In this document: positions 1 to 64,000 of the stretch, piece after piece
How positions within the stretch are numbered: position 1 is the first letter of the stretch
How the letters are laid out: every line of letters begins with the position of its first letter
DNA from: Escherichia phage vB_EcoM_TH18
Sequence record: ON075799
DNA length: 64,000 nucleotides
Strand: one strand, 5' to 3'
Translations under genes and position numbers: made by a program
Notes under the pieces: generated by a model
Told to the model about the DNA's origin: nothing
Database searches by the model: none
Seen by the model: only the letters and a program-made list of their open reading frames with translations

Positions 1-48
1 TATTTAATAGATCTTATAAGTTAGTTTAATTTGATCAGTTAGTATTGT

Positions 49-92
49 GTCCCCAAAACGGGGACATACCCATGTCCCTGAAATGGGGACAT
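49..92. repeat. Two tandem near-identical GC stem-loops (TGTCCCC-AAAAC-GGGGACA and TGTCCCT-GAAAT-GGGGACA)
   Basis: Read directly; they lie downstream of the minus-strand gene ending at 134; no clear U-tract. Confidence 0.4.
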
Positions 93-133
93 ATGGGAGA
101 CTACGTGAGTTAGCCTCCCTGTGTGGGTAAATT

Positions 134-568
134 TTACTCTTCTGGTGTATCCCAATCGAGATGATTATGGAGAAACTTCCTCACGTACTCCCTTGCATCC
201 GTTTCTTGTGTGTGGTCATCTGCCCACATTTTAGCCACATTCCCAGCCGCTTCGTAGAGTTCCCTCTCAAAAGCGGTTAGTCCTGGGAGAATATTTACCA
301 AGAGTTTTTCACTCTCTGAGATATTTTGTGGGTCAAGTGTCATGCTGGGGTCAATTAAGGTTTTCCAACCAGACCCAGAAAATTTCTGTATTTCAAGAGA
401 TTTCCTTGTGCAACTTACAAAATATTTTGTGGTATCTTGTTTAAGCGACCCAAAAATAAATTTACCACCGTTCCAACTCTTCCATGATATATCTATAGAA
501 CACCCCAGAGACAGGAAGTGAATATCCACTAACATGTCGAAAACTTTTAATTTACTTTGCGTGCTCAT
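134..568 (-). CDS. hypothetical protein
   Basis: 144-aa ORF, overlaps start region of next minus gene in operon-like fashion. Confidence 0.5.
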   Translation of the reverse strand: MSTQSKLKVFDMLVDIHFLSLGCSIDISWKSWNGGKFIFGSLKQDTTKYFVSCTRKSLEIQKFSGSGWKTLIDPSMTLDPQNISESEKLLVNILPGLTAFERELYEAAGNVAKMWADDHTQETDAREYVRKFLHNHLDWDTPEE

Positions 569-1988
569 CTAAATTTACAGCCCTTCCAAAAGGTGGTACA
601 AATTTATTATTTCCGCGACCACAAATAACCCAAAGAATATCCCATTTGCGTCCCCAATCTTTTTTCTTGTGGCTTAAATCCTCTATATATCCGTCTGTAA
701 AAATAATAACGTCTTTTGCATCAAAAATGTTATTTTCAATATACTCAAAAGCTGATGCTGCAAGAGTCCCACCAGTGGAATTTACTTTATAATCAAGCAT
801 TTCCTTAATATTTTCGTGTGTATAAACTTTAACCTCTCCGACTTTTGTTGACCAACAGAACAATGTCACGCGAAAAACTCGGTAAAGCTGGCATAATCCT
901 ACAATTTCTCCGAAGATTTTGTCTAAATTTGCCTTCGAAATTGATCCAGATACATCGAAGCCAATAACTATATCTATAGTATTATCGTACTCTCTTCCTG
1001 GTAAAACGATATGCTGTTTTTTGCCGATAGCTCCGTACTGTCGAAGTGCCTGTGTCATAGATCCAGACCTACGAGATGGCTTCCTGTATGTCAGGTTAGA
1101 CTTAATCCGAGAAAGCATACGCTGTTTGATTATCTGAAGATAATTTATGTGTGGTTTACGCATCCTCGCAATAACGTCACGTACCTCTTTCGGCCCCTCT
1201 CCTCCCGCTGCTTCCATTGCTGCTTCGATAAGACCAGATGACCACGACATATTATCATCTTTTTCTGCCTGGTTTGGCACTGGGTGAGGATCTTCATATC
1301 CCAGGGTATTACTGTCCTGATCATAATCCCCTATGTGTGTACCCATAGGTTTGCCAATAGACGGTTGGCCTTTGTTTATGAGACTGTAAATCTCCTCTGC
1401 TGTCATGCCGTGGAAATTAAAATCACAATAGCAATAAGCCATAAACCCAAACTCTTTATCTTTGTCAAAGGTTGTCTGTTTCCCTGTTGGGAAGAAACAC
1501 ATCTGGGTTGAGCGCGGTCCGAGATCAGACACCACCAAATCTGTATTGATATAGTGATCCGCTGCTGTGTTGTAGGTTTTAGAATCAAATGCCTTTCCAC
1601 GGGATAGATGGTCATTTGTAATATGACGTAGCTCGTGCATAAGAATAACAACAACCTCTTTGGGTGTCTTCTTACGGTAAAATACGTTCACATAGTCTTT
1701 ATAGTCATCTTTGTCTTGTTGAGACATTGTTGGGTGGTTATCCACACGTTCAAATACCTTCTTTTTCCTTTCTTCAGGCATACCCATAATAAACTCAGGG
1801 TTGAAGTAGAGGTTTTTGTGATCAGTGGCTGCTGTTGGCAACCATTTCCAGTTCGCAACTAAAGGAAGAGAACTTAACAAAGTACCGTAGAATGGTCGGT
1901 ACTTTAAAAGAGCTATTCGTGCAGATTGGATAACTTTTACAGCATCCTTCTCTAATCTGGCAATCATTTCATATTCGTCTTTTTGCAT
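552..1988 (-). CDS. vWA-domain protein with N-terminal HExxH metallopeptidase-like domain (CobT-like partner of MoxR/CobS ATPases)
   Basis: 'HELRH' zinc-binding-like motif and 'DVSGSIS' MIDAS (DxSxS) motif; RBS GGAGA upstream of ATG. Confidence 0.65.
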   Translation of the reverse strand: MQKDEYEMIARLEKDAVKVIQSARIALLKYRPFYGTLLSSLPLVANWKWLPTAATDHKNLYFNPEFIMGMPEERKKKVFERVDNHPTMSQQDKDDYKDYVNVFYRKKTPKEVVVILMHELRHITNDHLSRGKAFDSKTYNTAADHYINTDLVVSDLGPRSTQMCFFPTGKQTTFDKDKEFGFMAYCYCDFNFHGMTAEEIYSLINKGQPSIGKPMGTHIGDYDQDSNTLGYEDPHPVPNQAEKDDNMSWSSGLIEAAMEAAGGEGPKEVRDVIARMRKPHINYLQIIKQRMLSRIKSNLTYRKPSRRSGSMTQALRQYGAIGKKQHIVLPGREYDNTIDIVIGFDVSGSISKANLDKIFGEIVGLCQLYRVFRVTLFCWSTKVGEVKVYTHENIKEMLDYKVNSTGGTLAASAFEYIENNIFDAKDVIIFTDGYIEDLSHKKKDWGRKWDILWVICGRGNNKFVPPFGRAVNLDEHAK

Positions 1989-2007
1989 AATTATTCTCCA
2001 TACAAAA

Positions 2008-2031
2008 ATAGGCTATCTTTCGACAGCCTAT
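2008..2031 (-). terminator. possible intrinsic terminator/attenuator between minus-strand genes
   Basis: 7-bp stem ATAGGCT/AGCCTAT with extra inner pairs, followed on minus strand by TTTTTGT. Confidence 0.3.
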
Positions 2032-2039
2032 TATACTTG

Positions 2040-2303
2040 TTATTTTTTACTTGTAAATAATTCTATGGTATCAAGCGGCATAAAATTATTACCGCCAGTT
2101 AATCTAGCACCCCATACAGGAACTTGCTTTCTTGGTGGTTGGCTTGGGAACATAAAAAGTACGATAGCTTCTACAGAAGTTTTAATGTTCTTTGCATTTT
2201 TATAACGAACCCTATCACCAACTTTAAAATTTGGTTTATTTCCAGATTCAATCATCTGGGCTTCTTGAAGGGTAGCTGGTCTCCCAAGAATTTCTTCAAA
2301 CAT
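2040..2303 (-). CDS. hypothetical protein
   Basis: 87-aa ORF. Confidence 0.45.
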   Translation of the reverse strand: MFEEILGRPATLQEAQMIESGNKPNFKVGDRVRYKNAKNIKTSVEAIVLFMFPSQPPRKQVPVWGARLTGGNNFMPLDTIELFTSKK

Positions 2304-2499
2304 ACATTTTTACCTTTAATTTCTTGTTACCGATATTCCACCAACTTATAGCACTAAGCTCACTCAGCGCGTGGGGTCCAGAAGTCCCGCATTTCTGACA
2401 ATAAATGTAGTGGAAAACTGTTTGCCCAGAGCGTTTCTGTTTAAGCAAAAGTGCATCATTTTTACAAAATGGGCACGGTTTTGGTAGAAAATCTTTCAT
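2296..2499 (-). CDS. Lar-like zinc-ribbon protein (putative restriction alleviation)
   Basis: 67 aa, 'PCPFCKN...CQKCG' CxxC...CxxC pattern typical of Lar family. Confidence 0.4.
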   Translation of the reverse strand: MKDFLPKPCPFCKNDALLLKQKRSGQTVFHYIYCQKCGTSGPHALSELSAISWWNIGNKKLKVKMYV

Positions 2500-3296
2500 T
2501 AAACCACCTTATTCAGCATAGCTGTGATTTTTGGTAAACTCATTTTCGTATTGATCATGAGTTGTGTTAATGCTGTTTCCATCTTTTCAGAAACAATAAT
2601 AAAATTATCTTTTGCGAACCCTAGTTCCAAATCCATAATAAGAATAGGTTTTGGTGTTTTTGTTAACTTTTCGCCTGTTAGAGAACAGGTGTTTCTTGAA
2701 TATTTAGCCTTAAATTGTGCATAAGTAACGCTAACATTCATACCTGCTTCTGCAAATGTTTTGCAGTAGTTTGCGTATGCAAGTGCAATCTCAACATCAT
2801 CAGGAAGAGATTTTTCTTTCATCTCTTCAACCTGCTCATCAATAATTACATTCTCTGTCTCTTTCATATCTTTTTCCGTAGGTATATATTTCAGTTTTAA
2901 CTTTTCCAGATGGTCTTTTGACATATTCAACATCATTCCTTGGACGATATCCATGTCAAGCGGATCTGCAATCGTTAGAGCTTTCTTTTTGTCTACAAGA
3001 AAATCTTTTAACTGGTTTGCTCTCTTACCGACTACACAAACGTTTCCACGAACATACCCTTTTTTGTCATCTATTCGTTCCACAGATGGGTAGAGAGGGT
3101 CATTAGGTGTTGCAGAAAAAGGTAGGCCTGTGTAATCACAAACACCTTTCCCAAGTAATCCTTTACCCATCATAAACCAGTCATCTTCTGTCAGATTAAA
3201 CTCTATACCCCTTGCTTTGGTATTTCTCTTTTTGAAAAAGAGTCGTGTTTTGAGATGCCTTATCTCTTTGGTTGTAAACTCTTCATTCCAGTCCAT
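2499..3296 (-). CDS. putative homing-endonuclease-like protein (HNH-type variant), free-standing
   Basis: motif 'GIEFNLTEDDW...CDYTG...PSVERIDDKKGYVRGNVCVV' resembles phage HNH-family nucleases; assignment from memory. Confidence 0.3.
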   Translation of the reverse strand: MDWNEEFTTKEIRHLKTRLFFKKRNTKARGIEFNLTEDDWFMMGKGLLGKGVCDYTGLPFSATPNDPLYPSVERIDDKKGYVRGNVCVVGKRANQLKDFLVDKKKALTIADPLDMDIVQGMMLNMSKDHLEKLKLKYIPTEKDMKETENVIIDEQVEEMKEKSLPDDVEIALAYANYCKTFAEAGMNVSVTYAQFKAKYSRNTCSLTGEKLTKTPKPILIMDLELGFAKDNFIIVSEKMETALTQLMINTKMSLPKITAMLNKVV

Positions 3297-3360
3297 ACAG
3301 AATATCTCTGTCGCTTAACTTGTGTTCGTAGTATCTCACAAATTTTCAGTTTGTCAAGTG

Positions 3361-3389
3361 TTGACTTTGATTTTTTAGTTCTGTACATT
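3361..3389 (+). promoter_or_regulatory. sigma70-like promoter for rightward early block
   Basis: TTGACT-N17-TACATT in divergent intergenic region 3297-3425. Confidence 0.4.
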
Positions 3390-3425
3390 CCCCAGAGTTA
3401 ATGAAAGTTTTCTTAGAGGCCAGCT

Positions 3426-4292
3426 ATGATGAAGAATCTGACGGATTATGAAGGGTGTTTTTATTTTGATGACTATCTGCGCTCCACGAGATCTAATAAA
3501 ATAGATTTTGATTATGGTGGGGTATTCCGTGAAGCCCTTATAAGGGAAGTTGAAAGTCACCAACATGAACCAAACCCTTTAATGGAAATCGTAAAACATG
3601 CTCTACTTATGTGTTTTGATACCCGAGATAGGGAATGTTACTGGAAATATTATGTTGAAGCTGACGAGCGTGCTCACATGGCAAGTGTAAACTTAAAGCA
3701 TGAGTTTCCAAGATATGATGTTACTTGTGGGCAAATAACAATCTCTTTCCGAGGCTTTAATTATGGCATGTGTTTAGCAGGATCATTGTCTGCACGAACA
3801 CAAAAATTCCTGTCTGTTTTGTCCCGATTGGGGCATTGGGATGGTAATATGTTTTCCATAAAGGCTTCCTATGTTAGAACAAGCTCGGATATTCTCCGCA
3901 TCAGGGAGATTAACTCCAGTTGCGGATCCTTTTTTCTGGCAGGTTGTTATGGAATGCTTTACCAAAGCAAGATGTATGATTATGCAGGTCATGCTGCAAT
4001 TAAGATAACCAACACGCCAAGCGTAGAGAATAAGAAATCGCACTACTACTTGGTGTGTAATACCCAAGAAGTAATGTATCATCGTGTTGTAGAAAAAGAA
4101 CTAAAAGAGCTTATCTTGGGAGAGATCCCTACCCAGGAGGAACGCTTAATGATAGAGATGGCTGGGTACAAAGGAGAATTTTTTCTTGATTCTCTTGTAG
4201 ATTTTGATAATATCGGTATAAAACCCTTTAATATGAAAGAGGCATATGAATGGTACAATCGAAGTCTGTCCCCAGTAACATTCAAGATTTAA
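3426..4292 (+). CDS. hypothetical protein
   Basis: 288-aa ORF, RBS AGAGG upstream. Confidence 0.55.
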   Translation: MMKNLTDYEGCFYFDDYLRSTRSNKIDFDYGGVFREALIREVESHQHEPNPLMEIVKHALLMCFDTRDRECYWKYYVEADERAHMASVNLKHEFPRYDVTCGQITISFRGFNYGMCLAGSLSARTQKFLSVLSRLGHWDGNMFSIKASYVRTSSDILRIREINSSCGSFFLAGCYGMLYQSKMYDYAGHAAIKITNTPSVENKKSHYYLVCNTQEVMYHRVVEKELKELILGEIPTQEERLMIEMAGYKGEFFLDSLVDFDNIGIKPFNMKEAYEWYNRSLSPVTFKI

Positions 4293-4561
4293 GACCTCAT
4301 CAGGAGTTGGCTTTAGCTATAAAGTTGGCCTCTGAAAACCATCTTAAGCAGAAAGATCGTGGTGGAATGCCATACATTCTTCACCCATTAAGGGTGATGC
4401 ATGAACTTGGTAATGATGACCTACAGCTAATGGCAATTGGTGTCCTTCACGATATTCTTGAGGATACTAAAATTACAGCTTACGATTTGGTAAGGTTAAG
4501 GAAATACCATGAAATGCATCTTAAACTTGTTGATGCAAGAAAAAGATTTGAGGGGAAATAA
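4250..4561 (+). CDS. SpoT/Mesh1-like HD-domain protein (small alarmone-hydrolase-like), short form
   Basis: 'PYILHPLRVMHELG...LMAIGVLHDILEDT' matches the RelA/SpoT HD hydrolase signature; start uncertain (overlaps previous ORF). Confidence 0.5.
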   Translation: MVQSKSVPSNIQDLRPHQELALAIKLASENHLKQKDRGGMPYILHPLRVMHELGNDDLQLMAIGVLHDILEDTKITAYDLVRLRKYHEMHLKLVDARKRFEGK

Positions 4562-4776
4562 TGAATGTTTATCAACCACATCCATTTGATCCAAAGAACA
4601 AAGCGGTGATCCACAGAGAATGGGTGGAGAGAAGGAAAACAAACTGCCCTGTTAAAGGTACAGAGGATTACAATAGGTTTTACACAGCAAAGTTTGTTGA
4701 GTATACCTTTATTAACAAAAAGGGTAAGAAAGTGCATGTTGCAGAATACCCTTTATGGATAAAATGGGAGGATTAG
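4561..4776 (+). CDS. hypothetical protein
   Basis: 71-aa ORF, start overlaps upstream stop. Confidence 0.45.
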   Translation: MNVYQPHPFDPKNKAVIHREWVERRKTNCPVKGTEDYNRFYTAKFVEYTFINKKGKKVHVAEYPLWIKWED

Positions 4777-4777
4777 G

Positions 4778-4990
4778 ATGTATTGTAAACAGCAATATAC
4801 CCACAAAGGGACAATCCAAAACAAAGATTTCGGTTGGGTGTGGGAAGAAAAGTTAAAAGATGAAGGAAACTATTGGGTATCTCAAGATATGCACTCCGCA
4901 TCGGGTAAGAAGGCAAAATACCGTAAGAGAGACGGTAAACGAGTGGGTGGTGATGATTATCTTGATTTAGAATCTATTAAGGAGTTGTAA
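4778..4990 (+). CDS. hypothetical protein
   Basis: 70-aa ORF. Confidence 0.4.
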   Translation: MYCKQQYTHKGTIQNKDFGWVWEEKLKDEGNYWVSQDMHSASGKKAKYRKRDGKRVGGDDYLDLESIKEL

Positions 4991-4991
4991 A

Positions 4992-5348
4992 ATGGCACAG
5001 TGGAAACATCGACTTGATTTACGTGATATCTGGAAAGGTAATCCAGTAGAAGGTAAGGTAGAGCCTTGGGCAGATGATAATATTCACCTGTTTGTAGATA
5101 TGCTTGTAAAAAGAGTAAAACGACTTTTACCAAAGCAAACTGATGAAGAGAATGCTGACTTCGATGGGTGGTTGTATGATATTCTTGAAGAAATGCAGCA
5201 TATCCTCACATATGAAGAATATTTGGAAATCTGTAGCAAAGAGGATAACCCCAACCTTATCGTGAGTCCTCTACAGCAGTTCAATCTGGCCTTGGATGAG
5301 TTCTACGACTGGTGCGATGAAAACAGAGTTTGGGTGGATAAGTGGTAA
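4992..5348 (+). CDS. hypothetical protein
   Basis: 118-aa ORF. Confidence 0.5.
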   Translation: MAQWKHRLDLRDIWKGNPVEGKVEPWADDNIHLFVDMLVKRVKRLLPKQTDEENADFDGWLYDILEEMQHILTYEEYLEICSKEDNPNLIVSPLQQFNLALDEFYDWCDENRVWVDKW

Positions 5349-5584
5349 AACCTCTTGATTTTTCAGAGAGAGCGGAGTATTTAAAAACCGTTGTTAGAGC
5401 GAGGATGACACGACGACAATGGTTTTTAGTTTTTGGTGCAGAAAGAGTAGATAATTTTTCTGCCAAAGACCTTGCATCAAGCATTATCAATCTGTATGCT
5501 GATATTGAATCAGCAGATATAGACAGTATCATTGAAAGTTATCTTGAGCAGAAGAACGATTTAAGGAACGAGACGAATGTCTAG
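5342..5584 (+). CDS. hypothetical protein
   Basis: 80-aa ORF. Confidence 0.45.
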   Translation: MVKPLDFSERAEYLKTVVRARMTRRQWFLVFGAERVDNFSAKDLASSIINLYADIESADIDSIIESYLEQKNDLRNETNV

Positions 5585-6785
5585 TAGAAATATTTTTGAA
5601 GATCATCGTGTTACACTCCGTGATATTCCAAGCCTTATGAAATTTTGTAAGAAGGCAAACAAAGCACTTATGATGTTTGGTGGTGCTGGGCTTGGTAAGA
5701 GTCAAGTCATGAAGCAAGTTGCCAATGAGATGTTTGGTGAACGAGATGATAATCTCGTTGATTTTCGTCTTGCGGATAAAGATCCGACAGACGTAGTAGG
5801 TGTGCAGATTCCTGTAACAGACGATAATGGGAAAACACGTACAGTCTATGCGCTACCAGATTTCTGGCCAGAAGATCCAGATTGGGAAGGCATCATTTTC
5901 CTTGATGAACTTTTACATGCTGATAACTACTTACAGAAAGTGGCTTTCCAGATTGTTTTGGATCATAAAATTGGTAAGTACACCTTTCCAAAAGGCGCAG
6001 TTTTTGCAGCGGCAGGAAACCGTCCTGGTGATGGTACGGCAGTGACCATGATGGAAGCACCTTTGGCTAACCGTTTTATTGTTGTGGAACTTGATTACGA
6101 TGCCTCTGTGTGGATGCAGGATTATGCGTTGCGTAAAAATGTGCATCCATCAGTAATTGGTTTTATCCAGGCCAATCCCGATAAACTGGAAAACTTTGAG
6201 GCCATGTATGAGATTAACAGCCCTGCATATGCCACACCACGCACTTGGGTTACTGCAAGTGATATTCTGTATGCGTATGAGGATGGTGATCTTACTTCTC
6301 GCCTTGCAATGGCTGCTTTGCAAGGGTGTATTGGTGGGCCATTAATGAAAGAGTTATGGTATTACCATACTCGCGTTGCTGGTATGGTTCCCATTGAGAA
6401 AGTAATGGACGGTTCAATTAAAGAGCATACTGGGTCTGATAGCTCTGATGTGTTGTGGACGTTAGGATCACAGGGTTGCATCTGGCTACGTAAGGCTATG
6501 AAGAATACCAACTACACAGATGATCAGATTATTGACTTCTCAGCCAATTTCTTGCAATATCTGTATGATAACTTTGGTAAAGATGATGCTCATTCCAACC
6601 GTGATTTTGTATCATCTGTCTTCATGACGTTTATTAATGACAGCTCTACAGGGAAGGGTATTTTGTTAGATGGTCTTCGTGACAGACTGCCAGCGAAGTT
6701 ACTTAAGAAGTATCCTGTTGTTATGCAGATTATTACTGAATATCATAAGAACTTTGCAAAAGATGTAGATGCAATTTTAAATTAA
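5577..6785 (+). CDS. CobS/MoxR-like AAA+ ATPase
   Basis: Walker A 'GGAGLGKSQ', Walker B 'IIFLDELLH'; size and layout of phage CobS-like ATPases. Confidence 0.7.
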   Translation: MSSRNIFEDHRVTLRDIPSLMKFCKKANKALMMFGGAGLGKSQVMKQVANEMFGERDDNLVDFRLADKDPTDVVGVQIPVTDDNGKTRTVYALPDFWPEDPDWEGIIFLDELLHADNYLQKVAFQIVLDHKIGKYTFPKGAVFAAAGNRPGDGTAVTMMEAPLANRFIVVELDYDASVWMQDYALRKNVHPSVIGFIQANPDKLENFEAMYEINSPAYATPRTWVTASDILYAYEDGDLTSRLAMAALQGCIGGPLMKELWYYHTRVAGMVPIEKVMDGSIKEHTGSDSSDVLWTLGSQGCIWLRKAMKNTNYTDDQIIDFSANFLQYLYDNFGKDDAHSNRDFVSSVFMTFINDSSTGKGILLDGLRDRLPAKLLKKYPVVMQIITEYHKNFAKDVDAILN

Positions 6786-6826
6786 TAGCAGCAGCCTTAA
6801 TGTCTGCTTTTTATAAGGATACCTAA

Positions 6827-7243
6827 ATGAATGATAGGTGGATAAAAACACCCAATGGTGTTGAAGATCTTGATATTGGTAGATGGCTTGTCGTCTTGGC
6901 AGATGGTGAGATCGGCATTTGTGAATCCTATCAAGGCCATAACAGTATTGTTCATGTCATCAACGGATCTTTCTACTTTGATTGTGAACCTGTTATTGCT
7001 TACATGCCAATTCCAGCTATCAGTGATCTTCTGAAAGATCATCTTAAAACAGAGGCTAATTTTAAGACCGCTGGGGCTAAGGTGATGGATCTTGATGATT
7101 GGAATTTCGGTGTCCAAGCGGCTATTTACAGCCCTGAAGATGGAAATGGATACTGGTGTCCTAACGATAACTATGAATCTGACGTTTCCGTGTGGGATAA
7201 AAAACCAGACTGGGCGACACATGTGGTATGGTATAACCGTTGA
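6827..7243 (+). CDS. hypothetical protein
   Basis: 138-aa ORF. Confidence 0.5.
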   Translation: MNDRWIKTPNGVEDLDIGRWLVVLADGEIGICESYQGHNSIVHVINGSFYFDCEPVIAYMPIPAISDLLKDHLKTEANFKTAGAKVMDLDDWNFGVQAAIYSPEDGNGYWCPNDNYESDVSVWDKKPDWATHVVWYNR

Positions 7244-7419
7244 TGACAAAACATAAGTTTAAGAAAGACCAGCTACATGAGAAATGGTGGTTTGAGAGAT
7301 CCGATATGGTTATGGCTGGGTACACCTATAAAAATAGGCGTGTGTTTGTTGTTTGTGCTAAAAATAAAAGCGAGGCATTGGAAAGTATGAATGCCTTCCT
7401 TGAAAGGAGTTGTGAATGA
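7243..7419 (+). CDS. small ORF (58 aa), not in ORF track
   Basis: ATG overlaps upstream stop (TGATG) and its stop overlaps next ATG (ATGA); fills an otherwise empty 170-bp gap. Confidence 0.3.
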   Translation: MTKHKFKKDQLHEKWWFERSDMVMAGYTYKNRRVFVVCAKNKSEALESMNAFLERSCE

Positions 7420-7598
7420 AGGTTAAAATGATTTCTGATTTTTCCGATGTTGCTGGATATCCAAAAACAGGAGATATTCTTGAAGTAAGAGAAGAAATCT
7501 TTAATGGTAGTTTTCTTGAGTGTTACTCTTGCGAATGGAATGGGAAAAGACTTGATATCTATCCATACGAATGCGAAGAGGTATCAGACAATGCTTAA
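7416..7598 (+). CDS. hypothetical protein
   Basis: 60-aa ORF, translationally coupled. Confidence 0.4.
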   Translation: MKVKMISDFSDVAGYPKTGDILEVREEIFNGSFLECYSCEWNGKRLDIYPYECEEVSDNA

Positions 7599-8112
7599 GT
7601 ATAAAGTTGGTTGCTTAATAGAGGCAGCACTTAAAAGGGATGTTAATGTGATAGCTCATGGTTGTAATACATTTTGCACCATGGGGTCTGGAATTGCTAA
7701 AGAAATAAAGAATGCATTCCCAAAAATGTATGCTGAAGATTTAAAGACAGAGAAAGGTGATCGAACAAAACTGGGCAGTTATACTTGGGCTGTCATGAAC
7801 GAAGGTAAGCTGGCGGGTTTTAATTTGTACACACAATACGGCTATAATGGGCGTAGAATGGGTGTTAGAGATTTAAATTATAACGCCCTTTACGATTCTT
7901 TAGCAGCAATGCGAGATTGTTTGCAAAGGCACACAGATGGCTTTATGTCTGATTATAAGATCGGGCTGCCAAAAATAGGTGCTGGGCTAGCAGGTGGGGA
8001 TTGGAAAATCATAGAAACTATGATAGAATCTGTTCTCCATGATTGTGATGTGACAATTTATGTTTTAAATAAAGAGGAGATCCCAGATGGCAAAAGAGAA
8101 CATGCATCCTGA
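7591..8112 (+). CDS. macro-domain protein (ADP-ribose binding/hydrolase family)
   Basis: 'VNVIAHGCN...MGSGIAKEI' and 'IGLPKIGAGLAGGDW' macro-domain signatures; ATG at 7591 with GAGG RBS. Confidence 0.65.
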   Translation: MLKYKVGCLIEAALKRDVNVIAHGCNTFCTMGSGIAKEIKNAFPKMYAEDLKTEKGDRTKLGSYTWAVMNEGKLAGFNLYTQYGYNGRRMGVRDLNYNALYDSLAAMRDCLQRHTDGFMSDYKIGLPKIGAGLAGGDWKIIETMIESVLHDCDVTIYVLNKEEIPDGKREHAS

Positions 8113-8281
8113 TATTGCTTACGATAAAATTGCGGAAGCAATTAAAAGTATTGACCCAAAAATTGTAGATGTGCTGGATCGTAAAGATGCTATGAGCGCA
8201 ATTTATGACGCTTGCTATGAAGTTCTGTGGCAAGATGGTATGGAAGATATTGACGAGGTAGGGGCCAATGATGGAGAGTAA
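8087..8281 (+). CDS. hypothetical protein
   Basis: 64-aa ORF. Confidence 0.4.
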   Translation: MAKENMHPDIAYDKIAEAIKSIDPKIVDVLDRKDAMSAIYDACYEVLWQDGMEDIDEVGANDGE

Positions 8282-8654
8282 ATCTGTGACAGGCTTATCG
8301 AAAGATACATATATTTGTGGGAAGAGATATGCTGGTATCCTGTTTGGTGCTGAACCCTATTTTGGTTTTGGTTATACAAAAGATGTTCGATGCATTTGTG
8401 GATACTTAGCAGATGATCTCAAAAAGCGTGGATTTAGTGGTTCTAGTATCAGGACTTCTGTTGTCGAAAGTCTGATTATGCACGATGGAGAAATCTATGC
8501 TATTACGATGAACAGCGCCTATCGCTTAGGTAGCCTTCAATTACAACATTTTATCTCCAGTCCTGTGTGGAGTCAGGAAATCACGAAACTTCTTGCCCAG
8601 GCAACTCTTGGTGTGACTTTTATTAATAAGGAAGATAGTAATGCAAGCAACTAA
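8268..8654 (+). CDS. hypothetical protein
   Basis: 128-aa ORF. Confidence 0.45.
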   Translation: MMESKSVTGLSKDTYICGKRYAGILFGAEPYFGFGYTKDVRCICGYLADDLKKRGFSGSSIRTSVVESLIMHDGEIYAITMNSAYRLGSLQLQHFISSPVWSQEITKLLAQATLGVTFINKEDSNASN

Positions 8655-9675
8655 GTACCCAAGCACTAGTCAATTTCGCAATGTTATCCGAGCGGTTAAT
8701 GACCGTCTGACTTATGATGGTCGTGATGAGAATGGCAATATAAAGCGTAAGGTTGCCTCTCCAGATCAATATCTCATTTCTTATGTAGGAACAGTTAAAA
8801 TTCACGGGACTAATTGCCGTGTAGTCTTTAATTCTGAAAATGAGGTTGTATACCAGTCCAAAGAACGCGTTTTGTCTTTGGAGGAAGACAATTATGGGTT
8901 TATGGCCTTTATGGTTGAAAAAGACCATAAACCCCTGCTGGGGCAAGTCAAGCAGATCTGCGAAGATCGGGGTATTGAATTTAAGTTCCCAGTAGAAATC
9001 GCTGGGGAATTTGCAGGGAAAGGTATCCAGAAAGGTGTTGCGGTATCTGAAATCATGCCTTTCTTTACTATTTTCCGTGTTGCAGTGGGGAAAGAAAATG
9101 ACCATCGGAAATGGCTAGCTTTAGACGATATTCTTGGCATTGGATTACCAGAACAACGTATTTATAATATTTTAACTTTTGGTAAGTGGGAACTGGATAT
9201 TCCTTTTAACATGCCAGAGACAGTGCAATCAGAAATTGCACAGATTACCGAAGGTGTGGAAAAAGAGTGCCCAGTAGGTAAATATTTTGGCGTATCTGGT
9301 GTTGGTGAGGGTGTGGTATGGACACCTAAAGATCGTCACTTGGCACATGTTTCTTCACTTTGGTTTAAAGTGAAAGGGCAAAAACATTCTGTCTCTAAAG
9401 TGAAAACCCTAGCTGCTGTTGATCCTGTGAAACTGCAATCTATCAAAGATTTTGTGGAGTATGCAGTTACTGAGAACCGTTTACGACAAGGGTTGCAAGA
9501 AATTGGATTGGACATCGCATCTCTGGGGGCATTTATCGCATGGGTTAACCGCGATATCAACAAAGAAGAAGCAGATGTGCTGGAAGCCAACTCTCTTTCT
9601 ATGAGAGATGTGGCGAAGTTCACAACAAACAAAGCCCGTAGTTGGTATATGGAACAACTTAACGAGGTGTCTTAA
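8641..9675 (+). CDS. RNA ligase, Rnl2-like (nucleotidyltransferase)
   Basis: motif I 'KIHGTN', motif IV 'EGVVW', motif V 'FKVKG'. Confidence 0.7.
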   Translation: MQATKYPSTSQFRNVIRAVNDRLTYDGRDENGNIKRKVASPDQYLISYVGTVKIHGTNCRVVFNSENEVVYQSKERVLSLEEDNYGFMAFMVEKDHKPLLGQVKQICEDRGIEFKFPVEIAGEFAGKGIQKGVAVSEIMPFFTIFRVAVGKENDHRKWLALDDILGIGLPEQRIYNILTFGKWELDIPFNMPETVQSEIAQITEGVEKECPVGKYFGVSGVGEGVVWTPKDRHLAHVSSLWFKVKGQKHSVSKVKTLAAVDPVKLQSIKDFVEYAVTENRLRQGLQEIGLDIASLGAFIAWVNRDINKEEADVLEANSLSMRDVAKFTTNKARSWYMEQLNEVS

Positions 9676-9846
9676 TGGCTTTAATTGTTTCTACAACACA
9701 CACAACTGTAGAACGTGGTATGTTAAAGGCAAAGTGTGACACAATTATTTTTGAAGATGAAGAACAGGGCAGAAAGTTTATTGAAGACAATAAAACATTT
9801 GTGTACTCTGTTCAGAAAGCACCTATTGTTAAAGAGAAACAAAACA

Positions 9847-10188
9847 ATGATTACAATTAATGGTAATACAATTTCTGGAAACTATACCAATGGTAGTATC
9901 TCTATCACTACTAAGGGTGATAATGTATATATCAATGGTGATTTAGTTCACACCACAAGCGATAAAAACATCACAGTTATTATCAAAGGTGATGCTAAAG
10001 AGGTACGTACAACATCAGGTGGTATCAATGTCTATGGAAATGTCTCTAATGGCGTGATCTCAACATCTGGGGATATTAATGTTGAAAAAGATATCTTAGG
10101 CAATGTGTCTTCAGTGTCTGGGGATGTCTGCGCAAATACAATCCATGGAAGTGTGAACACAATATCTGGAGATATTACCCATCGTTAA
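9847..10188 (+). CDS. small repeat protein with beta-solenoid-like periodicity
   Basis: 113 aa of reiterated 'SG(D/G)INV...GNVS' units; start chosen at internal ATG 9847. Confidence 0.45.
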   Translation: MITINGNTISGNYTNGSISITTKGDNVYINGDLVHTTSDKNITVIIKGDAKEVRTTSGGINVYGNVSNGVISTSGDINVEKDILGNVSSVSGDVCANTIHGSVNTISGDITHR

Positions 10189-10202
10189 CAGAAAGCCCCT
10201 TT

Positions 10203-10748
10203 ATGGGGCTTATTTGTCTGGAGTTAGTTTTGAAAATAAGATCTTTATTATTTGCTGTTTGCTGTGCACTTTCTCTGTCTATTACCCCTGTTCTAGCCAA
10301 AGAAAGTGCAAAGAAGCCCAGAGTTCTTCATGTTTGTAAGAAGAACGACACAGAGCTTAATATTCTTGCCTGCAATATGTATAAAGAAGGAAGAGGCGAA
10401 GGCGATTATGGAATGATGGGTGTTGCGTTTGTCACGTTGAACAGAAAGGATGACAAAAATTTCCCTCATACTATCAAGAAAGTAGTTTATCAACTTGGGC
10501 AATTCTCTTGGACATTCGGTGGACAATCCTTTAAAGTCTATGAAAAGGACAGATGGTTGAGAGCTAGATTTTATGCTAAAATCTTGATGAGGTTGCATAA
10601 AGACCACAAAAGTTTATACAAAGCTCTTGACTACACAAAATCAGCAACGTACTATCATGCAACTACTGTTAGGCCATCTTGGGCAAAAGTTATGGTGAAA
10701 ACAGTGAAGGTTGGGAATCATATTTTTTACAAGCATCCTGACGTATAA
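10203..10748 (+). CDS. secreted SleB-like cell-wall hydrolase (Hydrolase_2 family), endolysin candidate
   Basis: N-terminal signal-like hydrophobic segment; 'KEGRGE...GMMGVAFVTLNR...FPHTIKKVVYQLGQFS' SleB signature. Confidence 0.6.
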   Translation: MGLICLELVLKIRSLLFAVCCALSLSITPVLAKESAKKPRVLHVCKKNDTELNILACNMYKEGRGEGDYGMMGVAFVTLNRKDDKNFPHTIKKVVYQLGQFSWTFGGQSFKVYEKDRWLRARFYAKILMRLHKDHKSLYKALDYTKSATYYHATTVRPSWAKVMVKTVKVGNHIFYKHPDV

Positions 10749-10768
10749 CTAGTTCATAGAGGTATTGA

Positions 10769-12769
10769 ATGATTATTCAAAGATCTGACAACAAAGTTCA
10801 GGTAACTGGGAACGTAGAAAGATACCAAGCATCAATTGCAATGAATCCTGAGACGTTCAGTATTCTTATCGACGGAATTTATAAAGATAAACCTTTAGCA
10901 GCAGTACGAGAGCCTCTCTTTAACGCTGTAGATGCCCATACAGAGGCAGGGTGTTCTGATAAACCAATCATCATCCACTCACCAACAGACTTGGAGCCTT
11001 GGTATTCTGTTAAGGATACAGGGTTAGGTATGGATCATGAGATGGTAACACGTACATTCATGATGATTGGTGAGTCCACAAAAAGAAACAGTAATGATCT
11101 GGTTGGTGCGAAAGGTATTGGATCAAAAGCACCTCTTGCAGTCACAGATATGTTCACAGTTGTTTCTGTTAAAGACGGAGTGAAAACAACATATTCTGTT
11201 CACAAAAACAGCGGAATACCAGAGGTTGTACCTTTATTCTCTTGTGAAACAACAGAGGAGAATGGTGTAGAAATTAAATTTAACGTAAACACTTGGGAAA
11301 CAGGAGTTTATCGTCAGGCCATTGTAAAATGCCTTCGCTATGCTAAATTTCCATATATTATTAATGATCCTTTTGTTAAAACGCAGATTGAAGATCGTAC
11401 TTATCCTGTTCAGTATCGTTATGAGGATGAAGAGACTGGCTGGGTTCTTGAGATGTATAGTAGCATGTCGAGCAACGCTGATAGTGTTGTTATCATGGGG
11501 CAACAACCATATCTCTCCGATTATCTCTCAACTCGTAAAGAACTGCCCATGATGACGGTATCTATCCCTATTGGGGATTGTAATGTAGATCCAGGCCGAG
11601 AATGGACAGTGGAAGGAAAGAATGACGGAGGATTCCGTGATAAACTTGAAAATTTTGTGACTAAAGCTATCCGACTCCGCGGAGAAGAAATCACAAAAGA
11701 ATTAAGCGATCTGCCAACTTTAAAAGCAGTTCTTGAACATATGAAGTATGTTGGTGGTTATTTCGCTACAAAGTATGGTGCTGCATTTATTGCAAATAAG
11801 TTCAAGAATTATACTGATGGTTCTTACATAGACCACTGTGAAACATATGGTGGCGAAGGCTCACGCCGTGGTAAGGATGAGAAATATTCATACGCAGAGT
11901 TGATGAATGGTCATCCACTGGTTTACAATGATGATCACAAGTATGTGCGCTCTAAATGTAACTGGCTTGCAGAGAAGTTCGGTAAGAGATCGTTTATAAC
12001 CGATGCTGATTACGCTCTGTCCTTATACAGTGATAAATTCTTTGAAGGGATGATTTTCAAGTTATCTGAGCTTGAAAAACGACCAGTGCAAAAAGCAGAT
12101 AAAAAGTATGGTGGCTATGGTTATTACGAACCTGGTCATAAAGTTTGGATAATTAACCAAGATGGCCTCGTAGATGTAACACGTATTTCCCGTGCTCAAT
12201 TCGAGGATATTGAGACGGCTATGGTCTACTGGGGTGGGCAGGTGAAAGGATTATGCCCGTTAGGATACGTTTCCAATCTTAGAACAGTTTGGAGAAAGCA
12301 ACCACCAACATTTCTTAAGAATCTTGGTGTAGCTGGTAAGTTATATATTGTGCCTTTAAACAGATCAAGTTGGCTGCCAGATGAGGCGCGGGTTATAACT
12401 GAGGAGGATATCCATGCTCTTGCAAAAACTAATCTTCTTGAATATCATTTATACCAAGAAGTTGGGAAAGATCATGAGTATCATAACATTGTTAAAGAGC
12501 TTAGCTATTTTGGTGTGGTGGTAGCTAGTTTCCCAAAATGGGAGATGAAGGTAAACATACCCAGTTATTATTCAGTCCCTGGCTACGAAGATAGCCGTGA
12601 GAAAGCATTAGGGATGATTGAGTCTCGGAAGAGAATTGGTAAAAAGCTGCTACAGATTAAGAAAGATCGCTACCCATTGTTAAAATACATTGATGTTAAG
12701 CATTTCAATACTCCAGAGATGCTAGAGTATCGTAAATTTATTGACAGCAAAGGAGAAAAAGATGAGTAA
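10769..12769 (+). CDS. rIIA: rIIA-like protein with N-terminal GHKL (Hsp90/histidine-kinase-like) ATPase domain
   Basis: Bergerat motifs 'EPLFNAVDA', 'DTGLGMD', 'GAKGIGSKA'; followed by rIIB-like gene. Confidence 0.6.
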   Translation: MIIQRSDNKVQVTGNVERYQASIAMNPETFSILIDGIYKDKPLAAVREPLFNAVDAHTEAGCSDKPIIIHSPTDLEPWYSVKDTGLGMDHEMVTRTFMMIGESTKRNSNDLVGAKGIGSKAPLAVTDMFTVVSVKDGVKTTYSVHKNSGIPEVVPLFSCETTEENGVEIKFNVNTWETGVYRQAIVKCLRYAKFPYIINDPFVKTQIEDRTYPVQYRYEDEETGWVLEMYSSMSSNADSVVIMGQQPYLSDYLSTRKELPMMTVSIPIGDCNVDPGREWTVEGKNDGGFRDKLENFVTKAIRLRGEEITKELSDLPTLKAVLEHMKYVGGYFATKYGAAFIANKFKNYTDGSYIDHCETYGGEGSRRGKDEKYSYAELMNGHPLVYNDDHKYVRSKCNWLAEKFGKRSFITDADYALSLYSDKFFEGMIFKLSELEKRPVQKADKKYGGYGYYEPGHKVWIINQDGLVDVTRISRAQFEDIETAMVYWGGQVKGLCPLGYVSNLRTVWRKQPPTFLKNLGVAGKLYIVPLNRSSWLPDEARVITEEDIHALAKTNLLEYHLYQEVGKDHEYHNIVKELSYFGVVVASFPKWEMKVNIPSYYSVPGYEDSREKALGMIESRKRIGKKLLQIKKDRYPLLKYIDVKHFNTPEMLEYRKFIDSKGEKDE

Positions 12770-13754
12770 TCCTTTATTCATGTCACGTCGTGAAGCTCGT
12801 GAATACGCTAAGAAAAATAATATGGTGGTTGTTGATCGTGGTCTAAATGTTCTAAAACGCTGGACAGTTGCACCCAAAAAAGGAATGCCGACAACCAAAA
12901 AGGCTAAGGAAGATCCTGTAGGTATTATGAAGCCAGTGCATACTCTTGCACAACCAATTGTCCTTGTGACCCAAGACAATATCCATATCACTTTGTTAAA
13001 TGGTGAACAATATACTCTAAATAGTAGCAGCCCCATCTTTAAAGAAGTTGGTGTTATCCTTTGGACAGGAGGGATAGATGCTGCTGTACAACGTATTTTA
13101 AAAGAGAAAGAAGCAGAAAAGAAAAAGACCATTGATTTTGGCGATAATTTAGTGTTGATAGATAGTGTTTTGTATTGGCACGGTCAAAAACAGGAAAGCA
13201 GTATTGCTAAGCGAATCATTAAAGATATTGAGAATGATTGCTTTGACGAACGATATGTCAAATTCATGCAGAAGTTGCTACACAACCCGTCGTATGCTTC
13301 TGTTAAAATGCTTTATGATTTTGTAAAACATAATGATCTGGAGATCCTTGAAAACGGAAATATTAAGGCATACAAGAAAATTAAGGCAACTGTAGATGGA
13401 CCACGAGATTGCTATACAGGTAAAGTTCCTAATTATAAAGGGCAAGTTATTTCCATGCCGCGTAATATGGTTGAGGATAATCCCAATAGAACATGTAGCC
13501 AAGGTTTGCATGTTGCATCTATTGACTATGCGGCTACCTTTGAGAAGACTTCAAAGGAACTTGTAGAAGTATCTGTGGATCCGGCAGATATTGTCAGTGT
13601 CCCTTATGACTATAACCAGAAAAAATGCCGTTGCTGTCGCTATGAAGTTCTGACAGGAACACCAAAACCGGTAGGTGCGCCAGATATTATTGTCATTGGT
13701 GTACAGGGTAAAATTCTTGAAGAGATTTATCTACAAGAATCTAAGGAGGACTGA
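12762..13754 (+). CDS. rIIB: rIIB-like protein
   Basis: C-terminal 'MPRNMVEDNPNRTCSQGLHVAS...DIVSVPYDYN' resembles T4 rIIB (from memory); ATG overlaps rIIA stop, RBS AAGGAG. Confidence 0.6.
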   Translation: MSNPLFMSRREAREYAKKNNMVVVDRGLNVLKRWTVAPKKGMPTTKKAKEDPVGIMKPVHTLAQPIVLVTQDNIHITLLNGEQYTLNSSSPIFKEVGVILWTGGIDAAVQRILKEKEAEKKKTIDFGDNLVLIDSVLYWHGQKQESSIAKRIIKDIENDCFDERYVKFMQKLLHNPSYASVKMLYDFVKHNDLEILENGNIKAYKKIKATVDGPRDCYTGKVPNYKGQVISMPRNMVEDNPNRTCSQGLHVASIDYAATFEKTSKELVEVSVDPADIVSVPYDYNQKKCRCCRYEVLTGTPKPVGAPDIIVIGVQGKILEEIYLQESKED

Positions 13755-15058
13755 TGTCTCAATACGGGGTTGGCGTTGAAGATGCTCTTGGCGCTATAAT
13801 GTCCGGTGAAAATGTGTTTATCAGTGGTTATGCAGGTGCTGGAAAGAGTCATACCATAAAAACTATCCAATCCTTATACGCAGGTTCAGTTTTGACAGTA
13901 GCCCCTACAGGGGCTGCTGCCATTAATGTGGATGGTATGACAGCACACAGAGCTTTTGGACTCTCTTTAGGTGTGTCCACTAAAAAAGATGCAGAAGAGA
14001 TAAAGTCAAAAGCTAAGAAATTGCTTAAAAGTAAAGCATTGAAAATACTTATAATCGAAGAAATAAGCATGTTCAGAGCCGACAAACTTTGGGAGATGGA
14101 TATGAAGTGTCGGCTGGCACGTAAAAAACCTAAAGAACCTTTCGGTGGTTTGCAGGTGTGTATGTTCGGGGATTTCTTACAGAATCCACCTGTTTTAAAA
14201 GGTGAAGAAAAAGAGATATACTATCAGTTCCACGACACAGAACTTTGTTGTTTTTCTAAAACATGGAAAGAATTGAACCCATATCCTGTATTTCTTGATA
14301 AAATCTACAGGCAAAGCAGTGTTCATTTTTCAACGCTTCTTAATTGCCTTCGCAAGGGTGAACGTATTCCAGAGATTGTTGAGTTTATGAATACTTATTG
14401 TTACAACATGGGAAAACCCTTGGATGCTATAACAATAACTTCAACAAACGCAGCAGCAGACAAAATAAACAAAAAACGTTTTGATGCAATACCCGGAATC
14501 CCAACAGTTTATAAGGCAAAAAAGACAGGGCAATTTAACCAAACACCTGTACCGGAAGAGTTGTATCTGAAAGAGGGAGCGCAGGTGATGATTACTGTCA
14601 ATGATCCTAAAGGACTAAATGAACCAAGCTATGTGAATGGTTCCCGTGGAGAGATTGTTGAACTACGTAGGTACAGTGTTAAAGTCCGTCTTGAGAATGG
14701 AGATATTGTTGACGTAGAACCTTATGTGTGGGAAAATGTTGAGTATAACCCCATAAAGGTGAAAAACCCAGATGGTACAATAACTGAAGAAATTGAGAAG
14801 ATTATCATTGGTGAGTACAGGGCTTTACCGATTCGCCTTGGGTGGGCTGTTACAATACACAAAGCACAAGGATTAACATTACCGGAAGTTAATGTTGACT
14901 TTGGCAATGGGACTTTTGCACCAGGCATGGCATACGTGGCTTTTAGCAGAGCAACAAGTGCAAAAGGATTAAGGTTATTACGTAGGATCAGGGATAAAGA
15001 TATTATCGTTGATCAACGTCTTGTTAAGTTTTATGAAGAGACTTTCCCTGGTAAGTAG
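13754..15058 (+). CDS. dda: Dda-like SF1B (Pif1/RecD-family) DNA helicase
   Basis: Walker A 'GYAGAGKSH', 'VAPTGAAA', C-terminal 'TIHKAQGLT...AYVAFSRAT'; 434 aa. Confidence 0.7.
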   Translation: MSQYGVGVEDALGAIMSGENVFISGYAGAGKSHTIKTIQSLYAGSVLTVAPTGAAAINVDGMTAHRAFGLSLGVSTKKDAEEIKSKAKKLLKSKALKILIIEEISMFRADKLWEMDMKCRLARKKPKEPFGGLQVCMFGDFLQNPPVLKGEEKEIYYQFHDTELCCFSKTWKELNPYPVFLDKIYRQSSVHFSTLLNCLRKGERIPEIVEFMNTYCYNMGKPLDAITITSTNAAADKINKKRFDAIPGIPTVYKAKKTGQFNQTPVPEELYLKEGAQVMITVNDPKGLNEPSYVNGSRGEIVELRRYSVKVRLENGDIVDVEPYVWENVEYNPIKVKNPDGTITEEIEKIIIGEYRALPIRLGWAVTIHKAQGLTLPEVNVDFGNGTFAPGMAYVAFSRATSAKGLRLLRRIRDKDIIVDQRLVKFYEETFPGK

Positions 15059-15068
15059 GAGATAGCTG

Positions 15069-15494
15069 ATGACCTCATATTCAAAAAGTGAACTTTTAAA
15101 GAAATTTAAAGCTGAATTAAAGGGTTGGTGGGATAATAAAGAATCTCATCATGGTAAAGACACCACACATATCCAGATGGCATCGGTTGATGAAATGATG
15201 GCTGCATTAGGATATGCACCTCGTTCACTACCTAATTACCCAGATGTTAAGGATGGTCGTTTTGGATATTATCGAGCCTGGGGTTCTGAAAGACACCCTC
15301 TAAACCTGTCTTTTGAAGATGCTGTGTCACTTCATAATAATTGTGTTTGTAAAGCTCGTGTTTTAGCACCGGACGCTATCAGCTTTGCTTTACGGAGTAA
15401 AATCGTACAACAGGTGGCTGTCCAGCGTTTGAAAGGTAAAGGTGAGAAAGGGCAGATCAAATCCCAGAAGCGTTGGATTAAGTTCGAGGACTGA
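15069..15494 (+). CDS. hypothetical protein
   Basis: 141-aa ORF. Confidence 0.5.
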   Translation: MTSYSKSELLKKFKAELKGWWDNKESHHGKDTTHIQMASVDEMMAALGYAPRSLPNYPDVKDGRFGYYRAWGSERHPLNLSFEDAVSLHNNCVCKARVLAPDAISFALRSKIVQQVAVQRLKGKGEKGQIKSQKRWIKFED

Positions 15495-15496
15495 TT

Positions 15497-15868
15497 ATGG
15501 AAATATCTACAAGTAAAAGTAAAGGCACAGTAGCAGAAAAAACTTTCCACCGACTCATGGAGATTTCTGAAGAACTCTCTGCAAAAGGTGAGGATCGTAT
15601 GGCGAGTGATGTTAAGGATGCTGCACATGTAATAAACTCCCTGGATGTTATTATCTATCAGTCTTTACAAGCCTGTAAAAGAATGGGTTTTGAATATGAC
15701 CCGACCCTCAAAGAGGGTGAGTTTGCACAAGCGTTCTTCTGGTTGCAGGAAAAAGGCCAGGACGCATATAATTCTCGTATGGCAGACACAAAGTATCTCT
15801 TCTATAAAGGTGTAGAAGAGAAAATAACTGATCTGTTTAACTACTTTAAGGAAAATAAAGATGTTTAA
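15497..15868 (+). CDS. hypothetical protein
   Basis: 123-aa ORF. Confidence 0.5.
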   Translation: MEISTSKSKGTVAEKTFHRLMEISEELSAKGEDRMASDVKDAAHVINSLDVIIYQSLQACKRMGFEYDPTLKEGEFAQAFFWLQEKGQDAYNSRMADTKYLFYKGVEEKITDLFNYFKENKDV

Positions 15869-16043
15869 AGTCGAAGACTTTACAGATTTGAGTCAAGTTT
15901 CAACTGAAAAATTGTTGAAACTACGAGATGTTGCACGAGACAACTTTCTTGAAGCAAAGTTGTCTGCCGAAGAGTCGTGGCAGAGATACGAAGACATTCT
16001 AAATGAAATTAAGGAGCGAGTGCATGTTGAAGAAGCTCTTTAA
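15861..16043 (+). CDS. hypothetical protein
   Basis: 60-aa ORF. Confidence 0.4.
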   Translation: MFKVEDFTDLSQVSTEKLLKLRDVARDNFLEAKLSAEESWQRYEDILNEIKERVHVEEAL

Positions 16044-16350
16044 GTGGTTTTTCCCACCACAACAAAAAGCCGAAAAAGTTTTTGATTTTACTGAGTATAG
16101 GGGTAATGGTCATGATATTACACTGCGTCTCAACCAGTCTGGTGAGGTTGCAGAAGCTGTTATCATCTTATCCGAGGATGTAGAAAAACCGGAGAATGGT
16201 GATTTTGTTATCGTCAATCTTGATGACATTTTTGGTGGTGGGAAAGAAGTGACGACATATGTGATTAGTCACATAGAGTATGTTTCTTCTGAGATCTCAA
16301 GAGCAAGTTTAGTCTTGAGGAAGGAGGATACTAATGCAGACAAAAGCTGA
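16024..16350 (+). CDS. hypothetical protein
   Basis: ATG at 16024 preceded by AAGGAG; upstream in-frame ATG at 16003 less likely. Confidence 0.45.
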   Translation: MLKKLFKWFFPPQQKAEKVFDFTEYRGNGHDITLRLNQSGEVAEAVIILSEDVEKPENGDFVIVNLDDIFGGGKEVTTYVISHIEYVSSEISRASLVLRKEDTNADKS

Positions 16351-16807
16351 TATCTTAATCGAAGATATTGAAAAACTGGCAAAGAAAGCCACTAGAGGGC
16401 ACTGGTGGATAGATAGACATGGACATTCGATGGTATCCTTTCAGGATGATAAGGAAGTAAAAACTGTTTTCATCACAGATCCTAAAATGGGTCCGGCAAA
16501 GAGACATGAGGGAACAGGGAATTTATCTCATTGGCAAAATGACTACGATGCCAGTTACATTGCCACCGCAAGCCCAGATAATGTTCTGTACATTATTAAT
16601 GAGCTAAGAGGAAAACGAGATGCTTATGATAAAATTAAAGAGCATCTCGACAACTTAGACGGTTATGGCGCAGAATTGAAAAAGCGTGTAGAAGCCGAAC
16701 TATATGCTAATGGTTGTCAGAGTTCTCTTGTTCACATATTAGCTTTTGTGGATGCCTTGTTAAAAGAAAATATTGAGTTAAAACAAGAGTTGGGGGAGTA
16801 TGAATAG
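16334..16807 (+). CDS. hypothetical protein
   Basis: 157-aa ORF. Confidence 0.5.
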   Translation: MQTKADILIEDIEKLAKKATRGHWWIDRHGHSMVSFQDDKEVKTVFITDPKMGPAKRHEGTGNLSHWQNDYDASYIATASPDNVLYIINELRGKRDAYDKIKEHLDNLDGYGAELKKRVEAELYANGCQSSLVHILAFVDALLKENIELKQELGEYE

Positions 16808-17084
16808 CAAATCCCCTATGGTAGACATTGAGTTCGAATACGACCATGAGGATCTAGGATTGGTGGTTGTCGAAGCTCTGTTTTCTGTTCAAAAACCTGA
16901 CTTCTTCAGTAAAGAAAGCGACTGGGATTATAACGGTTTTCAGGAACTAGAATATTGCGTTGTATTCAAAAACGGTAAGCAAATCTATCTTGACATTCCA
17001 GATGATGTGCTATACCATCATTTAAGAGAATACCTAAGAGATCTAGAGATAAACGGGTGTTACAATAGAGAAGAAGGTTTCTAG
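16800..17084 (+). CDS. hypothetical protein
   Basis: 94-aa ORF. Confidence 0.45.
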   Translation: MNSKSPMVDIEFEYDHEDLGLVVVEALFSVQKPDFFSKESDWDYNGFQELEYCVVFKNGKQIYLDIPDDVLYHHLREYLRDLEINGCYNREEGF

Positions 17085-17088
17085 AATT

Positions 17089-17310
17089 ATGGTTAAAAAC
17101 ACTGTTAAACTCATTGAGTTCAAAATTAGCAAAACAAAAAGAGAAGAGGTAGAGAGCAAACTGGCCGAACTTCTTGATGATGGTTATGACATTGCAGGAC
17201 AGCATGAAGCTGAAGGTTGGCTGGTGTATACTTTAGTGAAAAGGGTGGCCCAAGTACAAGACATTCCTTACGGGGCTGATGGAAGCCCAGTCCACTCGGC
17301 GTTGCATTGA
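17089..17310 (+). CDS. hypothetical protein
   Basis: 73-aa ORF. Confidence 0.4.
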   Translation: MVKNTVKLIEFKISKTKREEVESKLAELLDDGYDIAGQHEAEGWLVYTLVKRVAQVQDIPYGADGSPVHSALH

Positions 17311-18079
17311 TTTCTGGTATACTCAAAAGGCCCACGTTACGGGCCTGTTTTCTGGTATGGGAGGTGTATTGAGTGACACAGTTTTATGCATGTTTGACGG
17401 ATCAGGTATCATGGGCCACGAATGGGCAAAAAATGGGCACAAAGTGATATGCCTTAATTATGATGGCGCTGATCACGGCGGTTATGAAAGTATCAGAATA
17501 AAACACAAAAACATAGAATACATTAATGTTTGGATAGATGACCAGTTTAACCCAGTAGAGATAGGGCTTTGTAAGCCAAGTATTATATTCGCATTTCCAC
17601 CATGTACAGACATGGCTGTTAGTGGTGCAGCGCATTTCGCAAGAAAAGCTGCAAAAGACCCTTTATTCCAGATAAAGGCTGTAAATACAGCAAAGGTGGC
17701 AGCAAGGTTGGCAGATGAATACGGCTGCCCTTACATGATAGAAAATCCAGTTAGTGTTCTATCTTCTCTGTGGCGTAAACCAGATCATTCATTTCATCCT
17801 TATGAGTACGGCGGGTATCTATCAGAGAATGATGTTCATCCATTTTTTCCAGAATACATAAAACCAAGAGATGCCTACCCTAAGAAGACTTGTTTGTGGA
17901 CAGGTAATGGTTTTAAGATGCCGGAGAAATTACCTGTCCCCGTGTTAAGCGGGTATTCTGATCAACACCTAAAGCTGGGTGGGAAATCAAAAAAGACAAA
18001 GGTTATAAGGTCGCTAACCCCAAGAGGATTTGCCAAAGCCGTATTCCTATATAATGATTTTAGGAGGGTTGGTGGATAA
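17279..18079 (+). CDS. DNA (cytosine-5)-methyltransferase-like protein (short)
   Basis: motif I-like 'LFSGMGG', motif IV-like 'FPPCTDMAVSG', motif VI-like 'ENPVSVL'. Confidence 0.4.
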   Translation: MEAQSTRRCIDFWYTQKAHVTGLFSGMGGVLSDTVLCMFDGSGIMGHEWAKNGHKVICLNYDGADHGGYESIRIKHKNIEYINVWIDDQFNPVEIGLCKPSIIFAFPPCTDMAVSGAAHFARKAAKDPLFQIKAVNTAKVAARLADEYGCPYMIENPVSVLSSLWRKPDHSFHPYEYGGYLSENDVHPFFPEYIKPRDAYPKKTCLWTGNGFKMPEKLPVPVLSGYSDQHLKLGGKSKKTKVIRSLTPRGFAKAVFLYNDFRRVGG

Positions 18080-18221
18080 AAATGTCAAGATTCTCACAGG
18101 AACTAGTATTTCAGAATTAGAATTAAAACTAAACACTTGGTTTAGAAAAGGTTACTGTATTTCAGGTGGCATATCTGTGTGTAATGGCTGGTATATGGCT
18201 GTAGTCACCAAACCCTTCTAA
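18030..18221 (+). CDS. hypothetical protein
   Basis: 63-aa ORF overlapping end of previous gene; weak. Confidence 0.3.
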   Translation: MPKPYSYIMILGGLVDKNVKILTGTSISELELKLNTWFRKGYCISGGISVCNGWYMAVVTKPF

Positions 18222-18230
18222 GGAGAAGAG

Positions 18231-21158
18231 ATGAAGATTACAAAATGGGGGGCTGGTGCATACTTTGAAGGTGAGAACCCAAAAGCATTCCGTCCTGAAC
18301 GAAAAAGTGGTGGTAAAGTGAATTATCAGAAAAAAGAAGAAGAAACCGTAGAGTCTGTCCTAGATAGCACAAGGATCCTGGCTGTCCCCCAAATGGATAT
18401 TAGTTTAGATGCAGCTAAGTACTTTAAGATCAGATCTGCAACAGATTTGAAAGACGGCACTACAGTAGTGGCAACATATCTTCCATATTATGACAAATAT
18501 GGGAAATTGACAGGGTACAAGAAACGAGACTGGTCTGTCCCAAAAGAAAAAAAAGGTCATTTCTCTGTTGTTGGCACAGTGAAGGCCTCCTCTCAATTTT
18601 TTGGGCAACATGAAGCCGCTATGGGATCTGGTAAAAAACAGATCTTTATTGTTGAGGGGGAGGGTGATGTAACGGCTGGCTGGCAAGCTGGGTTTGAGTA
18701 TATTAAATTTCTTCATAGTAATCCTAATACGTCACGTTCAGTACGTGAGTGGGCAAGTAATGCTTTAAAAGGCATCAAAGCCATTCAGGATGGCGAAGAG
18801 GTTTCTAATTGCCCGACATTACCTTTTATCGGGTTGAACTGTGGAACAGCCAATGCGGTGGATACATTTGCCCACAACGAAAAGTTTATCAGGGAATATG
18901 AAAAGATTGTCCTTGGTTTAGACAATGATGAAGCCACAGCAAGGGAAAAAGAACACAGAATTAAGAAAGGTAAGGAAGCCACAGATGATGTTGCTAGTTT
19001 TTTGTTGTCTGACAACATCTATGTTGCACGATACCCGAATGAACGCAATGACCCAAATGGTGTTAAAGATATCCGGGATATTTACAAAAAAGGTAAGTGG
19101 ATGGATATCTGGAACATGTTTGCTAAAGCGCAGGATAAATATGTTCCTGACAAATTGATTGGGTTGGAGAGAATATCTATTGAAAATCTCCGTAAAAAGA
19201 AAAAAGATGGCGTTCCGTTGCCTTGCTTTCCTCGTTTGTATGAACTAACAAGAGGCCCACGAACAGGAGAATTGTGGACACTGACAGGCCCATCTGGAGC
19301 TGGGAAATCAACTTTCTCAAGAAAGATTGAATACGCAATTATCGAGTACCTCCGTAACATGGATATTCCCCGACTAGACGGATGGAAAGAGAACGAGAAG
19401 ATTGCAATTATCCGTCTAGAGGAGGATGAAGAGGAGTCTGTAAACAGTCTATATGCTGAGGAGTTAAAAATTGACCCGAAAGCATTTGTTGCAGACCCAG
19501 AGCAATTTCTTACCGATGAGCAGCACTTAGCGATACACCAACGGTGGATTGCCGAAGATAAGGTTAAAATTTTTGACCACTTTGGTTCAATACCGACTGA
19601 CCAATTGCTACAAAAATTGAAACAGATGGTTTTCCTTGATGGGTGCAGATGGATTATCTTAGATCACTTGTCGATGGTAATATCAGGATTAAAATCTGAT
19701 AACGAGCGAAGAGATTTAGATAACATCATGACGGAATTGGCTGCCTTCTGCAAAAAATATGACGTGTTTATCCTCAGTATCAGCCATATGAAGCGTAAAG
19801 AGATACAGATTCCAAAAGATAAGGATGGTAATCTCTTACCATTTTGGTATCCTGTGCGGAAAGAGGATCTTCGTGGTTGTCTTAACGGTTATGTAGAGTT
19901 CCTTACACCAGAAGGTTGGGTGCAGTTAAAAGACTACACACCGGGACAAAAAGTGGCACAGTGGGCAGACGGGGAGATATCTTTTACTGACGATGTTGAG
20001 CACATTAGACTTGAATGTCGAGAGGATATGTATGCATTCCGCAATTCAAGTTTTGAGATGACTGTCTCTGGAGAGCATCGTGTTCTACTGGATGTGGGGG
20101 GTGAGAAACAAGTTCTCACTGCGGAAGAGATTGCTAAACTGGCAAAATACGCTAGTTTTAAAGAACGATCTTCTATTGTCAGACATTACAGTGCTGGCAA
20201 TTTCCAGACATCATTAACAGAATGGCAAATCCGCGCCATGGTGATGTTTGCCGCTGATGGATGCTATCACAGCAATGGTTTGTGTAAGATGGAATTAAGA
20301 AAAGAGAGGAAAATAGAAAGAGCAACTAAAATTCTTGACAAACTTGGCGTGCATTATTCTCACGCAGTAAATAAAAGAGGGAACACAACCTTCAGGACTA
20401 AGGCATTGACAGAGAAAAAACCTCTACATCTATGCCATAATTGGTTTATTGAACCAAGCCATACCCTCAAAATTCTACTGGATGAGGTGTTCTTGTGGGA
20501 CGGTAGCGATAAAGGTGATAAGGGAAGAGAGTTTACTTCTAAGTATCGAGAAGAGTGTGATGTTGTTCAACACGCTGCTCATGCGAATGGAATGAGCACA
20601 AAACTCTACTCACGAACAGTAAATGGTGTTACATACTACACATTAAGTGTGTATCGGGAAGGTTCTTGTAAAAATAAGACATCTTTACGATCTCTTAAAC
20701 TGGAGAGAGAGCCTTCATGGGATGGATATAAATACTGCTTCAAAGTACCATCCAGCTATTTTGTTGTTCGACAAAACGGTGTGGTGTTCGTCACAGGAAA
20801 TAGTGCAGCACTCGAGCAGTTATCATGGGTTGTATTAGGTGTTGAACCTGAAGAACTCCCTGATCGCTCTCGTGGGCGTATTCGTAGCGTTGTAATGAAA
20901 AACCGTCCACATAAAAAATTAGGTATAGCGGATACTCTGATTATGGATGATAATGGTCAGTTTTCTGATGCATCTGGTTGGGTGTGGGAAGATGGTATGT
21001 TTAAACTTAATGGGGAGGTAATGCTAAGACCTAAATCAATGATTCAAAGTCTGGAACTTGAAACACCTGTGGGGAAAATTGCTGTTTCTGTTCCTCAACA
21101 AGAACCTGCTGTTGTTATTGAGCAACCTGAAGATTTAGATAGCGATTCTCCATTTTGA
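18231..21158 (+). CDS. primase-helicase (T7 gp4-like; Toprim + DnaB-family helicase) containing an intein
   Basis: 'EGEGD'/'DND' Toprim-like, Walker A 'GPSGAGKST', Walker B 'IILDH', helicase motif H4 'DLRG/SAALEQ' interrupted by a 308-aa insert. Confidence 0.7.
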   Translation: MKITKWGAGAYFEGENPKAFRPERKSGGKVNYQKKEEETVESVLDSTRILAVPQMDISLDAAKYFKIRSATDLKDGTTVVATYLPYYDKYGKLTGYKKRDWSVPKEKKGHFSVVGTVKASSQFFGQHEAAMGSGKKQIFIVEGEGDVTAGWQAGFEYIKFLHSNPNTSRSVREWASNALKGIKAIQDGEEVSNCPTLPFIGLNCGTANAVDTFAHNEKFIREYEKIVLGLDNDEATAREKEHRIKKGKEATDDVASFLLSDNIYVARYPNERNDPNGVKDIRDIYKKGKWMDIWNMFAKAQDKYVPDKLIGLERISIENLRKKKKDGVPLPCFPRLYELTRGPRTGELWTLTGPSGAGKSTFSRKIEYAIIEYLRNMDIPRLDGWKENEKIAIIRLEEDEEESVNSLYAEELKIDPKAFVADPEQFLTDEQHLAIHQRWIAEDKVKIFDHFGSIPTDQLLQKLKQMVFLDGCRWIILDHLSMVISGLKSDNERRDLDNIMTELAAFCKKYDVFILSISHMKRKEIQIPKDKDGNLLPFWYPVRKEDLRGCLNGYVEFLTPEGWVQLKDYTPGQKVAQWADGEISFTDDVEHIRLECREDMYAFRNSSFEMTVSGEHRVLLDVGGEKQVLTAEEIAKLAKYASFKERSSIVRHYSAGNFQTSLTEWQIRAMVMFAADGCYHSNGLCKMELRKERKIERATKILDKLGVHYSHAVNKRGNTTFRTKALTEKKPLHLCHNWFIEPSHTLKILLDEVFLWDGSDKGDKGREFTSKYREECDVVQHAAHANGMSTKLYSRTVNGVTYYTLSVYREGSCKNKTSLRSLKLEREPSWDGYKYCFKVPSSYFVVRQNGVVFVTGNSAALEQLSWVVLGVEPEELPDRSRGRIRSVVMKNRPHKKLGIADTLIMDDNGQFSDASGWVWEDGMFKLNGEVMLRPKSMIQSLELETPVGKIAVSVPQQEPAVVIEQPEDLDSDSPF
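19878..20801 (+). mobile_element. intein (308 aa) in helicase motif H4
   Basis: begins Cys 'CLNGYVEFLTPEGW', ends '...VVFVTGN' followed by Ser; flanks rejoin to 'DLRG-SAALEQ' (cf. DnaB 'DLRESGSIEQ'). Confidence 0.6.
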
Positions 21159-21205
21159 GAGAAAAAAGAGGATACATGTAAAATATGATGAGTTAGCTAT
21201 TCGTG

Positions 21206-21256
21206 TTGCCAAGGGGCTTGAGGGATACATTCCCGCCAAGAGAAGCCCTTTGGCAA
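21206..21256 (+). promoter_or_regulatory. long imperfect RNA hairpin between primase-helicase and DNA polymerase
   Basis: 14-bp stem (one G-U) TTGCCAAGGGGCTT / AAGCCCTTTGGCAA with inner GGGA/TCCC stem; no U-tract. Confidence 0.35.
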
Positions 21257-21353
21257 AGAAACATATGTCAAAAATAGGCAGTTTTCCACATAATCTATAA
21301 CCAACTAAGAGATGGGCGACGATACAGTCAAGCCCATCTTGAATAGGAGGAGT

Positions 21354-23390
21354 ATGAAAGGACTTTTTTTAGCCGATACAGAGGCTGATGGATTATTAGA
21401 AGAGGCAACTAAATATCACTGCACACTTTTTAAAGAATATGCTGTAAATAACTGGGTGTTGTTTCTCGATCCTGCTCACAAGGAATATCAGAGTGCAGTT
21501 AATTTTGCACGCAGCAAGGAAGGTGTTAATTTACGAATCCTTTCTTATGATGATTTTTACTCTTGGTTACAGACCGAACCAAGAGGGATAGCAATACATA
21601 ACCTGTTCGGCTATGACTTACGCCTGTGGAAAAAACTTTCTGGGATTGAATATGATATGTTCAAAGACCCAAAATGCATGGGGACGATAGGTAATAAACA
21701 GGTAAATCTTTACGACACTCTTTCAATGAGTCGTGTTCTTTACCCAGACCGCCCATTGCCTAATGGCTGCCCAGACTCTGTATTGAACCCTGTAACAGGA
21801 AAACGTGACAGGGTTGGGCCACACGGCTTATTGGCATGGGGTTATCGTGTAGCAAACAAGAAAGTGCAGATTGATGATTGGCGTAATCAGCCATTGTGGG
21901 AATATGTAAACCGTGTATGGGAAGACGTTATCATTAACGAACTTGTGTGGAAAGCTCTTATTGATGAGTCAAATGGTACGCGATGGCCTGATGACAAGCA
22001 GTTTATGTATACTGATAAACCTCACGGGATGCACCAGATTAATTGGAAAAATGCATTACGTAGGAGAATGCTCACAGACTATTTGATGATAGAGCAAGAA
22101 ATACAGGGTGTATACTTTAATCGGGAGGAGGCAGAAAAATTAAGAGATCGCATAGATAAGATGATGCGAGAAATTGAAGAAGAGGTAGAACCACTTCTTC
22201 CAAAAAAAGAGATGACGAAATCCCAACAACCAAAATTCCCAGCTAACCCTTTTGACACAGCGGGCAATATATCTCATCATGGGTGGAATTGGTTGGAATA
22301 TAAACTTGGCTATCCTGTTAACAGAGAAGCTCTGGAGTTCAAGGCTCCACCAAAAACAGCCTTTAAGAGTAACGGGGATGTAAGTGCAGCAGGGGAGAGA
22401 TATTGCATCCAGAATGGCATTGAAGATCCGGCTTTATACGGTGATTTCATTCGTTCCCAGCGAACCAAAGAGAACACACTCGAACCTTTACCGCCAGATC
22501 TTCTAGAGAAGGCTAAAGAAGACCTTCGAAATAGAAAAATGCCAGATTTAATGGTTCCAATGAAAATCTCTAATCAAGATGATATTAAAAAATATTTGAT
22601 CAAAGATGCTGGTTGGAAACCTACACTGTGGCGTGTAAAAGATGTTACTAAGGATCAATTTAAAAAGGCCCGTGAAGATTCTGAAATCGATGTACTAGTT
22701 AAGAAGTACATAGAAGAGTTGGCAGAATCTGAATATAAATCTCTTATTCTTGAATACCTTAATGATTCAGATGAGAAATTCAACATTTCAGAACGTAAGT
22801 TTGACCATCGCCATGCATCTGAAAGGGGTTATTCAGAGATATTTAAGAAATTTCGGCGCAAGGCACGCCAGTTACCGACATCTCCTCAACTAAAAGATAA
22901 TTTTGGGCATCTGTGCCCAAATCTGGAGAAAATTGATGTGCATATGGCAAAACAGATTGTTAAGTGGCTATCACTTCGTAACAGGCGATCTGTTTTAGAC
23001 CCAATGGATGAGGATAAGACGGATACAGGGTTATTAAATCACCCTCGTTTAGACATTGACGGAAAACTCCCAGCACGTTTTTCTGGAATCACTAACACGG
23101 GCAGGTGCAAGCATACTGTTTGCGCAAACATGCCCAAGCCTGATCCGAAGGTCTTGTTGGGAAAAGAAATGCGGGGTCTTTGGACAGTCCCTGAAGGCTA
23201 CTACCTGATGGGTTGTGATGGATCTAACTTAGAAGGTATGATTGCCGCAGCAGGAGCTTTTGAGTTTGATGGCGGTGAATATTTACGTATCATGATGGAA
23301 GAGGATGCCCATGAACGAAATGCAAGAGCATACACAATAGCCGCAGGAAAGGAGGTAACACGCTCTGGAGGAAAGGGGATTACGTATGGT
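21354..23390 (+). CDS. DNA polymerase (family A, T7 gp5-like) exon 1: 3'-5' exonuclease + polymerase motifs A and first half of B
   Basis: N-term 'MKGLFLADTEADGLLEEATKYHC' like T7 gp5 'DIEANALLESVTKFHC'; motif A 'CDGSNLE'; ends '...RSGGKGITYG' then stops in all frames; ATG 21354 with AGGAGG (ORF-track start 21312 less likely). Confidence 0.7.
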
Positions 23391-24124
23391 TAATGATAGC
23401 CCCCTTACAAAGTAATTTGTAAGGCGCACCCATTGAATTGCTGGGAAGTCTGACCGAGTTATGTCGAAGATAATCAGCAGGTAAGCGAATGCTTCCCTCT
23501 TACAAAAGGAGGGAGAATATGAGTACATTTTGTTGTATAATCTGCGGTGAGCAATGTGTTAAAACTGGTAAAAATCAAAAAGTATGTCTCTCTGAAGGCT
23601 GTAAAAGAGAATATCCAAAGATAAAAACCAGAGAATATAGACGCAGAAAGGCCGAAAAAGAAAATAGGCTTGATAGAGTTGGCATAGGAAAAGGTGGTGG
23701 GCAACCTTGTGGAAAATTGTCCAAATTTTATAAAAATGGTATATCGATGTTTCGTAAGTTATCCCCTGTCATAAAGGAACAGAGAAGATACTGTAATAGA
23801 TGTAATAAAGATCTTCTTTATGCAGGTAAGGATGAATGGTGCGTTCATCATATTGACCATGACAGGACGAATAACGAAATAAGTAATTTTGAATTACTTT
23901 GTAAAAAATGCCATCAAATAGAACATAAATGTTGGGAAGCATTCGAAACTTCAACGACTAGCCGAAAGGCGTAGGGCCAAGCGGTGAGGGAAACCTCCAG
24001 TCTTTTAGACTGCCGAAGCGGTGGGCATCCTGAAAAGGATGAAGATATAGTCTGATCTGCATAGAAATATGTAGCAGTTCCTAAGAGGACGGGCATGGTG
24101 TAGCGAGCCATGTTGAACAATATG
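23391..24124 (+). mobile_element. group I intron 1 (with HNH ORF)
   Basis: splits motif B ('...ITYG | IMYGAQAPKIA'); upstream exon ends in T, insert ends in G; shares 'AATTGC-GGGAA' and 'GATATAGTCTGA' elements with intron 2. Confidence 0.55.
23519..23974 (+). CDS. HNH homing endonuclease (intron-encoded)
   Basis: 'CVHHIDHDRTNNEISNFELLCKKCHQIEH' HNH motif with zinc-binding Cys pairs; RBS AAGGAGGG. Confidence 0.65.
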   Translation: MSTFCCIICGEQCVKTGKNQKVCLSEGCKREYPKIKTREYRRRKAEKENRLDRVGIGKGGGQPCGKLSKFYKNGISMFRKLSPVIKEQRRYCNRCNKDLLYAGKDEWCVHHIDHDRTNNEISNFELLCKKCHQIEHKCWEAFETSTTSRKA

Positions 24125-24457
24125 ATCATGTATGGAGCACAGGCTCCTAAGATAGCCGCAATGCTGGGTATCCCCCTTAATAGAGCACAGGCTGTAATAG
24201 ATGCATTCTGGGATAGTAACTTCGGGTTGAAAATGCGTAGGGAGCGGTTGGAAAAATTCTGGGAGGCAAATGGGAGACGCTATATTCCAGGCATGGACGG
24301 GCGTAAAATTTGGACTCGTTCTAAACATTCTCTGCTGAATGCTTACCAACAAAACGGTGGCGCTTCATTGTTTGACCTCATGGGAGTCCTGTTCCATTGG
24401 GAATTGGTAAAACGGGGATGGTACGACCAAGGTGTCAGGAGGGTTATCTATTACCAT
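24125..24457 (+). CDS. DNA polymerase exon 2 (rest of motif B to start of motif C)
   Basis: 'IMYGAQAPKIAAMLGI...RVIYYH' ; ends exactly before 'DE' of motif C. Confidence 0.6.
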
Positions 24458-24774
24458 AAACAATATTGTGGCTTCATGCAGTAATGCATGTCGAAAACCT
24501 CTCTAATTGACGGGAAAGCTAAGTTGATTCTTATAATTTATTGTGTTATAAGGACAATATGCCAATCCGCAGCGAAGCATCCCTACGGGATGAACGTTCA
24601 ACGACTATCGAAAGCACACTAGTAATGTGTAAGTGAGTAGAGTAGGCCAGCAAGTGCGGTCCAAACGGGAGGAACCCTTGAAAAAGGGTTATGATATAGT
24701 CTGACCCACAGGAGAAATCTTGTGGCTATGCACGTAACGGTGCGGGGGAGAGTAGCGAACTCCTTGAACTGGTG
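24458..24774 (+). mobile_element. group I intron 2 (ORF-less)
   Basis: splits motif C 'YYH | DEIQV'; ends in G; conserved elements shared with intron 1. Confidence 0.5.
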
Positions 24775-25074
24775 GATGAGATACAAGTACAAGTACCGGA
24801 AAGATTTAAATCAATAACGGAGTATTCCAGTTTAGATGCTGCACAAAGCTATGTAGATATGATGCTTGAAAAAGGTCATCGTTTCGACGGACATTATGTG
24901 AAAGCAGGTAAAGTTATTGTTGAACCTGATGTGTACGGGAAATACAGGATACTGCATTGCCCAGTAGGAGAGCTTGCAACAAAATGTGTAGAAAAAGCAT
25001 CTAAGATAATGGGGCTTCCCGTTTTAATTACAGGAGAATATCTTTGTGGTTATACTTGGGCAGATTCCCACTAA
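24775..25074 (+). CDS. DNA polymerase exon 3 (motif C to C-terminus)
   Basis: 'DEIQVQV...' completes HDE; C-terminus '...GYTWADSH' like Pol I-family terminal His. Confidence 0.6.
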   Translation, partial: DEIQVQVPERFKSITEYSSLDAAQSYVDMMLEKGHRFDGHYVKAGKVIVEPDVYGKYRILHCPVGELATKCVEKASKIMGLPVLITGEYLCGYTWADSH

Positions 25075-25083
25075 AAATGGTAA

Positions 25084-25105
25084 GGTGCTGAAAAGCACCT
25101 TTTTT
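25084..25105 (+). terminator. intrinsic terminator after DNA polymerase
   Basis: GGTGCT-GAAA-AGCACC followed by TTTTTT. Confidence 0.6.
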
Positions 25106-25120
25106 GAAAGAAGAGGTGGT

Positions 25121-25480
25121 ATGAGAGTAAAAGGAACCCAGACAACAACACAACTTATTGATGTTGAAGTAAACGACTCTGAAATCAAAAGAATCATAGA
25201 TAGCCAAGACAAAATGATCTTGGCAGAAGCAATTCAACAAAAACTTTTAAACAAATTCTTCAAAAGATGCCTCCCTTCAATAGACGGGGAGATTATCGTA
25301 AGGAAGGACGCTAAGACTGGCAAGATCTTCGTCCATGTTGATGCAGATTGGGATTACCATAATAATGTTGGCGTGGAGAAAGAAATCAGGCCATTGACAC
25401 ACGATGAGGTTGTATTGTATGAAAACATCCTAGGACTACCTGAGTATATAATGTCTTTAGATGTTGAATGGGCTAACTAA
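25121..25480 (+). CDS. hypothetical protein
   Basis: ATG 25121 after RBS AAGAGGTGG. Confidence 0.5.
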   Translation: MRVKGTQTTTQLIDVEVNDSEIKRIIDSQDKMILAEAIQQKLLNKFFKRCLPSIDGEIIVRKDAKTGKIFVHVDADWDYHNNVGVEKEIRPLTHDEVVLYENILGLPEYIMSLDVEWAN

Positions 25481-25546
25481 GAACACTTGCCATAGGCAAT
25501 CTGTTTGTGTATCATTTCACTACCTAACACTTTGTGGAGAATTTCT

Positions 25547-25966
25547 ATGAGAAATGTAAAGATACATGCAATACCAAGTGACTATTTATCGCCACCTGCA
25601 CAAGGGAGTTCCTTCTGTACAGATATGGTTTCTTATGATGACTACAAGAAACTGGAGGGTATGTTCATTGACGTAGCATCAGAAAATGCACTCCTAAAGA
25701 AGTTCATTCGTGAGAGTTGTTATGTTTTCGATGGCGAACAATCAGATATTTTGGATGCATATACCCCAGCAGATCAGTCACCTTTGATGCCTAGTTTGGA
25801 AGCCACAAATAAGTTCCCCACAGAGATGATGGCTCAAGGTGTTCATATGTACGGTATGCTCACAATCCGTATCGGAGAGCAGGAGCAAGAAGAAAGCATC
25901 ATCTATGCTGGTAAACAAGCCCTTCTCTATGCAGAACAACTTCGTAATGGAGATTTCGAACAATGA
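25547..25966 (+). CDS. hypothetical protein
   Basis: ORF from ATG 25547. Confidence 0.45.
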   Translation: MRNVKIHAIPSDYLSPPAQGSSFCTDMVSYDDYKKLEGMFIDVASENALLKKFIRESCYVFDGEQSDILDAYTPADQSPLMPSLEATNKFPTEMMAQGVHMYGMLTIRIGEQEQEESIIYAGKQALLYAEQLRNGDFEQ

Positions 25967-26454
25967 ATTTTGATATTACAAAGCTACATGTCTTACTACA
26001 AAGTTTTTACCTTTCTTACGATGCTTGGGTAAAAAGAGGAGCACCAGATTCTGATATTTTCTCTCGTGACTGCGGTTTGTGTGCCAATTTATATGATTGG
26101 TGTAATGTGAATCATTTGTCCGGCTACAGAGATGACCTACTGGACATGCTGCATGATGATTTCGAAAAAGCGGGGCTAGACAAAAGATTGCCTTTCAACC
26201 AGACAAGCCTCTATAGTAGAGAAATGTTTAAAAATACTTGCCACGAGAACAAAGAACGCTTGCAATGGGTACAAGACAATATAGATTTGTTCAAGAAGGA
26301 GCAAGGGGCTTTAAGAAATAAGTATGAAACTTTGAGTGCTGCTGCTGAAATGGTTGTGTACACATGGGCAAGTGCGGACAGTGAACAATTTGAAGCAAGT
26401 ATGGATAAAAGCGTTTCTGTATTACGGGATGTATTATTCAAAGTGGAAGAATAA
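25963..26454 (+). CDS. hypothetical protein
   Basis: 163-aa ORF, ATGA overlap with upstream gene. Confidence 0.5.
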   Translation: MNFDITKLHVLLQSFYLSYDAWVKRGAPDSDIFSRDCGLCANLYDWCNVNHLSGYRDDLLDMLHDDFEKAGLDKRLPFNQTSLYSREMFKNTCHENKERLQWVQDNIDLFKKEQGALRNKYETLSAAAEMVVYTWASADSEQFEASMDKSVSVLRDVLFKVEE

Positions 26455-26456
26455 TT

Positions 26457-26720
26457 ATGCCAAAACTAACAAAAGAAGAAAAGAAGTGGTTAAAAGACCT
26501 TCAAAGTATCATTGATCGTTGTCCCTCCCCAAAAAAGATAGGTTTTTATACCATAGGGGATAGGCATATTTATCTGTACGATTTACGCCGTGAAGATGAA
26601 ATTTTTAAGGCACTGGACTCTGGGACGGCATTTGATTTTTGCATGGCTGTTGAAAACCTTGACGCTTTGTTTGAAGAGAGTATTACATTTCCCTCGGTAG
26701 TGGCAAGTACAGCAGGATAA
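26457..26720 (+). CDS. hypothetical protein
   Basis: 87-aa ORF. Confidence 0.45.
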   Translation: MPKLTKEEKKWLKDLQSIIDRCPSPKKIGFYTIGDRHIYLYDLRREDEIFKALDSGTAFDFCMAVENLDALFEESITFPSVVASTAG

Positions 26721-26728
26721 GGTGACTT

Positions 26729-27034
26729 ATGAAAAAATTTACAAAAGAGCAGCTACTTAAGCATGTTCGCTCTAATGTTGACCATCTGGAAGACCTCCAA
26801 CAGCGTGTTGGTGAGGCTGGAGATGAGTATAAGAAGATTTTTGATATGGTATCTCTTGATTTGGAGATTGCTAAGATCGCATTAAATGCATTAGAAGCAA
26901 AACCGATTGGTGCTTTCCATATCACAAAGCAGCAAGTCGATGGTACAAGCGACTATATCAAAGATGGAGAATGGCCCATTGATAACGGAACAATTGAAGT
27001 ATACACTTCACCACTTGCTTTTACAGCGTGTTAA
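26729..27034 (+). CDS. hypothetical protein (paralog family 'IAL.ALEAKP')
   Basis: shares 'LEIAKIALNALEAKPIG' motif with 27405..27938. Confidence 0.5.
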   Translation: MKKFTKEQLLKHVRSNVDHLEDLQQRVGEAGDEYKKIFDMVSLDLEIAKIALNALEAKPIGAFHITKQQVDGTSDYIKDGEWPIDNGTIEVYTSPLAFTAC

Positions 27035-27052
27035 TAACAAAAGGGAGCGAGG

Positions 27053-27178
27053 ATGTTCAATAATTTGCCCAGTACTGGTTTTTTCTTGTTTCTTGGGGTT
27101 GTTTGTGCAGTTATTGGTTGGGCAGCTATTGAGTCAATTCTTTGGCTGCTTTCTTTCATACACATAACTATTTATTAA
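27053..27178 (+). CDS. small hydrophobic ORF (41 aa), not in ORF track
   Basis: strong RBS GGGAGCGAGG before ATG 27053; predicted membrane peptide 'MFNNLPSTGFFLFLGVVCAVIGWAAIESILWLLSF...'. Confidence 0.35.
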   Translation: MFNNLPSTGFFLFLGVVCAVIGWAAIESILWLLSFIHITIY

Positions 27179-27186
27179 GGATTGGT

Positions 27187-27402
27187 ATGTTAATAACAAA
27201 GGATAAATACATGAACGGACAAATCTCAATTACTCGACCTAACACAGGTGATGATGACAAGATAAGAATGGCTATTCGTCTGGAGAGAGGAAAAACAATA
27301 ACTGCTCTTGTTACCCCAGAAAATCTTGCATTGGCACTGACCGGAAAGTCAGAACTCCCCGTAGAGCTAGATGTGAGAAATGTTGAGATTAAGGTGAAAT
27401 AG
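27187..27402 (+). CDS. hypothetical protein
   Basis: ATG 27187 after AAGGA; ORF-track TTG start at 27142 less likely. Confidence 0.45.
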   Translation: MLITKDKYMNGQISITRPNTGDDDKIRMAIRLERGKTITALVTPENLALALTGKSELPVELDVRNVEIKVK

Positions 27403-27404
27403 GT

Positions 27405-27938
27405 ATGAGCATTCTTACTAAAGAGAGATTGTTGACAATCAAGCAGTGGCGCGAAACATACGGACTTGGTAGTAACGTTGTACTGCCAGCAGAAGAGGCG
27501 CAAGAACTGGCACGAATTGCTCTGGCATCGCTGGAAGCGAAACCTGTTGCATGGACTGATGAGGAACTGCGTGATGTTAAGCAGTATGGTTTCGGTGAGA
27601 TATTTCAGTGTCCGCCAGATAAATATGCGGACCCGCGTCGTGTAATCTCGCTGTATCGCGAGCCGCCAACACTTACAGTGCCGAAAGTGGAACCGATAGT
27701 AGTAAACGACGACATGGCATACGCATTCCATCATGCACTGTCAGATTCATCGCTAGGCGCTGATGAGGTAGAGGAAATTAAAACTGGGTTGCGTGCAGCC
27801 TTTGCCAACGTCACCACCCAGCCACCATTGATAGTGCCTGATGAAATCGAGCCAGACGATAGCAATACGTTTGATTATGTTGATGGCTGGAACGCCTGTC
27901 GCGCTGCCATGCTCAAAAAGAAGGGGATGAATCAATGA
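27405..27938 (+). CDS. hypothetical protein, GC-richer host-like codon usage (paralog family 'IAL.ALEAKP')
   Basis: 'ARIALASLEAKPVAW' motif; frequent CTG/GCG/CGC codons unlike flanking genes. Confidence 0.5.
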   Translation: MSILTKERLLTIKQWRETYGLGSNVVLPAEEAQELARIALASLEAKPVAWTDEELRDVKQYGFGEIFQCPPDKYADPRRVISLYREPPTLTVPKVEPIVVNDDMAYAFHHALSDSSLGADEVEEIKTGLRAAFANVTTQPPLIVPDEIEPDDSNTFDYVDGWNACRAAMLKKKGMNQ

Positions 27939-28018
27939 CCTGGCCTGAAGCATTCACAACGGTAGGGGTTGTAATGGCTGTAGCATTCGCAGTGTACTCA
28001 GTTTGCCGATGGGGGTGA
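27935..28018 (+). CDS. tiny hydrophobic ORF (27 aa), not in ORF track
   Basis: ATGA overlap with upstream stop; 'MTWPEAFTTVGVVMAVAFAVYSVCRWG'; stop 2 nt before next ATG. Confidence 0.3.
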   Translation: MTWPEAFTTVGVVMAVAFAVYSVCRWG

Positions 28019-28020
28019 TA

Positions 28021-28218
28021 ATGATAAAAGAACAGCCAGAAAATGATACTCAAAAATCACGTTTTCAGCAGTGGTTGGAACAACAACATGATCAGATTGA
28101 TGTGGATTGTGGTTGTGTTTCTATTGAAACATTCATGTATTGGTTACAAGTGGCGTATGAGGCAGGAGGAGATTTAAATGAACAATGGTTATCAACCTGT
28201 CATCTCGGAAATGGCTAA
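28021..28218 (+). CDS. hypothetical protein
   Basis: ATG 28021 with RBS GGGGGTGA. Confidence 0.45.
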   Translation: MIKEQPENDTQKSRFQQWLEQQHDQIDVDCGCVSIETFMYWLQVAYEAGGDLNEQWLSTCHLGNG

Positions 28219-28584
28219 TGTTTCTCTTCCACCTTCGTCACCAAGCCTTAAAGCAGCAACCCAACAACCAGTTGCTTGGCGGTATCGCTACGTGAAAAAA
28301 AAAGCGTTACGGACTCTCAGGGGGAGCCGTGGGTTGGTGACTGGAAATATGTACCGACAAAAGAAGATTGTAACGACAGACCAAACTACGAAATTCAGGC
28401 GTTATACACCACACCTGTAACCTTAGAAGGACTGGTTAAAGCAGTGCGCTTTTATGAACAGGTAAAGCGCGAGAATCCACCAGTCGAAACAGGAGCATGG
28501 AAAGACGCTGTTGACTGGGTGCTCAAAGAGGCATATAATGCAGTCAATAAAACAACACAGGACTTATCAAATTATGAAAATTGA
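28178..28584 (+). CDS. hypothetical protein requiring a -1 frameshift or slippage at an A9 tract (28295-28303), or frameshifted pseudogene
   Basis: Upstream frame 'MNNGYQ...PVAWRYRYVKKK' (RBS GGAGGA) continues sensibly only in the -1 frame 'SVTDSQGEPWVGDWKY...'; downstream ORF's own start is TTG without RBS. Confidence 0.45.
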
Positions 28585-28801
28585 CTACCAAGAATTACGT
28601 AAGTTAGCAGAGATAGCAAGAGATGGTGGTACTTATCAAGAAATAGCGGACTACCGTAGTATGGTAACACCGGAGGTTGTATTGTCACTTCTTGATGAAC
28701 TTAAGAAGTTAGAAGACACAAATATTGACGCTATGTGTCAAATTGCAGAACTTAAAATTAATATCAAGTTGTTGAAGGGAGAGGTGGTTAGCCATGACTG
28801 A
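28574..28801 (+). CDS. hypothetical protein (paralog of 29842..30075)
   Basis: 'MKIDYQELRKLAE...PEVVLSLLDEL' vs 'MTIDYQALREAAE...PETVLELLDEL'. Confidence 0.45.
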   Translation: MKIDYQELRKLAEIARDGGTYQEIADYRSMVTPEVVLSLLDELKKLEDTNIDAMCQIAELKINIKLLKGEVVSHD

Positions 28802-29213
28802 GAAATCAACGCATATTGATGAAATCAATCGTCTTGGCGCTAAATGTGCAACTCTTTTAGAAGAGAAATACCATGATAAAAAGAAAATCTCCGAACTTGC
28901 GACTCGTTGTGCAGAGCTATTAGCTGAAAATATAGTGCTGCACAGGGCAATTAAAGCTGTCCACAATGTTGCTGATGACTCCAGTGGGGTTGCCGATTGG
29001 CATTTGAATGGCGATATTTCTGCATGGGAAGAGGTTCTTCCTGAAATTTATGATATCAAGACCTGGGCCACCGATGCTTTCCTGGCTGAAGTGAGGGCGC
29101 AGGGTGTGGAGATGTTCTCAGAAAAATTCGGAGGTGGCACTCCGCTATCCAATATGGTCAAAGAGGTTGCGGCTGATTTTGCGGCGAAGCTTCGCAAAGG
29201 AGGCAACCAGTGA
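28794..29213 (+). CDS. hypothetical protein
   Basis: 139-aa ORF. Confidence 0.5.
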   Translation: MTEKSTHIDEINRLGAKCATLLEEKYHDKKKISELATRCAELLAENIVLHRAIKAVHNVADDSSGVADWHLNGDISAWEEVLPEIYDIKTWATDAFLAEVRAQGVEMFSEKFGGGTPLSNMVKEVAADFAAKLRKGGNQ

Positions 29214-29854
29214 ATAACCGCTTTTACATGATGTGCTTGCGTGAAACTGTGGGTAATAACGCCTCATTCCATTGCCATAACGGCAATGGTTACAGTTCTG
29301 ATATCGATCGCGCTCATGTTTACACGCTGGAAGAAGCCCAAAAAGCCTGGAATTGTGGACGAGATATCGATCAGCCTGTTTGCGCTGATAGCGTGGATGC
29401 AATGGCTGTGTGGCACGTTGATTGCCAGTACATCCCCACAGAAAGCCTGATTGAGTCAGATTGCACTGCGTATGTGGCCTACAAAAAAGGTAGCTGGAAC
29501 GGCAACGATGTTTACTGGCTTCAACACGGTGGATTGCCAACAGATGACTTCAGTAAAGCGACCATCTTTAGCGTCGCCAACAAAAACGAACCAGGAATAG
29601 TTTGGTTGCCATTTTCCATTGCTGATGCAGCAAAGCGTCGGACGTTCAATATCAATAACTTTAACCGCAGAACAATGGTTCAGGGCGCAGGTTTGGTCAT
29701 GCCTGACTGGTTGAAAGAGCAGAACAGAAGAAAGAAGTCGCGAAGCGGGAAGGTGCGTTGGAATTGTCCGCATTGCGGAAAAATAACCTGGCAGTACAGC
29801 CCATATGATTTTGAAGGCTGTAGTGATTACAACTGTGAAGGATGGCGAGAATGA
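29210..29854 (+). CDS. hypothetical protein with C-terminal Cys-rich zinc-ribbon-like segment; host-like codon usage
   Basis: 'WNCPHCGKITWQYSPYDFEGCSDYNCEGW'; GC-richer codons. Confidence 0.5.
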   Translation: MNNRFYMMCLRETVGNNASFHCHNGNGYSSDIDRAHVYTLEEAQKAWNCGRDIDQPVCADSVDAMAVWHVDCQYIPTESLIESDCTAYVAYKKGSWNGNDVYWLQHGGLPTDDFSKATIFSVANKNEPGIVWLPFSIADAAKRRTFNINNFNRRTMVQGAGLVMPDWLKEQNRRKKSRSGKVRWNCPHCGKITWQYSPYDFEGCSDYNCEGWRE

Positions 29855-30075
29855 CAATTGACTATCAGGCACTGCGTGAGGCGGCGGAACGTGCAATTCC
29901 AGCAATGGAACGCCTGTTAATGCTGCCAGTTGATGATGATTTGTTAAGTGAACAGGAACTTAAAGATTACGGTGTGGATATTGATGCGCTCAACGCCTTC
30001 AAATTTCTGGCCGGACCAGAAACCGTGCTGGAACTGCTGGATGAACTGGAAATTAAAGATGGAGATTGGACATGA
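29842..30075 (+). CDS. hypothetical protein (paralog of 28574..28801), host-like codon usage
   Basis: shared N- and C-terminal motifs; GC-rich codons. Confidence 0.45.
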   Translation: MARMTIDYQALREAAERAIPAMERLLMLPVDDDLLSEQELKDYGVDIDALNAFKFLAGPETVLELLDELEIKDGDWT

Positions 30076-30347
30076 CAAACAAGAAGTTAACAGGCGAACA
30101 ACTTGTTGAGAATCTTAAAGAGAAACTTTGCAACAACCCCTCTTTGGAAGAGAAGTTGTTACTTAAATATTTCGAAGATAATGTGGATATGCTCCCTGTA
30201 GAGTATGCTTGCCCAGAGGGTTTCCACAAAGCATTTCGACAAGTGGATGTATGTAAGAAAGGCTATCAAGATATGGTTATTTGGAGTATTCTTTCAGGAG
30301 GGGATTCTGGAAGGATTTGGGAAGTTATAGAAGAGTTTTTCTCCTGA
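30072..30347 (+). CDS. hypothetical protein
   Basis: ATG 30072 (ATGA overlap) after GGAG. Confidence 0.45.
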   Translation: MTNKKLTGEQLVENLKEKLCNNPSLEEKLLLKYFEDNVDMLPVEYACPEGFHKAFRQVDVCKKGYQDMVIWSILSGGDSGRIWEVIEEFFS

Positions 30348-30354
30348 AGTTGTC

Positions 30355-30540
30355 ATGAAATTTTTATCTGCATTAAGTATTCTCTTCATAGCATTAAAGT
30401 TGTGTGAGATTATAGACTGGTCTTGGTGGTTAGTTCTTGCCCCTCTATACCTACCATGGGCAATTGTTGTTGTTCCTCCTTTAATTATAGCAGTTACAGC
30501 TTTTGTGCTATCTTTTCTTCCAGAAAAAGATAAAAAATAA
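30355..30540 (+). CDS. small membrane protein (two predicted TM helices)
   Basis: 61 aa, 'LSILFIALKL' and 'LVLAPLYLPWAIVVVPPLIIAVTAFVL' hydrophobic segments. Confidence 0.45.
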   Translation: MKFLSALSILFIALKLCEIIDWSWWLVLAPLYLPWAIVVVPPLIIAVTAFVLSFLPEKDKK

Positions 30541-30542
30541 TC

Positions 30543-30571
30543 TTGACATAAAGAACCTCATGGTGTAATAT
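30543..30571 (+). promoter_or_regulatory. strong sigma70-type promoter
   Basis: TTGACA-N17-TAATAT, 31 bp upstream of ATG 30603. Confidence 0.6.
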
Positions 30572-30602
30572 GTAATACTCAGCAACCTTGTAAGGAATAG
30601 AT

Positions 30603-30944
30603 ATGTCTAAAGAAAAACAAACACCTGAAAACAAAGAAGATATCCGTTTTCTTGATCTTGATGAAGGGCAATTTGGAACAATTGTATACTTGTCCAGCGC
30701 TAGCCACCAGATGGGAACAGTAATAGGGTCGAAAGAAATTCGAGAAGAGATGCTAAAGCTCATCCAAAGTGGTAACTATAAAACTGTAGAGGATGCAATT
30801 TCATGGATCCGAGGACACCGTGACAATTTGTTGAAATTAAACACTGCTTCCGCTTTTGCATTGAACCTGCTAAATCAAGTTGAAGATTTAGTGGTAGATA
30901 AGATGTTGAGCGTCGGAAACGAAACTGCTGAAGGCGTTAAGTAA
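30603..30944 (+). CDS. hypothetical protein
   Basis: 113-aa ORF behind strong promoter, RBS AAGGA. Confidence 0.55.
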   Translation: MSKEKQTPENKEDIRFLDLDEGQFGTIVYLSSASHQMGTVIGSKEIREEMLKLIQSGNYKTVEDAISWIRGHRDNLLKLNTASAFALNLLNQVEDLVVDKMLSVGNETAEGVK

Positions 30945-30958
30945 TAAAAGGAGAGAGA

Positions 30959-32131
30959 ATGAGCGTAATCAATGAATTTAAGAATCCAATCAACGGAAAA
31001 GTTGATTATTTTGCAAAAGGTTTTATCAAGTATGTTAATATTCGTCCAGTGAAAAACGCTGACGCAGACGGTATCCGACGTACCCATATCCCTGCTCGCA
31101 ACGGGCAACCAGCTAAAGTTATTGAGGCTACGCACTCAATCAGTTTCCTGATGCAAGAAGTTGACGACAATAACAACGTTATTGACCAACAAAGTCAAGG
31201 TGAATGGATTTCCATGGGTGAGAAAAAACTTCACCCAAACCATGCAGACAAAATTCAGGTAAAATTTGATTCTGGATACAAAGATATTGTGGCGGGGATG
31301 GTTGTTTCTTTCCCTCTCAAAATTACTAAAAGTGGGGATAAAACGTATACAAACGGCACTTTAAACGGAAAGACTTTCAGCATTCTCGATGAAAGTAAAG
31401 TTGGTCAAAGTGCTCCTCGCCAGCAATCTTCTACTCAATCTCCTGCAAATGCCCAAATTAAAGGCACTAAAATTTATGGTGAGATTGCTGCAATCGTTGG
31501 CAATGTGGTGACAGTTAATGATGAGAAGAATGGTCAAGGAAACCTTGTCCTAACAGATGAGCAATTGGCGCAAGTTACGGTAGGTGGTCGTGTCACTGCG
31601 ATTGTTAACCTAAGTGATGGTACGGTCTTAAGTGGGTTTAAAGCCTACGGTCCTGCTGGGCAGACTAAGAAGTCATCTGGCGGCTATGATGCTTTAGGTG
31701 TTGCTTGTGGGCACGGCATCAACGGTGTGAAGGAACTCATTAAAGCTGGTTTTAAGATTGAGGATCGTCTCTCTGCTGCGAAAATGGTTCACAACGCTAC
31801 AGTAGCTATGAAGGCTTTTGTGGCAGAGAGAACAGGAAAAGATGCGGAATCTAATGCGGTAGGTGCTAGTGCTGGTAATGCTATCTTAGTAGCTTGTGCT
31901 TTGTATCATCAAGCCGATAAACTAACAGAAGATGGTATTCTGAATGCCGCTAAAGATGTTTACTTAACGCTGTCAGAGCCGTTTTACGAGTTCTTATCTA
32001 AAGGCGATGGAAAGACACAACAAGAGAACAAACAGGATGCTAAGGAACCTTTGAACAGTTCTAACAGCGATATTCCGAATATGGAATCGCCAGCACCTGA
32101 GTTTGACTTCGATGACAGCATTCCTTTCTAA
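30959..32131 (+). CDS. single-stranded DNA-binding protein (SSB-like)
   Basis: acidic C-terminal tail '...EFDFDDSIPF' like E. coli SSB 'DFDDDIPF'; Gly/Gln-rich linker. Confidence 0.55.
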   Translation: MSVINEFKNPINGKVDYFAKGFIKYVNIRPVKNADADGIRRTHIPARNGQPAKVIEATHSISFLMQEVDDNNNVIDQQSQGEWISMGEKKLHPNHADKIQVKFDSGYKDIVAGMVVSFPLKITKSGDKTYTNGTLNGKTFSILDESKVGQSAPRQQSSTQSPANAQIKGTKIYGEIAAIVGNVVTVNDEKNGQGNLVLTDEQLAQVTVGGRVTAIVNLSDGTVLSGFKAYGPAGQTKKSSGGYDALGVACGHGINGVKELIKAGFKIEDRLSAAKMVHNATVAMKAFVAERTGKDAESNAVGASAGNAILVACALYHQADKLTEDGILNAAKDVYLTLSEPFYEFLSKGDGKTQQENKQDAKEPLNSSNSDIPNMESPAPEFDFDDSIPF

Positions 32132-32156
32132 AAGTAACATTTGTTAATATAAAAAA

Positions 32157-32182
32157 GGGAGCTTTTAGCTCCCTTTTCTTTT
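32157..32182. terminator. bidirectional intrinsic terminator at convergence of early and late blocks
   Basis: GGGAGCT-TTT-AGCTCCC flanked by A6 and TTTTCTTTT. Confidence 0.6.
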
Positions 32183-32186
32183 GCTA

Positions 32187-34130
32187 TCACGCCACATTAA
32201 TATTAAATTTCGCCAACGGCGATGTAATGTCACCTTTACTGGTTGTTTGAACATATGCAACACCAAATAAAACCGTACCCGCAGCATATCCGTATTGTTT
32301 TACTTGATCTGCGTGGGTAAATGTGTAACTATTAGTGGTCAATGTTTGTTGAGATATAACATCCCCTGTCAGGACATCAAAGTTAACAAGGGAGAACTTG
32401 TTATAATCTCTGGTATCCCATGACAAAAGAATGTCTTGGTTAGCTTGTCTTACTGCCTTTCCTCCACTAGGAACTTTCATATCCACCCAAGCAGGAGGTG
32501 TGCTCGACAAGTCTTCCATGTTAGCCAAGGATATCGCAGCATTCTTATAAATTGTTGGTCGGTACTGTATTCTTAAACCATTACCTGCCCCAGAAACAAC
32601 ATAATTGCCATAGTCTTCAGCACCATCAACCCAAGAGCCAATTATAACGTCGCCATTGGAATCTGCCACCAACTGTTGTTGAATATTTCTATAACGATAC
32701 CACTCAACACCACCTACCTCAACACTACCATCAAAGCATCTACCAAGAGTCTGCAATACAATCTTGGCTTCTGGGTTTGCAATAGCAGAACGGATATTAT
32801 CAAAGATTGCGGTCATAGCAGACTGAAAACGAGCATCATCGCTATGTTTCCCTTCTTCTTTTGCTGCTGCCACCATAGCATCTTGCTCTCCTAACGACCA
32901 GAAAACAGCCTTAATTTTATCCTTATAAGGTTTAACCTTCGCAAGGAATTGTGTTAGACATGGACCTGCTGTGGAGGAACTAACGTCATACCAGTAATTT
33001 GTGGCTGGCCCTGTAGAGGAGTTTGCCTGTGCTTCTGCACAAGATGCAATGAATGTGGCATTTATTGGTAATACCTCTGCTGGGTAAAACCCTTTGTGAA
33101 GAGCATACTCATTACGTGCTACGGTTGCACTTTGGCTTGTTTTGTCCCTACCGGAAAAAGAATTAAAATGCGCTGCTGCGTTATCGCCGCCAGCAAAAAC
33201 AAGCACCTCTTTAACAAAAGAGTCGTCAACAGTAACATTATTATTAAAAGCTATAGGTATTGTTTCTGGATTTGATCCTTTGATGTGCACAATAAGATAT
33301 GTAGGGGCAAATCCAAAGATAGGGACTGACTCTGTAACATCAAAGAATACAAATGTGTCTTTGGTTTTCTTACTCCACACAACCTCCATCCCCTCAGAGT
33401 CATAAACCTCTACGGTATAAATATCATCCGAGGAGGGAAATTGAACATCCCACGCTATCTTAATGTCACCATAGCTGTTGGCTACAGCAGTAGGATTTGT
33501 AAGTGCTGGAGCTATATCTACATATACATCGGTAAGTGTCGTTACTATCACATCTCTATAGGTTCCTTTCATACCACAATGCCCGACACCTCTACCAGCA
33601 CATGTAATGATACCACTAGGAGCCAGACTTAATACATCAGGTGTTTCAGAAACTGCGGTGACATAAAAATCATCATCCTCCATAACTTCTGCTGGAGAGA
33701 TGTTAAAGCCAATCATATTCCTATTCGGATTGCCTGGGTCAAAAGACGGGTCGCCTTTATAGACAAACCAGAATCTATCTCCAACACTTCTACTGCCTAT
33801 AGGATCAACATCAATGCGTAATGTGTCAACATGACCATTGATTTGTGCTGTCAAGGTCTTTTCTTCATCTCCTTTACCCGTCTTTGCAGACATTGTAATG
33901 ATAAAATCACCATCTTCAAGAAAAGATACTAACCCTGTAGGGTCAACAGATACAATCGTCGGTTTGTCTGGTGTAAACGTTATATCATGCAAGTCTGCAC
34001 CTTCCGGCACAACAGACCATATTAATTGTGCTTTGCCTCCTTTAAGACACGTACCGAGGGAGGTTAAGGAAACGGAGTTGGCTAGAGGGTTATTGGAAAT
34101 AATGATATAAAAACAAGGAATTGGATACAT
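32187..34130 (-). CDS. tail fiber/tailspike protein, possibly with carbohydrate esterase-like domain
   Basis: 648 aa from ATG 34130 (RBS AGGAGG); position in fiber cluster; esterase call is weak. Confidence 0.45.
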   Translation of the reverse strand: MYPIPCFYIIISNNPLANSVSLTSLGTCLKGGKAQLIWSVVPEGADLHDITFTPDKPTIVSVDPTGLVSFLEDGDFIITMSAKTGKGDEEKTLTAQINGHVDTLRIDVDPIGSRSVGDRFWFVYKGDPSFDPGNPNRNMIGFNISPAEVMEDDDFYVTAVSETPDVLSLAPSGIITCAGRGVGHCGMKGTYRDVIVTTLTDVYVDIAPALTNPTAVANSYGDIKIAWDVQFPSSDDIYTVEVYDSEGMEVVWSKKTKDTFVFFDVTESVPIFGFAPTYLIVHIKGSNPETIPIAFNNNVTVDDSFVKEVLVFAGGDNAAAHFNSFSGRDKTSQSATVARNEYALHKGFYPAEVLPINATFIASCAEAQANSSTGPATNYWYDVSSSTAGPCLTQFLAKVKPYKDKIKAVFWSLGEQDAMVAAAKEEGKHSDDARFQSAMTAIFDNIRSAIANPEAKIVLQTLGRCFDGSVEVGGVEWYRYRNIQQQLVADSNGDVIIGSWVDGAEDYGNYVVSGAGNGLRIQYRPTIYKNAAISLANMEDLSSTPPAWVDMKVPSGGKAVRQANQDILLSWDTRDYNKFSLVNFDVLTGDVISQQTLTTNSYTFTHADQVKQYGYAAGTVLFGVAYVQTTSKGDITSPLAKFNINVA

Positions 34131-34146
34131 TACTCCTCCTAAAACA

Positions 34147-34166
34147 AAGGCCACAACTGTGGCCTT
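34147..34166 (-). terminator. intrinsic terminator/attenuator between fiber genes
   Basis: AAGGCCAC-AACT-GTGGCCTT then TTTGTTTT on minus strand. Confidence 0.45.
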
Positions 34167-34171
34167 TTATA

Positions 34172-35926
34172 TTATGGTTGTGGTCTGCGGACAATAACAG
34201 TGTCAACAACCCCATCTTCAACACCATTAAATGTCAATTGAAGGATGGTAACTGAATTTGCTGCTGTATTAACAGTTTCACTGTTAAGGACAACATAATT
34301 AGGATCCAGAGTTATACTGTGTCCACCTGTGGCATCCTGCGTCAGATAAATCATAGCGGAGAAAGGTTGTTGTGGGTCAGGCCATGCTCCGATTGTCAGA
34401 TTCTTATTCACTGTGACATTATAAATGTTGGATGTGCCACTTGGTGTCCATGTTGCCGTTGGGTCGCCAACTTCTTCCGATTGTAAAGTTAGGAAACCCA
34501 CATTGGTGGAAGAAAGTTGTGTCTGACCGTTAACAAATAACTGATTTGTCGTTACACTATTTTGGGAAGAGAGAGATGCTACGTTAACATTCTGACCTGT
34601 TAAATCAATCGTAATACCGGATACAGTTCCCTTGACAATCAAATTGTTTACTGTCGTTGTGCCAGAAGATCTATTTAAGACTACATCACCATCAGAGACA
34701 ATTTTACCAAGGTTAGAAGTTCCGTTAACCGTCAGATCACCGTCTACAGATCCGTCGCCAGTCGCAGTGAATCCCTCCCCCAAAGTTAATAGCCCTGTGA
34801 CATTACCAGTTGTAGAGGAGAAATCTTTGAGGCTGGCTTGCCCATTAACAACAAGGTTGTTAGTAACTTCTAAGCTCTCACATGTTGTACTGTTGAGATT
34901 GGTATTACCATTGACTTGTAAATCACCACCTACAGTAACCCCTTGTGCCGTTGTTACAGAATTAGGCGAGATATCTTCCCCATTGACAGAAAAAGAAAGT
35001 CCTGTTACAGTACCTGTAATCTTTAAGTTTTCAAGCTCTGTCATCCCAGAAACTTTAAGACGAGCTTCAGAGGGGTCTTTTTTAGAGTTGCCTGTAATAT
35101 AAACATAGTCGAAGGTATTATTACCAAGACCTGTGAAAGACATTGTTGTATTGTCTGCTACTGGCACACCGTTTATAATGATGTCTGTATGTAGCTGATG
35201 TGTCTGCGCTGAGTATGCTTCAAGCCTTGTTTTTATAAACGTCGGGTTAGAATCATCACTGTAGGCAAAAGATAAACTTGAATTATCTTTTGTTAAGATA
35301 AGATTCTGGAATTTTCCTGTTTGATTGTCAGCGTTAACAGGCCCATTAAATGTTGATACACCGCCAACAGAAAGCGTATTAAGACTCGCTAAACCTGTTA
35401 CAGTAAGATCCGCGAATGTACCATTTCCACCCGCAATCCCAGCTAAAGCAGTAGCAATAGCTCTAGTAACGAATTGTGTTGTTGCTAGTGTTGTGCTGTT
35501 ACTATCTGCTGATGGTGTTGGTGCTTGAGGGTTCCCTGTAAAGATAGGACTGTCAATAGGCGCAAATAGTTGCGACATAGATTCTGAATCGTTGTATAAT
35601 CTCCAGTTAACATTGTTGATCGGGTTAGAAGGCAACACCACCGGAGAGCTTTCAGTTGCACCGGGGGCATACCACCATTGGACACCTCTTTCCCCTGTAT
35701 AAGCATACAACTGATTAAATACTGTTGCCTGTTGCCCAGCAACCCACGGCAGTGGAGGTGTTTTAAAGAATAAATTGTCAAAAAATGCTTTTCTGACTGT
35801 AGGTATCAGACTACCATCCTCTGTAACTACAGTTTCAGTTGCTGTTCCATTGACAATTTTATGAAGGCGTTCAGAATCTTCTACAACCTGATCTACCGCC
35901 TGTTCAAATTTAGTCATGTCCGCCAC
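34172..35926 (-). CDS. tail fiber protein
   Basis: 'SPIFTGNPQAPTPSADSNSTTLATTQFV' conserved fiber N-region motif; Gly/Thr/Asn/Ser-rich repeats. Confidence 0.65.
   Translation of the reverse strand: MADMTKFEQAVDQVVEDSERLHKIVNGTATETVVTEDGSLIPTVRKAFFDNLFFKTPPLPWVAGQQATVFNQLYAYTGERGVQWWYAPGATESSPVVLPSNPINNVNWRLYNDSESMSQLFAPIDSPIFTGNPQAPTPSADSNSTTLATTQFVTRAIATALAGIAGGNGTFADLTVTGLASLNTLSVGGVSTFNGPVNADNQTGKFQNLILTKDNSSLSFAYSDDSNPTFIKTRLEAYSAQTHQLHTDIIINGVPVADNTTMSFTGLGNNTFDYVYITGNSKKDPSEARLKVSGMTELENLKITGTVTGLSFSVNGEDISPNSVTTAQGVTVGGDLQVNGNTNLNSTTCESLEVTNNLVVNGQASLKDFSSTTGNVTGLLTLGEGFTATGDGSVDGDLTVNGTSNLGKIVSDGDVVLNRSSGTTTVNNLIVKGTVSGITIDLTGQNVNVASLSSQNSVTTNQLFVNGQTQLSSTNVGFLTLQSEEVGDPTATWTPSGTSNIYNVTVNKNLTIGAWPDPQQPFSAMIYLTQDATGGHSITLDPNYVVLNSETVNTAANSVTILQLTFNGVEDGVVDTVIVRRPQP
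35514..35554. repeat. 41-bp exact DNA repeat (copy 1) shared with 58173..58213
   Basis: GGTGTTGGTGCTTGAGGGTTCCCTGTAAAGATAGGACTGTC, encodes 'DSPIFTGNPQAPTP' on minus strand. Confidence 0.8.
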
Positions 35927-35936
35927 AAGAATCTCC

Positions 35937-36200
35937 TTATTGGTCTGACTCTTCTCTACGTTGTGATTCTACACCCCAGCGTAGGGATATTAACTTACTT
36001 ATTAACTGTGGAGCAGCCACTGTGGGGGCATACACCCACATATACCACTCCGTTAATGTGCCTTTGAAACCCCAATCTAAAAAAACTGCTGTCATTGCAG
36101 CTAATCCGATATTACTCCAAAATTTAGTGTGGGAGGCCTTTTCTGGATTTACTGGGGATCTGACAAGATCTTTTAAAAATTTCAATATTGATTTTAGCAT
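35937..36200 (-). CDS. small membrane protein (holin-like topology)
   Basis: 87 aa, hydrophobic segments then charged C-terminus 'ESQRREESDQ'. Confidence 0.4.
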   Translation of the reverse strand: MLKSILKFLKDLVRSPVNPEKASHTKFWSNIGLAAMTAVFLDWGFKGTLTEWYMWVYAPTVAAPQLISKLISLRWGVESQRREESDQ

Positions 36201-36215
36201 AATACATTAGAATCC

Positions 36216-36689
36216 TCAATAATTTACTCCAGGAACAATTCTGGCTATAATTATGAAACCAACAACAACAGAAGTCTCAAGCAATTCTTTTATTGTACCG
36301 CTTTTGTATGCGGCGCATAATAAAAGAACTTCCATAAATGTTGGATATGATGAATTTATCGTGAAGCCTAATGCGTTTGGTAAAATAAATGGGAACTGCA
36401 TAACTAAAATTTGGCAAAACAGAACAGGAAGAGATAGTACAAGCATTAGCTTTTTTCTCCATCCTGTCAAAACACATGCAGTAAAGAAAATCAGAGATAT
36501 ATCAAGGAACCAACAGAAAGTTAGGTAGAGTGACAAGTCAAATGCGTAGATATGGTAACAGAACCACCAGTATAATATATTCTCTGACACGATATGAACC
36601 ATGCCAAATACTGACATGGCTCGGATCCCCTTATCATTATCAAGAAGTAGCACTGCAAAGCATATAAAGTACAGTGCAGAACTTATCAT
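36216..36689 (-). CDS. polytopic membrane protein
   Basis: 157 aa with about four hydrophobic helices. Confidence 0.5.
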   Translation of the reverse strand: MISSALYFICFAVLLLDNDKGIRAMSVFGMVHIVSENILYWWFCYHIYAFDLSLYLTFCWFLDISLIFFTACVLTGWRKKLMLVLSLPVLFCQILVMQFPFILPNALGFTINSSYPTFMEVLLLCAAYKSGTIKELLETSVVVGFIIIARIVPGVNY

Positions 36690-37000
36690 TTCATTTGGCT
36701 CTCTATAAGAATTTTAAGTTGATCTATAAGATCAACTCTCAAACTGCTCACATCCTCTTTTAAATCTTTTCTAAAATCTGAAACATCGTCGCGGACAGCT
36801 TTCAGCTTTTTATCAAGAATCTCATCAAGTTTCTCTTTAGTGACCATCTCTGCCTTAATTCTTATGATGTCCCTATCAAGTTCATCAAGACGTTGTTGTG
36901 TCTTTTTATAGTCTGAGTATGTTAACTTCAGAACACCAACTAAGAAAAACGTCAATACGCCCCATACGGCTTTTAAGATAGCAAATAGGTCAATAGACAT
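36686..37000 (-). CDS. membrane-anchored coiled-coil protein (i-spanin-like topology)
   Basis: N-terminal TM 'LFAILKAVWGVLTFFLVGVL' then charged coiled coil. Confidence 0.45.
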   Translation of the reverse strand: MSIDLFAILKAVWGVLTFFLVGVLKLTYSDYKKTQQRLDELDRDIIRIKAEMVTKEKLDEILDKKLKAVRDDVSDFRKDLKEDVSSLRVDLIDQLKILIESQMK

Positions 37001-37011
37001 TCTTTAGCTCC

Positions 37012-37596
37012 TTAATCAACAGATGGTCTTAGAGGCCACTCTATGTTTGGGGCATCCTCTGTTTTAATGCTTAGTATTTCACAACGATACATCTTCAGTT
37101 TCTTAAGCGTGTCCTCCATGTGTTTCGGTAGTTTTTTACCTGTTACCTGTTCATAGTCCCCATATGTTTGGATATATTGACTTGCCCAAGCAATTTCCTT
37201 ATCCTTGCGGAGTTTTGCTTCCTGTATAGATCGAAAATAGGTATAAGCAAATTCTCCATCTTTAAATGCCACGTCACCGAGGTCATACTCAATGCCTTTA
37301 GGCAAATTTTCTACCGAAACAACGGCTATTTTCCATCCGCTGAAAGGAGTACACCCATCAAAACCTTCATAGCAAACGCAGCAAACCCTATCGTCGAGGT
37401 CCAGCGAAAGAAAGGCATATTTTCCCGGATCTATTTGGGAGTTCAATTCTTCTGCTATTTCATAATAGTCTTTCCCCGTGGATTCTTCGTAGAAAAAAGG
37501 GGCGAAAGGGTTAACTTCCAACAATCTTTTCGTGGCTCCTGTTGCATTATCAGGGAGGGGAGAATAAGGGAAAAATGGTCCAAATATTTTGTTCAT
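37012..37596 (-). CDS. hypothetical protein (possible tail fiber assembly factor)
   Basis: directly downstream of fiber gene; no motif. Confidence 0.35.
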   Translation of the reverse strand: MNKIFGPFFPYSPLPDNATGATKRLLEVNPFAPFFYEESTGKDYYEIAEELNSQIDPGKYAFLSLDLDDRVCCVCYEGFDGCTPFSGWKIAVVSVENLPKGIEYDLGDVAFKDGEFAYTYFRSIQEAKLRKDKEIAWASQYIQTYGDYEQVTGKKLPKHMEDTLKKLKMYRCEILSIKTEDAPNIEWPLRPSVD

Positions 37597-37613
37597 GCAA
37601 CTCTCCTGAATGA

Positions 37614-38708
37614 TTACACTCTACTTACGTTGTGCCAGACACCATTAACTTGTTTCTGGATGTATGCATAGTAAACCCCACCAATGTTGTCTGCTGAGTT
37701 TTTACCAACATCTTGAGGATAGATACCTGTCATAACTGCACCCGCTGGCGCTTGCCAGTTCCAAGATATTTCGTTACCACCGGGCCAGTACCATGTGTTA
37801 CCTGTTAATCTAACATCTTGAACACCACCTGTTTGGATATTGACATTGCCGTTACCATCTGCACCAACACCATTAACAGATCTTACGATATTTCTCCCAG
37901 CAACTGTAGCAGAGTTATTATTTACAATTAGTGCATTTACGTTTGCTGTCCCATTAACTCTTGCAGATGGTGTTGTTAATGAGCTTGTTGCTACAACAGT
38001 CTGACCTTGAATTTGTCCTGTAGCCGTCAAAGAGGATGTTCTTGTTGTGGTGAATGTTGCATTTGTGCCATTAACATTTGTTCCTTGTACAGTGCCTGTG
38101 GCAACAACATTTCCTGTTACTTTACACAAAGCCGCTGAGGAGCTAATAGCATTAAGCTCCATCATAGTAAACATCCCAGAGTTACCTGAAGGAGAGAATC
38201 GGAAACGTATAGAATCTACACCGTTTGTCCCTGCTGTTCCTGGATTATCTCCAAGAACAAAATCCCAGTACGTCCAGTCAGAAGCTGGATTCGTAGTTGT
38301 GATATACGCAGTATCTGTTTCAGAAGGTTGAAAATTCAATCTCGGCAATGACAAAGCTCCTGTCATTGTATCTCCCGTTACATTCACGTAACGGTTGTCG
38401 GCTTCTGATCTACTCCACACATCAAGGTTGATTCTGGATGTTTCCTTGTCAGCTAAATCAGACAGATTTTCACTTCTTCTTAAAAATCTTGTATCTAATT
38501 CAGGTATCTGATCTCCTGTAACATATTTTATCCAACTTGTCATCATATAAAGAACATAGTTAAATTCTTCACAAGCTGGTTTTTCTCCCATATCCCAACC
38601 TTTTAACCAAAGATCGTCAATAGGTCTTATTTTATTCTCCCCATGAGTATTAGGGAGAATCACATCTCCCGCTGCCCAAATCTCGATTGGTATACTTGGT
38701 ATAGCCAT
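37614..38708 (-). CDS. tail fiber protein
   Basis: 'VTGDTMTGAL' fiber motif, Thr/Gly/Asn-rich C-terminal region. Confidence 0.6.
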   Translation of the reverse strand: MAIPSIPIEIWAAGDVILPNTHGENKIRPIDDLWLKGWDMGEKPACEEFNYVLYMMTSWIKYVTGDQIPELDTRFLRRSENLSDLADKETSRINLDVWSRSEADNRYVNVTGDTMTGALSLPRLNFQPSETDTAYITTTNPASDWTYWDFVLGDNPGTAGTNGVDSIRFRFSPSGNSGMFTMMELNAISSSAALCKVTGNVVATGTVQGTNVNGTNATFTTTRTSSLTATGQIQGQTVVATSSLTTPSARVNGTANVNALIVNNNSATVAGRNIVRSVNGVGADGNGNVNIQTGGVQDVRLTGNTWYWPGGNEISWNWQAPAGAVMTGIYPQDVGKNSADNIGGVYYAYIQKQVNGVWHNVSRV

Positions 38709-38723
38709 AAAAGTATCTCCTTC

Positions 38724-40787
38724 TTAAACTTCTGGTGGGGTATCTTTTAAATACCCTTTCAATGCTGTATGCCCCATATGAAAGACTGCGGATTGAGAGT
38801 TGTGCACTGTTATAGAATCATGCATTACTTGTGGATACGCCCATATGTATTGATAAATATCTGGAAACTTAAACTCATTAAGAACAATGTTCCCTATAAT
38901 CATTTTCCAAAGATATTCTCTATAATTAGAATTAGGGTCAAATCCGTATAATGGTGCTAGCCCTTCGTCTGGAACAAATCCTGCCAGATAATGTATCTTA
39001 TCTTCTTTAAATTTTAAGACATCTCGCGGAATGGTGATGGCCTGGAATGATTTTTCCATTTTTCCTTGAAGTAACCAGTCATAGCACTCGGAGCAATAGA
39101 AATCAAAATTCTCAGGTGTATAACTACCACTAGGGAAATTTATCTTTTCCATAATACCATTACCAATAATGGATGGTAAGAACGGTAAAAGTGTTATTTT
39201 TGCATTAGGATAAGATTTTTTAAGATCAGCACCGAATTTTACCACTCGCTCTCCTAGACACTGTCTTAGAAAATCTACATACTCATCATAGGGCGTTCCG
39301 GTCTTAAAGTCATAAATTGTTCCCATGTCTTGAGCATACAATCCAGTCTCTTCATTAAAACGCGCTTTTGTAGTATAATCATACACACAAGGTAAATTTG
39401 TAGCAGTATTATACCACCACCAAGGTTCCCCTATCTGAATGATAACAACCTGGTTAACTTGTTCGCATGTGGCTGCTATTTTATTTATTACACTTTGGAT
39501 ATATTGCATACCCTCGTTAATATTAGGTGATAATACCCAACTTGGTGGTGTGTATCCTGTTTCAGCTAATGCATCATTCCAGTCGTGCTGAACCCACTCT
39601 GGAGGACAAACTGTACTCATCAACTCAAAACTAATAGAATTGATAACCTTATAACCATTTGCTCGTGTCAGTGCGAAATAGTTATTCATCCATTGTAGGG
39701 TTGCATTATTGACAGGGACATCTTTGTTCAGTTTCCATGCGGAGCTTTCCCAAGAGAACTCGTAATAATGCGACATACCATTATAGTGATTTATCATATC
39801 TCTATAACCGAGTTTTAAGCAGTTATCCACCACTCTCTCCGGTGTAAGATTATACATATCATCATAAGATGTACACATGCGTATATCATGAGCAGGAATT
39901 GTCAAATTATTAACTCTCATCATTGTATAGCCTGTATCAGGCTCTTTAAGAGTTATTTTCAACATAAGATTCTGATTTTCTTTAGGGACAATATCTTCTC
40001 CTTCTGCATACTTCTCAGATATCATAGAAAAGAAAAACTGATCCACTTGAGAGGTATCCACTGCCACGTCCACATCAGGACCAGATTTTAAATTTGAAAA
40101 ATCAAGTTTGATTGTGGCCCTTTTATAATCCTCGCTGATATCTTCAGCATAAGCGTACAGAGGGATATAATGGGTTGCCCCATCTAAAAGTTTAAGAGTT
40201 AATGTTGGGGTCAATTTCTCATTATTGAAATCAGGCATTCCGTCGCCCAACTCTATATCGAACCACAGTTTAGCGTTTCGAAGGTCTGTGTGATCTTGAA
40301 AAGAGATCCCTTTATGATCATACTTATCTTTTGTGCTCCAAATAACCCCTGCCAGACCACTGACAGTTCTATTAGTCATATAAGCTGTAAGTATATTACC
40401 ATTAGATATTATAGAGCAACTTTCTGTGGGTTGAGAATCAATTGTCCAATATTTAGGTAGAAACATTTTCTCTTCTTTTGTTCCCCATCCCAACTCAGAC
40501 ATGTCCTCCTTGGTGCTAATAACACATCTGGAAGCCAGCCTGTCTAGCCTTGCACCAAAAGACGGGTTACTCATTTTTAAAGTAAATTCCCTTGGTAATG
40601 AGTTTTTAGGATGTTGTTTTATCTCCACAGGTATTTGTACAGACTTTTCCCCTTTAGGAATTGTTGCCGTACCTACCTTGGGTGTGTAATCTCTTCCAGC
40701 AATAGCTGTGTTTGATATTGTTTCATAGTCAAAGCTAACAGCTACAGAGTCATCTTCTCTTCTGGCTGTGAAAATAGCCTCTGCCAT
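38724..40787 (-). CDS. tailspike/tail-associated protein with N-terminal Calx-beta-like domain
   Basis: 'DYETISNTAIAGRDYT...GEKSVQIPVEI' Calx-beta-like; 687 aa in fiber cluster. Confidence 0.5.
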   Translation of the reverse strand: MAEAIFTARREDDSVAVSFDYETISNTAIAGRDYTPKVGTATIPKGEKSVQIPVEIKQHPKNSLPREFTLKMSNPSFGARLDRLASRCVISTKEDMSELGWGTKEEKMFLPKYWTIDSQPTESCSIISNGNILTAYMTNRTVSGLAGVIWSTKDKYDHKGISFQDHTDLRNAKLWFDIELGDGMPDFNNEKLTPTLTLKLLDGATHYIPLYAYAEDISEDYKRATIKLDFSNLKSGPDVDVAVDTSQVDQFFFSMISEKYAEGEDIVPKENQNLMLKITLKEPDTGYTMMRVNNLTIPAHDIRMCTSYDDMYNLTPERVVDNCLKLGYRDMINHYNGMSHYYEFSWESSAWKLNKDVPVNNATLQWMNNYFALTRANGYKVINSISFELMSTVCPPEWVQHDWNDALAETGYTPPSWVLSPNINEGMQYIQSVINKIAATCEQVNQVVIIQIGEPWWWYNTATNLPCVYDYTTKARFNEETGLYAQDMGTIYDFKTGTPYDEYVDFLRQCLGERVVKFGADLKKSYPNAKITLLPFLPSIIGNGIMEKINFPSGSYTPENFDFYCSECYDWLLQGKMEKSFQAITIPRDVLKFKEDKIHYLAGFVPDEGLAPLYGFDPNSNYREYLWKMIIGNIVLNEFKFPDIYQYIWAYPQVMHDSITVHNSQSAVFHMGHTALKGYLKDTPPEV

Positions 40788-40799
40788 ATGTGGTCTCCT

Positions 40800-41477
40800 C
40801 TACTCTGTTGCATCTACAGAAATATTGTCAACATAAATAAGGATGTCATCCGATGTTCTTGGTGGATCCGGTACGTAAACTAGATGGGCTAAACCACCAT
40901 CACCAGTTCTTGATTTCTCTGTCACAGATCCGAATCCAAGTGCATGTTTGTCATTCTTAAAACCAAACGCTAAACCCACAGACTCTGTTAGTCTAAGATG
41001 CGTTGGTAACGGTAATAGGTCAAGTATCTCATCTATCGCTGCTGCTAAGTCGAAACAGCTTTTTGATACGTTTACGTCAAAGCGATAATTATCCCCTTTG
41101 TATGTTGTAAAATTTCCAGTACCAAACAGTTGATTTAATGTCTCAATAAATTCTGGTCTTGTACCGTGTCTTGCAGATCCAGCAGCCAAGATCATTATTA
41201 TTGCCCGATAAGTGGCATCATCAAGTCCATTTCTCTCAATACCAACTTGATTGCCTATCTCATCAAGATTCAGCCCTGCGGCATTCCTTAATAATCTTCC
41301 TTCTGATAGCTTTACAAGCATCTCATCAATAGCTTTCAATCTTTCAAGGTATATTGTCAGAAATTTTACAAGATTCTTTTTCTCTTTCAGAAAATCACCA
41401 GGGAGATAATCAATACCTCCCTCAACGAAATCTGGCAGTGTGTGTATATGATTTACATCTTTCAAATAGTCTGCCAT
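40800..41477 (-). CDS. baseplate protein (gpI/gp48-like position)
   Basis: gene order after J-like protein. Confidence 0.4.
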   Translation of the reverse strand: MADYLKDVNHIHTLPDFVEGGIDYLPGDFLKEKKNLVKFLTIYLERLKAIDEMLVKLSEGRLLRNAAGLNLDEIGNQVGIERNGLDDATYRAIIMILAAGSARHGTRPEFIETLNQLFGTGNFTTYKGDNYRFDVNVSKSCFDLAAAIDEILDLLPLPTHLRLTESVGLAFGFKNDKHALGFGSVTEKSRTGDGGLAHLVYVPDPPRTSDDILIYVDNISVDATE

Positions 41478-41487
41478 AATAATATCC

Positions 41488-42981
41488 TTAAAGAACTTGC
41501 TGGAAAGTTATGTCATTTAACTCCACAGCGAAAACTTCTGTCATAGTAGCAACAATATCGTTATTAGTATACGTACTGTCTGGCTCACCTTTGTTTTTGA
41601 CATCTACAAAAAGTTGAGTAAATCTACCTGATGAGATGGAAGACCCTACAGCAGAAACAAGTTGGATATTGTATAATGTATCTGCAATACTAAGTGGATC
41701 AACAACAGCTTTAAGGGAATCCCTGATCGTGTTCTGTTCTGTAAGGGATAGTAATTTACCTTTATACCTGACACGAATTTCAAGTTGCCTTACTTTTGCC
41801 TTGCTATGATAAATTCTTTCTACTTGGTCATCCTCTGTAGTCACATCATAGAATACATCCCCATAAGTGGCATTAGAGAGTGCTATAGTATTATAAAGCG
41901 CCTTACTAATATCTTCTGTAGCTCCACCATAAACTACTGTCTCAAACTTATACGCTGGGACACCGTACTCGTTTGTCACACCAGTATTGTTGGAGAAAAT
42001 TTTAACCTTACTTACACCCGGCACATTTAAAACAGCAGAAACAATCGCAGGTCGTGTTGCGGCAGCGCCTGCTGATGTAGTGTTTGAAGCCCTCAACTTA
42101 TATTCGGTATCCGTCTCAACATCTGTACCATCACTAAATGCTTCCCTGTTCGTCAAGCTAACAAAACCACTTGGTGTTGGGCTTATGTTGGTAACTGTCT
42201 CTGCTTCTCTAGATATCTCCCCAGCTTCAACAGCGATAACATCCATGGTTATTGTTCTTTGACCAAGTAGAGGTGATGTTCTAAAGTCCACAGGGGCATT
42301 AAGACCAATCATTTTCTTATTTTGATCATAACCTATAAACATACTTCCTGAAGAAGATTCGATGAAGATCTTATCTTCGTTCAGATAAGTTGTATTATCG
42401 ACTATAAACTCTTTCATAGCCATCATAAAAGAGTTTAATTCGGTGCTGTTTGGGGTTTTGTTTTTCAGAGATAGGTTCAGTGTCTTTGTTGTCCCATCAT
42501 TCTGGTTAACTATCTGAATGATGTAGTTACCAAGAACCCAATCTTGATTAGTTATCTGCTGCGCTATGATATTACCAGCAACGGCGGTATCTTCTGTTAA
42601 CACAAAATTTCCACCGTCAATACTGTATGTTGCGGCATCATAAATCATATTATACGGCACTGTGTTATTAATTACCATTTGAACAGTACCGGACCCTTTG
42701 GTTTTTCCTCTACGGAATATCCCACGACGACCAAGAATCTCGTCAAGATATATACCTTCTGCCCCTGCTAGTGTTTGTGCTGCATAAATAGATGCAGCCA
42801 AAAGAATTAATTGATATTCCCTTTCGTTGAAAATAGTAGTGATCTTATCAACAACGGAGTTAGTTTGGGTGTTAAAGTTTTCACCAAAAGCTCTAATAAG
42901 GGATTGCTTAGTATCTGTTATCAAGTCATCAAGGGACGGAATTGAAAAACCGTAGTCATTTAATCCAAATTGAGCAGCCAC
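41488..42981 (-). CDS. baseplate J-like protein
   Basis: 497 aa; GTG start with RBS GAGGAGG; position and size typical of gpJ/gp6-like wedge. Confidence 0.5.
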   Translation of the reverse strand: MAAQFGLNDYGFSIPSLDDLITDTKQSLIRAFGENFNTQTNSVVDKITTIFNEREYQLILLAASIYAAQTLAGAEGIYLDEILGRRGIFRRGKTKGSGTVQMVINNTVPYNMIYDAATYSIDGGNFVLTEDTAVAGNIIAQQITNQDWVLGNYIIQIVNQNDGTTKTLNLSLKNKTPNSTELNSFMMAMKEFIVDNTTYLNEDKIFIESSSGSMFIGYDQNKKMIGLNAPVDFRTSPLLGQRTITMDVIAVEAGEISREAETVTNISPTPSGFVSLTNREAFSDGTDVETDTEYKLRASNTTSAGAAATRPAIVSAVLNVPGVSKVKIFSNNTGVTNEYGVPAYKFETVVYGGATEDISKALYNTIALSNATYGDVFYDVTTEDDQVERIYHSKAKVRQLEIRVRYKGKLLSLTEQNTIRDSLKAVVDPLSIADTLYNIQLVSAVGSSISSGRFTQLFVDVKNKGEPDSTYTNNDIVATMTEVFAVELNDITFQQVL

Positions 42982-43063
42982 GATTATGCCTCCTCTTGTA
43001 AATTATTATAAGATGTGGTTATTTTACCACAATATGTCTTAATTATAAATAGTAAACACAAAT

Positions 43064-43083
43064 AAAGGGGCATAAGCCCCTTT
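43064..43083 (-). terminator. intrinsic terminator/attenuator
   Basis: AAAGGGGC-ATAA-GCCCCTTT then T-rich on minus strand. Confidence 0.45.
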
Positions 43084-43086
43084 CCA

Positions 43087-43614
43087 TTATTCATTAGTTG
43101 CCCACTTATTCCACCAAGTTGCGTCGCCTGTACGAGGCAAACGGAAATTGATGAGATAATAGAGTTTGTTAGCCCAAAGTATCCAGCCATCATCATCGCA
43201 AAGGATTGTTGTCCCTGCATCAGCTTCTGGATAATAATACTCATCCTGCCCTATAAAGGCAATCCTAACAACCTCTTGTTCTTTGGTTGTCACTTCAAAA
43301 TATGCTTGATAGCTTCTTGTCCCTGAGTCCATTGTGGAATGAAAATAAGTTATTTCCAAAACGTCCGGTTCCTGCCTCGTCACCTCTTTTATCTTATTAT
43401 CAAGTACAGTCTTCATAACCTTCTTGCTAATATATGTTCGATATGGAAATCCGAATGTCTCATCGAAATACCAGTCTCCTTGCCAGACATTAAACCTTAG
43501 CCACAAACGTTGACGAAGACTAACTTGGTTTGATTCTATCAGTTTAAGACCTTCTGAGACATCGAGATCCCCAGTAACAGGATCCATTAATAAATCAGAA
43601 TAGAGAGTTGCCAT
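43087..43614 (-). CDS. baseplate wedge protein (gpW/gp25-like position)
   Basis: gene order; 175 aa. Confidence 0.4.
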   Translation of the reverse strand: MATLYSDLLMDPVTGDLDVSEGLKLIESNQVSLRQRLWLRFNVWQGDWYFDETFGFPYRTYISKKVMKTVLDNKIKEVTRQEPDVLEITYFHSTMDSGTRSYQAYFEVTTKEQEVVRIAFIGQDEYYYPEADAGTTILCDDDGWILWANKLYYLINFRLPRTGDATWWNKWATNE

Positions 43615-43623
43615 TTACACTCC

Positions 43624-44325
43624 TTATTTGTTAGGGACATTTGTGTCACTTTCACCAGATGGGTCTGTCCAAACATAGTGATGTGTGTGTCTTGTAAACC
43701 AGTCGTAGAAATCATTTAGATTCACACCTCTAGCTGTCACAATATTCCCATCTGGTGTCACCTTCGCCCCATTCATCTCTATATTCCCATCGGGCTTCGC
43801 TGTCAATGTCGCAGACCCGTTGGTAAAAGACATTTTGCCATCTTTATCAACAGTAAATGTTCCCACTGGGCCTTTTAATACAAAATCCCCTTCAGGGGCA
43901 AGAGAGAAATGAACTTGATCGTTCCATAATTCCACATTGTTTGGGTCGATAACCATTGCATTCCCATCACTGTGAACACCAATGATTGACCACCCAGGAA
44001 ATAAACCGTGTGTCGTTAAGTCATTAGCATCTGACTCATTTCTCTCTGAAAAAGATAACCCGACAATATCACCTGGTTTAACAGGCAATGTAAGTCTTGC
44101 CTTACCGCCGTTTGCGCTTGGCATCGAAAGCGGCACATCGAAAACAGCAGGATATGCATCTACTGTTCCGTCATCGAAATTAGTGGATGCTAAAGGTTGT
44201 ACAGTTGCTGAGGGTATGCTATAATCAACCTCAACAACCTTCGCCCTTAATCCTGTATGGATGTCTCTAGCTTGTCTCGCAAACCACTGATTCAATGCTG
44301 CGTCCATTCTTTGAATTGCTGCCAT
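43624..44325 (-). CDS. baseplate central spike-like protein
   Basis: gene order; 233 aa with Gly/Asp-rich beta-like repeats. Confidence 0.4.
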   Translation of the reverse strand: MAAIQRMDAALNQWFARQARDIHTGLRAKVVEVDYSIPSATVQPLASTNFDDGTVDAYPAVFDVPLSMPSANGGKARLTLPVKPGDIVGLSFSERNESDANDLTTHGLFPGWSIIGVHSDGNAMVIDPNNVELWNDQVHFSLAPEGDFVLKGPVGTFTVDKDGKMSFTNGSATLTAKPDGNIEMNGAKVTPDGNIVTARGVNLNDFYDWFTRHTHHYVWTDPSGESDTNVPNK

Positions 44326-45323
44326 TATTCCTCCACAACACCACCACGGGCTTCAGCAAGGCCAATTTCGGAAATCCAATCTCCACCTTCAAGTTGCCCT
44401 TTGTGTGTCAAATATACTACTTTATAAAAACCTGTATATTTATGACTCTTCAAATAAATTGTGCTCTCAGGAATAATTGCCCCATTAAGCTCTGTGGTCA
44501 CAACCAGCCCAGCGTCCTCTTTTATTCTTGCTCTACTTGGTCTTGTATCCGTGCCAGGTTTAGGTTTCCTTTTTTTCTTTTTGCTTTCTTTCTCAAGTCT
44601 TCTTTTAGCAGGTTCTGGATTCTGTGGGGTTGGAGAATCATGCATCCCAGATTCTGCGCTTATTTCAAAAACAGCGTTCTTAAATCTTTTACCTTGGGTT
44701 GTCCAGTACACAGCGCCGTCTTGGACACTAAATGTGGAACCTGTATTTCTAGCTAATCTCTCAAGATTATTAGCAGCATTCCCTGTGAATGCCATTGATT
44801 GTTGTAGAGTCTTATTCCCGAATTTAACAACTTTTCCGATAGGTAATTTTAAATCGGAAATTAAATCATTAAGGACAGTGTCTAAAGGTGTTCCTTTTTT
44901 ATATGATCTTGCTGTTTTAGCAGTCATAATATTTGTGGTTGCATCACCAAGGATCATTTTTGTTTGGCGAGTATTTCCATCCCATTTATCCTGAACAAAC
45001 TCTACTGTCCCAGAGAATAACATTTGGTTTTCACCATCAAACCCAGCCTCCAACACTATGGCTATAGATTCTCTCTGGTTGGCATCTAAATAGCTAACTG
45101 TTTCATCACTCAAATTGTAAATTGTTACGTAACCTTTGTTAGGGTCTTTTGAGTTGTCTTTTTTAACTTCAAATTCTATATTTGCAGAACCGTACTCATT
45201 ACTTACAACATAAGCATCCTTATTATTCCGATTTGTATAATCTGAAATATTTGTCGGCTTCTCTCCAATATATACTGGTTTACCTATTGTTAGTTTGTAT
45301 GTTCTTGTTCTATAAGATGGCAT
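44325..45323 (-). CDS. baseplate hub-like protein
   Basis: gene order after tape measure; Lys-rich segment 'KESKKKKRKPKPG'. Confidence 0.4.
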   Translation of the reverse strand: MPSYRTRTYKLTIGKPVYIGEKPTNISDYTNRNNKDAYVVSNEYGSANIEFEVKKDNSKDPNKGYVTIYNLSDETVSYLDANQRESIAIVLEAGFDGENQMLFSGTVEFVQDKWDGNTRQTKMILGDATTNIMTAKTARSYKKGTPLDTVLNDLISDLKLPIGKVVKFGNKTLQQSMAFTGNAANNLERLARNTGSTFSVQDGAVYWTTQGKRFKNAVFEISAESGMHDSPTPQNPEPAKRRLEKESKKKKRKPKPGTDTRPSRARIKEDAGLVVTTELNGAIIPESTIYLKSHKYTGFYKVVYLTHKGQLEGGDWISEIGLAEARGGVVEE

Positions 45324-45328
45324 AATTA

Positions 45329-45679
45329 TTACTCCTCACCTGTTAACTCCTCATCAGGAGATGAATAAAGAAGTTGGAGATCTGCAAGAAATCCGATATT
45401 GTACCTTCCGACACGTTTTGTAGACTGTTTAAAAGAAAAGACCCTTAATTGCCCAGACGGAATATTTTCAAGATACTTGAAAGGCTCGAAGATATCAAAT
45501 ATAGTTGTCAACTTAAAAGAAATTGTTGGTGTTGCTCCAACATCACCAAAATATACCAACCAAGATTCATCTCTCTCATTCCATTGAAATCTAATCTCGT
45601 ATGTTTGGCTGTCCAAGACAACTCTCATTGTTTGATCAGCAAAACCATCTATATCCCACACAAAAGTTATTTTGGACAT
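45329..45679 (-). CDS. hypothetical tail protein
   Basis: 116-aa ORF in baseplate module. Confidence 0.4.
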   Translation of the reverse strand: MSKITFVWDIDGFADQTMRVVLDSQTYEIRFQWNERDESWLVYFGDVGATPTISFKLTTIFDIFEPFKYLENIPSGQLRVFSFKQSTKRVGRYNIGFLADLQLLYSSPDEELTGEE

Positions 45680-45701
45680 ATGTATTCTCCTGTTTGCAAA
45701 A

Positions 45702-46553
45702 TTATTTCATAGGATTACCATCCAAATCCTTCCATTGGCCTGTTGTAGGATTGTATGTACCTGCTTTGCGTAACACTGTCGCACCATCCCAATGCATATC
45801 TTTAGCCATTTGTGCATACGCATCTTTTGTCCAAGGACCATTAAAAATACTTTTATGCACCATGATATCAACTTCTTGTTGTGTAGCAGATGACTGGACA
45901 GCGCCTTTTTGTTTTGTTTTACCTGATTTTTTAGGATCTGTGTAGATAGTAGCTAAAACAGTCTTTCCTAATGTGAATGTACGGAACTCTGTGAACTCTA
46001 ATTGAAAAACTAATGCCGCACCATCTGAATTGCTACGAGATGCCTCCATTGAAGTAAGGATGTAATTATCTAAGATTCTATCCTCTGTCACAAGGGTTAC
46101 AATTTGTCGTTGATCTATGAGACGCTCAAGCACTTCCAGAGCTTTTTCTGGTCTTTTTGAGGCAGCGGGGTTCTGATTATCGGTGTCTTTATCTATATAA
46201 TTAAACTGAATAATTGAAAGTGGTGATGAGCTAACCCTCGCACTAAAAGAGAATTTCCCATCTTCTATTACACCGTGGTCACTGAACTTAACCCTATCTT
46301 CAACTGCATACGAAGTTTTATCCACAGTTCTTGTATAGGAGTGTTCTTCAACAACATCAAAAATTATAGCTAAATCATCTGTATAATTTTTATCTTTCAG
46401 TTCAATATTACGCCCACCATAATTCAAGCCACTTGCGAAAAGTGTATACTTAATGCCGGAACTTGTTTCCTGTGCACTACTCACCTTTCTTTCGACATTT
46501 GCTGTGGCTTTCCCTTGCTGTGGTTTTGACTGGTTATTGGAAACTGAAGCCAT
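45702..46553 (-). CDS. tail protein (post-tape-measure)
   Basis: 283-aa ORF directly downstream of tape measure. Confidence 0.4.
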   Translation of the reverse strand: MASVSNNQSKPQQGKATANVERKVSSAQETSSGIKYTLFASGLNYGGRNIELKDKNYTDDLAIIFDVVEEHSYTRTVDKTSYAVEDRVKFSDHGVIEDGKFSFSARVSSSPLSIIQFNYIDKDTDNQNPAASKRPEKALEVLERLIDQRQIVTLVTEDRILDNYILTSMEASRSNSDGAALVFQLEFTEFRTFTLGKTVLATIYTDPKKSGKTKQKGAVQSSATQQEVDIMVHKSIFNGPWTKDAYAQMAKDMHWDGATVLRKAGTYNPTTGQWKDLDGNPMK

Positions 46554-46610
46554 AGAAACCTCACTTGTTATTGTATGATTTTATCATAAATATTTTATTA
46601 AAACAACAAA

Positions 46611-46628
46611 AAGGGGCAAAAGCCCCTT
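46611..46628 (-). terminator. intrinsic terminator after tape measure gene
   Basis: AAGGGGC-AAAA-GCCCCTT then TTTTTGTTGTTTT on minus strand. Confidence 0.5.
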
Positions 46629-46632
46629 CAAA

Positions 46633-49017
46633 TTATTGAGGGACAGCGAGAATAAGATTAATGTTATCCATGTTAGCTGTCTCTATTTGCTGATCAATCA
46701 TATTACGCAATTCTCCAGCATCTATTTTAATTGTTATTTCACCACTGACAGGCTCGGTAGGAATAACCATAGGAGCTACAGTTTGACCTGTAGCAGATCC
46801 GCCAGGCATTAGATTATGGGATTGAAGATAGTTGGCTTTATCCTGCATATGCCCAGCCCATAAACTATCCCACCATTGAGAAAGGCCGCCTGAAATACTC
46901 CTGTTCTTAACAAAATCTTCCTGCATTGATTTTGTAGGTATTTGGTCAGAACTTGGTTCTTCGGAGTCATCAACATCCAAACCTGTTGCTGCTATAGCGG
47001 CTGTTGCTAACAAACCGATCCAACCTTTCCCGCGTCTCAGGAATTTTGGTATTCTTGGTTTTCTTGGATTTTTAGGTTTATCACCTCCAGAGCCGTCACC
47101 ATCACCAAAGATATCCTTCAATACTTTCAATGTTCCAGTTATTCCAGCAATTTTAGCCAAGATTCTGAATACTCTAACCAAGGAAGCCGCGAAGAATAGA
47201 GCACCGAGACCCCAACCTATCCAGTTAGTCGCTTTTTGGAATGTCTCACTCTCTTTTACCCACTGTGGTATAGAATTTTTTATTGCCAGGTTGATAAACA
47301 GAAGTGTATCTACCACCGTTAGGGATATATCCTTAAACCCCTGTATAAATCTTGCAACAAATTCCCCTAAATTAGTGGCTAACTCTCCATTGGTATCCAA
47401 TACGTCAGCTAGGGTATTAAACGTTTTAGTTAATTCATCCCCAAATCCACTTTCAAATATCTTATTTTGAAAGTTCATCCACGTTTGTTGTAAACGCTGC
47501 ATAGCAACACGGTTGCTTTCTTGTGCCTTGGTAAGTGCACCACCTTTTCTTGCGGCCTCGGCATAATACTTAGCGACCAAAGGAAGAATTTCTGAAGCCT
47601 TTAGCTCTCCCTTCTTCATCATATCCATTAATTTTGCAATGTCTATAGATGAATCATTGAATGCTTCTTGTGTGGCTTTAAGGAATACATTAAGAGAACC
47701 TGGAATACCTTCGGAAAGTTGTGATTTTAACTCCTCAGCCATGATCTGACCTTTACCCATCATTTGTTGGATAGCGGTAATACCACGCTGGTATTTTACA
47801 GGATCAACCTGAAGTGCAGTAGCATATTCTGAGAAACCTTTGAATAGTTCGTCATTTTGCGCCTTGCTCAAAACACCATTAGCAGATATAGCCATTTGGG
47901 TATAACCTTGGGCGGCTGTTTTTAAATCCAAACCCAATCTGTAAGATTGCTCCCGAACAAACTGCATTCTTTTCGCAGCTTCTTCTGAATCATCAGAAAC
48001 CATTAACATGGTAGCTTCCATGCCTTGAAAGAATTGCCCTGTTTTCACAACACTCGCGGCAGCATTAAAAGCGCCATAAGCAGCAGAGACACTAATTAAT
48101 GTGCTACGAAGGTTTTTCAACCCTTGGTCAAGAGATAGTGTATTTGCCTTAGCTTTGCGGAGTCCTGTTTCCATTGCTGCCAATTCAGCACGGAAATTAG
48201 AAGCTCTCATAGTCTGGCTTTGCATAAATCTCTTTTCCAGATCATCATAACCTTTAATTTTAGATCTGAAATCGTCACCATACTTAGCACGAAGTCTTAC
48301 AGCAGCGTTAGCAATTGTTGATTGTTTTGCAGCCTTTATCCTTTCTGCTCTTAACGCTTCTCTTTCTTTCTTTTTATTGGCATCTTTTTCTGCCTTAATC
48401 TCATCCGCTGTTTTTTCTTTCGGGATAGATTTATGATAGCGTTCCATAGCAGAGTTCTGAGCAGCCACAAGACTTGGATCGTGACGACTATTAGGATCCC
48501 CAACAATACCAGAGGCCGATCCTGAAGACCTTCTTGCTGCAAGTTCTTGCTGTAATCTTGCTTGACGGGCAGCAGATATTTCTGGATTTGTCCCATATCC
48601 AGAACCTGTTTTTTCCATCTGCTTCAACTTTGATTTTAATGCATTATATTCTTTTTGTTCTTCAGGTGTTCTTCTGTTTGTTAGTCTGGCTACTGCTTGC
48701 TTTCTTCTCGCACTCTCAACTTTAGCTATTTGTTCACGAGCACGAGCTTCCTTTTTTGCCATTGCAATAGCATGTGCTGTAGATTTTGCTTGCTCTGCAC
48801 GTTCAGTTTGGTGTAATCTTTTAGCTACAAGACGAGCCTCTTGCGCGGAACGTTTATAAATTGCTGCCGGATTACTTTTATTAGAAGTGAAAGCTCTGTT
48901 AGTCTTTTCCCATTCACTTTTCAGGGATTTTATAGCTTTCATTGCACGACCGTAACTGGTGCGGTCTACAGACCACTCGACAGTATTTACGGTTTTAGTT
49001 ACTATGATATTCGCCAT
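46633..49017 (-). CDS. tail tape measure protein
   Basis: 794 aa, long coiled-coil/Ala-Lys-Glu-rich N-part, hydrophobic segment, Gly-rich C-part. Confidence 0.65.
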   Translation of the reverse strand: MANIIVTKTVNTVEWSVDRTSYGRAMKAIKSLKSEWEKTNRAFTSNKSNPAAIYKRSAQEARLVAKRLHQTERAEQAKSTAHAIAMAKKEARAREQIAKVESARRKQAVARLTNRRTPEEQKEYNALKSKLKQMEKTGSGYGTNPEISAARQARLQQELAARRSSGSASGIVGDPNSRHDPSLVAAQNSAMERYHKSIPKEKTADEIKAEKDANKKKEREALRAERIKAAKQSTIANAAVRLRAKYGDDFRSKIKGYDDLEKRFMQSQTMRASNFRAELAAMETGLRKAKANTLSLDQGLKNLRSTLISVSAAYGAFNAAASVVKTGQFFQGMEATMLMVSDDSEEAAKRMQFVREQSYRLGLDLKTAAQGYTQMAISANGVLSKAQNDELFKGFSEYATALQVDPVKYQRGITAIQQMMGKGQIMAEELKSQLSEGIPGSLNVFLKATQEAFNDSSIDIAKLMDMMKKGELKASEILPLVAKYYAEAARKGGALTKAQESNRVAMQRLQQTWMNFQNKIFESGFGDELTKTFNTLADVLDTNGELATNLGEFVARFIQGFKDISLTVVDTLLFINLAIKNSIPQWVKESETFQKATNWIGWGLGALFFAASLVRVFRILAKIAGITGTLKVLKDIFGDGDGSGGDKPKNPRKPRIPKFLRRGKGWIGLLATAAIAATGLDVDDSEEPSSDQIPTKSMQEDFVKNRSISGGLSQWWDSLWAGHMQDKANYLQSHNLMPGGSATGQTVAPMVIPTEPVSGEITIKIDAGELRNMIDQQIETANMDNINLILAVPQ

Positions 49018-49036
49018 AGATTTTCCTCAATAAAAA

Positions 49037-49063
49037 AGCCAGGTTCCGAGAAGGAACCTGGCT
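49037..49063 (-). terminator. stem-loop (attenuator) upstream of tape measure gene
   Basis: 11-bp stem AGCCAGGTTCC/GGAACCTGGCT followed by T6 on minus strand. Confidence 0.4.
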
Positions 49064-49068
49064 TGAGA

Positions 49069-49311
49069 TTAACCTCTTCTACCTCGGCGCGACCTATTTG
49101 CAGCGGCGGCAGCATTGGCTGCACTTTGTTCCTCTCTCTCCTGTACGTCTTGGATAAACTCTTCAATATCAAGATATTCGTTCAGTTTAAGCAGGTAGGC
49201 CATGTCAGCAGACTCAAGTGAGGAATAAGACTCACCTTTAAAACTCTTCAGAGCACGACACCACAAATAATCGAACCAAGTCAATGAGCTATTTTTTCTT
49301 GCATAATTCAT
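49069..49311 (-). CDS. hypothetical protein (possible tail assembly chaperone component)
   Basis: 80 aa between chaperone-like gene and tape measure. Confidence 0.4.
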   Translation of the reverse strand: MNYARKNSSLTWFDYLWCRALKSFKGESYSSLESADMAYLLKLNEYLDIEEFIQDVQEREEQSAANAAAAANRSRRGRRG

Positions 49312-49346
49312 AGCTCTCAGGACAACTTTCGAAATATTAGACGGTG

Positions 49347-49814
49347 TTACTCCGCTTCCTCTGCCTGATCCATCGTGTTCAGTTGATGGGTCTGACCCAG
49401 GCGTCCCAGAAGATCCTGAAGGTTTGCGAAACCGTCTTTCGTGAAAAAACAGCCGTAGTTAACCTCCAGCACTTTTGCCACGAGTTTGATAAGGTCCATC
49501 ATCTTCCCTTGGAAAATATCATCAATGTCTACCTTACCTGCCATACCATCAACAGACACATCGTCCAGAATTAGCGCAAAAAGTTCTTCAATATTATCTT
49601 GCTCCATCTGGTCAAACAGGTATAATACTGCTGTTGGGATAGCATCAGAAAGATTCTGCCCACCAGACATAAGTGCTCCAGAAATGGATGCCATTGGAAC
49701 AGCAATATAACGTCCTATCTTAGGAATATTTTTAAATGCTTTTGTTGGGGACCAATGTGTAATAACAAAGTTGTGACCCGCCAAGTCAATTTCAGTTGTT
49801 TGTCTGATTTTCAT
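49347..49814 (-). CDS. putative tail assembly chaperone
   Basis: position between tube and tape measure; ATG 49814 with RBS GCAGGAG preferred over GTG 49880. Confidence 0.4.
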   Translation of the reverse strand: MKIRQTTEIDLAGHNFVITHWSPTKAFKNIPKIGRYIAVPMASISGALMSGGQNLSDAIPTAVLYLFDQMEQDNIEELFALILDDVSVDGMAGKVDIDDIFQGKMMDLIKLVAKVLEVNYGCFFTKDGFANLQDLLGRLGQTHQLNTMDQAEEAE

Positions 49815-49889
49815 GCACGCTCCTGCGTCTTTAGAAGTTGAACTATCCTTACGTGTATAAAGGCCACATCCATGTGGCACACGAAATTA

Positions 49890-50363
49890 TTAAACGATAC
49901 CGGAAAGTCCAGCGAGGCCAAAGCCAACAGAGGACAGAGTATCAGGACTCAACCAAGCATCCAGAATACCAATTTCCCAGTCCATCTGACCAACTTCCGT
50001 TCCATAAGTCAGATCAGGCTGTTTCTGAATCCATCCAATTGTACTCAAACCCATACCTTGAGAACCTTCCAGAAGAACAGGGAAGAAAATAAGGCCAGTT
50101 ACGGATGCTTGTTTTTGCCAGTTTGCTAAATTACCATTCCATGATGCTGTATTCTGAAGAGAAACCGTCATAACACCAGATTGGTTACGGGACAGTGCAG
50201 CAGATAGCTCACCATCAACCCCCATGTGGGGGTTGATATTGTCTTCGTTACGTGACACAACAATTTTCGTGTCCGCTGCGAATCCTGTTACTCTTTGAGT
50301 CATCAGGTACAGTTTTACTTTTTTAGGGTCATATGCATACGGCGTTAGAATAGCTGTATTCAT
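49890..50363 (-). CDS. tail tube protein
   Basis: 157 aa immediately downstream of sheath-size gene. Confidence 0.5.
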   Translation of the reverse strand: MNTAILTPYAYDPKKVKLYLMTQRVTGFAADTKIVVSRNEDNINPHMGVDGELSAALSRNQSGVMTVSLQNTASWNGNLANWQKQASVTGLIFFPVLLEGSQGMGLSTIGWIQKQPDLTYGTEVGQMDWEIGILDAWLSPDTLSSVGFGLAGLSGIV

Positions 50364-50366
50364 TTA

Positions 50367-51779
50367 TTACACTCCTGCTGTTACTGTCTGTGCGTTACCA
50401 GAATTTGAACCTGTTTTGTCCAGCATGACAGTCATACGGATCTTGACAAAATGTAGCGGTGTGTTGTATACCAGTTCCACTTTCACGTTGTTAAGTGTAC
50501 GTGCTGCCAGATCGTTAGTAGGTATGCTTCCACGCAGAGGGATTGTGATTACAGGGTCGAAGAAGACCTTGTTAACCTCATCATAACCTGTTAAAATAGC
50601 CCCGTTAGAAATACCTACGTTGATAGGGTTATTCATGATGACAGACTTCAGATTAGGAAGGTCATCATCGCTCATTTTAACAGACAGCCCCATGTTGGAT
50701 CTGCGAGACATATATCCGAAAACACTTTCTTCGGTGCGGAACTTAAGCCAGTGACCAAATCTCACAACATCTACATAATTACCAGAAGCGCACTTACCTT
50801 CATAGAAGGAGCCTACACCATTAATCATGCGGTAGAAGTTAAGATTCTTACCCCAGATTGTCATGCGGTCAGTGGCACTCAAGGTAGGTGCAATAACTCC
50901 GTCCATAGTCTTCAGGTGAATAGAATCCCCGTAAGAAGGATCGTTAGATGCCATTGCCCCGATAATTCCTCCTTCTGGGTAGGCGCTGTCTGCCAGCGGA
51001 TCGTACATACCAATAGATGTGTCGTATTGCAGAGCTTTCAGTTCATCTGCAATAGAGTCACTATCGGCAGTTTTAGATTTTTCATCAGCAGTTGAGTAAA
51101 CATGCATCTTGTAATTTGCAGCGGCGAATGCGGCGGCACTTAAGATAGATGTTTTTGTATGTGACTCAGTACTGACAAAATACCAGTTCTCATTTGCGGT
51201 CATAACCTGCGGAAGAACAGAAGAAACTGTCTCATCGGAGGTATTGGTGATGACCATATTTCCGCTATCTTTACCAACACTAAACTTGCCACTGTCTTTT
51301 GGGGCAATTGTTACTTTAGCTTCGCTTGCTGTTGCCGTAAGTACAGTCTTCAGCGTTGTATCCGCATTAATAGCGTCAGCCAGAGATGTGGCGATTGCAG
51401 AAGGCTCTGAAGATACATTTACATTGACAAGTATGCTCTTTTGATAAGCCCCTGTCACAAAGTTTAGAGCTACAGGTGTTTCTGGGTCTGTATTTGTCTG
51501 GTCTGTAAAATCCACAACCGTATTGGTGAAGCCTTGGCGACCAATCATCAAATATTGTGGACGGAATGTTCCAGAAAATGCCTTAGATGCATAATTATAT
51601 GCAGGTGTTCCAACAGCAAATCCATCATCAACTAATTGACTAAGTTCGGTATAAGCACGAACTCTTTCTGGGAAGACATTATGGATCGCAAGGAACAGTG
51701 GGGTTTCAAACCCTTTTGTGTCGATTGGTTGAGTACCAAGTGTGACTGTTACATCAACCACCTTGTCATTATAAGCCAT
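50367..51779 (-). CDS. tail sheath protein
   Basis: 470 aa preceding tube gene; structured 5' leader upstream. Confidence 0.5.
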   Translation of the reverse strand: MAYNDKVVDVTVTLGTQPIDTKGFETPLFLAIHNVFPERVRAYTELSQLVDDGFAVGTPAYNYASKAFSGTFRPQYLMIGRQGFTNTVVDFTDQTNTDPETPVALNFVTGAYQKSILVNVNVSSEPSAIATSLADAINADTTLKTVLTATASEAKVTIAPKDSGKFSVGKDSGNMVITNTSDETVSSVLPQVMTANENWYFVSTESHTKTSILSAAAFAAANYKMHVYSTADEKSKTADSDSIADELKALQYDTSIGMYDPLADSAYPEGGIIGAMASNDPSYGDSIHLKTMDGVIAPTLSATDRMTIWGKNLNFYRMINGVGSFYEGKCASGNYVDVVRFGHWLKFRTEESVFGYMSRRSNMGLSVKMSDDDLPNLKSVIMNNPINVGISNGAILTGYDEVNKVFFDPVITIPLRGSIPTNDLAARTLNNVKVELVYNTPLHFVKIRMTVMLDKTGSNSGNAQTVTAGV

Positions 51780-51905
51780 CGATTTCCTCTTTTATTTCTG
51801 TACGTACAGTTATTGACCAGCACTTATTTGTGCTGTGTTATGGGTTATTTCCCCACATCGTGATCACCAATAAGCCAGTGCTTATCAATAACCAAAATAT
51901 TTCTT

Positions 51906-52436
51906 TTAATCCTCTCTCGGAAAATGATATGAAAGTTGCGCATTGAGGGTTTCCAAATCTTCGAAAACTCCAGTGTCTGTTTCTGCAAAGCAAACATTAA
52001 AAGTTATCAGCACTACAGCCCGAGTTTCATATTTTTGGACATTCAAAGGAACTCTCAACCGAGATATTGTTGAAGAGGAGGAATATGCAAAAGGTGAATT
52101 AGTTGGGAAATACTTATCGTATATAAAAGGTAAGTTCATAGCCTGTAGAATACGACTTAGGGCATTTGGTGCTTTACCACGATAAGCAGTCAATGTATAT
52201 ACAACTTCATAGTTATGGACTGTCATCGCTCGACCATCATCAGTAAATCCATCGTCTGATTGCCAGTCAAGCTGATCTACAGCAGTGAGGTCCACTAGAA
52301 TAAACTCACCATCAACTTTAGGTATTTCATCTTCCCCTGCCAGCACGACTTTCCTACCAGTAACTTCTTTACAAAAAGAACCTATTGTTTTCGTCAAGGC
52401 ATCGAAGATTTCATCTGTACTGATAAAATCAGTCAT
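51906..52436 (-). CDS. neck/tail completion protein (hypothetical)
   Basis: position between head and tail modules. Confidence 0.35.
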   Translation of the reverse strand: MTDFISTDEIFDALTKTIGSFCKEVTGRKVVLAGEDEIPKVDGEFILVDLTAVDQLDWQSDDGFTDDGRAMTVHNYEVVYTLTAYRGKAPNALSRILQAMNLPFIYDKYFPTNSPFAYSSSSTISRLRVPLNVQKYETRAVVLITFNVCFAETDTGVFEDLETLNAQLSYHFPRED

Positions 52437-52870
52437 TAAATACCTCCGTTTGTTCCTTCTGGTATTGCCACCACATAGGCTCTGAACCTAGAGACACCTG
52501 TGGTCTGATACAAATCAGATTTAATAACTGTGAACCACTCCATCTCACCACGAGAGTTCATTAATAGGATCTGATCAGCCATGTTATCAGATCCTTCTAC
52601 TGGGCCTTTTAACATCACAGATGAATACACTGTAAAGGAATCATACTGTCTGCCACCTTCAGGAACTAATTGGGACGTGTAATCCCTAGCTGCTTTACCA
52701 CTAATAGGTTGAACAACACATTCAGGTACATCAAATTCAACATACTCAATATCCAACCCACCATTTTCAAATGGGTTATCTAAGTCTGTCTTTTTGAACT
52801 GTCTGTGTCTACCTTTCATGGTGACTCTGGGTATCAATTTGTTCTTTCCTATAAGTTTGTATCCCGCCAT
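52436..52870 (-). CDS. neck/tail completion protein (hypothetical)
   Basis: position. Confidence 0.35.
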   Translation of the reverse strand: MAGYKLIGKNKLIPRVTMKGRHRQFKKTDLDNPFENGGLDIEYVEFDVPECVVQPISGKAARDYTSQLVPEGGRQYDSFTVYSSVMLKGPVEGSDNMADQILLMNSRGEMEWFTVIKSDLYQTTGVSRFRAYVVAIPEGTNGGI

Positions 52871-52873
52871 AAT

Positions 52874-53350
52874 TTACGCCCCTGAACCTCTTCTGTTCGA
52901 AATTTTATAAGTCGTGGAATCTCTTAAATCCCCATAGTGATACATAGCTGCACTAAAACCTTTGACATCTGCCCATGCATCTGATACAGTATTATGAGGG
53001 AAAAGCCCAGAGTCTATTACAAACTTAATTTTTTCAGCACCTGCTTTACCAATTTTTTTCAGCATTGGGGTTGGATTATTACTTCCAGATACTAACGTGC
53101 CGAATAACTCCTTCTGTAATTTCTCCAAATCCTTTTGAAAGGACACAGCCGCGCTAGTTATGAATGTACGGGCTGGAAGATTATTCCAGCCTTGTTCATG
53201 GATAGCTGCCAGAGTTGCAGTATTCAGTCCTGAATAGTGTGGGTCATCATAATAACCATAAGAGACTTGTTTTTTATCAAGTTGCTGTACAGAATTATAA
53301 AAATTCTCCACAGCACTTAAATCTTGATGAGATTTAAATTTTGTTCTCAT
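52874..53350 (-). CDS. neck/head-tail joining protein (hypothetical)
   Basis: position. Confidence 0.35.
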   Translation of the reverse strand: MRTKFKSHQDLSAVENFYNSVQQLDKKQVSYGYYDDPHYSGLNTATLAAIHEQGWNNLPARTFITSAAVSFQKDLEKLQKELFGTLVSGSNNPTPMLKKIGKAGAEKIKFVIDSGLFPHNTVSDAWADVKGFSAAMYHYGDLRDSTTYKISNRRGSGA

Positions 53351-53415
53351 GAGAACTCCCGTTAAGGTATTTTACCACATTATTCAAGCAAAATCAATAA
53401 TTAGGAATACGATTG

Positions 53416-53934
53416 TCAATAATACCTGTGTTTTGGGTATCTCCGAGGAATACCGGGGACTCCTGTTTGAGGAACTATACCAGAAACATCAAACGGGCTT
53501 CTGGAGTTTGGATTGTTCTTGACACGCCAAAACTCATCCTGCCGCACACCACCCACAATAATCAAACCAGAGACACCATTCAGACAACTATTGACGTAAT
53601 CAGGGTTTTGCAGTAGCCAGTCCAGAAAATCTTTCCAGTTCTGGTATGACGAGCCACCTTTCACCTGTATTGTCTCATCACCTATCTTTTCCAATCTTTC
53701 TGTGATGGATGCCTCACCAGAATTTATCTCTTGAAGAATTAACCATCTTAACACAGCTACCATTGTGTTATAGACCACTTTCCACATATCGCAGGGCGTA
53801 GATGATGGATTAGGCCAGTTTGCTCTTTTTTTCTCCATCTCAAGGAATGCCATAATAACTTCATCAGGTAATGTCTCTGGGGATATTGACCCGAGCAGGA
53901 GCCTGATGTAATCAACAATTTCTTGGTCTGTCAT
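53416..53934 (-). CDS. head-tail connector-like protein (hypothetical)
   Basis: position. Confidence 0.35.
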   Translation of the reverse strand: MTDQEIVDYIRLLLGSISPETLPDEVIMAFLEMEKKRANWPNPSSTPCDMWKVVYNTMVAVLRWLILQEINSGEASITERLEKIGDETIQVKGGSSYQNWKDFLDWLLQNPDYVNSCLNGVSGLIIVGGVRQDEFWRVKNNPNSRSPFDVSGIVPQTGVPGIPRRYPKHRYY

Positions 53935-54006
53935 CTAACTCTCCATTCTATGTTACTTGTTAGTAACTATATTATCACAAAATACAATTTTTGTCATTAA
54001 AAACGC

Positions 54007-54034
54007 TTGACACGAAAAATTCCACAGGTAAGAT
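54007..54034 (+). promoter_or_regulatory. sigma70-like promoter for plus-strand moron
   Basis: TTGACA-N16-TAAGAT upstream of RBS GGAGG and ATG 54062. Confidence 0.5.
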
Positions 54035-54061
54035 AAGTACAACAATTGCTATGGAGGATTT

Positions 54062-54466
54062 ATGAAAAATATTTTAAAAATTACAATTGGCCTGTGCGTC
54101 TGTGCTGTTATTGCAGCGGGAACTCTCCAATATGTGAAAAAGAACCCAGACATTAATGATTATAAATCTGTCGAGGCAAGTTGGTTGTCGCCAGAAGAAA
54201 AAGATGAGGCAATCAGCCGTATTGTGCAATTATCTTGCGATAAAAGATTCAGAGAAGCATTTAAGCCAGACGTTATTGTTGTGTCATCAGGCTTTGAAGG
54301 CAGGATCGCAGAGCAAGCGGAAGCATATCAATATTTTGATGATGTCGCAATTATCTCAGGAAAACAATCTTACACTGGAAAATACATCTGTACTTTTTAC
54401 AAAGATGGGCGTGAACCGTATATTAATGCAAACTTGAATAAGGGAGTACAAGAACTCCTAAAATAA
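54062..54466 (+). CDS. small secreted or membrane-anchored protein encoded by an opposite-strand moron in the late region
   Basis: 134 aa, N-terminal signal-like 'MKNILKITIGLCVCAVIAAG'; own promoter and terminator. Confidence 0.55.
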   Translation: MKNILKITIGLCVCAVIAAGTLQYVKKNPDINDYKSVEASWLSPEEKDEAISRIVQLSCDKRFREAFKPDVIVVSSGFEGRIAEQAEAYQYFDDVAIISGKQSYTGKYICTFYKDGREPYINANLNKGVQELLK

Positions 54467-54467
54467 A

Positions 54468-54488
54468 AGACCCCGAAGGGTCTTTTTA
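54468..54488. terminator. bidirectional intrinsic terminator
   Basis: AGACCC-CGAA-GGGTCT followed by TTTTT; A-rich on the other side. Confidence 0.6.
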
Positions 54489-54746
54489 TTACGACATAAT
54501 ACCAGCGGCTTTCAACTTGGCAAGCAAAGCATTAAAATCACTTACCAACGTAGAGACATCTGAAGCCATAGAATCTGCTTGTGTTTGTGCTTTCTTAACA
54601 CCTCCTAATGCCGATTCCGTAGCCGCTGGAAGAACATAGCTATCTGAGCCTCCAGCAACAATATCTTCGATTTTCACAGATTTTCCAGTTTTTATATCAA
54701 TAAGGCTTGATGCATATACTTTACCAGCCACACCTGTAGTTGCCAT
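54489..54746 (-). CDS. small fiber-related protein (N-terminal module paralog)
   Basis: 'MATTGVAGKVYASSLIDIKTGK' parallels N-terminus of 57110..58360. Confidence 0.45.
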   Translation of the reverse strand: MATTGVAGKVYASSLIDIKTGKSVKIEDIVAGGSDSYVLPAATESALGGVKKAQTQADSMASDVSTLVSDFNALLAKLKAAGIMS

Positions 54747-54756
54747 AATTATCCCC

Positions 54757-56547
54757 TTAGTTGTTTAGATAAGAATATTGCAAGAAATATTTAAATTCGT
54801 GGACTTGTTCGTCCGCTCCTGCAATAGGAATGATTCCATTAAGTCCTGATAAACCGTCTCCACGAAGAAGTTTAGTTATTACCTTCGTCTTAGGATCAAT
54901 GGTATGCGTAGGGACTGTTGGTAAAATAAGCCATACAGCCACTGTAGGTTGCCCTGATCCGACAACACTTGGATATTCTGCATAGATATCATAATCAAGA
55001 TACGTACCGTCTTCCGTACAAGGTATCTCTGTCAAACGAACATCCACCATAACATCTGTGCTGCCAGCAGGTGATCTGTTCAAATAAACTGTTGTTTTCA
55101 AATATATAGAAGACCCTGATCTTCCTGCTGCGTTTTTCGCTGAAGGTATGTCACTATAATTGAAAGAGAAATTCCCAGATGTTGCTGACAACCTCATAGT
55201 CGGCTGAGGAGAAAATGGGATATTAAAGCTCGCTTGTTGACTTGAATCATCTGTCATTGTAAAAGTTAGTGTAACCTGTTGTGCACTATCTATTTCTTTA
55301 ACAACAGCATTAACAGATTTTATTGTTTGTCCATCAGCACCTTTAGGAATACCTAAGTTAAGAACTTGTGAAGGGGAATCACCAGTTATTGATGCGGTCG
55401 CCTGTTGCCCACTTTGCAAAGAGGAAACTGTGCCGATAGATAGTGAATAGGTGGCAGAACTTCCTCCAAGGTCTACCCAAGAAACAGGGGTACTAGGGTC
55501 TGAGCCTCTAATTGTATACTTAACACTACCATCCGCGCCATAAAACAAGATCAACTTACTTGCCGTTGCTGAAGTTTTATCGTTTTGCCAATTATCTAGC
55601 CATATTATTTCAAATACGCCAGAGTTTGCTGGGGATTGTATATGGGCATAATACCTCCCCGGCATGGTCTGATTGGCAAGAGAAGCGATCTCATCAATGT
55701 TTAGCAACGATAAGGTGACACCATCACTCGCTGCCATACCGTACCCAAAACTTCCCGGTATGGCAGCAACACCAGCCGTGCGATCATGAATATTCGCTTG
55801 TTTGGCAGTTAACAAATCATACCACACTGCTGGGTCACTTAGATTGTTACCACGGATCGTATATTTCATATGACCGTCTTTACCAAAAAAGAGAACCAGC
55901 TTTGTTGCTGTCTGGCTTGTTTTGTCACCCCAGCCATTATCCAGCCAGATAATTTCTGTTATTCCTGTCATTTCCTCCGATTTTGTGGTGAAAGTATAAT
56001 ACCTTCCCGGATGTAAGTTATGGGCAGAACGCGCAACATCACCAAGACTGTTAGCAATAAGTGAAGTTCCTCCAGGATTTGTCATTCCGTAGCCGAAAGC
56101 GCCAGGCAAAGCTGCAACACCAGGTGCAGAATCATAAAGCCATTCTTGCACTTTGGTAGGAGCAACATACAACCCCTCTTCTCCTTCAGAGGTTATATTT
56201 GTTAAAGCGTTTCCTTCTTTAGGAGAAATCGGAATATTTATTTCAGGTGCTGTTACATATAATGCTCCTTGCTTCAACTCCAGCAGGTTATTTGCAGCAG
56301 GACTCACCTTAACAGCTAACCCATTATCTCCAGCTTGGAGAGCATTATTTTCATCTTCTGCCACCACAACAACACCTTTAAGAGGTGTAGCTTCTCCCCC
56401 ATCACCTAATAATTTAAGCGTGAGGGTATCTTCCGTATGCAACTTAAATTTATCTCCGAGTGTACCGCCAGAAGTATCTATACTATAACCGTTAGGTAAG
56501 ATAACTTCAGCATTTACAACTTTATCTTTATAATCCATAACTACCAC
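54757..56547 (-). CDS. fiber / receptor-binding-like protein with internal tandem domain duplication
   Basis: two ~110-aa repeats '...PG(A/S)FGYGM...PGRYY...EIIWLDN...KYTIRG...'. Confidence 0.5.
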   Translation of the reverse strand: MVVMDYKDKVVNAEVILPNGYSIDTSGGTLGDKFKLHTEDTLTLKLLGDGGEATPLKGVVVVAEDENNALQAGDNGLAVKVSPAANNLLELKQGALYVTAPEINIPISPKEGNALTNITSEGEEGLYVAPTKVQEWLYDSAPGVAALPGAFGYGMTNPGGTSLIANSLGDVARSAHNLHPGRYYTFTTKSEEMTGITEIIWLDNGWGDKTSQTATKLVLFFGKDGHMKYTIRGNNLSDPAVWYDLLTAKQANIHDRTAGVAAIPGSFGYGMAASDGVTLSLLNIDEIASLANQTMPGRYYAHIQSPANSGVFEIIWLDNWQNDKTSATASKLILFYGADGSVKYTIRGSDPSTPVSWVDLGGSSATYSLSIGTVSSLQSGQQATASITGDSPSQVLNLGIPKGADGQTIKSVNAVVKEIDSAQQVTLTFTMTDDSSQQASFNIPFSPQPTMRLSATSGNFSFNYSDIPSAKNAAGRSGSSIYLKTTVYLNRSPAGSTDVMVDVRLTEIPCTEDGTYLDYDIYAEYPSVVGSGQPTVAVWLILPTVPTHTIDPKTKVITKLLRGDGLSGLNGIIPIAGADEQVHEFKYFLQYSYLNN

Positions 56548-57113
56548 CCAACTTTTATCCTTTGTAATTCCTCAACTGTAGAGGCTGAAAGCACTTGGTC
56601 TTTCATTTCTCGTTGCTTAGTGTATATTGAATCATTCTTAGTTGCCAACTCGGAAGACATAGCTACAACAAAATTTTCAAATTCAGAACTACTCATCTCA
56701 ACAGGTTTGTTATCAGCATCTCTCCAAATCACAGCTTGTTTAGCCGGAGATGCTTTTTGTGCTAATAATACTGGATAAATACGACATAAGGTTGCATTAT
56801 CAACATCATACCTTGCACCATTATAAGAAACAATAGTCGTAGAGCTTTCTTCCAGTTTTCTCCACTCTTTTATTTCTGATAACATCTGTTGCTTTAATGC
56901 CTCGATAAATTGAGGGTTTGCTGTATACGGGGCAATCTCTCCAAAACTACCAGATTGTAAGGAATCCCAAACTGCTTTCCCAGTTTCACTATAGTCGTTG
57001 CTAGAAGCGGTGTATGGGAGATAATCAGAAAAACCATTAAAAAGTACCAGACAATCAACGTCACCATTAAGAAGATATTGTGGAGACTTAATATCTTTAA
57101 TATCCAGCATCAT
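56541..57113 (-). CDS. hypothetical protein (fiber-associated)
   Basis: 190 aa between two fiber genes. Confidence 0.4.
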   Translation of the reverse strand: MMLDIKDIKSPQYLLNGDVDCLVLFNGFSDYLPYTASSNDYSETGKAVWDSLQSGSFGEIAPYTANPQFIEALKQQMLSEIKEWRKLEESSTTIVSYNGARYDVDNATLCRIYPVLLAQKASPAKQAVIWRDADNKPVEMSSSEFENFVVAMSSELATKNDSIYTKQREMKDQVLSASTVEELQRIKVGW

Positions 57114-58360
57114 GCGATCCTCATAAAAAGACCAATATAACCTGTATCAGTACCATTTTTATTGCTTGGTGAACCGGATAAGGCTATAAACGTACCTCGC
57201 TGTGTTTCAGTACTGTGTGTAACAGAAACTGGCGTACTTTGAAATGCACCTGTTGTGGAAACCTTACTATAAAGAGTTATACAGCCTATGCGGGAACCTG
57301 GGATGGTCTGACCACGAACAAGTTTTCTGTTTGAATCAGTGTTCGAAGCGCCAAGATACACTCCCAACATCACCCCTCCAACATCAGGACTTCCCCATGT
57401 GTTTCCTACGGTTGATTGTAAATAGGAGAATTGTCCTTTTATATTTACCCAATCACCATCAGCAAAACTGGTTAGTAAGCGATAATAATACAATTCACCA
57501 TTTATGCCATAAAAATAGGCATGTTTACTATTTTTTGCTGCTTGCTCTGCATTCTCTGCTGGATATGGTGACAATACCTCAACCATACCTTTAAAAGTAA
57601 TCCCTTCAATAATACGTGTGTCACCTGAAGATAAATCTTGGTGAACAAGGTAACGACCAGGTTGTGCACTTCTCAACCAAGAAACCCATTCCTCTGGCCC
57701 ATTCTTCTCTTGAAAAACAACTTCTTTCTCGGCAGGGATAAACGCCCCAAAACCAAATGCCCCTGGTAAAGATACTACCCCATCTGTGGCATCATAGATA
57801 TCGTTTTGTACACCTTTTGTGGCAGCGGTTTTTATACCCAAGTAATCAAGAACCCCAGTTTTTGAATCTTGCCCTATGATAACTCGACCAACAGCAGAGA
57901 GATTTGCCAAAGCCATTACGTTTTTATCACTGAAATAAGCTAATTTATTTCCAGCAGTAATCAATCCTGACAAAGATGTCAGTATTTCACTCAACGGTTG
58001 TTTACCAGCAAGAGCGTTAGTGATTGTTGTTGCAAAGTTCGGGTCATCGCCTAATGCCTTCGCTAATTCATTGAGAGTATCTAATGTTTCAGGCGCTGAG
58101 TCAGCCAATTTTGCAATTAAACCCTTCACATATTCTACATTAGCTATTTCCTTTCCAATAGCATCATCCAACGGTGTTGGTGCTTGAGGGTTCCCTGTAA
58201 AGATAGGACTGTCTAAAGGAGCTTTGGATGCAATAAGATCCGTTATATCTTCTGGAATATTCCCACCACCCAACTCATCAAAATTTATTTTCTTTCCTGT
58301 TTTCTGGTCAACCAATGCACGACCATAAATTAAACCACCAACACCTGTTGTTGCTGTCAT
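57110..58360 (-). CDS. fiber protein
   Basis: 'DSPIFTGNPQAPTP' motif and a copy of the PGAFG...PGRY domain. Confidence 0.55.
   Translation of the reverse strand: MTATTGVGGLIYGRALVDQKTGKKINFDELGGGNIPEDITDLIASKAPLDSPIFTGNPQAPTPLDDAIGKEIANVEYVKGLIAKLADSAPETLDTLNELAKALGDDPNFATTITNALAGKQPLSEILTSLSGLITAGNKLAYFSDKNVMALANLSAVGRVIIGQDSKTGVLDYLGIKTAATKGVQNDIYDATDGVVSLPGAFGFGAFIPAEKEVVFQEKNGPEEWVSWLRSAQPGRYLVHQDLSSGDTRIIEGITFKGMVEVLSPYPAENAEQAAKNSKHAYFYGINGELYYYRLLTSFADGDWVNIKGQFSYLQSTVGNTWGSPDVGGVMLGVYLGASNTDSNRKLVRGQTIPGSRIGCITLYSKVSTTGAFQSTPVSVTHSTETQRGTFIALSGSPSNKNGTDTGYIGLFMRIA
58173..58213. repeat. 41-bp exact DNA repeat (copy 2) shared with 35514..35554
   Basis: identical 41-mer inside second fiber gene. 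Confidence 0.8.
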
Positions 58361-58389
58361 TGCTTAACTCCTTGAAAAAAAAAAACATT

Positions 58390-58899
58390 TTATGATGCTT
58401 CTAATTCAGATTTAAGATCAGCAATCATCTTTTCAAAGGATTTGTTTTTAGTTAGTGTAACACCTTTAGAAAGTGCAAACTCAACTAATCTATCTTTACT
58501 ACCTTTTTTATCAGCTTCATCATTCAGAGACATTGCTTCCTCTAAAATCAGATCAATAGATAGATTTTCTTTATCAGCCTTTTTATCTTGCACTTCTACA
58601 ATCTTGGCATCAACTACCTTACCCAAGTTTTTCGGACTAGGGATATCTTTGTTGAAGAACACGATATAAGATCCCATACGAATAGTAGAGTGCTGTGCAT
58701 CAACATCTAAACCAGACAGCTCTGCAAGAGCAGTGAAAAACTCAACAGTGTTTCTGAATGCTTTGTGTTGTGTTCCCACACATAAACCGTTCAAAGGTAG
58801 TCTTGCTGAGACCGCTGCATTTAATTGCGGGGCGTATGCACCAAAAAACTTAAATAATTCCACCTTATTAGGGAAAATACGATAATTTTGATTCGCCAT
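58390..58899 (-). CDS. hypothetical protein
   Basis: 169-aa ORF downstream of capsid gene. Confidence 0.45.
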   Translation of the reverse strand: MANQNYRIFPNKVELFKFFGAYAPQLNAAVSARLPLNGLCVGTQHKAFRNTVEFFTALAELSGLDVDAQHSTIRMGSYIVFFNKDIPSPKNLGKVVDAKIVEVQDKKADKENLSIDLILEEAMSLNDEADKKGSKDRLVEFALSKGVTLTKNKSFEKMIADLKSELEAS

Positions 58900-58980
58900 A
58901 AAATCTCCTTTTATTCCTTAGTAAAAACCACTTCACACCACAGGATAAGCGGCTATTATTAAGGCCGGAATGTGAAAAAA

Positions 58981-59004
58981 GGGGAGGTGATAATTCACCT
59001 CCCC
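58981..59004 (-). terminator. strong intrinsic terminator after major capsid gene
   Basis: 10-bp stem GGGGAGGTGA-TAAT-TCACCTCCCC followed by T6 on minus strand. Confidence 0.65.
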
Positions 59005-59030
59005 TCATTAGAGGTAGCATTTAAGCTATC

Positions 59031-60044
59031 TTATTCGAAAGTACCAGTAGAACGTACAACCAGTTCAGGACGGGTGTTAACCGTCAAGAAGGAAGTTTCA
59101 GATTCAACTTTCTCTTCACGCAGATATGCAGAAGATTTGTACCACAGATACAGTTCTTCAGCTACAGTGTTTGCTTCACGAGCATCATCTGCCGGAGCAT
59201 AATGGATCTGGAACATATCATCAATACCTTGCGGCAGGATGTATGCTTCACCATCTGGGATATATCCAGAGATGTCTTCAATGTAGGTTACGTTCTTGTG
59301 AACAAACATACGGTTGTTGGCATTCTCAGAACCCATACCCAGACGACGACGCAGCGGCTCTTGGGTAGAAGAATAATACTGGTATGCATTCATGATCAGC
59401 GGATGGGCGATCAGAGCAGAGAACCATTTACGAGAAGCCAGAACAATGATATTGTAGTTATTACCGTTATCACCTGCATTGTCGATGATGTATGCGCGAG
59501 CGTCTTTCTCAATCAGGTCAGACGGGTCAACCGCAACATCTGTGAAGTTGATATTGGCAGTGTGCTGGGTAACTCCCCACTCAGTAAAGTAGTTGTACTG
59601 TGCGGTAGGATCTTGTGGAGACCATGATTTACCCATGATTGCCTGAACCATTGCTTTTTCTTTCAGTTGTTCATGAGAAACGCGAATACGCTTAACTACG
59701 CGAGCAACTACGTCTTCAACAGTTCTAGGAGCGTCCGTAGTGAAGTATTTACGGAAGTTCTGAACATCTGCCGCAGTGATCTGACGATCCAGAGGGAAGA
59801 ACGGAATGTTGAAGTTCTTGATTTGGGCTTTTTCACTACCAACATAGTTACGTTCTCCACCACGACGACGTGCAGGAATATCCGCAACAATTTCGTCAAC
59901 ACGCTCAACACGAGCAATTGTGGTTTCACCATGATAAGCGGTGAACAGATCCATGTTGGTAATCAGGCGATACTGACGTGGAACAAGTTCCAGTGCTGCG
60001 CCAAGGTTTACGATTTGAAAGTCGTTAGTCTGTACTGCTGCCAT
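59031..60044 (-). CDS. major capsid protein (lambda gpE-like head module)
   Basis: 337 aa, preceded by decoration/scaffold-like genes, followed by strong terminator. Confidence 0.5.
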   Translation of the reverse strand: MAAVQTNDFQIVNLGAALELVPRQYRLITNMDLFTAYHGETTIARVERVDEIVADIPARRRGGERNYVGSEKAQIKNFNIPFFPLDRQITAADVQNFRKYFTTDAPRTVEDVVARVVKRIRVSHEQLKEKAMVQAIMGKSWSPQDPTAQYNYFTEWGVTQHTANINFTDVAVDPSDLIEKDARAYIIDNAGDNGNNYNIIVLASRKWFSALIAHPLIMNAYQYYSSTQEPLRRRLGMGSENANNRMFVHKNVTYIEDISGYIPDGEAYILPQGIDDMFQIHYAPADDAREANTVAEELYLWYKSSAYLREEKVESETSFLTVNTRPELVVRSTGTFE

Positions 60045-60067
60045 TTATAAATTCTCCTTGATGCAAA

Positions 60068-60490
60068 TTAGCTGATAGCCGTTACTTTAATATCTTCAGA
60101 ACCATCGTAATATTTATCGGTGATTTTCAGACCTCTTGCCTCAAGAGCTTTAATAGCAGTCTCGTCAATTCCAGTAGAACCATCAGAGAACACAATCTTG
60201 GACTTATTCAGAGTAAGGCCACGAACAGCAACAACAAAATTATATTTAGTTCCTACTTGGAACGGGGTAACAGGTTCGTATGCAGGTACAAGGTCATGGT
60301 CAACCAGAACACCATAAGCCTGAGCAGCATCACCAGATGCAGCCAGAGTACCGTCTTCTTTAACGATCATACCAGCTTTCATACCTGCTGCGTACTGAAT
60401 CTCCATTTCCTTGAAGCTATAGCCTTGGTCAGAAGAATCAACTTTACCCAGTACAATGTCAGAGTAGAAACCTTGAATTGGATTAGCCAT
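60068..60490 (-). CDS. head decoration-like protein
   Basis: 140 aa immediately upstream of capsid gene. Confidence 0.4.
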   Translation of the reverse strand: MANPIQGFYSDIVLGKVDSSDQGYSFKEMEIQYAAGMKAGMIVKEDGTLAASGDAAQAYGVLVDHDLVPAYEPVTPFQVGTKYNFVVAVRGLTLNKSKIVFSDGSTGIDETAIKALEARGLKITDKYYDGSEDIKVTAIS

Positions 60491-60508
60491 TTATTTAATC
60501 TCCTCGAA

Positions 60509-61510
60509 TTACGCGTTCATTGCAGCCGCTTCGCGTGCACGGGCGCGAGCTTTTTCTACGTTGGCTTTCAGAATATCTTCAGCAGACTTATTAATATCGT
60601 CTGTAGTAGCTTCAGCACCGGAACCATGTTCAGCAGTAGCAAATTCTTTTTTCACAGTTTCAACTTCTTCTTCAAGCTCTTTAATACGAGCTTGTGCTTT
60701 TTCCAGAATAGCCACCATGGGTGCATTAGCTTTCTCGATAATGAAATTAGCCAGTGCTTCATGATCAGAGTCAGCAGCGAAAGTGAAAGTTTTTGCTTTA
60801 TTCAGAGCTTCTTTCTTTTCCACTTCAACAGCAGCTTTGATAATTTCATCAGCTTTAGCAGCTTTGGCTTCAGCTTCTTCTAATTTTTTAACCAGATCCA
60901 GATATTCCTGAGATTTGGTCACATCAACATTATTAGACACTGAGGTCTCCTCTTTTTTCTTGGATTTATCAACTACAGGATTTGAACCTGCTTCTTTGAC
61001 GACCCCAGTCACCTGGAGATCTTTATCATCACCCTCTACGAAAGTGATTCCTAATTCTGCAACACCTTTTTCAAACAATTGTTGTAATTTTAACAACTCA
61101 TATTGCTTAGCGAGATCTAATTCTTTACCTTCGTGAGCAGCTTTAGCAATTGTTATTGCTTGCACGCGTTCTTCAAGAAATTCTTGATGTTGTGCATTCC
61201 ACGCCACAATAAATTCATCATCAGGGTTTTGCGCCGCATCGTATTCAAGTTCAGTTTCAAAACCAAGAAGTTTTGCCAGCAGTTCTGCATCATCATGCCA
61301 CATGTAGAAGAATCTACGCAGAAATTCTTCAAAGCTCATGGTAACAGTTACTTGCTGTAGGGCTTTGATAACGTCTTTAGTAAGCTGCTCTGGTTTAAGA
61401 TCAGACTTCATAAGAAGTGACACTGGTCTTAAATTAGCAGAATACCCTTGAAGCTCATGACACAGTGCAATACCCTTCTCCTTAATGGCTTTGGCCTTTA
61501 CAATTGTCAT
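60509..61510 (-). CDS. scaffolding protein
   Basis: 333 aa, Ala/Glu/Lys-rich coiled coil ('EEAEAKAAKADEIIKAAVEVEKKEA'). Confidence 0.5.
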   Translation of the reverse strand: MTIVKAKAIKEKGIALCHELQGYSANLRPVSLLMKSDLKPEQLTKDVIKALQQVTVTMSFEEFLRRFFYMWHDDAELLAKLLGFETELEYDAAQNPDDEFIVAWNAQHQEFLEERVQAITIAKAAHEGKELDLAKQYELLKLQQLFEKGVAELGITFVEGDDKDLQVTGVVKEAGSNPVVDKSKKKEETSVSNNVDVTKSQEYLDLVKKLEEAEAKAAKADEIIKAAVEVEKKEALNKAKTFTFAADSDHEALANFIIEKANAPMVAILEKAQARIKELEEEVETVKKEFATAEHGSGAEATTDDINKSAEDILKANVEKARARAREAAAMNA

Positions 61511-62196
61511 TCGTCCTCTTCCTCTGTTTCATCTAGATAACCCAGACATTCGATACCGAAATCAACATCTGTTATTTCTCCTGTTGCTGTGTCCACACGC
61601 CCAGAGCACTGGATGCTTAAACCACCAACAACATTTGCTTTTTTCAAATTCCACAAATCAGGATCATTATACTTAACCTTGGCTACCCATGTTCCTGCTT
61701 TAATTATCTGTTCCGTCCCAATGACCACAACATCCAGTTCTTCTTGAATCCAAGTTTTTTCAATAGTGAATGCATCAGTCTCGCTAAGATGGAATAAATT
61801 TTCTTTCACCAAACCAGCAGCGAGTGCCTTATCGTAGGATTCTTTTGCCTTTACTATCGTTTCAGGAGACATCCACTCTCCATGGGCATCCTTAGTATTT
61901 GGCTCATAAATAACCTCATAAGAGATCATTTGTTCCGCATCTTTTTGGATATTAACTACAGATGTTTCTTTATTAAGACTCTTTTTAATATTTAGAGATA
62001 AAACTCTCTCAGAAGCCTTTTCTACAGAGATTCCTGGAGAATGGCCTGAAGCAATCAGGCCATTAGCGATATTCAGTATCTTGCTCTTTTGAACAAGAGA
62101 CAGATCAGATACTGATGAAGGAAGGTCTTTAATGCTTTTAAATTTCATTATTTCCCCATTAACAGTTATTTTAACATCGTTCTTTTTCTTTTGCAA
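61507..62196 (-). CDS. putative prohead protease/head morphogenesis protein
   Basis: 229 aa between portal and scaffold; no catalytic motif confirmed. Confidence 0.35.
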   Translation of the reverse strand: MQKKKNDVKITVNGEIMKFKSIKDLPSSVSDLSLVQKSKILNIANGLIASGHSPGISVEKASERVLSLNIKKSLNKETSVVNIQKDAEQMISYEVIYEPNTKDAHGEWMSPETIVKAKESYDKALAAGLVKENLFHLSETDAFTIEKTWIQEELDVVVIGTEQIIKAGTWVAKVKYNDPDLWNLKKANVVGGLSIQCSGRVDTATGEITDVDFGIECLGYLDETEEEDE

Positions 62197-62217
62197 GTTA
62201 TTTCAGAAGGTTGGGTG

Positions 62218-63759
62218 TTAATTCTCTAAATTAGAAACAGAATTATCCCTCACTGTTGATATTTTTGATGTTCCGTTACCTGTTGACCCCGGAGTCATCC
62301 CATCCCCAGAACGACTTACATCCTGACCAAGAATTTGCAACAACTCCTCAAGATCCATATCTTCTGGGATTTCTTCGTCAAAACCACCAACCTCAAGAAT
62401 TTTATTAATAACTGTAGGTGTTTTAGGCAAATATCCAACAGCACCGATACGCTGAACAAATTTAGAGAATCCTTCCATATCAACTTCTTGAATAAGCCCA
62501 GGTTTTAATCTTGGCATATCTTCGTCAGATAATCTTATATCATTCAAAGCAAGAAGTTGGGGTATTAAGTTCTTATTGAACGCCTCGGTAATAATATCAA
62601 TATCTCTCTGGACAAAATGACCATGGATAGTTTGTTTTGATTCTGAAAGATTATAAGATCCCTGCCCGTCGTTACCTAAGTTAATAAACCCAGCACCAAA
62701 GCGATCAAGAATAGCCTTCTTACGAGAATTAACAAGCTCTTGAGTGCTGTATTGTTTACCTGCCCCATCTATCCCTTTGAGAGACATTTCATATTGTTTA
62801 CCACCTTGGTTATTGAGATCAGATGGTAAAATAAAGTAGGCTTGTTCTCCAGCATGTGCGTTAGCAGCATCTGCCATTAGTCCTTGCACCATAGCAGCTT
62901 CTGGTGATGTTGGGTCTATTGCTGCTTTATTAAGGATCTGGGAAGGTATTTTAAGTTCTATGATGCCACCAAGATCTTTAGATGCCCCAATAGTCTCCAA
63001 ATTTTCTATAAGGATCTTCTCTCGGAATGCCCTATAACAACCTACTAACGGTGATACCCCAGCCGGGTTGGATTCCGTACCTCCCAAACTCATTATCATC
63101 AACTTATTAACTGGAATAAAAACATCATCACCATTAGTTAATTTACGGATAATGCTTAAAGTGTCACCTAGCATTCCGTTTTGTAAATTAGAGAAAGCCA
63201 AACTGCTTTGGTTAATGCCCTTCAGCGTCTTGCCATCGGCATCAAATACCCAAGGCTTTGATCTGGAAAGACTGCACTGCGGCCTGAATGCAATTTTATC
63301 AATCGTAATATACCCAGCATACCTTGAAGTATCTGGCTCAGTACGATAAACTTTTTCAAATATCGAAAACCCATACTCATTGAACGTTGCTGCGCTTCTG
63401 GCTATATCACGCAGAGTTTGTTGATTAGCAAGATTCTTCAGTGCATACTCCACAAACTCAGCAGCTTTCTTAGATTTTCTGCTATCTCTGTTATACAAGA
63501 TTTTAAAATCATTGAATGCTTTGGTTACAAAGACATATTTTGTATCAAGGGCTGTGGAAACTGTGTGGTCTTGCTTCATGGCTTCAACAGTGGCGATGAA
63601 ATTAGGCCATCTCAACTCCTTAACTTTCATAATCTCTGATTCAGCCCTAAGTTGAGAAAGAGCACCAGAGCCTAACTCCCCAGTGCGAAGACGACTAACA
63701 GCAAGTCTCTCATTACCTGCTTTAGAAATCTCTTCTTGTTGTGCAAATCTTGTTGACAC
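62218..63759 (-). CDS. portal protein
   Basis: 513 aa, first gene of head module downstream of terminase fragment. Confidence 0.5.
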   Translation of the reverse strand: MSTRFAQQEEISKAGNERLAVSRLRTGELGSGALSQLRAESEIMKVKELRWPNFIATVEAMKQDHTVSTALDTKYVFVTKAFNDFKILYNRDSRKSKKAAEFVEYALKNLANQQTLRDIARSAATFNEYGFSIFEKVYRTEPDTSRYAGYITIDKIAFRPQCSLSRSKPWVFDADGKTLKGINQSSLAFSNLQNGMLGDTLSIIRKLTNGDDVFIPVNKLMIMSLGGTESNPAGVSPLVGCYRAFREKILIENLETIGASKDLGGIIELKIPSQILNKAAIDPTSPEAAMVQGLMADAANAHAGEQAYFILPSDLNNQGGKQYEMSLKGIDGAGKQYSTQELVNSRKKAILDRFGAGFINLGNDGQGSYNLSESKQTIHGHFVQRDIDIITEAFNKNLIPQLLALNDIRLSDEDMPRLKPGLIQEVDMEGFSKFVQRIGAVGYLPKTPTVINKILEVGGFDEEIPEDMDLEELLQILGQDVSRSGDGMTPGSTGNGTSKISTVRDNSVSNLEN

Positions 63760-63774
63760 GAATTATCCCCTCTG

Positions 63775-64000
63775 TTATATTCTTTTATACAAGGTAGGAG
63801 CTACAATTTTTGGAATAACAACAGGTTTGACTATTTCTTCTTTTTCAAGATAATTTATCCCAGAAGAAATGGCGTCGACCCAATCGTCTTTTCTTGTCGT
63901 TGTACTCCTTTCCCCATTGAACTTTTCAAGCTCTGTCATAAGGGCTTCATAAGTTTTAGGATCAAAACTATCACGAACTATTCTCACCATACCTGCTTGA
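63775..64000 (-). CDS. 3' end of a larger gene truncated by window edge (likely terminase large subunit C-terminus)
   Basis: reading frame open to position 64000; '...RKDDWVDAISSGINYL' ; position upstream of portal. Confidence 0.4.
   Translation of the reverse strand, partial: QAGMVRIVRDSFDPKTYEALMTELEKFNGERSTTTRKDDWVDAISSGINYLEKEEIVKPVVIPKIVAPTLYKRI

Follow-up and report, generated by a model that had tools for sequence, protein, structure and literature searches.

Which protein handles the single-stranded DNA of rV5-like phages? These phages (Vequintavirinae) are widely used therapeutic and model coliphages, and to our knowledge their SSB has never been characterised biochemically. We analysed 64,000 nucleotides of Escherichia phage vB_EcoM_TH18 (ON075799; this whole stretch is called the window hereafter), in which a pair of linked genes preceded by a predicted promoter brings the question up: its second gene encodes a 390-aa protein that an earlier note had called an SSB. 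Is this protein the SSB of the phage, and how is it expressed? The explanation that we favour as a whole, and consider fairly probable, is that the pair is the last transcription unit of the rightward replication/early block of this Avunavirus (rV5-like) phage, served by the predicted promoter, and that its second gene encodes the phage's own non-canonical SSB, a candidate ssDNA binder according to its sequence and modelled structure.

The predicted promoter and the two-gene unit

The locus comprises the following features:

30520–30542, + strand: A/T-rich stretch GAAAAAGATAAAAAATAATC, which abuts the −35 hexamer on its upstream side and overlaps the end of the ORF at 30355–30540
30543–30571, + strand: predicted sigma-70-type promoter, with −35 TTGACA (30543–30548), a 17-nt spacer and −10 TAATAT (30566–30571)
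30603–30944, + strand: first gene of the pair, encoding a conserved 113-aa protein (phrog_7310, "unknown function")
30959–32131, + strand: second gene, the 390-aa SSB-like ORF, which ends in ...EFDFDDSIPF (stop codon 32129–32131)
32153–32185, no strand assigned: predicted hairpin terminator between the convergent SSB-like gene and tail-protein gene

The earlier note had placed TTGACA-N17-TAATAT before the 113-aa and 390-aa ORFs, and we verified its coordinates in the sequence. The motif sits in a 62-nt intergenic gap, between the stop of the ORF at 30355–30540 and the ATG at 30603, on the same strand as the gene and 31 nt from its ATG. Its hexamers are of the sigma-70 type, spaced within the 16–18 nt range, and the predicted transcription start is near 30578. 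It had also been ranked as the best host-type promoter in the window, and this ranking had to be abandoned: the consensus score is 10/12 with no TG extended −10, a score of at least 10/12 is reached by about 38 sites in the window, and three sites score 11/12 (63753 and 28511 on the + strand, 2057 on the − strand). Promoter-like sites were not in excess in the 10-kb neighbourhood (26, compared with 21.1 ± 4.5 in shuffles), and TTGACA-N17-TAAKAT with at most one mismatch was found twice against 1.6 occurrences expected by chance.

What then lifts this promoter above chance? A plain motif match is insufficient, and the case comes from its placement and from its conservation in relatives, which we compared across four Vequintavirinae genera. 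TTGACA-N17-TAAKAT is retained, with divergent spacers, in Av-05, L016, SalP219, K54_rec3, KpS11 and 4MG. The Bas52/rV5 counterpart reads TTGTAA-N17-TAAAAT, and the sigma-70 promoter P220, annotated in the rV5 record, follows the pattern of the promoter studied here (TTGACA-N17-TAAGAT). Seven phages of the four genera agree without exception in TTG, in the A and T of the −35 region, in TAAnAT and in the 17-nt spacing, while they differ in the spacer sequences. Because the hexamers and their spacing are kept across genera while the spacer drifts, the promoter is probably functional, and we regard the prediction at 30543–30571 as very probably real. An A-rich stretch lies upstream of the −35 hexamer in relatives too, and the one at 30520–30542 could act as an UP element.

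Does the promoter drive the pair, as the earlier note had it? Its intergenic position, its strand and its conservation agree with that claim, but only in part. The upstream genes are co-oriented in a long same-strand run with no terminator just before the promoter, so that it would add to read-through transcription and probably does not drive the pair by itself; it probably need not be the main source of transcript either. In the mechanism that we propose, host RNA polymerase would use the sigma-70 promoter to boost transcription of the two linked genes, and transcription of the pair would stop at the hairpin at 32153–32185.

The two genes are separated by 14 nt, each has a strong Shine-Dalgarno sequence (AAGGA at 30592–30596 and AAGGAG at 30948–30953, respectively), and the pair is syntenic across Vequintavirinae. 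The 113-aa protein is homologous to bas52_0086 (28% identity, E 2e-11) and, by alignment, to the genes found at the same position in Seunavirus and Mydovirus phages. Searches of Pfam, PDB, NCBIfam and PADLOC gave no match for it, in agreement with its earlier description as a protein of unknown function. At the other end of the unit, the hairpin has an 11-bp stem with 5 G-C pairs and a fold energy of −16.5 kcal/mol as RNA (z = −3.3), and a G+C-rich hairpin follows the stop codon in most relatives inspected. An A-tract precedes it and a T-tract follows it, so that it could terminate transcription from either side. An Rfam scan of 30000–32600 returned sub-threshold matches only, caused by this hairpin.

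Past the terminator, on the opposite strand, the SSB-like gene adjoins tail-protein genes (32187–35926). Could the 390-aa protein be a structural or tail-associated protein? This adjacency speaks for it, as does one UniRef entry that names the SalP219 homologue "tail fiber protein", a name that we rejected as annotation by neighbourhood. We nevertheless find a structural role very improbable: the gene belongs to the rightward replication block, the tail genes occupy the other strand and are set apart from it by a terminator, the architecture and tail of its product are SSB-like, and no tail-protein fold match stands out.

Domain architecture of the 390-aa protein and its relation to SSBs

Is the 390-aa protein recognisable as an SSB by sequence? 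It belongs to phrog_4477 over its entire length (residues 1–390, E 3.9e-155), a family labelled "unknown function" in PHROG. Outside the tail, Pfam, NCBIfam, PADLOC and PDB-sequence searches gave no match. With PF00436 and TIGR00621 only the tail aligned and no SSB core was detectable, and when phmmer and a family profile were run against PDB, SSB was matched over the last 32–35 residues only. Similarly, the family profile aligned with E. coli SSB over ...PPMDFDDDIPF alone. The "SSB" names carried by relatives in GenBank appear to come from the tail alone. A profile of the N-terminal domain retrieved only 40 proteins among 1.84 billion representatives, a few of them as long multi-stretch matches, and a Pfam scan of distant family members gave no bridge to any named family.

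In the AlphaFold model, made for the monomer, the protein consists of three folded domains, disordered linkers and a disordered tail with an SSB tip, which bears out at the level of the model the earlier suggestion that so long an SSB may hold extra domains:

30959–31393, + strand: modelled N-terminal beta-rich domain (aa 1–145), candidate ssDNA-binding OB-like core
31463–31654, + strand: modelled central small beta-barrel (about aa 169–232), IF1/RPA-like, with low-confidence Q/S/G-rich linkers on either side
31688–32002, + strand: modelled four-helix domain (about aa 244–348; helices 245–262, 270–292, 299–314 and 324–347)
32003–32128, + strand: predicted disordered linker (aa 349–382), then the acidic tip EFDFDDSIPF (tip 32105–32128)

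Conservation and model confidence are highest in the two beta domains, and pLDDT falls below 50 over aa 351–390. Modelled alone by AlphaFold2, the N-terminal domain reached a pLDDT of 90.9 and a pTM of 0.81. Its best Foldseek match in PDB had an E value of 0.1, with TM scores of at most 0.38 (query-normalised) and 0.42 (target-normalised). About half of its top 50 hits were ssDNA-binding OB folds, individually non-significant, among them those of RPA, Deinococcus SSB, the MCM N-terminal domain, phage p2 SSB, PriB and CST. Foldseek with the whole protein matched an RPA OB domain (4gop_A, probability 1.00, rmsd 2.8), IF1 (probability 0.99) and the OB domain of a proteasomal ATPase, all three over short alignments of 58–69 columns. 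Since these matches are absent from the top 50 obtained with the N-terminal domain only, we infer that they fall on the central barrel. We propose that ssDNA would be held by the divergent OB-like N-terminal domain and the small IF1/RPA-like barrel, that the four-helix domain would mediate self-association, and that the flexible linker would present the tip DFDDSIPF, a copy of the E. coli SSB tip.

How close does this bring the protein to a true SSB? As in E. coli SSB, a folded core is followed by a low-complexity disordered linker and then by a C-terminal tip (MDFDDDIPF in E. coli SSB, EFDFDDSIPF here), and several SSBs are found among the weak fold neighbours. In contrast to the canonical SSB, which has one OB domain of about 115 aa, the phage protein has three folded domains and a core without detectable sequence homology; its extra four-helix domain may take the place of the OB-OB tetramer interface. 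Within the replication block, the gene is located downstream of those for the DnaB-type helicase and the DNA polymerase. When E. coli SSB, mEp235 SSB and T7 gp2.5 (the last an approximate query, hence a weak test) were used as tblastn queries, no second SSB was found in the window or in Av-05 outside about 50.0–59.8 kb (~10 kb), and the annotation of Av-05 outside that same interval names no SSB. Thus, the designation as an SSB is supported by how the protein is built, by its tail, by where its gene lies, by the failure to detect any other SSB in the sequence searched, and by the orthology to an SSB-like protein described in a 2026 preprint (see below). It does not extend to membership of the canonical family, given the missing PF00436/TIGR00621 core and an OB-fold similarity that is statistically weak. 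We regard the SSB-like family, with a core unrecognisable by sequence and an extra helical domain, as a good candidate for the SSB of rV5-like phages.

Homologues also occur in Stephanstirmvirinae, as the phAPEC8/ESCO9-type "SSB" (295–315 aa), which has a homologous N-terminal domain, a helical domain and the tip. Its gene likewise lies after the polymerase and before convergent structural genes. These homologues differ in being too short for three folded domains and in lacking the conserved motifs of the central barrel. The small gene directly upstream of them is also unrelated to that of the 113-aa protein, a kinship that BLASTP and hhalign ruled out.

Orthology to the DRT10 trigger Bas52_0087

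The 390-aa protein is a full-length, syntenic orthologue of Bas52_0087 (QXV84166.1), with 38% identity end to end (BLASTP, E 3e-83) and a shared gene order, a homologous small gene being directly upstream of Bas52_0087 as well. It is a further member of the family already described for Bas52 and not a new kind of protein. Bas52_0087, from Escherichia phage RudolfGeigy/Bas52, is the "SSB-like" trigger of the DRT10 (UG17) reverse-transcriptase defence and is required for triggering (bioRxiv 10.64898/2026.04.29.721553); it is the factor by which DRT10 senses infection. The "SSB-like" designation is there a Phold/AlphaFold prediction that includes a pair of OB folds and the tip FDDDIPF, and two independent escape mutants, both missense (D252V and Y351C), were placed at the predicted oligomerisation interface (bioRxiv 10.64898/2026.04.29.721553). 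Escape through missense mutations only would fit an essential gene. The same preprint (bioRxiv 10.64898/2026.04.29.721553) links Bas52_0087 genetically to SbcB-controlled activation of DRT10, suggests competition with SbcB or its displacement, and reports that Bas52_0087 expressed alone leaves host viability unaffected.

The two orthologues have the same predicted beta domains, helical domain, disordered tail and FDD[DS]IPF tip, and they differ in several respects: (i) the protein studied here is from an Avunavirus and Bas52_0087 from a Vequintavirus; (ii) it is 390 aa long with shorter linkers, compared with 408 aa; (iii) its tip reads DFDDSIPF instead of SFDDDIPF; and (iv) its gene directly precedes the convergent tail genes, but in Bas52 additional rightward genes come after that of Bas52_0087. 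In the pairwise alignment, D252 and Y351 of Bas52_0087 correspond to D244 and Y343 and the residues are identical; D244 is at least 90% conserved in the family alignment. Both positions fall in the helical domain, outside the beta domains. With this orthologue, its retained escape positions and its conserved promoter, the story of the DRT10 trigger extends to another genus.

Does the protein need to bind ssDNA at all? Alternatively, it could be a tip-bearing decoy or hub: an oligomer formed through the helical domain would display many host SSB tips and sequester or redirect ExoI/SbcB, RecQ, RecJ, PriA and Ung, thereby protecting phage DNA ends and intermediates, and the beta domains would be otherwise employed. 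Consistent with such a role, the tail is the only significant similarity to SSB, the resemblance to OB folds is statistically weak, the escape mutations hit the helical domain and spare the beta domains, and the Bas52 orthologue is tied genetically to SbcB-controlled DRT10 activation (bioRxiv 10.64898/2026.04.29.721553). However, the beta domains are what the family conserves best and what is modelled most confidently, and their nearest structural neighbours bind ssDNA. One would also expect an SSB in a phage of about 120 kb that encodes its own helicase and polymerase, and we found no other candidate in the window or in Av-05 outside about 50.0–59.8 kb; moreover, a strong sink of SSB partners would not be expected to be harmless to host viability, as the orthologue expressed alone is reported to be. 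We consider a decoy or hub that does not coat ssDNA quite unlikely, and retain the reading of a non-canonical SSB.

The acidic tip, the helicase tail and the C-terminal extension

What would the tip of this candidate SSB contact? That the protein has an E. coli SSB-like acidic tail (DFDDSIPF) had been noticed before and is what its last residues, ...EFDFDDSIPF, spell out. The tip is present in 29 of the 29 aligned family members: D385, P389 and F390 never vary, and conservation reaches at least 90% at D383, F384 and I388. All full-length distant members examined end in acidic ...[IVL]PF. Since it reproduces the host SSB tip almost exactly, it could connect the phage replisome to the host SSB interactome or compete with that interactome. 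We propose that it would dock onto readers of the SSB tip, either host partners such as exonuclease I or the phage polymerase.

A second acidic tail was found upstream in the window:

21132–21155, + strand: acidic C-terminal tail ...DLDSDSPF of the DnaB-family primase/helicase (ORF 18231–21158)

That the DnaB-type helicase of the phage also ends in an acidic tail (-SPF), with T7 gp4 and gp2.5 as the parallel, is a new observation. Only two ORFs of the 64-kb window, those of the SSB-like protein and of this helicase, end in an acidic -PF tail. In relatives, the helicase tail reads DLDSDSPF (Av-05), FEDDETPF (Bas52_0075) or DDDTPF plus an extension (VIK251). In T7, the acidic tails of the helicase gp4 and of the SSB gp2.5 both contact the phage polymerase (PMC8472574), and a precedent for the acidic tails of T7 is Ghosh et al. 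2009 (PMC2781589), as cited in PMC9917605. The similar tail on the primase-helicase would parallel this arrangement. T7 and the Avunavirus phage each combine an SSB or SSB-like protein with a hexameric SF4/DnaB-type helicase, both carrying an acidic tail with a C-terminal Phe, and the shared tails suggest a T7-like organisation of the replisome. However, the tail of the 390-aa protein imitates the host SSB tip rather than that of T7, and the resemblance to T7 is functional only; gp2.5 was absent from the Foldseek hits of the whole protein and from the top 50 of its N-terminal domain.

By analogy with T7, the tail could be mainly a phage-internal connector of the replisome, with both -PF tails binding basic patches on the phage polymerase. 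In that case, convergence would account for the similarity to the host SSB tip, or the similarity would be secondary. This possibility concerns the partner of the tail and not the ssDNA-binding role. Consistent with it, the acidic -PF ending is confined to the SSB-like protein and the helicase in the window, the helicase tail is kept in three genera, the Mydovirus helicase shares a tip-plus-extension module with the SSB-like proteins, and in T7 the two tails touch the polymerase (PMC8472574). Yet the tip is nearly letter-for-letter the enterobacterial DFDD[DS]IPF. Such a sequence is much more specific than just any acidic tail, and phages of enterobacteria conserve it; the helicase tails are looser (DLDSDSPF, FEDDETPF). 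The polymerase ORFs are split and gave no Pfam match at E ≤ 0.001, and the genetic link of the orthologue to host SbcB points to host partners. A mainly internal connector thus seems to us somewhat unlikely.

In about 40% of the family, the tip of the candidate SSB is followed by an optional, conserved extension of 15 residues, AP[IV]GLQYxxHxIxx; the extended form reads ...DIPFAPIGLQYGRNFIHCI. Unrelated lambdoid, Proteus and Vibrio phages have this peptide on their canonical SSBs, and the primase/helicases of Mydovirus carry the same tip-plus-extension module as the SSB-like proteins. Our literature searches found no paper describing the AP[IV]GLQYxxHxIxx extension. The extension is not fully explained by read-through into an inserted homing endonuclease gene: the peptide is conserved without a following endonuclease gene in SalP219, KpS11 and mEp235, and in K54_rec3 an endonuclease gene follows a tip without extension.

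What could the extension do? Host partners of SSB need a free C-terminal Phe. The extension would bury this residue and could therefore switch partner specificity between host and phage. We tentatively suggest, as a joint proposal that we hold to be rather doubtful, that the -PF tip is a portable adapter of SSBs and primase-helicases, that the extension is a partner switch and that the DNA encoding the tip is an exchange junction. At this junction, tail-fibre cassettes and HNH endonuclease genes may have been exchanged by recombination or homing.

The gene pair and its probable promoter

The gene encoding the 390-aa SSB-like protein is the last of a rightward block that includes a PIF1-type helicase, a DnaB-family primase-helicase and a split DNA polymerase. 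The 113-aa and 390-aa ORFs that the earlier note had placed after a sigma-70 promoter were confirmed, 14 nt apart, in the following arrangement:

18231-21158, rightward block: DnaB-family primase-helicase ORF
30355-30540, same strand as the pair: 61-aa membrane-protein ORF, whose stop codon opens the gap
Stop of ORF 30355-30540 to ATG 30603: 62-nt intergenic gap, holding the whole promoter
30543-30571, + strand: sigma-70-type promoter (-35 TTGACA 30543-30548, 17-nt spacer, -10 TAATAT 30566-30571)
30603-30944, + strand: 113-aa ORF, good Shine-Dalgarno
30959-32131, + strand: 390-aa ORF, good Shine-Dalgarno, C-terminal end ...EFDFDDSIPF, stop at 32129
32153-32185: hairpin, 11-bp stem with A-/T-tracts on both sides (fold energy -16.5 kcal/mol, z = -3.3)

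The hairpin divides the gene pair from the convergent tail-protein genes. Nucleotides 30300-32400 are 100% identical to Escherichia phage 18-1-2 (OK136180.1, Avunavirus, Vequintavirinae) and 94.5% identical to the Avunavirus type phage Av-05, and both records label every gene of the region "hypothetical protein". Further upstream, the DNA polymerase is annotated in two ORFs (21312-23393 and 24110-24484) with an HNH endonuclease ORF (23489-23974) between them; in Av-05 it comprises four pieces separated by three HNH genes. The segment 27000-30500, probably the "host-like island" of the earlier note, is slightly richer in G+C (0.45-0.48) than most flanking intervals (about 0.38-0.42) and contains small lambdoid-prophage-like genes named EaA and Ea22 in the record.

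Is the promoter functional? It had been ranked as the best host-type promoter in the window, which did not hold: it scores 10/12 with no extended -10, a score equalled or exceeded at about 38 sites of the window, three of which score 11/12. By the same motif scoring, these three are at 63753-63781 (+), 28511-28539 (+) and 2057-2030 (-), the first also carrying a TG extended -10. Promoter-like sites near the gene pair showed no excess over shuffled sequence, and the pattern TTGACA-N17-TAAKAT, with up to one mismatch, occurs about as often as expected by chance. Hexamers and spacing that are kept while the spacer drifts are the expected mark of a working promoter. TTGACA-N17-TAA[G/T]AT lies just 5' of the orthologous small gene in Av-05 and a second Avunavirus contig (L016), in SalP219 and 4MG (Seunavirus), in KpS11 (Mydovirus) and in K54_rec3, the upstream region of which is nearly the same as that of KpS11; Bas52 and rV5 (Vequintavirus) have TTGTAA-N17-TAAAAT at the equivalent position. 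The 17-nt spacers vary at many positions among relatives, including between the window and Av-05, and P220, listed as a sigma-70 promoter in the rV5 record, is built alike (TTGACA-N17-TAAGAT). Because relatives keep the hexamers and the 17-nt spacing, and sequence statistics alone are insufficient, it is on this conservation that we consider the promoter probably functional. Since the upstream genes are co-oriented and no terminator was found upstream of the promoter, it would probably supplement read-through from upstream rather than be the sole source of transcripts for the block's last two genes.

The orthologous promoters of Seunavirus and Mydovirus have their -10 hexamer at the centre of an inverted repeat, AAGGGGTA-ATA-TACCCCTT (L004 about 2105-2123; equivalent site in L005, L006 and L008; L003 about 7556-7584), and that of Vequintavirus has its -10 in the loop of a comparable one, GAAGGGGA...TCTCCTTC. 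Missing from the window and Av-05, the repeat could be an operator or a 5' hairpin.

A non-canonical SSB candidate

The 390-aa protein had no match in Pfam, NCBIfam or PADLOC, its single sequence retrieved nothing from PDB sequences, and it falls in a PHROG family of unassigned function (phrog_4477). A profile built from 29 members of the family aligned to E. coli SSB only over ...PPMDFDDDIPF, and NCBIfam SSB models matched two relatives through the same tail only; therefore, the "SSB" or "ssDNA-binding" names of some GenBank homologues probably rest on the tail. The family is restricted in distribution: clustering at 90% identity gave 67 groups, of which those with a name come from Vequintavirinae-type phages and many lie on contigs some 130-150 kb long. 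An N-terminal-domain profile found 40 representatives among 1.84 billion proteins, and ten distant members scanned with Pfam gave no credible domain. The most striking conserved element is the acidic tip: D385, P389 and F390 never vary in the 29-member alignment, and D383, F384 and I388 hardly ever do. Of 15 distant homologues examined, 14 have an acidic ...[IVL]PF end, the remaining one being an apparently truncated 273-aa sequence.

One would expect a phage of 120 kb that brings its own helicase and polymerase to provide an SSB as well. Using tblastn, no canonical SSB core was detected in the window or in Av-05 outside about 50.0-59.8 kb, the inspected parts of Av-05 carry no SSB annotation, and the 390-aa protein was the only SSB candidate in the same sequences. 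Of the earlier designation as an SSB with an E. coli-like acidic tail, the tail stands, and no sequence test places the protein in the canonical SSB family; a non-canonical SSB of the phage, a putative ssDNA binder with a host-mimicking tip, is the best explanation for it.

The suspicion that so long a protein has extra domains agrees with an AlphaFold2 model built with the family alignment (mean pLDDT 77.6), which predicts:

aa 1-145: beta-rich domain
Between this domain and the barrel: Q/S-rich linker, low confidence
About aa 169-232: small beta-barrel
Between the barrel and the helices: short G/S/K-rich linker
aa 245-347: four-helix domain
aa 351-390: disordered tail

Foldseek comparison of the whole model with the PDB gave nothing significant (best E 0.018), in a list almost wholly of OB-fold nucleic-acid binders: an RPA OB domain, IF1 and a proteasomal ATPase OB domain over 58-69 columns (probability 0.99-1.00) and, more weakly, the E. 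coli, Salinibacter and phage p2 SSBs. When the N-terminal domain was remodelled separately (pLDDT 90.9, pTM 0.81), the best E was 0.1 and query-normalised TM was at most 0.38; ssDNA-binding OB proteins made up about half of the best 50 matches, among them RPA, PriB, CST, Cdc13, the MCM N-terminal domain and the Deinococcus, phage p2, mitochondrial, Pseudomonas and Bacillus SSBs. These 50 do not include the short matches to RPA and IF1, which therefore most probably stem from the central barrel.

Orthology to a DRT10 trigger

On a host with the DRT10/UG17 reverse-transcriptase defence system, two escape mutants of phage Bas52 (MZ501102) were isolated, both with missense changes (D252V and Y351C) in Bas52_0087 (bioRxiv, April 2026, 10.64898/2026.04.29.721553). 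From Phold and AlphaFold, the authors call this protein SSB-like and describe a pair of OB-fold domains, a disordered C-terminal region and the tip FDDDIPF; they link it to the host exonuclease SbcB. By full-length alignment (38% identity, E 3e-83), the 390-aa protein is an orthologue of this recently described trigger. The escape positions correspond to D244 and Y343, both conserved and placed at the two ends of the helical domain; missense, non-null escapers would fit an essential gene. That the family is SSB-like has therefore been published before as a prediction; its ssDNA binding is still putative.

The gene directly 5' of Bas52_0087, bas52_0086, is homologous to the 113-aa ORF (E 2e-11). 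This small protein, with zero matches in the Pfam, NCBIfam, PADLOC and PDB libraries, is kept 5' of the SSB-like gene in all Vequintavirinae genera inspected except Certrevirus (alignment A5 of its homologues; the 61-aa gene upstream in Certrevirus CR3 was left out of the comparison), and the Stephanstirmvirinae gene at the same position is unrelated. From the tight linkage, one might guess that the two proteins act together.

The acidic tip and its possible exchange

Among all ORFs of the window, only two combine an acidic tail with a PF end: the SSB-like protein and the primase-helicase (...EDLDSDSPF, with DLDSDSPF at 21132-21155). The helicase tail is kept as DLDSDSPF in Av-05, FEDDETPF in Bas52 and DDDTPF plus an extension in Mydovirus VIK251, and we found no published description of an acidic -PF tail common to both proteins. 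The two tails mirror those of T7 gp4 and gp2.5, which are acidic, Phe-terminated and contact the phage polymerase (PMC8472574; Ghosh et al. 2009, PMC2781589, as cited in PMC9917605). By analogy, the tip may serve the phage replisome besides, or in place of, host SSB partners.

In about 40% of the SSB-like family the tip is followed by 15 further conserved residues, ...DDDIPF-AP[IV]GLQYxxHxIxx, an extension found in relatives at:

L004 3683-3730
L006 3671-3718
L007 3725-3772
L011 about 3401-3448
L012 3001-3066
L013 2001-2069

It is missing in the window, where the stop is at 32129. Canonical SSBs of unrelated phages (mEp235, DFDDDIPFAPVTLPFPRHAIHAI, and phages of Proteus and Vibrio) terminate in the same module, as does the Mydovirus primase/helicase; a 22-aa tip-plus-extension query matched 232 phage records at E <= 10, some weaker matches being partial. 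Host SSB partners need a free C-terminal Phe, which the extension would bury. We found no literature on it.

In close Avunavirus contigs, homology to the window ends exactly at the last codon of ...IPF (32128-34098 compared with L016 4170-4977) and restarts near the 5' end of the tail-protein gene; therefore, the extension, the terminator and the adjacent, perhaps receptor-binding, tail gene appear to form one exchanged cassette, and the tip-coding sequence looks like a recombination junction. HNH/EndoVII-type homing endonuclease genes repeatedly abut or overlap the end of the tip or extension coding sequence, next to SSB-like genes and, in phage GAP31, the primase/helicase gene (L007 3744-4367, which is rV5 gp208; L005 3691-4116; search matches H68, H78, H83 and H112), suggesting that the conserved tip-coding DNA is a homing target.

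Follow-up and report, generated by a model that had tools for sequence, protein, structure and literature searches.

Short-tract gene conversion as the probable source of a 41-bp repeat shared by two tail fibre genes of an Avunavirus

The main finding obtained in this work concerns a 41-bp stretch of identity between two tail fibre genes, here called A and B, in a window of 64,000 nucleotides (64 kb) from Escherichia phage vB_EcoM_TH18 (sequence record ON075799). This identity is very probably the footprint of an ectopic, non-reciprocal, short-tract gene conversion from A to B within the same phage genome, and the direction of the putative copying, A to B, is shown by comparison with the sequences of relatives. 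The phenomenon is a known one, ordinary phage recombination, and we present a new example of it in an unusually clear stepwise form, with no new mechanism.

An earlier note on this DNA had reported an exact 41-bp repeat in two fibre genes about 22 kb apart, and our analysis agrees: the 41-mer GGTGTTGGTGCTTGAGGGTTCCCTGTAAAGATAGGACTGTC has two exact copies, at 35514-35554 and 58173-58213, which are spaced by 22,659 bp and constitute the longest repeat of the window. No further copy with up to three mismatches occurred in the window, and none in 100 shuffles. Both copies are carried on the same strand and are therefore direct repeats, each inside a minus-strand ORF. In A and B alike the encoded peptide is D-S-P-I-F-T-G-N-P-Q-A-P-T with two further bases from the Pro codon after it, written DSPIFTGNPQAPT(P) and corresponding to residues 125-138 of A, the donor, and residues 50-63 of B, the acceptor. 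All 13 complete codons are identical between the two copies, which, given identical amino acids and the codon usage of the phage itself, has a probability of 4.8e-6; neither chance nor codon bias accounts for the identity. The same note described the flanking sequences as diverging immediately. The drop is real, since the 41 identical nucleotides (41/41) lie in loci that are otherwise diverged and identity falls sharply on both sides, but it is less abrupt than that: 47 of 50 nt match around the 41-mer, and BLASTP detected similarity over 37 residues (57% identity, E 4e-10), or about 110 nt alignable in total. The alignable segments are residues 122-158 of A, comprising the motif and the following helix (35453..35563, minus strand), and residues 47-83 of B (58112..58222, minus strand). 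An assembly artefact was rejected, because an independent metagenome assembly shows the same 41 nt shared by A and B, one ENA contig having yielded both A (L020) and B (L011).

Gene A (34172..35926, minus strand) encodes a 584-aa orthologue of the long tail fibre of phage PhiTE. The protein matched PDB 9cuy_g / 9mjn, 'putative tail fiber protein', with an E value of 5e-87 and with A residues 8-570 aligned, motif included; the homology is thus full-length and comprises the N-terminal baseplate-binding region. Its precomputed Pfam domains are Phage_phiTE_241_N and _C, and the gene is conserved throughout the Vequintavirinae. The architecture of the PhiTE fibre has been described (PMC11972413), and from our own reading of that paper we infer that chain g of PDB 9cuy is the LTF. 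The 104-aa neighbour of gene A is invariant. Gene B (57110..58360, minus strand) encodes a 416-aa fibre similar to lambda Stf, P1 S and P2 H, whose N-terminus, about 38 residues long, is specific to Avunavirus. Full-length matches to it were obtained by tblastn in Avunavirus records only, residues 34-183 share about 50% identity with P1 S, D6, HK629 Stf and Wphi H, and the gene is annotated as 'tail fiber protein' in OK136180. The window phage itself was placed with Escherichia phage 18-1-2, an Avunavirus.

The repeat falls on a motif, SPxFTGxPxxPT, that is widespread among fibres and very widely conserved at the protein level, and that lies in both the A and B proteins at the junction of N-terminal anchor and shaft. 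Alignment to the PhiTE long tail fibre predicts that the motif is a short beta-helix ahead of a helical bundle. Pfam scans of the two proteins returned nothing informative, with only a sub-threshold Bactofilin hit in A, and neither protein matched PF03406 (Phage_fiber_2), even at E values up to 10. In the lambdoid homologue P0019 the PF03406 unit occupies residues 189-228 and the motif residues 231-242; since the unit stops just short of the motif, the latter adjoins the PF03406 family and is not part of it. A full-text literature search for the motif as letter strings gave nothing relevant.

The form of the motif differs between the two families, being natively SP(I/V)FTGNPQAPT in the A family and SPxFTGTPTxPT in the B family. 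The 18 Avunavirus A alleles examined all encode DSPIFTGNPQAPTP, and their nucleotide variants at the repeat are synonymous (AGT/AGC and ATC/ATT, with ACG for ACA in one allele); GNPQ(A/C)PT is also found in nearly all of the closest A-family homologues. Among the 120 best B homologues outside Avunavirus, the motifs are of the GTPT(T/A)PT type and NPQ occurs in none. Donor A is therefore unchanged, and the form of the motif shared by the two genes is the one native to the A family. The B-type proteins (n = 22) include 12 with IESPSF, three with IESPIF and four with LDSPIF, all of these with G(N/K)PQAPTP, while the native TPT type is kept in P0005 (VESPSFTGTPTTPTP) and P0010 (IESPSLTGTPTAPTA), where the motif is written in entirely different codons. 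The states of P0005 and P0010 could be later replacements from Stf-like genes and not ancestral.

Comparison of B alleles divides the A-like sequence of window B into two parts. The older tract (58173..58201, minus strand; B nt 160-188) reads TTT ACA GGG AAC CCT CAA GCA CCA ACA CC and encodes FTGNPQAPT(P), in which NPQ is the A-family signature. P0004, P0006, P0257 and P0267 have it identical to A, in runs of 29-32 nt; in Av-05, P0003 and P0038 it has decayed, and P0005 and P0010 lack it. The most recent converted patch (58202..58213, minus strand; B nt 148-159) reads GAC AGT CCT ATC and replaces the ancestral E-S-P-S by D-S-P-I. There, window B differs from the alleles of Av-05, P0003, P0004, P0006 and P0038 at nt 150, 153 and 157-159, and in each case it has the base of A. 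When all derived positions of window B are considered (nt 144, 145, 150, 153 and 157-159), the seven are clustered and six of them equal A; together they turn IESPS into LDSPI and include the three-base change TCA to ATC. The LDSPI of the tract is absent in the 12 of 22 B-type alleles that carry IESPSF, and the derived nucleotides match the donor. Outside the tract no A-like sequence is found in window B, and flanking markers are retained on both sides: identity with Av-05 B is about 88% over nt 69-147 and 97% (2.8% divergence) over nt 189-330. Since both B flanks are orthologous to those of other B alleles, the event is a patch and not a crossover. The codon just upstream of the tract is TTA (Leu) in B, whereas A has ATT and ancestral B has ATA; as it matches neither, an additional point mutation, or else patchy mismatch repair, has to be assumed at the upstream boundary. 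Among the Avunavirus B alleles the longest exact A/B run is graded, with lengths of 5, 7, 14, 20, 26, 29, 32 and 41 nt. The B Ile codon is ATC in the window and in P0002, and ATT in P0257 and P0267. The A haplotypes found were AGT-ATC, AGC-ATT, AGT-ATT and AGC-ATC, and in both genomes with a known pair AGT-ATC is common to A and B.

We hypothesize that the repeat arose in steps. Both proteins carry the shared motif, SPxFTGxPxxPT, after their respective N-terminal attachment domains, and it would thus supply a short seed of nucleotide homology. In a first step, the FTGNPQAPTP codons of A would have been copied into B, giving 29-32 identical bases, a length close to the minimum for efficient homologous pairing. 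In a second step, in the lineage of 18-1-2 and of P0002, a metagenomic phage, the tract would have been lengthened by 12 nt upstream (GAC AGT CCT ATC), changing IESPS to LDSPI and producing the 41-bp repeat. Other B alleles have an intermediate state, IESPI with an ATT codon; this matches a different A haplotype, and so conversion has probably recurred, as judged by parsimony. The older 29-32-nt event, which is suggested by motif type and nucleotide identity, could alternatively date from the origin of gene B. As for the molecular route, copying may have proceeded through a heteroduplex and its mismatch repair, or by synthesis-dependent strand annealing, with replicating genomes or the copies in a concatemer as partners. 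When ten large ORFs from the replication module of the window were scanned against PHROG, helicase, primase, polymerase, RIIA/RIIB, HNH endonuclease and others were identified, and no recognisable recombinase among them. A DprA-like protein is annotated in Av-05, outside the window.

The amino-acid changes brought into B may be neutral, or they may have been selected. It is conceivable, if rather unlikely, that copying from A to B is adaptive, a 'domestication' of a horizontally acquired Stf-like fibre by repeated one-way conversion. The junction of B would then be matched to that of the resident long tail fibre, so as to suit the same partner (a shared chaperone or docking surface) or the beta-helix register. 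If this were true, conversion of short tracts, with a conserved resident gene as donor, would give phages a general means of fitting foreign fibres to their own virions.

A different role for the repeat had been suggested in the earlier note, namely a hotspot where A and B swap N- and C-terminal modules, giving rise to chimeras or rearrangements. One part of that proposal stands: recombination has acted on the motif, and the breakpoints in related phages, in B alleles only, bear this out, several junctions being in the motif or no more than about 15 nt away. P0010 follows Av-05 B with just three differences as far as nt 155 and switches, inside the motif, to Stf-type sequence at nt 156; a divergent patch in P0002 spans nt 75-135 and ends at 135; and L012 and L015 show 0% difference over nt 1-188 (identical to about nt 200 when viewed by codon) and 21.8% over nt 189-330. 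The motif also lies at the anchor/shaft boundary in both proteins, matches to the A N-terminal domain in other phages stop at residue 111-128, the homology of B to Stf, S and H begins at residue 34-46, and in lambdoid Stf the motif comes directly after the PF03406 unit, all of which would suit a module boundary. The other part, an exchange of modules between A and B, is improbable and already largely refuted. No hybrid gene joining A and B parts at the repeat, and no A/B chimeric protein, was present among the 254 homologues retrieved, where the few double hits reflected weak similarity around motif and shaft, and the sequence flanking the patch in B is still B-like on both sides. Moreover, inversions arising from the repeat are ruled out by the direct orientation of the copies. 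A crossover between A and B would instead delete a 22.6-kb tail module of essential genes, the interval holding those of sheath, tube, tape measure and baseplate, and the standard gene order is kept in three GenBank records and in the metagenome contigs.

It is quite improbable, too, that B received the LDSPIFTGNPQAPTP patch not from resident A but from some third gene, for instance the fibre gene of a prophage or of another phage during co-infection. B alleles are clearly mosaic, with segments exchanged with other phages and with Stf-like genes, and the patch is common to P0002 and the window despite a 25.6% difference just upstream, which would be compatible with an external source. Against it, A-type sequence was found only in Avunavirus A genes and in converted B genes, across phage, E. 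coli, GTDB, IMG/VR and JGI collections. A megablast search (28-nt word) with a 60-nt B segment containing the 41-mer retrieved only Avunavirus A and B genes from 50,697 phage records and gave no match in 5,426 complete E. coli genomes. The 41-mer itself had no exact match in IMG/VR, whereas the 29-nt core, also scanned exactly, was found in IMG/VR only in Av-05 A, in the JGI metagenomes in one more A gene, and in no GTDB genome. The donor could also be the A gene of a co-infecting Avunavirus, by the same mechanism acting between genomes. An origin with no recombination at all, through purifying selection on a structural motif plus codon bias or through selection at the nucleotide level for an RNA or DNA signal, is very improbable and already contradicted: the protein-level conservation of the motif would be in its favour, but the codon identity is improbable even for identical amino acids, close relatives tolerate synonymous variants in both genes (AGT/AGC, ATC/ATT, GGG/GGA, CCT/CCC, ACA/ACG), P0005 and P0010 do without these codons altogether, and selection for conservation does not explain how the ancestral B residues E and S became the D and I of A.

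Gene conversion from A to B can be compared with several known systems. Tetart, Desplats and Krisch reportedly described, in 1998, recombination between conserved motifs in the distal tail-fibre and adhesin genes of T-even phages. In both cases short, structurally required motifs in divergent fibre genes serve as patches of homology, and mosaic junctions fall at the motifs. In the T-even phages, however, the recombining alleles belong to one locus of different phages and specificity segments are swapped, whereas here 12-41 nt would have been copied one way between non-allelic fibre genes of one genome, without the receptor-binding module. Glycine-rich motifs of this kind are those of gp38 of T-even phages (PMC3157838). 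From residue 34-46 onwards, B belongs to the promiscuous shaft family of P2 H, P1 S, Mu S and lambda Stf, joined to a phage-specific N-terminus just ahead of the SPxFTG motif. Haggard-Ljungquist et al. and Sandmeier et al., both in 1992, are said to have found long segments of these genes horizontally transferred between unrelated phages; unlike those shared segments, the motif here would have been homogenised with that of another, unrelated fibre gene in the recipient phage.

A parallel for the mode of copying is found in bacterial tufA/tufB, where ectopic gene conversion leads to concerted evolution of dispersed paralogues. As in tufA/tufB, the process is non-reciprocal, the copies are dispersed and in the same orientation, the tract is bounded by homology, the direction can be read from orthologues of the acceptor, and between events mutation erodes the identity; unlike tufA and tufB, A and B are not paralogues over their length, with only about 110 nt alignable and tracts at the lower limit of pairing. 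In the Cin, Gin and Min systems (P1, Mu, p15B), a serine invertase acts on inverted crossover sites of about 26 bp and so switches alternative C-termini. These systems concern the same gene family and likewise have short repeats inside fibre genes, which in their case mediate rearrangement; B has a match in P1 S, in a stretch that carries the cixR annotation. Here, in contrast, two direct repeats are separated by 22.7 kb with essential genes, and there is no alternative C-terminal cassette. An inversion site of Cin/Gin type was therefore rejected, the repeats being direct and the interval containing the sheath, tube, tape-measure and baseplate genes; no serine invertase is annotated across the region in the Av-05 and 18-1-2 records. 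A TR/VR pair of a DGR has repeats of about 100 bp or more, differences mainly at template adenines and a reverse transcriptase nearby. Such a pair was also rejected, the repeat being 41 nt long, perfectly identical and near the N-terminus instead of in a C-terminal variable region; the record annotation contains no reverse transcriptase. Likewise, an E. coli Chi site was discarded, the nearest resemblance being GCACCAAC versus CCACCAGC, 6 of 8 by eye.

If A-to-B conversion is the right reading, the two genes offer a natural example in which a conserved fibre motif of only 30-40 nt suffices for sequence to be copied by homology from one fibre gene of a lytic phage to another, unrelated one, and in which the copied tract can lengthen in steps. 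The motif may also be a natural splice point for the engineering of chimeric fibres in Vequintavirinae, and repeats of this kind are potential points of deletion and misassembly. Finally, when receptor-binding proteins share short identical segments, module swapping should not be concluded before the direction of copying has been checked against relatives.

The coordinates used here are also those of record OK136180 (Escherichia phage 18-1-2; genus Avunavirus, subfamily Vequintavirinae), and this region is identical in phages 19-1-2 and 24-2-1 and about 94% identical in Av-05. As the earlier note had reported, the window contains two exact copies of a 41-mer (35514-35554 and 58173-58213); no further copy with up to 3 mismatches was found in the window, and the 41-mer appeared in 0 of 100 dinucleotide-preserving shuffles. 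The pair constitutes the longest repeat of the 64 kb, and 47 of 50 nt are identical when the flanks are included. The copies are 22,659 bp apart on the same strand and are therefore direct repeats. Each lies in a minus-strand ORF, the first covering residues 125-138 of gene A (34172-35926, minus strand, 584 aa) and the second residues 50-63 of gene B (57110-58360, minus strand, 416 aa). The coding strand reads GAC AGT CCT ATC TTT ACA GGG AAC CCT CAA GCA CCA ACA CC and is translated in both genes as DSPIFTGNPQAPT(P). The two proteins can be aligned only over 37 residues around this motif, with 57% identity, and, with codon frequencies taken from 31 structural ORFs of the window, 13 identical amino acids would share all their codons with a probability of 4.8e-6. 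The identity over 41 nt is thus real, and chance is excluded.

Gene A is kept throughout the Vequintavirinae and related myophages. It matches the solved structure of a 'putative tail fiber protein' (PDB 9cuy / 9mjn, E 5e-87), and the Pfam domains Phage_phiTE_241_N and _C occur in proteins closely related to it. The long tail fibre of PhiTE comprises an N-terminal helical bundle, a globular domain, a short beta-helix and a short helical bundle, with residues 14-171 modelled (PMC11972413), and chain g of the matched structure is probably this protein. Since the gene A motif aligns to residues 134-147 of that chain, it would correspond to the short beta-helix that follows the baseplate-binding domain. 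Full-length relatives of gene B were found in Avunavirus-like genomes only, and from residue ~34-46 onward its product has ~50% identity to P1 S, D6, HK629 Stf and P2-like H proteins; in a lambdoid homologue (P0019), a PF03406 unit is followed immediately by the motif. Neither protein matches Pfam Phage_fiber_2. These layouts place the motif, in both proteins, where the attachment part, specific to the phage, meets the shaft. Gene B itself is located between capsid and neck genes, away from the baseplate genes, and its residues 64-148, DSAPETLDTLNELAKALGDDPNFATT, match PDB 9d93 'Tail collar fibers, gp4' (E 3e-12) as well as minor tail proteins encoded by hundreds of phages of Mycobacterium, Gordonia and Microbacterium.

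For the direction of copying, B genes were retrieved from nine more independent contigs, adding seven alleles, and A genes from sixteen more contigs. In Av-05, gene A differs from the 41-mer by one synonymous change, and gene B reads CCA ATA GAA AGC CCT TCA TTT ACA GGA AAC CCC CAA GCA CCA ACA CCG, that is, PIESPSFTGNPQAPTP. Among 22 B-type proteins, 12 have IESPSF, three IESPIF and four LDSPIF (the window protein, P0002, P0259 and P0260), all with G(N/K)PQAPTP, and two (P0005 and P0010) retain the native TPT type. At nt 144, 145, 150, 153 and 157-159 window B departs from the common B sequence, and of these seven derived bases six are the same as in A, including the triple change TCA -> ATC; the amino-acid changes attributed to copying are E -> D and S -> I. 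On both sides of the tract the B sequence is orthologous to other B alleles, and DSPIFTGNPQAPTP is encoded in all 18 A alleles. These comparisons show that the transfer went from A to B, as a patch and with no crossover.

A 60-nt B segment holding the 41-mer, used as a megablast query with a 28-nt word, matched only Avunavirus A and B genes among 50,697 phage records and had no match in 5,426 complete E. coli genomes. Exact scans of IMG/VR gave no match to the 41-mer and, for its 29-nt core, only the A gene of Av-05; the core was also found in one further Avunavirus A gene in JGI metagenomes, with no match in GTDB genomes. As donor, the resident A gene and that of a co-infecting Avunavirus fit equally well and would imply the same mechanism.

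An older layer of copying is suggested by the rest of the motif. Of the 120 best B homologues, all those outside Avunavirus carry the SPxFTGTPT(T/A)PT type, nearly all of the closest A-family homologues carry GNPQ(A/C)PT, and more distant A homologues from Klebsiella phages carry GSPTAPT; the NPQAPT of Avunavirus B is thus A-type as well. The longest exact run shared with A varies among B alleles from 5 to 41 nt, being 5 nt in P0010, 7 nt in P0005, 14 nt in Av-05, 20 nt in P0038, 26 nt in P0003, 29 nt in P0257, 32 nt in P0004, P0006 and P0267, and 41 nt in the window and P0002. The motif codons of P0005 and P0010 are quite unlike those of A, and so show how the two genes appear when no copying has occurred. 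In the intermediate alleles P0257 and P0267, which encode IESPI, the Ile codon is ATT, against ATC in the window and P0002; contigs with intermediate B alleles are ENA ERZ28565981 scaffold_96 (137,934 bp), Logan ERR3593526_199 and ENA ERZ27254724 k141_325769. The A genes present the haplotypes AGC-ATT, AGT-ATC, AGT-ATT and AGC-ATC, and AGT-ATC is common to A and B in each of the two genomes for which the pair is known, namely the window and contig k141_59651 (loci L011 and L020). The most parsimonious reading is that of separate conversion events with differing tract lengths, at least two and probably three.

As to the molecular route, we propose that the structurally conserved motif would provide a short homology seed between A and B, and that a first copying would leave 29-32 identical bases and make later heteroduplex formation between both loci easier. 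About this length is the minimum for efficient homologous pairing in E. coli. Pairing may take place inside a concatemer or between genomes replicating together, and the identical tract could then grow upstream via mismatch correction or synthesis-dependent repair. The TTA codon directly upstream of the tract in B matches neither parent, so that an extra mutation or patchy repair would also be needed. A scan of ten large ORFs in the window's replication module recognised no recombinase, and host or unidentified phage functions may therefore act.

The 41-mer had also been proposed as a recombination hotspot for exchanging N- and C-terminal fibre modules, an idea that holds in part. When breakpoints were mapped in related phages, the junctions of B alleles did cluster at the motif. 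Up to nt 155, P0010 is nearly the same as Av-05 B, with three differences, and its divergence begins at nt 156, within the motif; P0002 is 25.6% different from window B over nt 69-147 (last difference at nt 135) and 0% across the motif; the B genes of loci L012 and L015 are 0% different over nt 1-188 and 21.8% over nt 189-330, the codon view being identical to ~nt 200; and the PLDD and PSDD allele types split at nt 188/189. Among B-type genes of different phages the motif thus behaves as the proposed exchange junction, but the identity between A and B is not itself evidence of module exchange between them: no A/B chimeric protein occurs among the 254 homologues examined, and since the repeats are direct, a crossover would delete the sheath, tube, tape-measure and baseplate genes. 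A repeat this short, with no mismatch and close to the N-terminus, rules out a diversity-generating retroelement, and its direct orientation rules out a Cin/Gin inversion system.

The two genes behave as in ectopic gene conversion and concerted evolution, here affecting a motif at which fibre genes also form mosaic junctions. Conserved motifs reportedly act as exchange junctions in T-even fibre genes (Tetart et al. 1998, in the reference list of PMC3157838), and the motif does likewise among the B-type genes here. Motifs have also been described in gp38 of T-even phages (PMC3157838). No description of this particular repeat was found, and the searchable literature has no occurrence of the motif strings; the phenomenon is well known, and the A/B repeat is a further example of it. 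Its stepwise tract lengths illustrate it neatly, and engineered fibres could sensibly be spliced at the motif.

Gene B is sharply mosaic in Avunavirus-like phages (window 57110-58360; loci L011-L015, L021 and L024-L028), its segments nt 1-68, 69-147, 189-330 and beyond 372 showing differing relationships among the same genomes (for L012/L015, 0% vs 22%; beyond nt 372, 5% vs 58%). P0010 carries a tandem duplication of the motif and the following helix, each copy beginning SPxLTGxPTAPTAAQG. Two genes downstream of B, a variable 596-aa protein (54757-56547, minus strand; 529 to 654 aa in relatives) has two stretches, aa 125-229 and 250-344, each ~30% identical to B residues 175-292 (E 1e-6 to 1e-8), which suggests a duplicated domain in common with the C-terminal half of B.

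A second direct repeat (33124-33146 / 55904-55926; 23 nt, 87% identical, 22,780 bp apart) lies inside two large genes adjoining A and B, both encoding DKTSQ(S/T)AT, and may be due to chance or be another patch common to fibre-associated genes. A 21-nt inverted repeat (35504-35524 / 37861-37881, 90% complementary) has one arm that overlaps the gene A copy at its downstream end; its other arm, inside the next fibre gene (37614-38708), lacks the motif on the coding strand, so it is probably due to chance. Upstream of B, the major capsid and Phage_Inh_N genes precede it in the window (58360-60044) and in all metagenome contigs, whereas an opposite-strand DprA-like gene does so in Av-05 (L001, 3184-5014), whose record thus has either a rearrangement or a different assembly immediately upstream of this gene. 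The large terminase gene of 18-1-2 (OK136180 63775-65902; window 63775-64000 and beyond) is interrupted by an HNH homing-endonuclease gene, the insert in relatives (upstream regions of L011, L012 and L021) being HNH_3, Endonuclease_7 or none, and in Av-05 DNA polymerase fragments alternate with HNH genes.

Follow-up and report, generated by a model that had tools for sequence, protein, structure and literature searches.

Between two tail fiber genes of the Escherichia phage vB_EcoM_TH18 lies a trio of genes for small, deeply conserved inner-membrane proteins (p104, p157 and p87, named after their lengths in residues), and two of these, p87 and p104, are candidates throughout the lineage for the missing holin function; we put the probability of this reading at roughly 0.4. 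The DNA analysed, referred to below as the window, is a stretch of 64,000 nucleotides from sequence record ON075799. The phage itself is a virulent, rV5-like coliphage, a myovirus of about 140 kb. The features concerned are the following:

34172..35926, minus strand, 584-aa tail fiber forming the downstream boundary of the block (phrog_4549, E=1e-220)
35937..36200, minus strand, p87, 87 aa (phrog_1322)
36216..36689, minus strand, p157, 157 aa (phrog_7451; precomputed Pfam tag PF26221)
36686..37000, minus strand, p104, 104 aa (phrog_5345)
37012..37596, minus strand, p194, 194 aa, tail fiber assembly protein (Tfa chaperone; Caudo_TAP, phrog_136)
37614..38708, minus strand, 364-aa tail fiber forming the upstream boundary of the block (phrog_4465, E=5e-133)
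32153..32177, no strand, bidirectional terminator-like hairpin with an 11-bp stem
10203-10748, SleB-type hydrolase with a signal peptide
67584-68275 of OK136180.1, just outside the window, canonical overlapping i-/o-spanin (Rz/Rz1) pair beside the terminase

The sequence-only reading had placed four minus-strand genes between two fiber genes, and all four are present at the coordinates given above; they are genuine genes and not chance ORFs, and their homologs are widespread in phages. Each of the four has its own RBS, the intergenic gaps of the p194-p104-p157-p87 block are 10-17 nt, and p104 and p157 overlap in an ATGA; p194 begins 17 nt past the 364-aa fiber gene, and the 584-aa fiber gene begins 10 nt past the stop codon of p87. 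No internal promoters or terminators are found between the block genes, the gaps being too short for any, and p104, p157 and p87 probably share a transcript with the late fiber genes. At the hairpin this minus-strand late operon runs into a convergent plus-strand block, and the GC skew also switches there (at ~32 kb). This descriptive anatomy of the locus can be given with high confidence.

The 194-aa protein had been counted as a soluble member of the cluster, and it is soluble, but it is not a member of a cassette with the membrane proteins. It matches Pfam PF02413 (Caudo_TAP) over residues 88-191 with 26.2 bits against a cutoff of 22.1, matches phrog_136 at E=1.3e-16, and is encoded directly downstream of its client, the 364-aa fiber, all of which identifies it by sequence as the assembly chaperone of that fiber. 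The same fiber-then-Tfa order is observed in Av-05, PVP-SE1-type phages, CB7, rV5, Bas54 and an Aeromonas phage, and the counterparts of p194 carry a Tfa annotation in Av-05, GEC_vB_MG, CB7, rV5 and Bas54. Because p194 belongs in this way to the upstream fiber, the true unit is the membrane trio of p104, p157 and p87, with p194 outside it. The 364-aa fiber, annotated as a 'short tail fiber' in BASEL, has a conserved N-terminal attachment domain; over its first 113 aa it shares 42% identity with its counterpart in the Aeromonas phage, and the 584-aa fiber shares 41% with the corresponding one over its first 122 aa.

p104, always the first gene after Tfa, has a single strong N-terminal TMD (residues ~5-26, KD 2.2-2.3) and, behind it, a charged helical domain of 77 aa; the conserved core reads LEKD(I/V)IR.K..MVTK(D/E)xLDExLD(R/K)K. 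In 29/29 family members there is no K/R before the TMD and there are three K/R in the 15 residues after it, with a mean net charge before the TMD of -1.1, a pattern that predicts an N-out/C-in topology with the coiled-coil domain in the cytoplasm. The phage's own i-spanin shows the opposite pattern, with +3 before its TMD. p104 would thus be a membrane-tethered cytoplasmic coiled coil and, by this predicted topology, not a spanin. An exhaustive profile search for the p104 family yields only ~17 full-length representative clusters; p104 itself has no DUF2730, DUF2746 or spanin match in Pfam and no spanin match in NCBIfam. A DUF2746 name borne by one homolog is not reproduced with current Pfam. 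The post-Tfa protein of phi92-type phages aligns with p104 at 77% probability in hhalign, and the label 'lipoprotein' on a homolog of that type is wrong.

p87 contains two TM-length helices (about 24-46 and 51-74; 23-24 residues) with Trp/Tyr belts, preceded by an N-terminal amphipathic basic helix and followed by a variable acidic C-tail, and its predicted topology is N-in/C-in. The holin-like topology proposed from sequence stands as far as the two TM-length helices go, but the protein is only weakly hydrophobic (max KD17 = 1.12), AF2 models it with low confidence (pLDDT 65), and the TMHMM/Phobius scan by the rV5 authors lists no TMD for the p87 homolog gp29. A two-helix hairpin of holin-like topology is therefore a plausible but not a firm model, and p87 may be regarded as a candidate class-II-type holin. 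No holin-family match for p87 is found in Pfam, PHROGs or NCBIfam; Phage_holin_9 appears for 1/28 family members at E=0.17, and hhalign against the P2 holin Y gives 0.1%. A DUF2644 assignment, which exists as one precomputed tag and one nr name, was not reproduced when 28 members were scanned against Pfam at E<=1, and no literature on DUF2644 was found.

As had been proposed, p157 is a polytopic membrane protein, with 6-7 helices in an AF2 model of pLDDT 78 and pTM 0.75, and it bears invariant intramembrane residues at E36/N37, D63 and E120. It is absent from rV5-type phages, and since rV5 does without it, p157 appears to be an accessory member that is dispensable at the lineage level. For none of p87, p104 and p157 was a connection to a known family of holins, releasins or spanins found, either by sequence or by fold.

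Homologs in phage records number 374 for p87, 221 for p104 and 106 for p157. p87 ranges over Vequintavirinae, Stephanstirmvirinae and Aeromonas and Pseudomonas phages, always within the baseplate/fiber block and always directly before a fiber or baseplate-wedge gene; in phi92-type phages it overlaps the start of the (J-like) wedge gene. The order fiber-Tfa-p104-p157-p87-fiber is shared from Escherichia to Aeromonas phages, and a p104-type protein also follows Tfa in phi92-type phages and in Pseudomonas PsgM04F. The trio evolves in step with the baseplate proteins, p87 at their rate, and independently of fiber and Tfa swaps: in comparison with Av-05, Tfa has been exchanged (31% identity) and the fiber tip changes, while the trio remains 97-100% identical and p104 100% identical. 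No endolysin adjoins the trio in any lineage examined. Overall, the chaperone gene and the trio are best explained as belonging together to an old segment of the tail-fiber block that rV5-type and related myoviruses have inherited as a unit.

The recognizable lysis genes of this phage lie elsewhere. The o-spanin of the terminase-side pair has the lipobox LTGC and is proline-rich, and the pair is conserved in rV5, PVP-SE1, CB7 and Bas54, consistent with the literature, which places the spanin pair of the subfamily beside the terminase (PMC7344957). The SleB-type hydrolase is the sole lysin-like gene within the window, as the sequence-only reading had it; its signal peptide looks cleavable (between VLA and KE) and not SAR-like, and the lysins lie tens of kb from p104. 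Co-occurrence of the SleB-type lysin with the trio is uninformative, as the lysin is found in 1,229 records, many of them without the trio. For the rV5-like subfamily no established holin is reported in the literature; the published assignments (rV5 gp129, the 'putative holin' of BASEL and CB7_82) are guesses, and in Bas54 both of those open to checking prove dispensable. A 61-aa two-TMD protein was considered as an alternative holin and rejected, its relatives matching the first TMD only and none of them being annotated as a holin.

Published transposon data (HIDEN-SEQ) are available for the V5-like phage Bas54 (bioRxiv 10.1101/2025.11.20.689424). The homologs of p104 (bas54_0037, 1/20 TA sites hit) and p87 (bas54_0039, 0/19 TA sites hit) are both essential there, the Bas54 proteins being only 31% and 51% identical, respectively, to those of the window phage. 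The fibers 0035 (homolog of the 364-aa fiber) and 0040 (584-aa) are likewise essential, as are all fiber and Tfa genes next to 0037 and 0039 (bioRxiv 10.1101/2025.11.20.689424), so essentiality cannot separate lysis from assembly. Because the transposon carries no terminator and insertions are tolerated just upstream of essential genes (TA 5238, 6642, 6649 and 3163-3191), polarity is weak in these data (bioRxiv 10.1101/2025.11.20.689424). In the same assay, T4 t, the Bas37 holin and the Bas54 endolysin receive zero insertions, the 'putative holin' bas54_0115 is non-essential (27/28 sites), the region with the rV5 gp129 homolog contains no essential gene, and the SleB-type hydrolase 0065 is dispensable (32/36 sites) (bioRxiv 10.1101/2025.11.20.689424). 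The essential Bas54 endolysin is a soluble protein of the λ-R type, with 62% identity to λ R, and a canonical holin is therefore needed. Besides the spanins, three essential Bas54 genes have credible TMDs (0037, 0039 and 0110), of which 0110 is limited to the genus Vequintavirus and absent from the window; the p87 and p104 homologs are, in Bas54, the only essential membrane proteins besides the spanins that occur subfamily-wide. Among other screens, CRISPRi-ART in Vequintavirus EdH4 covers capsid and rII genes only, and two other Tn-seq preprints include no related phages.

The sequence-only reading named detection in purified virions as evidence against a lysis or host-takeover role, and no such detection is seen. 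In CB7 all the flanking structural proteins are noted as 'MS/MS confirmed' but CB7_33-35 are not, and the virion MS table of rV5, in which only 19 proteins are identified, includes neither gp29 nor gp31. Small hydrophobic proteins are easily missed, so that the lack of detection of the trio in virions is a weak negative result.

In the reading that we prefer, p87 would supply the holin function, that is, timed permeabilisation of the cytoplasmic membrane, and would so open the way to the cell wall for a soluble endolysin whose gene lies elsewhere; p104 would be an essential membrane-tethered partner or co-holin and p157 an accessory modulator, and the spanin pair beside the terminase would then finish lysis. 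Position in the fiber operon would only tie expression to late timing, as for gene t after g37-g38 in T4. Late co-transcription and tight packing of the genes, the small size of p87 with its two TM-length helices, aromatic belts and hydrophilic charged C-tail, the uniform predicted topology of p104 and the lack of detection in virions are all in favor of this reading, and the gene order g37, g38, t in the T4 table of HIDEN-SEQ provides a precedent. In Bas54 the soluble endolysin is essential, the annotated 'holins' are dispensable and, the spanins aside, the p87 and p104 homologs are the only essential membrane proteins found subfamily-wide, all of which strengthens the case for p87 as a lysis protein, perhaps jointly with p104. 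In this form, part of the proposal of a non-canonical lysis cassette survives, but p194 and an i-spanin role drop out of it. However, p87 is weakly hydrophobic, its C-tail is acidic and not basic, the searches of holin families and of P2 Y described above found no similarity, and the trio never adjoins an endolysin in the lineages examined. Moreover, the overlap of p87 with the wedge gene and its baseplate-like rate fit morphogenesis equally well, and gene 0110 of Bas54 offers an alternative holin within the genus Vequintavirus.

Known lysis systems resemble parts of the trio in some respects and differ from them in others. T4 t is likewise an essential late lysis gene that ends an operon of fiber and chaperone genes and stands apart from its endolysin; it shows, however, no detected sequence similarity to the trio, and the present locus differs in holding three membrane proteins and in being followed, within the same operon, by two further structural genes. 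T4 T, 218 aa long, crosses the membrane once, in an N-in/C-out orientation, and places a large domain in the periplasm. The class II holins and pinholins such as phage 21 S68 resemble p87 as predicted here, in that p87 is small, late-expressed, with two TM-length helices, a predicted N-in/C-in topology and a charged hydrophilic C-terminus; unlike them, p87 has weakly hydrophobic helices, an acidic C-tail and no holin-family match, and lacks both a dual-start motif and an adjacent endolysin. In PBSX, the coiled-coil membrane protein XhlA and the ~87-aa two-TMD holin XhlB are both needed for lysis. The pairing of a TMD-plus-coiled-coil protein with a small two-helix protein is similar to that of p104 with p87, and an XhlA/XhlB-like pairing would explain why the homologs of both are essential. 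The TMD of XhlA is C-terminal, the PBSX host is Gram-positive and the endolysin is adjacent; XhlA is not among the Pfam matches listed for the p104 family. Finally, P2 LysA, a 141-aa polytopic lysis-timing protein, compares with p157 in that the latter is ~150 aa, polytopic, dispensable at the lineage level and part of a late morphogenetic operon, but p157 has invariant intramembrane acidic residues and no sequence similarity to LysA (0.8% in hhalign).

The main rival to a holin role is that p104 and p87, anchored in the membrane and not part of the virion, help to assemble the essential short fibers or the baseplate, as a platform or co-chaperone at the inner face of the cytoplasmic membrane with p157 as an optional subunit; we consider it somewhat unlikely. 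The conserved gene order from Escherichia to Aeromonas phages, the p104-type proteins behind Tfa in phi92-type phages and PsgM04F, and the position and evolutionary rate of p87 would lead one to think of morphogenesis, as would the fact that the trio shares with the Tfa chaperone its lack of detection in virions and, in Bas54, that the p104 and p87 homologs share essentiality with all adjacent fiber and Tfa genes. The predicted cytoplasmic coiled coil of p104 would also lie in the compartment where fibers fold. However, p104 does not co-vary with its supposed client, remaining 100% identical where Tfa falls to 31%; the conserved position beside fiber genes cannot by itself decide the matter, since the T4 holin gene t has it too; and this assignment would leave Bas54 without a subfamily-wide essential holin candidate. 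We know of no described assembly factor for tails or fibers that is an integral membrane protein. The specific form of this alternative, in which p104 and p87 (with p157 where it is present) are not lysis proteins and constitute a membrane platform, made of a tethered cytoplasmic coiled coil and a hairpin partner, that matures or attaches the essential short fibers of rV5/phi92-type myoviruses, appears rather unlikely.

The architecture and charge pattern of p104 are also those of the releasin Mu gp25, a 99-aa protein of N-out/C-in topology, of which about 4 residues are periplasmic and 73 form a cytoplasmic domain (PMC9239132); p104 is predicted to have ~4 external residues and a ~75-aa cytoplasmic helical domain, and is probably likewise encoded on a late transcript. 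A weak alignment of p104 with gp25 is collinear from the N-terminus (P=0.003), and the phage encodes a signal-bearing SleB-type lysin that such an analogue might release or activate. Such a function is nevertheless improbable. Mu gp25 itself matches PF10805 at 2.5e-13, but 0/39 p104-family members, near and distant, do so; the hhalign probability of 10% falls to 2.5% with a broader profile (the viral-contig relatives of gp25, all 94-100% identical, add no profile depth), and the rV5 homolog reaches only E=0.11 against phrog_736. All phage DUF2730 genes lie near an endolysin (within about 5 genes) in Mu-like transposable phages (PMC9239132), unlike p104, which is not near an endolysin and belongs to a phage that is not transposable. 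In Bas54, moreover, the p104 homolog and the endolysin, a soluble and not a SAR enzyme, are both essential, and the SleB-type hydrolase 0065 is dispensable, so p104 cannot act solely via that hydrolase, whose cleavable-looking signal peptide also speaks against this function. That the trio forms a superinfection-exclusion, receptor-masking or host-takeover module, comparable to T5 Llp, HK97 gp15 or T4 Imm/Sp, was the other option offered by the sequence-only reading. PHROG lists p87 under 'moron, auxiliary metabolic gene and host takeover', the genes lie near receptor-binding genes, and the sizes and topologies of the trio loosely resemble those of T4 Imm and Sp. This option is very improbable: the genes belong to a late operon without a promoter of their own, match or exceed the baseplate in conservation across hosts from Escherichia to Aeromonas, stay unchanged when fiber and Tfa are exchanged and match no defence family in PADLOC. 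It is largely refuted by the essentiality of the p104 and p87 homologs for plaque formation of Bas54 on a laboratory strain, which would not be expected of an exclusion or accessory gene. Hardly credible at all is the view that the cluster is a holin-plus-spanin cassette, with p104 as the i-spanin and an o-spanin encoded within or next to its gene. The N-terminal TMD and coiled coil on which it was based are present, as in the i-spanin of λ Rz/Rz1, and distant relatives give sub-threshold matches to the Rz-like phrog_739 (E=0.05 for CB7, 9e-4 for the phi92-type protein). However, the label 'i-spanin-like' is wrong, in that the predicted topology is reversed, no o-spanin is embedded and the true overlapping pair adjoins the terminase. 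A six-frame lipobox scan of 35900-37650 detected no ORF with a credible signal peptide, the p104 family contains no Cys, and hhalign to the phage's own i-spanin aligns 7 columns, that is, nothing.

The rV5-like phages (Vequintavirinae) and phi92-like phages have broad host ranges and find wide use in phage therapy and biocontrol. Of their lysis system, the endolysins and spanins are known and the holin is the missing part, the search for which is now narrowed to two small, deeply conserved, essential, late membrane proteins of the fiber operon. If the holin reading is true, p87 would represent a holin family not described before, one that cannot do without a tethered coiled-coil partner. If the assembly reading is true instead, these proteins would reveal a membrane-bound step in tail-fiber assembly and the first integral-membrane tail-morphogenesis factor, and would provide a molecular basis for old electron-microscopy views of membrane-associated phage tails. 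In addition, for phage engineering, the fiber tip and Tfa can be swapped as host-range cassettes, and the neighbouring trio must stay intact.

The four minus-strand genes between the two tail fiber genes were all found where the sequence-only reading had placed them, as follows.

37614-38708, minus strand: 364-aa fiber (fiber364), very strong tail-fiber PHROG match
37012-37596, minus strand: p194, 194-aa protein
36686-37000, minus strand: p104, phrog_5345
36216-36689, minus strand: p157, phrog_7451, precomputed Pfam tag PF26221
35937-36200, minus strand: p87, phrog_1322
34172-35926, minus strand: 584-aa fiber (fiber584), very strong tail-fiber PHROG match

The grouping of these four genes into one membrane-protein cluster stands for p104, p157 and p87 and fails for the soluble 194-aa member, which is a tail fiber assembly chaperone (Tfa): it matches Pfam Caudo_TAP (26.2 bits, cutoff 22.1) and phrog_136 (E=1e-16), and its counterparts in Av-05, PVP-SE1-type phages, CB7, rV5 and Bas54 are labelled Tfa. 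The unit of interest is therefore the trio p104, p157 and p87. Escherichia phage 18-1-2 (OK136180.1, partial genome), an Avunavirus of the subfamily Vequintavirinae (rV5-like myoviruses), is 100% identical to the window over its first 64 kb, with collinear coordinates, and the composition of the window comprises an early/middle block on the plus strand (~4 to 32 kb) and a structural block on the minus strand (32 to 64 kb). Every one of the four genes has its own Shine-Dalgarno, with spacing of 10-17 nt, an ATGA overlap joins p104 and p157, and no promoter- or terminator-like site fits in the gaps between the four. Because of this tight packing, p194 and the trio are predicted to share a transcript with the late fiber genes.

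Several observations concern the surroundings. In rV5-type phages, an 89-bp gap 3' of the p104 homolog (L031 38810-38898 in MaxBurger, bas54_0037 to bas54_0038) contains a hairpin and T-run (AGAACGGAAAGGACTCCGTTCT TGCATTTTGTTCT) plus an A/T-rich promoter-like stretch, where a fiber-Tfa-p104 transcription unit may end; the gap has no counterpart in the window. A host-range cassette swap distinguishes window 37012-38708 from 10513-12138 of L001 (Av-05, same genus): Tfa is 31% and the 364-aa fiber 84% identical, with the fiber differences presumably toward the tip, against 98% for the adjoining NCTSP-like protein and 97-100% for the membrane trio. These conserved flanks look like recombination anchors. 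Upstream of the fiber, a 687-aa protein (38724-40787, minus strand) combines Calx-beta with the N-terminal and TIM-barrel domains of 'non-contractile tail sheath' type (PF23844/PF23845), and its counterpart is a glycosidase/deacetylase lateral fiber in the BASEL annotation; at the operon end, a 655-aa protein (32187-34154, minus strand) matches Big_2 and, weakly, SASA (acetylesterase). The two proteins probably bind receptors and modify glycans. Within the minus-strand head/tail block, the opposite strand (54062-54466, plus) encodes a 134-aa protein (phrog_11434 'membrane protein') whose N-terminus carries a transmembrane domain (TMD); it looks like a moron-like insertion.

Functional evidence comes from the HIDEN-SEQ transposon screen of Bas54 (MaxBurger, Vequintavirus; bioRxiv 10.1101/2025.11.20.689424), in which homologs were assigned by locus tag; these are 31-51% identical, and essentiality is that of Bas54, not of the window phage itself.

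TA sites hit in Bas54 genes, and the resulting class
bas54_0037, p104 homolog: 1/20, Essential
bas54_0039, p87 homolog: 0/19, Essential
bas54_0032-0036, 0038 and 0040 (baseplate, fibers, Tfa): low hits, Essential
bas54_0031, upstream fiber of the same operon: 180/221, Non-essential
bas54_0041, downstream fiber: 281/336, Non-essential
bas54_0115, BASEL 'putative holin' with two strong TMDs (L032 11221-11592): 27/28, Non-essential
bas54_0065, SleB-type hydrolase beside rIIA: 32/36, Non-essential
bas54_0202, endolysin: 0/24, Essential

Polarity appears weak in Bas54, since the transposon has no terminator and insertions are tolerated at essential-gene 3' ends and directly upstream of essential genes (intergenic TA 5238, 6642, 6649 and 3163-3191); the authors also argue against widespread polar effects (bioRxiv 10.1101/2025.11.20.689424). 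Genuine lysis genes are essential in the same assay, the Bas37 holin and T4 t both having zero counts. As a soluble enzyme with 62% identity to λ R, the Bas54 endolysin needs a canonical holin, itself expected to be essential. In rV5 the authors had proposed gp129 (L029 159-395) as the holin; it is confined to the genus Vequintavirus, and no essential gene was found in the Bas54 region with its homolog, so that both of the 'putative holins' that papers or annotations name in V5-like phages, bas54_0115 and gp129, appear dispensable in Bas54. A hydrophobic-segment scan of Bas54 covered Tfa, the spanins and those essential genes whose function is unknown; spanins aside, credible TMDs occur only in 0037, 0039 and 0110. 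A fourth gene, bas54_0017, immediately precedes that of the tape measure protein, a tail-chaperone position. The early-region protein bas54_0110 (117 aa, N-terminal TMD) is found in the genus Vequintavirus only (119 records), and the window lacks a counterpart. Elimination among these essential genes favors p87 and p104.

The SleB-type hydrolase is not the main endolysin in Bas54, as bas54_0065, together with rIIA/rIIB, is non-essential; the hydrolase of the window (10203-12769 region, plus strand), whose gene immediately precedes rIIA, has a signal peptide that looks cleavable (…PVLA|KE). The Avunavirus endolysin partner was not found in the 79 kb covered and lies outside it.

p104 has a single strong N-terminal TMD followed by a 77-aa charged helical domain. 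Ahead of the TMD, its family (n=29) has zero K/R and a mean net charge of -1.1, and three K/R fall in the 15 residues after the TMD, a charge pattern that predicts an N-out/C-in protein with a cytoplasmic coiled coil. The proposal that p104 is i-spanin-like is refuted by this predicted reversed topology, by the absence of Cys from the family and of any credible o-spanin ORF in a six-frame lipobox scan of 35900-37650, and by a canonical pair elsewhere:

67584-68275 of OK136180.1, just outside the window (7585-8276 of L006, a stretch of this record): overlapping spanin genes beside the intron-split terminase, encoding a 133-aa protein (TMD plus coiled coil) and a 97-aa proline-rich lipoprotein (MKKCVIMVPFLLLMLTGC...)

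The pair occupies the equivalent position in rV5, PVP-SE1 and CB7 (PMC7344957) and is annotated likewise in Bas54. The genuine i-spanin carries +3 before its TMD, unlike p104, and gave no match to the p104 profile. The large terminase gene directly downstream of this pair, within which the window ends, is in three pieces (63775-63990, minus strand, and on through L006 3776-7489); as already reported for rV5, it is split by sequence encoding an HNH homing endonuclease.

In architecture p104 resembles the 'releasin' gp25 of Mu (99 aa, N-out/C-in, 73-aa cytoplasmic domain; PMC9239132), which has the same charge pattern, but homology is unsupported: gp25 matches PF10805 at 2.5e-13, whereas all 39 p104 relatives scanned, near and distant, lack this match, and hhalign gave a probability of 10%, falling to 2.5% with a broader profile. 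An exhaustive search of 1.84 billion representatives found ~17 full-length p104 clusters (100-112 aa), all with the core ...LEKD(I/V)IR.K..MVTK(D/E)xLDExLD(R/K)K.... The p104 profile also matched the ~113-aa post-Tfa protein of phi92-type phages (77% probability, P=2e-5; L005 8891-9232 in phage PHB05, also L025 and L027; phrog_15210/phrog_462), with reciprocal PHROG matches. Its annotation as 'lipoprotein' is ruled out by the absence of cysteine and an N-terminus acidic ahead of the TMD; it is probably a p104 homolog, so that the family would cover both subfamilies.

In p87, a basic amphipathic N-terminal helix precedes two 23-24-residue helices bounded by invariant Trp/Tyr; the juxtamembrane motif SHTK(F/L)WSN(I/V)G is conserved, and the acidic tail varies. 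These features would be compatible with the topology of class II holins, an N-in/C-in hairpin. The suggested holin-like topology is plausible, given two TM-length helices, and is weakened by low hydrophobicity and a low-confidence AF2 model; a TMHMM/Phobius scan of rV5 listed no TMD for gp29, the p87 homolog, and p87 matched no known holin family. The model of p157 (pLDDT 78) is a bundle of 6-7 helices, and its intramembrane residues E36/N37, D63 and E120 are invariant; p157 has no specific structural relatives, resembling only unnamed ~150-aa phage proteins, and no similarity to P2 LysA. Elsewhere, at the end of the plus-strand block, a 61-aa protein (30355-30540, plus strand; phrog_1374, weak Pfam Tmemb_185A match) combines a short basic tail (PEKDKK) with two strong TMDs and is another conceivable candidate for a holin or pinholin; in other phages its relatives matched the first TMD alone, none annotated as holin.

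Homologs occur in 374 (p87), 221 (p104) and 106 (p157) phage records. The order Tfa-p104-p157-p87-fiber is shared by Avuna-, Seuna- and Certrevirus; in rV5/Bas54 a fiber gene replaces p157, and in phi92-type phages and Pseudomonas PsgM04F p87 lies directly upstream of, and overlaps, a baseplate J-like gene, with Tfa still followed by a p104-type gene. The whole six-gene block recurs in the same order in Aeromonas phage vB_AceP_PAc (Plateaulakevirus, OP718284.1), where an unannotated 146-aa ORF with ~5-6 hydrophobic stretches (L026 3468-3908, plus strand) takes the place of p157, flanked by the homologs of p104 and p87, inside a 544-bp 'gap' of the deposited annotation. Some ~16-21 'Campylobacter phage' records (MG0656xx), near-identical to rV5-type Escherichia phages across the searched genes, are probably mislabelled or from contaminated isolates.

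Identity of window proteins to their counterparts
Aeromonas (with aligned length and E-value): fiber364 N-terminus 42% (113 aa, E=1e-28); Tfa C-terminus 40% (45 aa, E=9e-4); p104 29% (104 aa, E=1e-15); p157 21% to the 146-aa ORF (97 aa, E=6e-6, weak; hhalign 3%); p87 32% (68 aa, E=2e-14); fiber584 N-terminus 41% (122 aa, E=7e-29)
Av-05 (same genus): p104 100%; p157 97%; p87 99%; Tfa 31% (swapped); fiber364 84% (tip changed)
Seunavirus: p104 79%; p157 68%; p87 86%; baseplate 78-79%; fibers 52-60%
phi92-type: p87 31-39%; baseplate 30-37%; p104 no direct hit; p157 no hit

These evolutionary rates suggest that the trio is a core-like component, unlike receptor-linked or accessory genes. An exclusion or host-takeover module, one of the two functions initially proposed, is refuted for the trio family by the essentiality of homologs, this conservation, predicted late expression and the lack of any defence-family match. 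The other, a lysis cassette, does not survive for p194 or for p104 as a spanin; a lysis function of the trio persists as a tentative reading, and beside it remains a membrane-anchored morphogenetic function. The latter, which we regard as somewhat less likely, draws on the very tight linkage to Tfa, fibers and baseplate genes, on a p87 rate of evolution equal to that of baseplate proteins, and on the weak hydrophobicity and acidic tail of p87, atypical of holins; however, p104 stays constant when Tfa and the fiber tip change, and a tail assembly factor integral to the membrane would, as far as we know, be without precedent. In CB7, the mark 'MS/MS confirmed' is given to all flanking structural proteins but not to Tfa or the membrane trio, and rV5 gp29, gp31 and Tfa are absent from a virion MS table in which only 19 proteins were identified; these weak negatives are consistent with a non-structural trio and Tfa.

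We favor p87 and p104 as a holin system over morphogenesis, at a probability of roughly 0.4, for reasons of protein type, T4 precedent, elimination in Bas54, and a lineage without any validated holin. To our knowledge, small, late, essential integral membrane proteins that go undetected in virions are holins in characterised tailed phages, and the T4 order g37-g38-t illustrates that a holin gene can stay linked to fiber genes. In such a holin system of the rV5-like phages, p87 would be the hole-former and p104 its obligatory tethered partner, and p157 would be an optional modulator, since rV5 lacks it.
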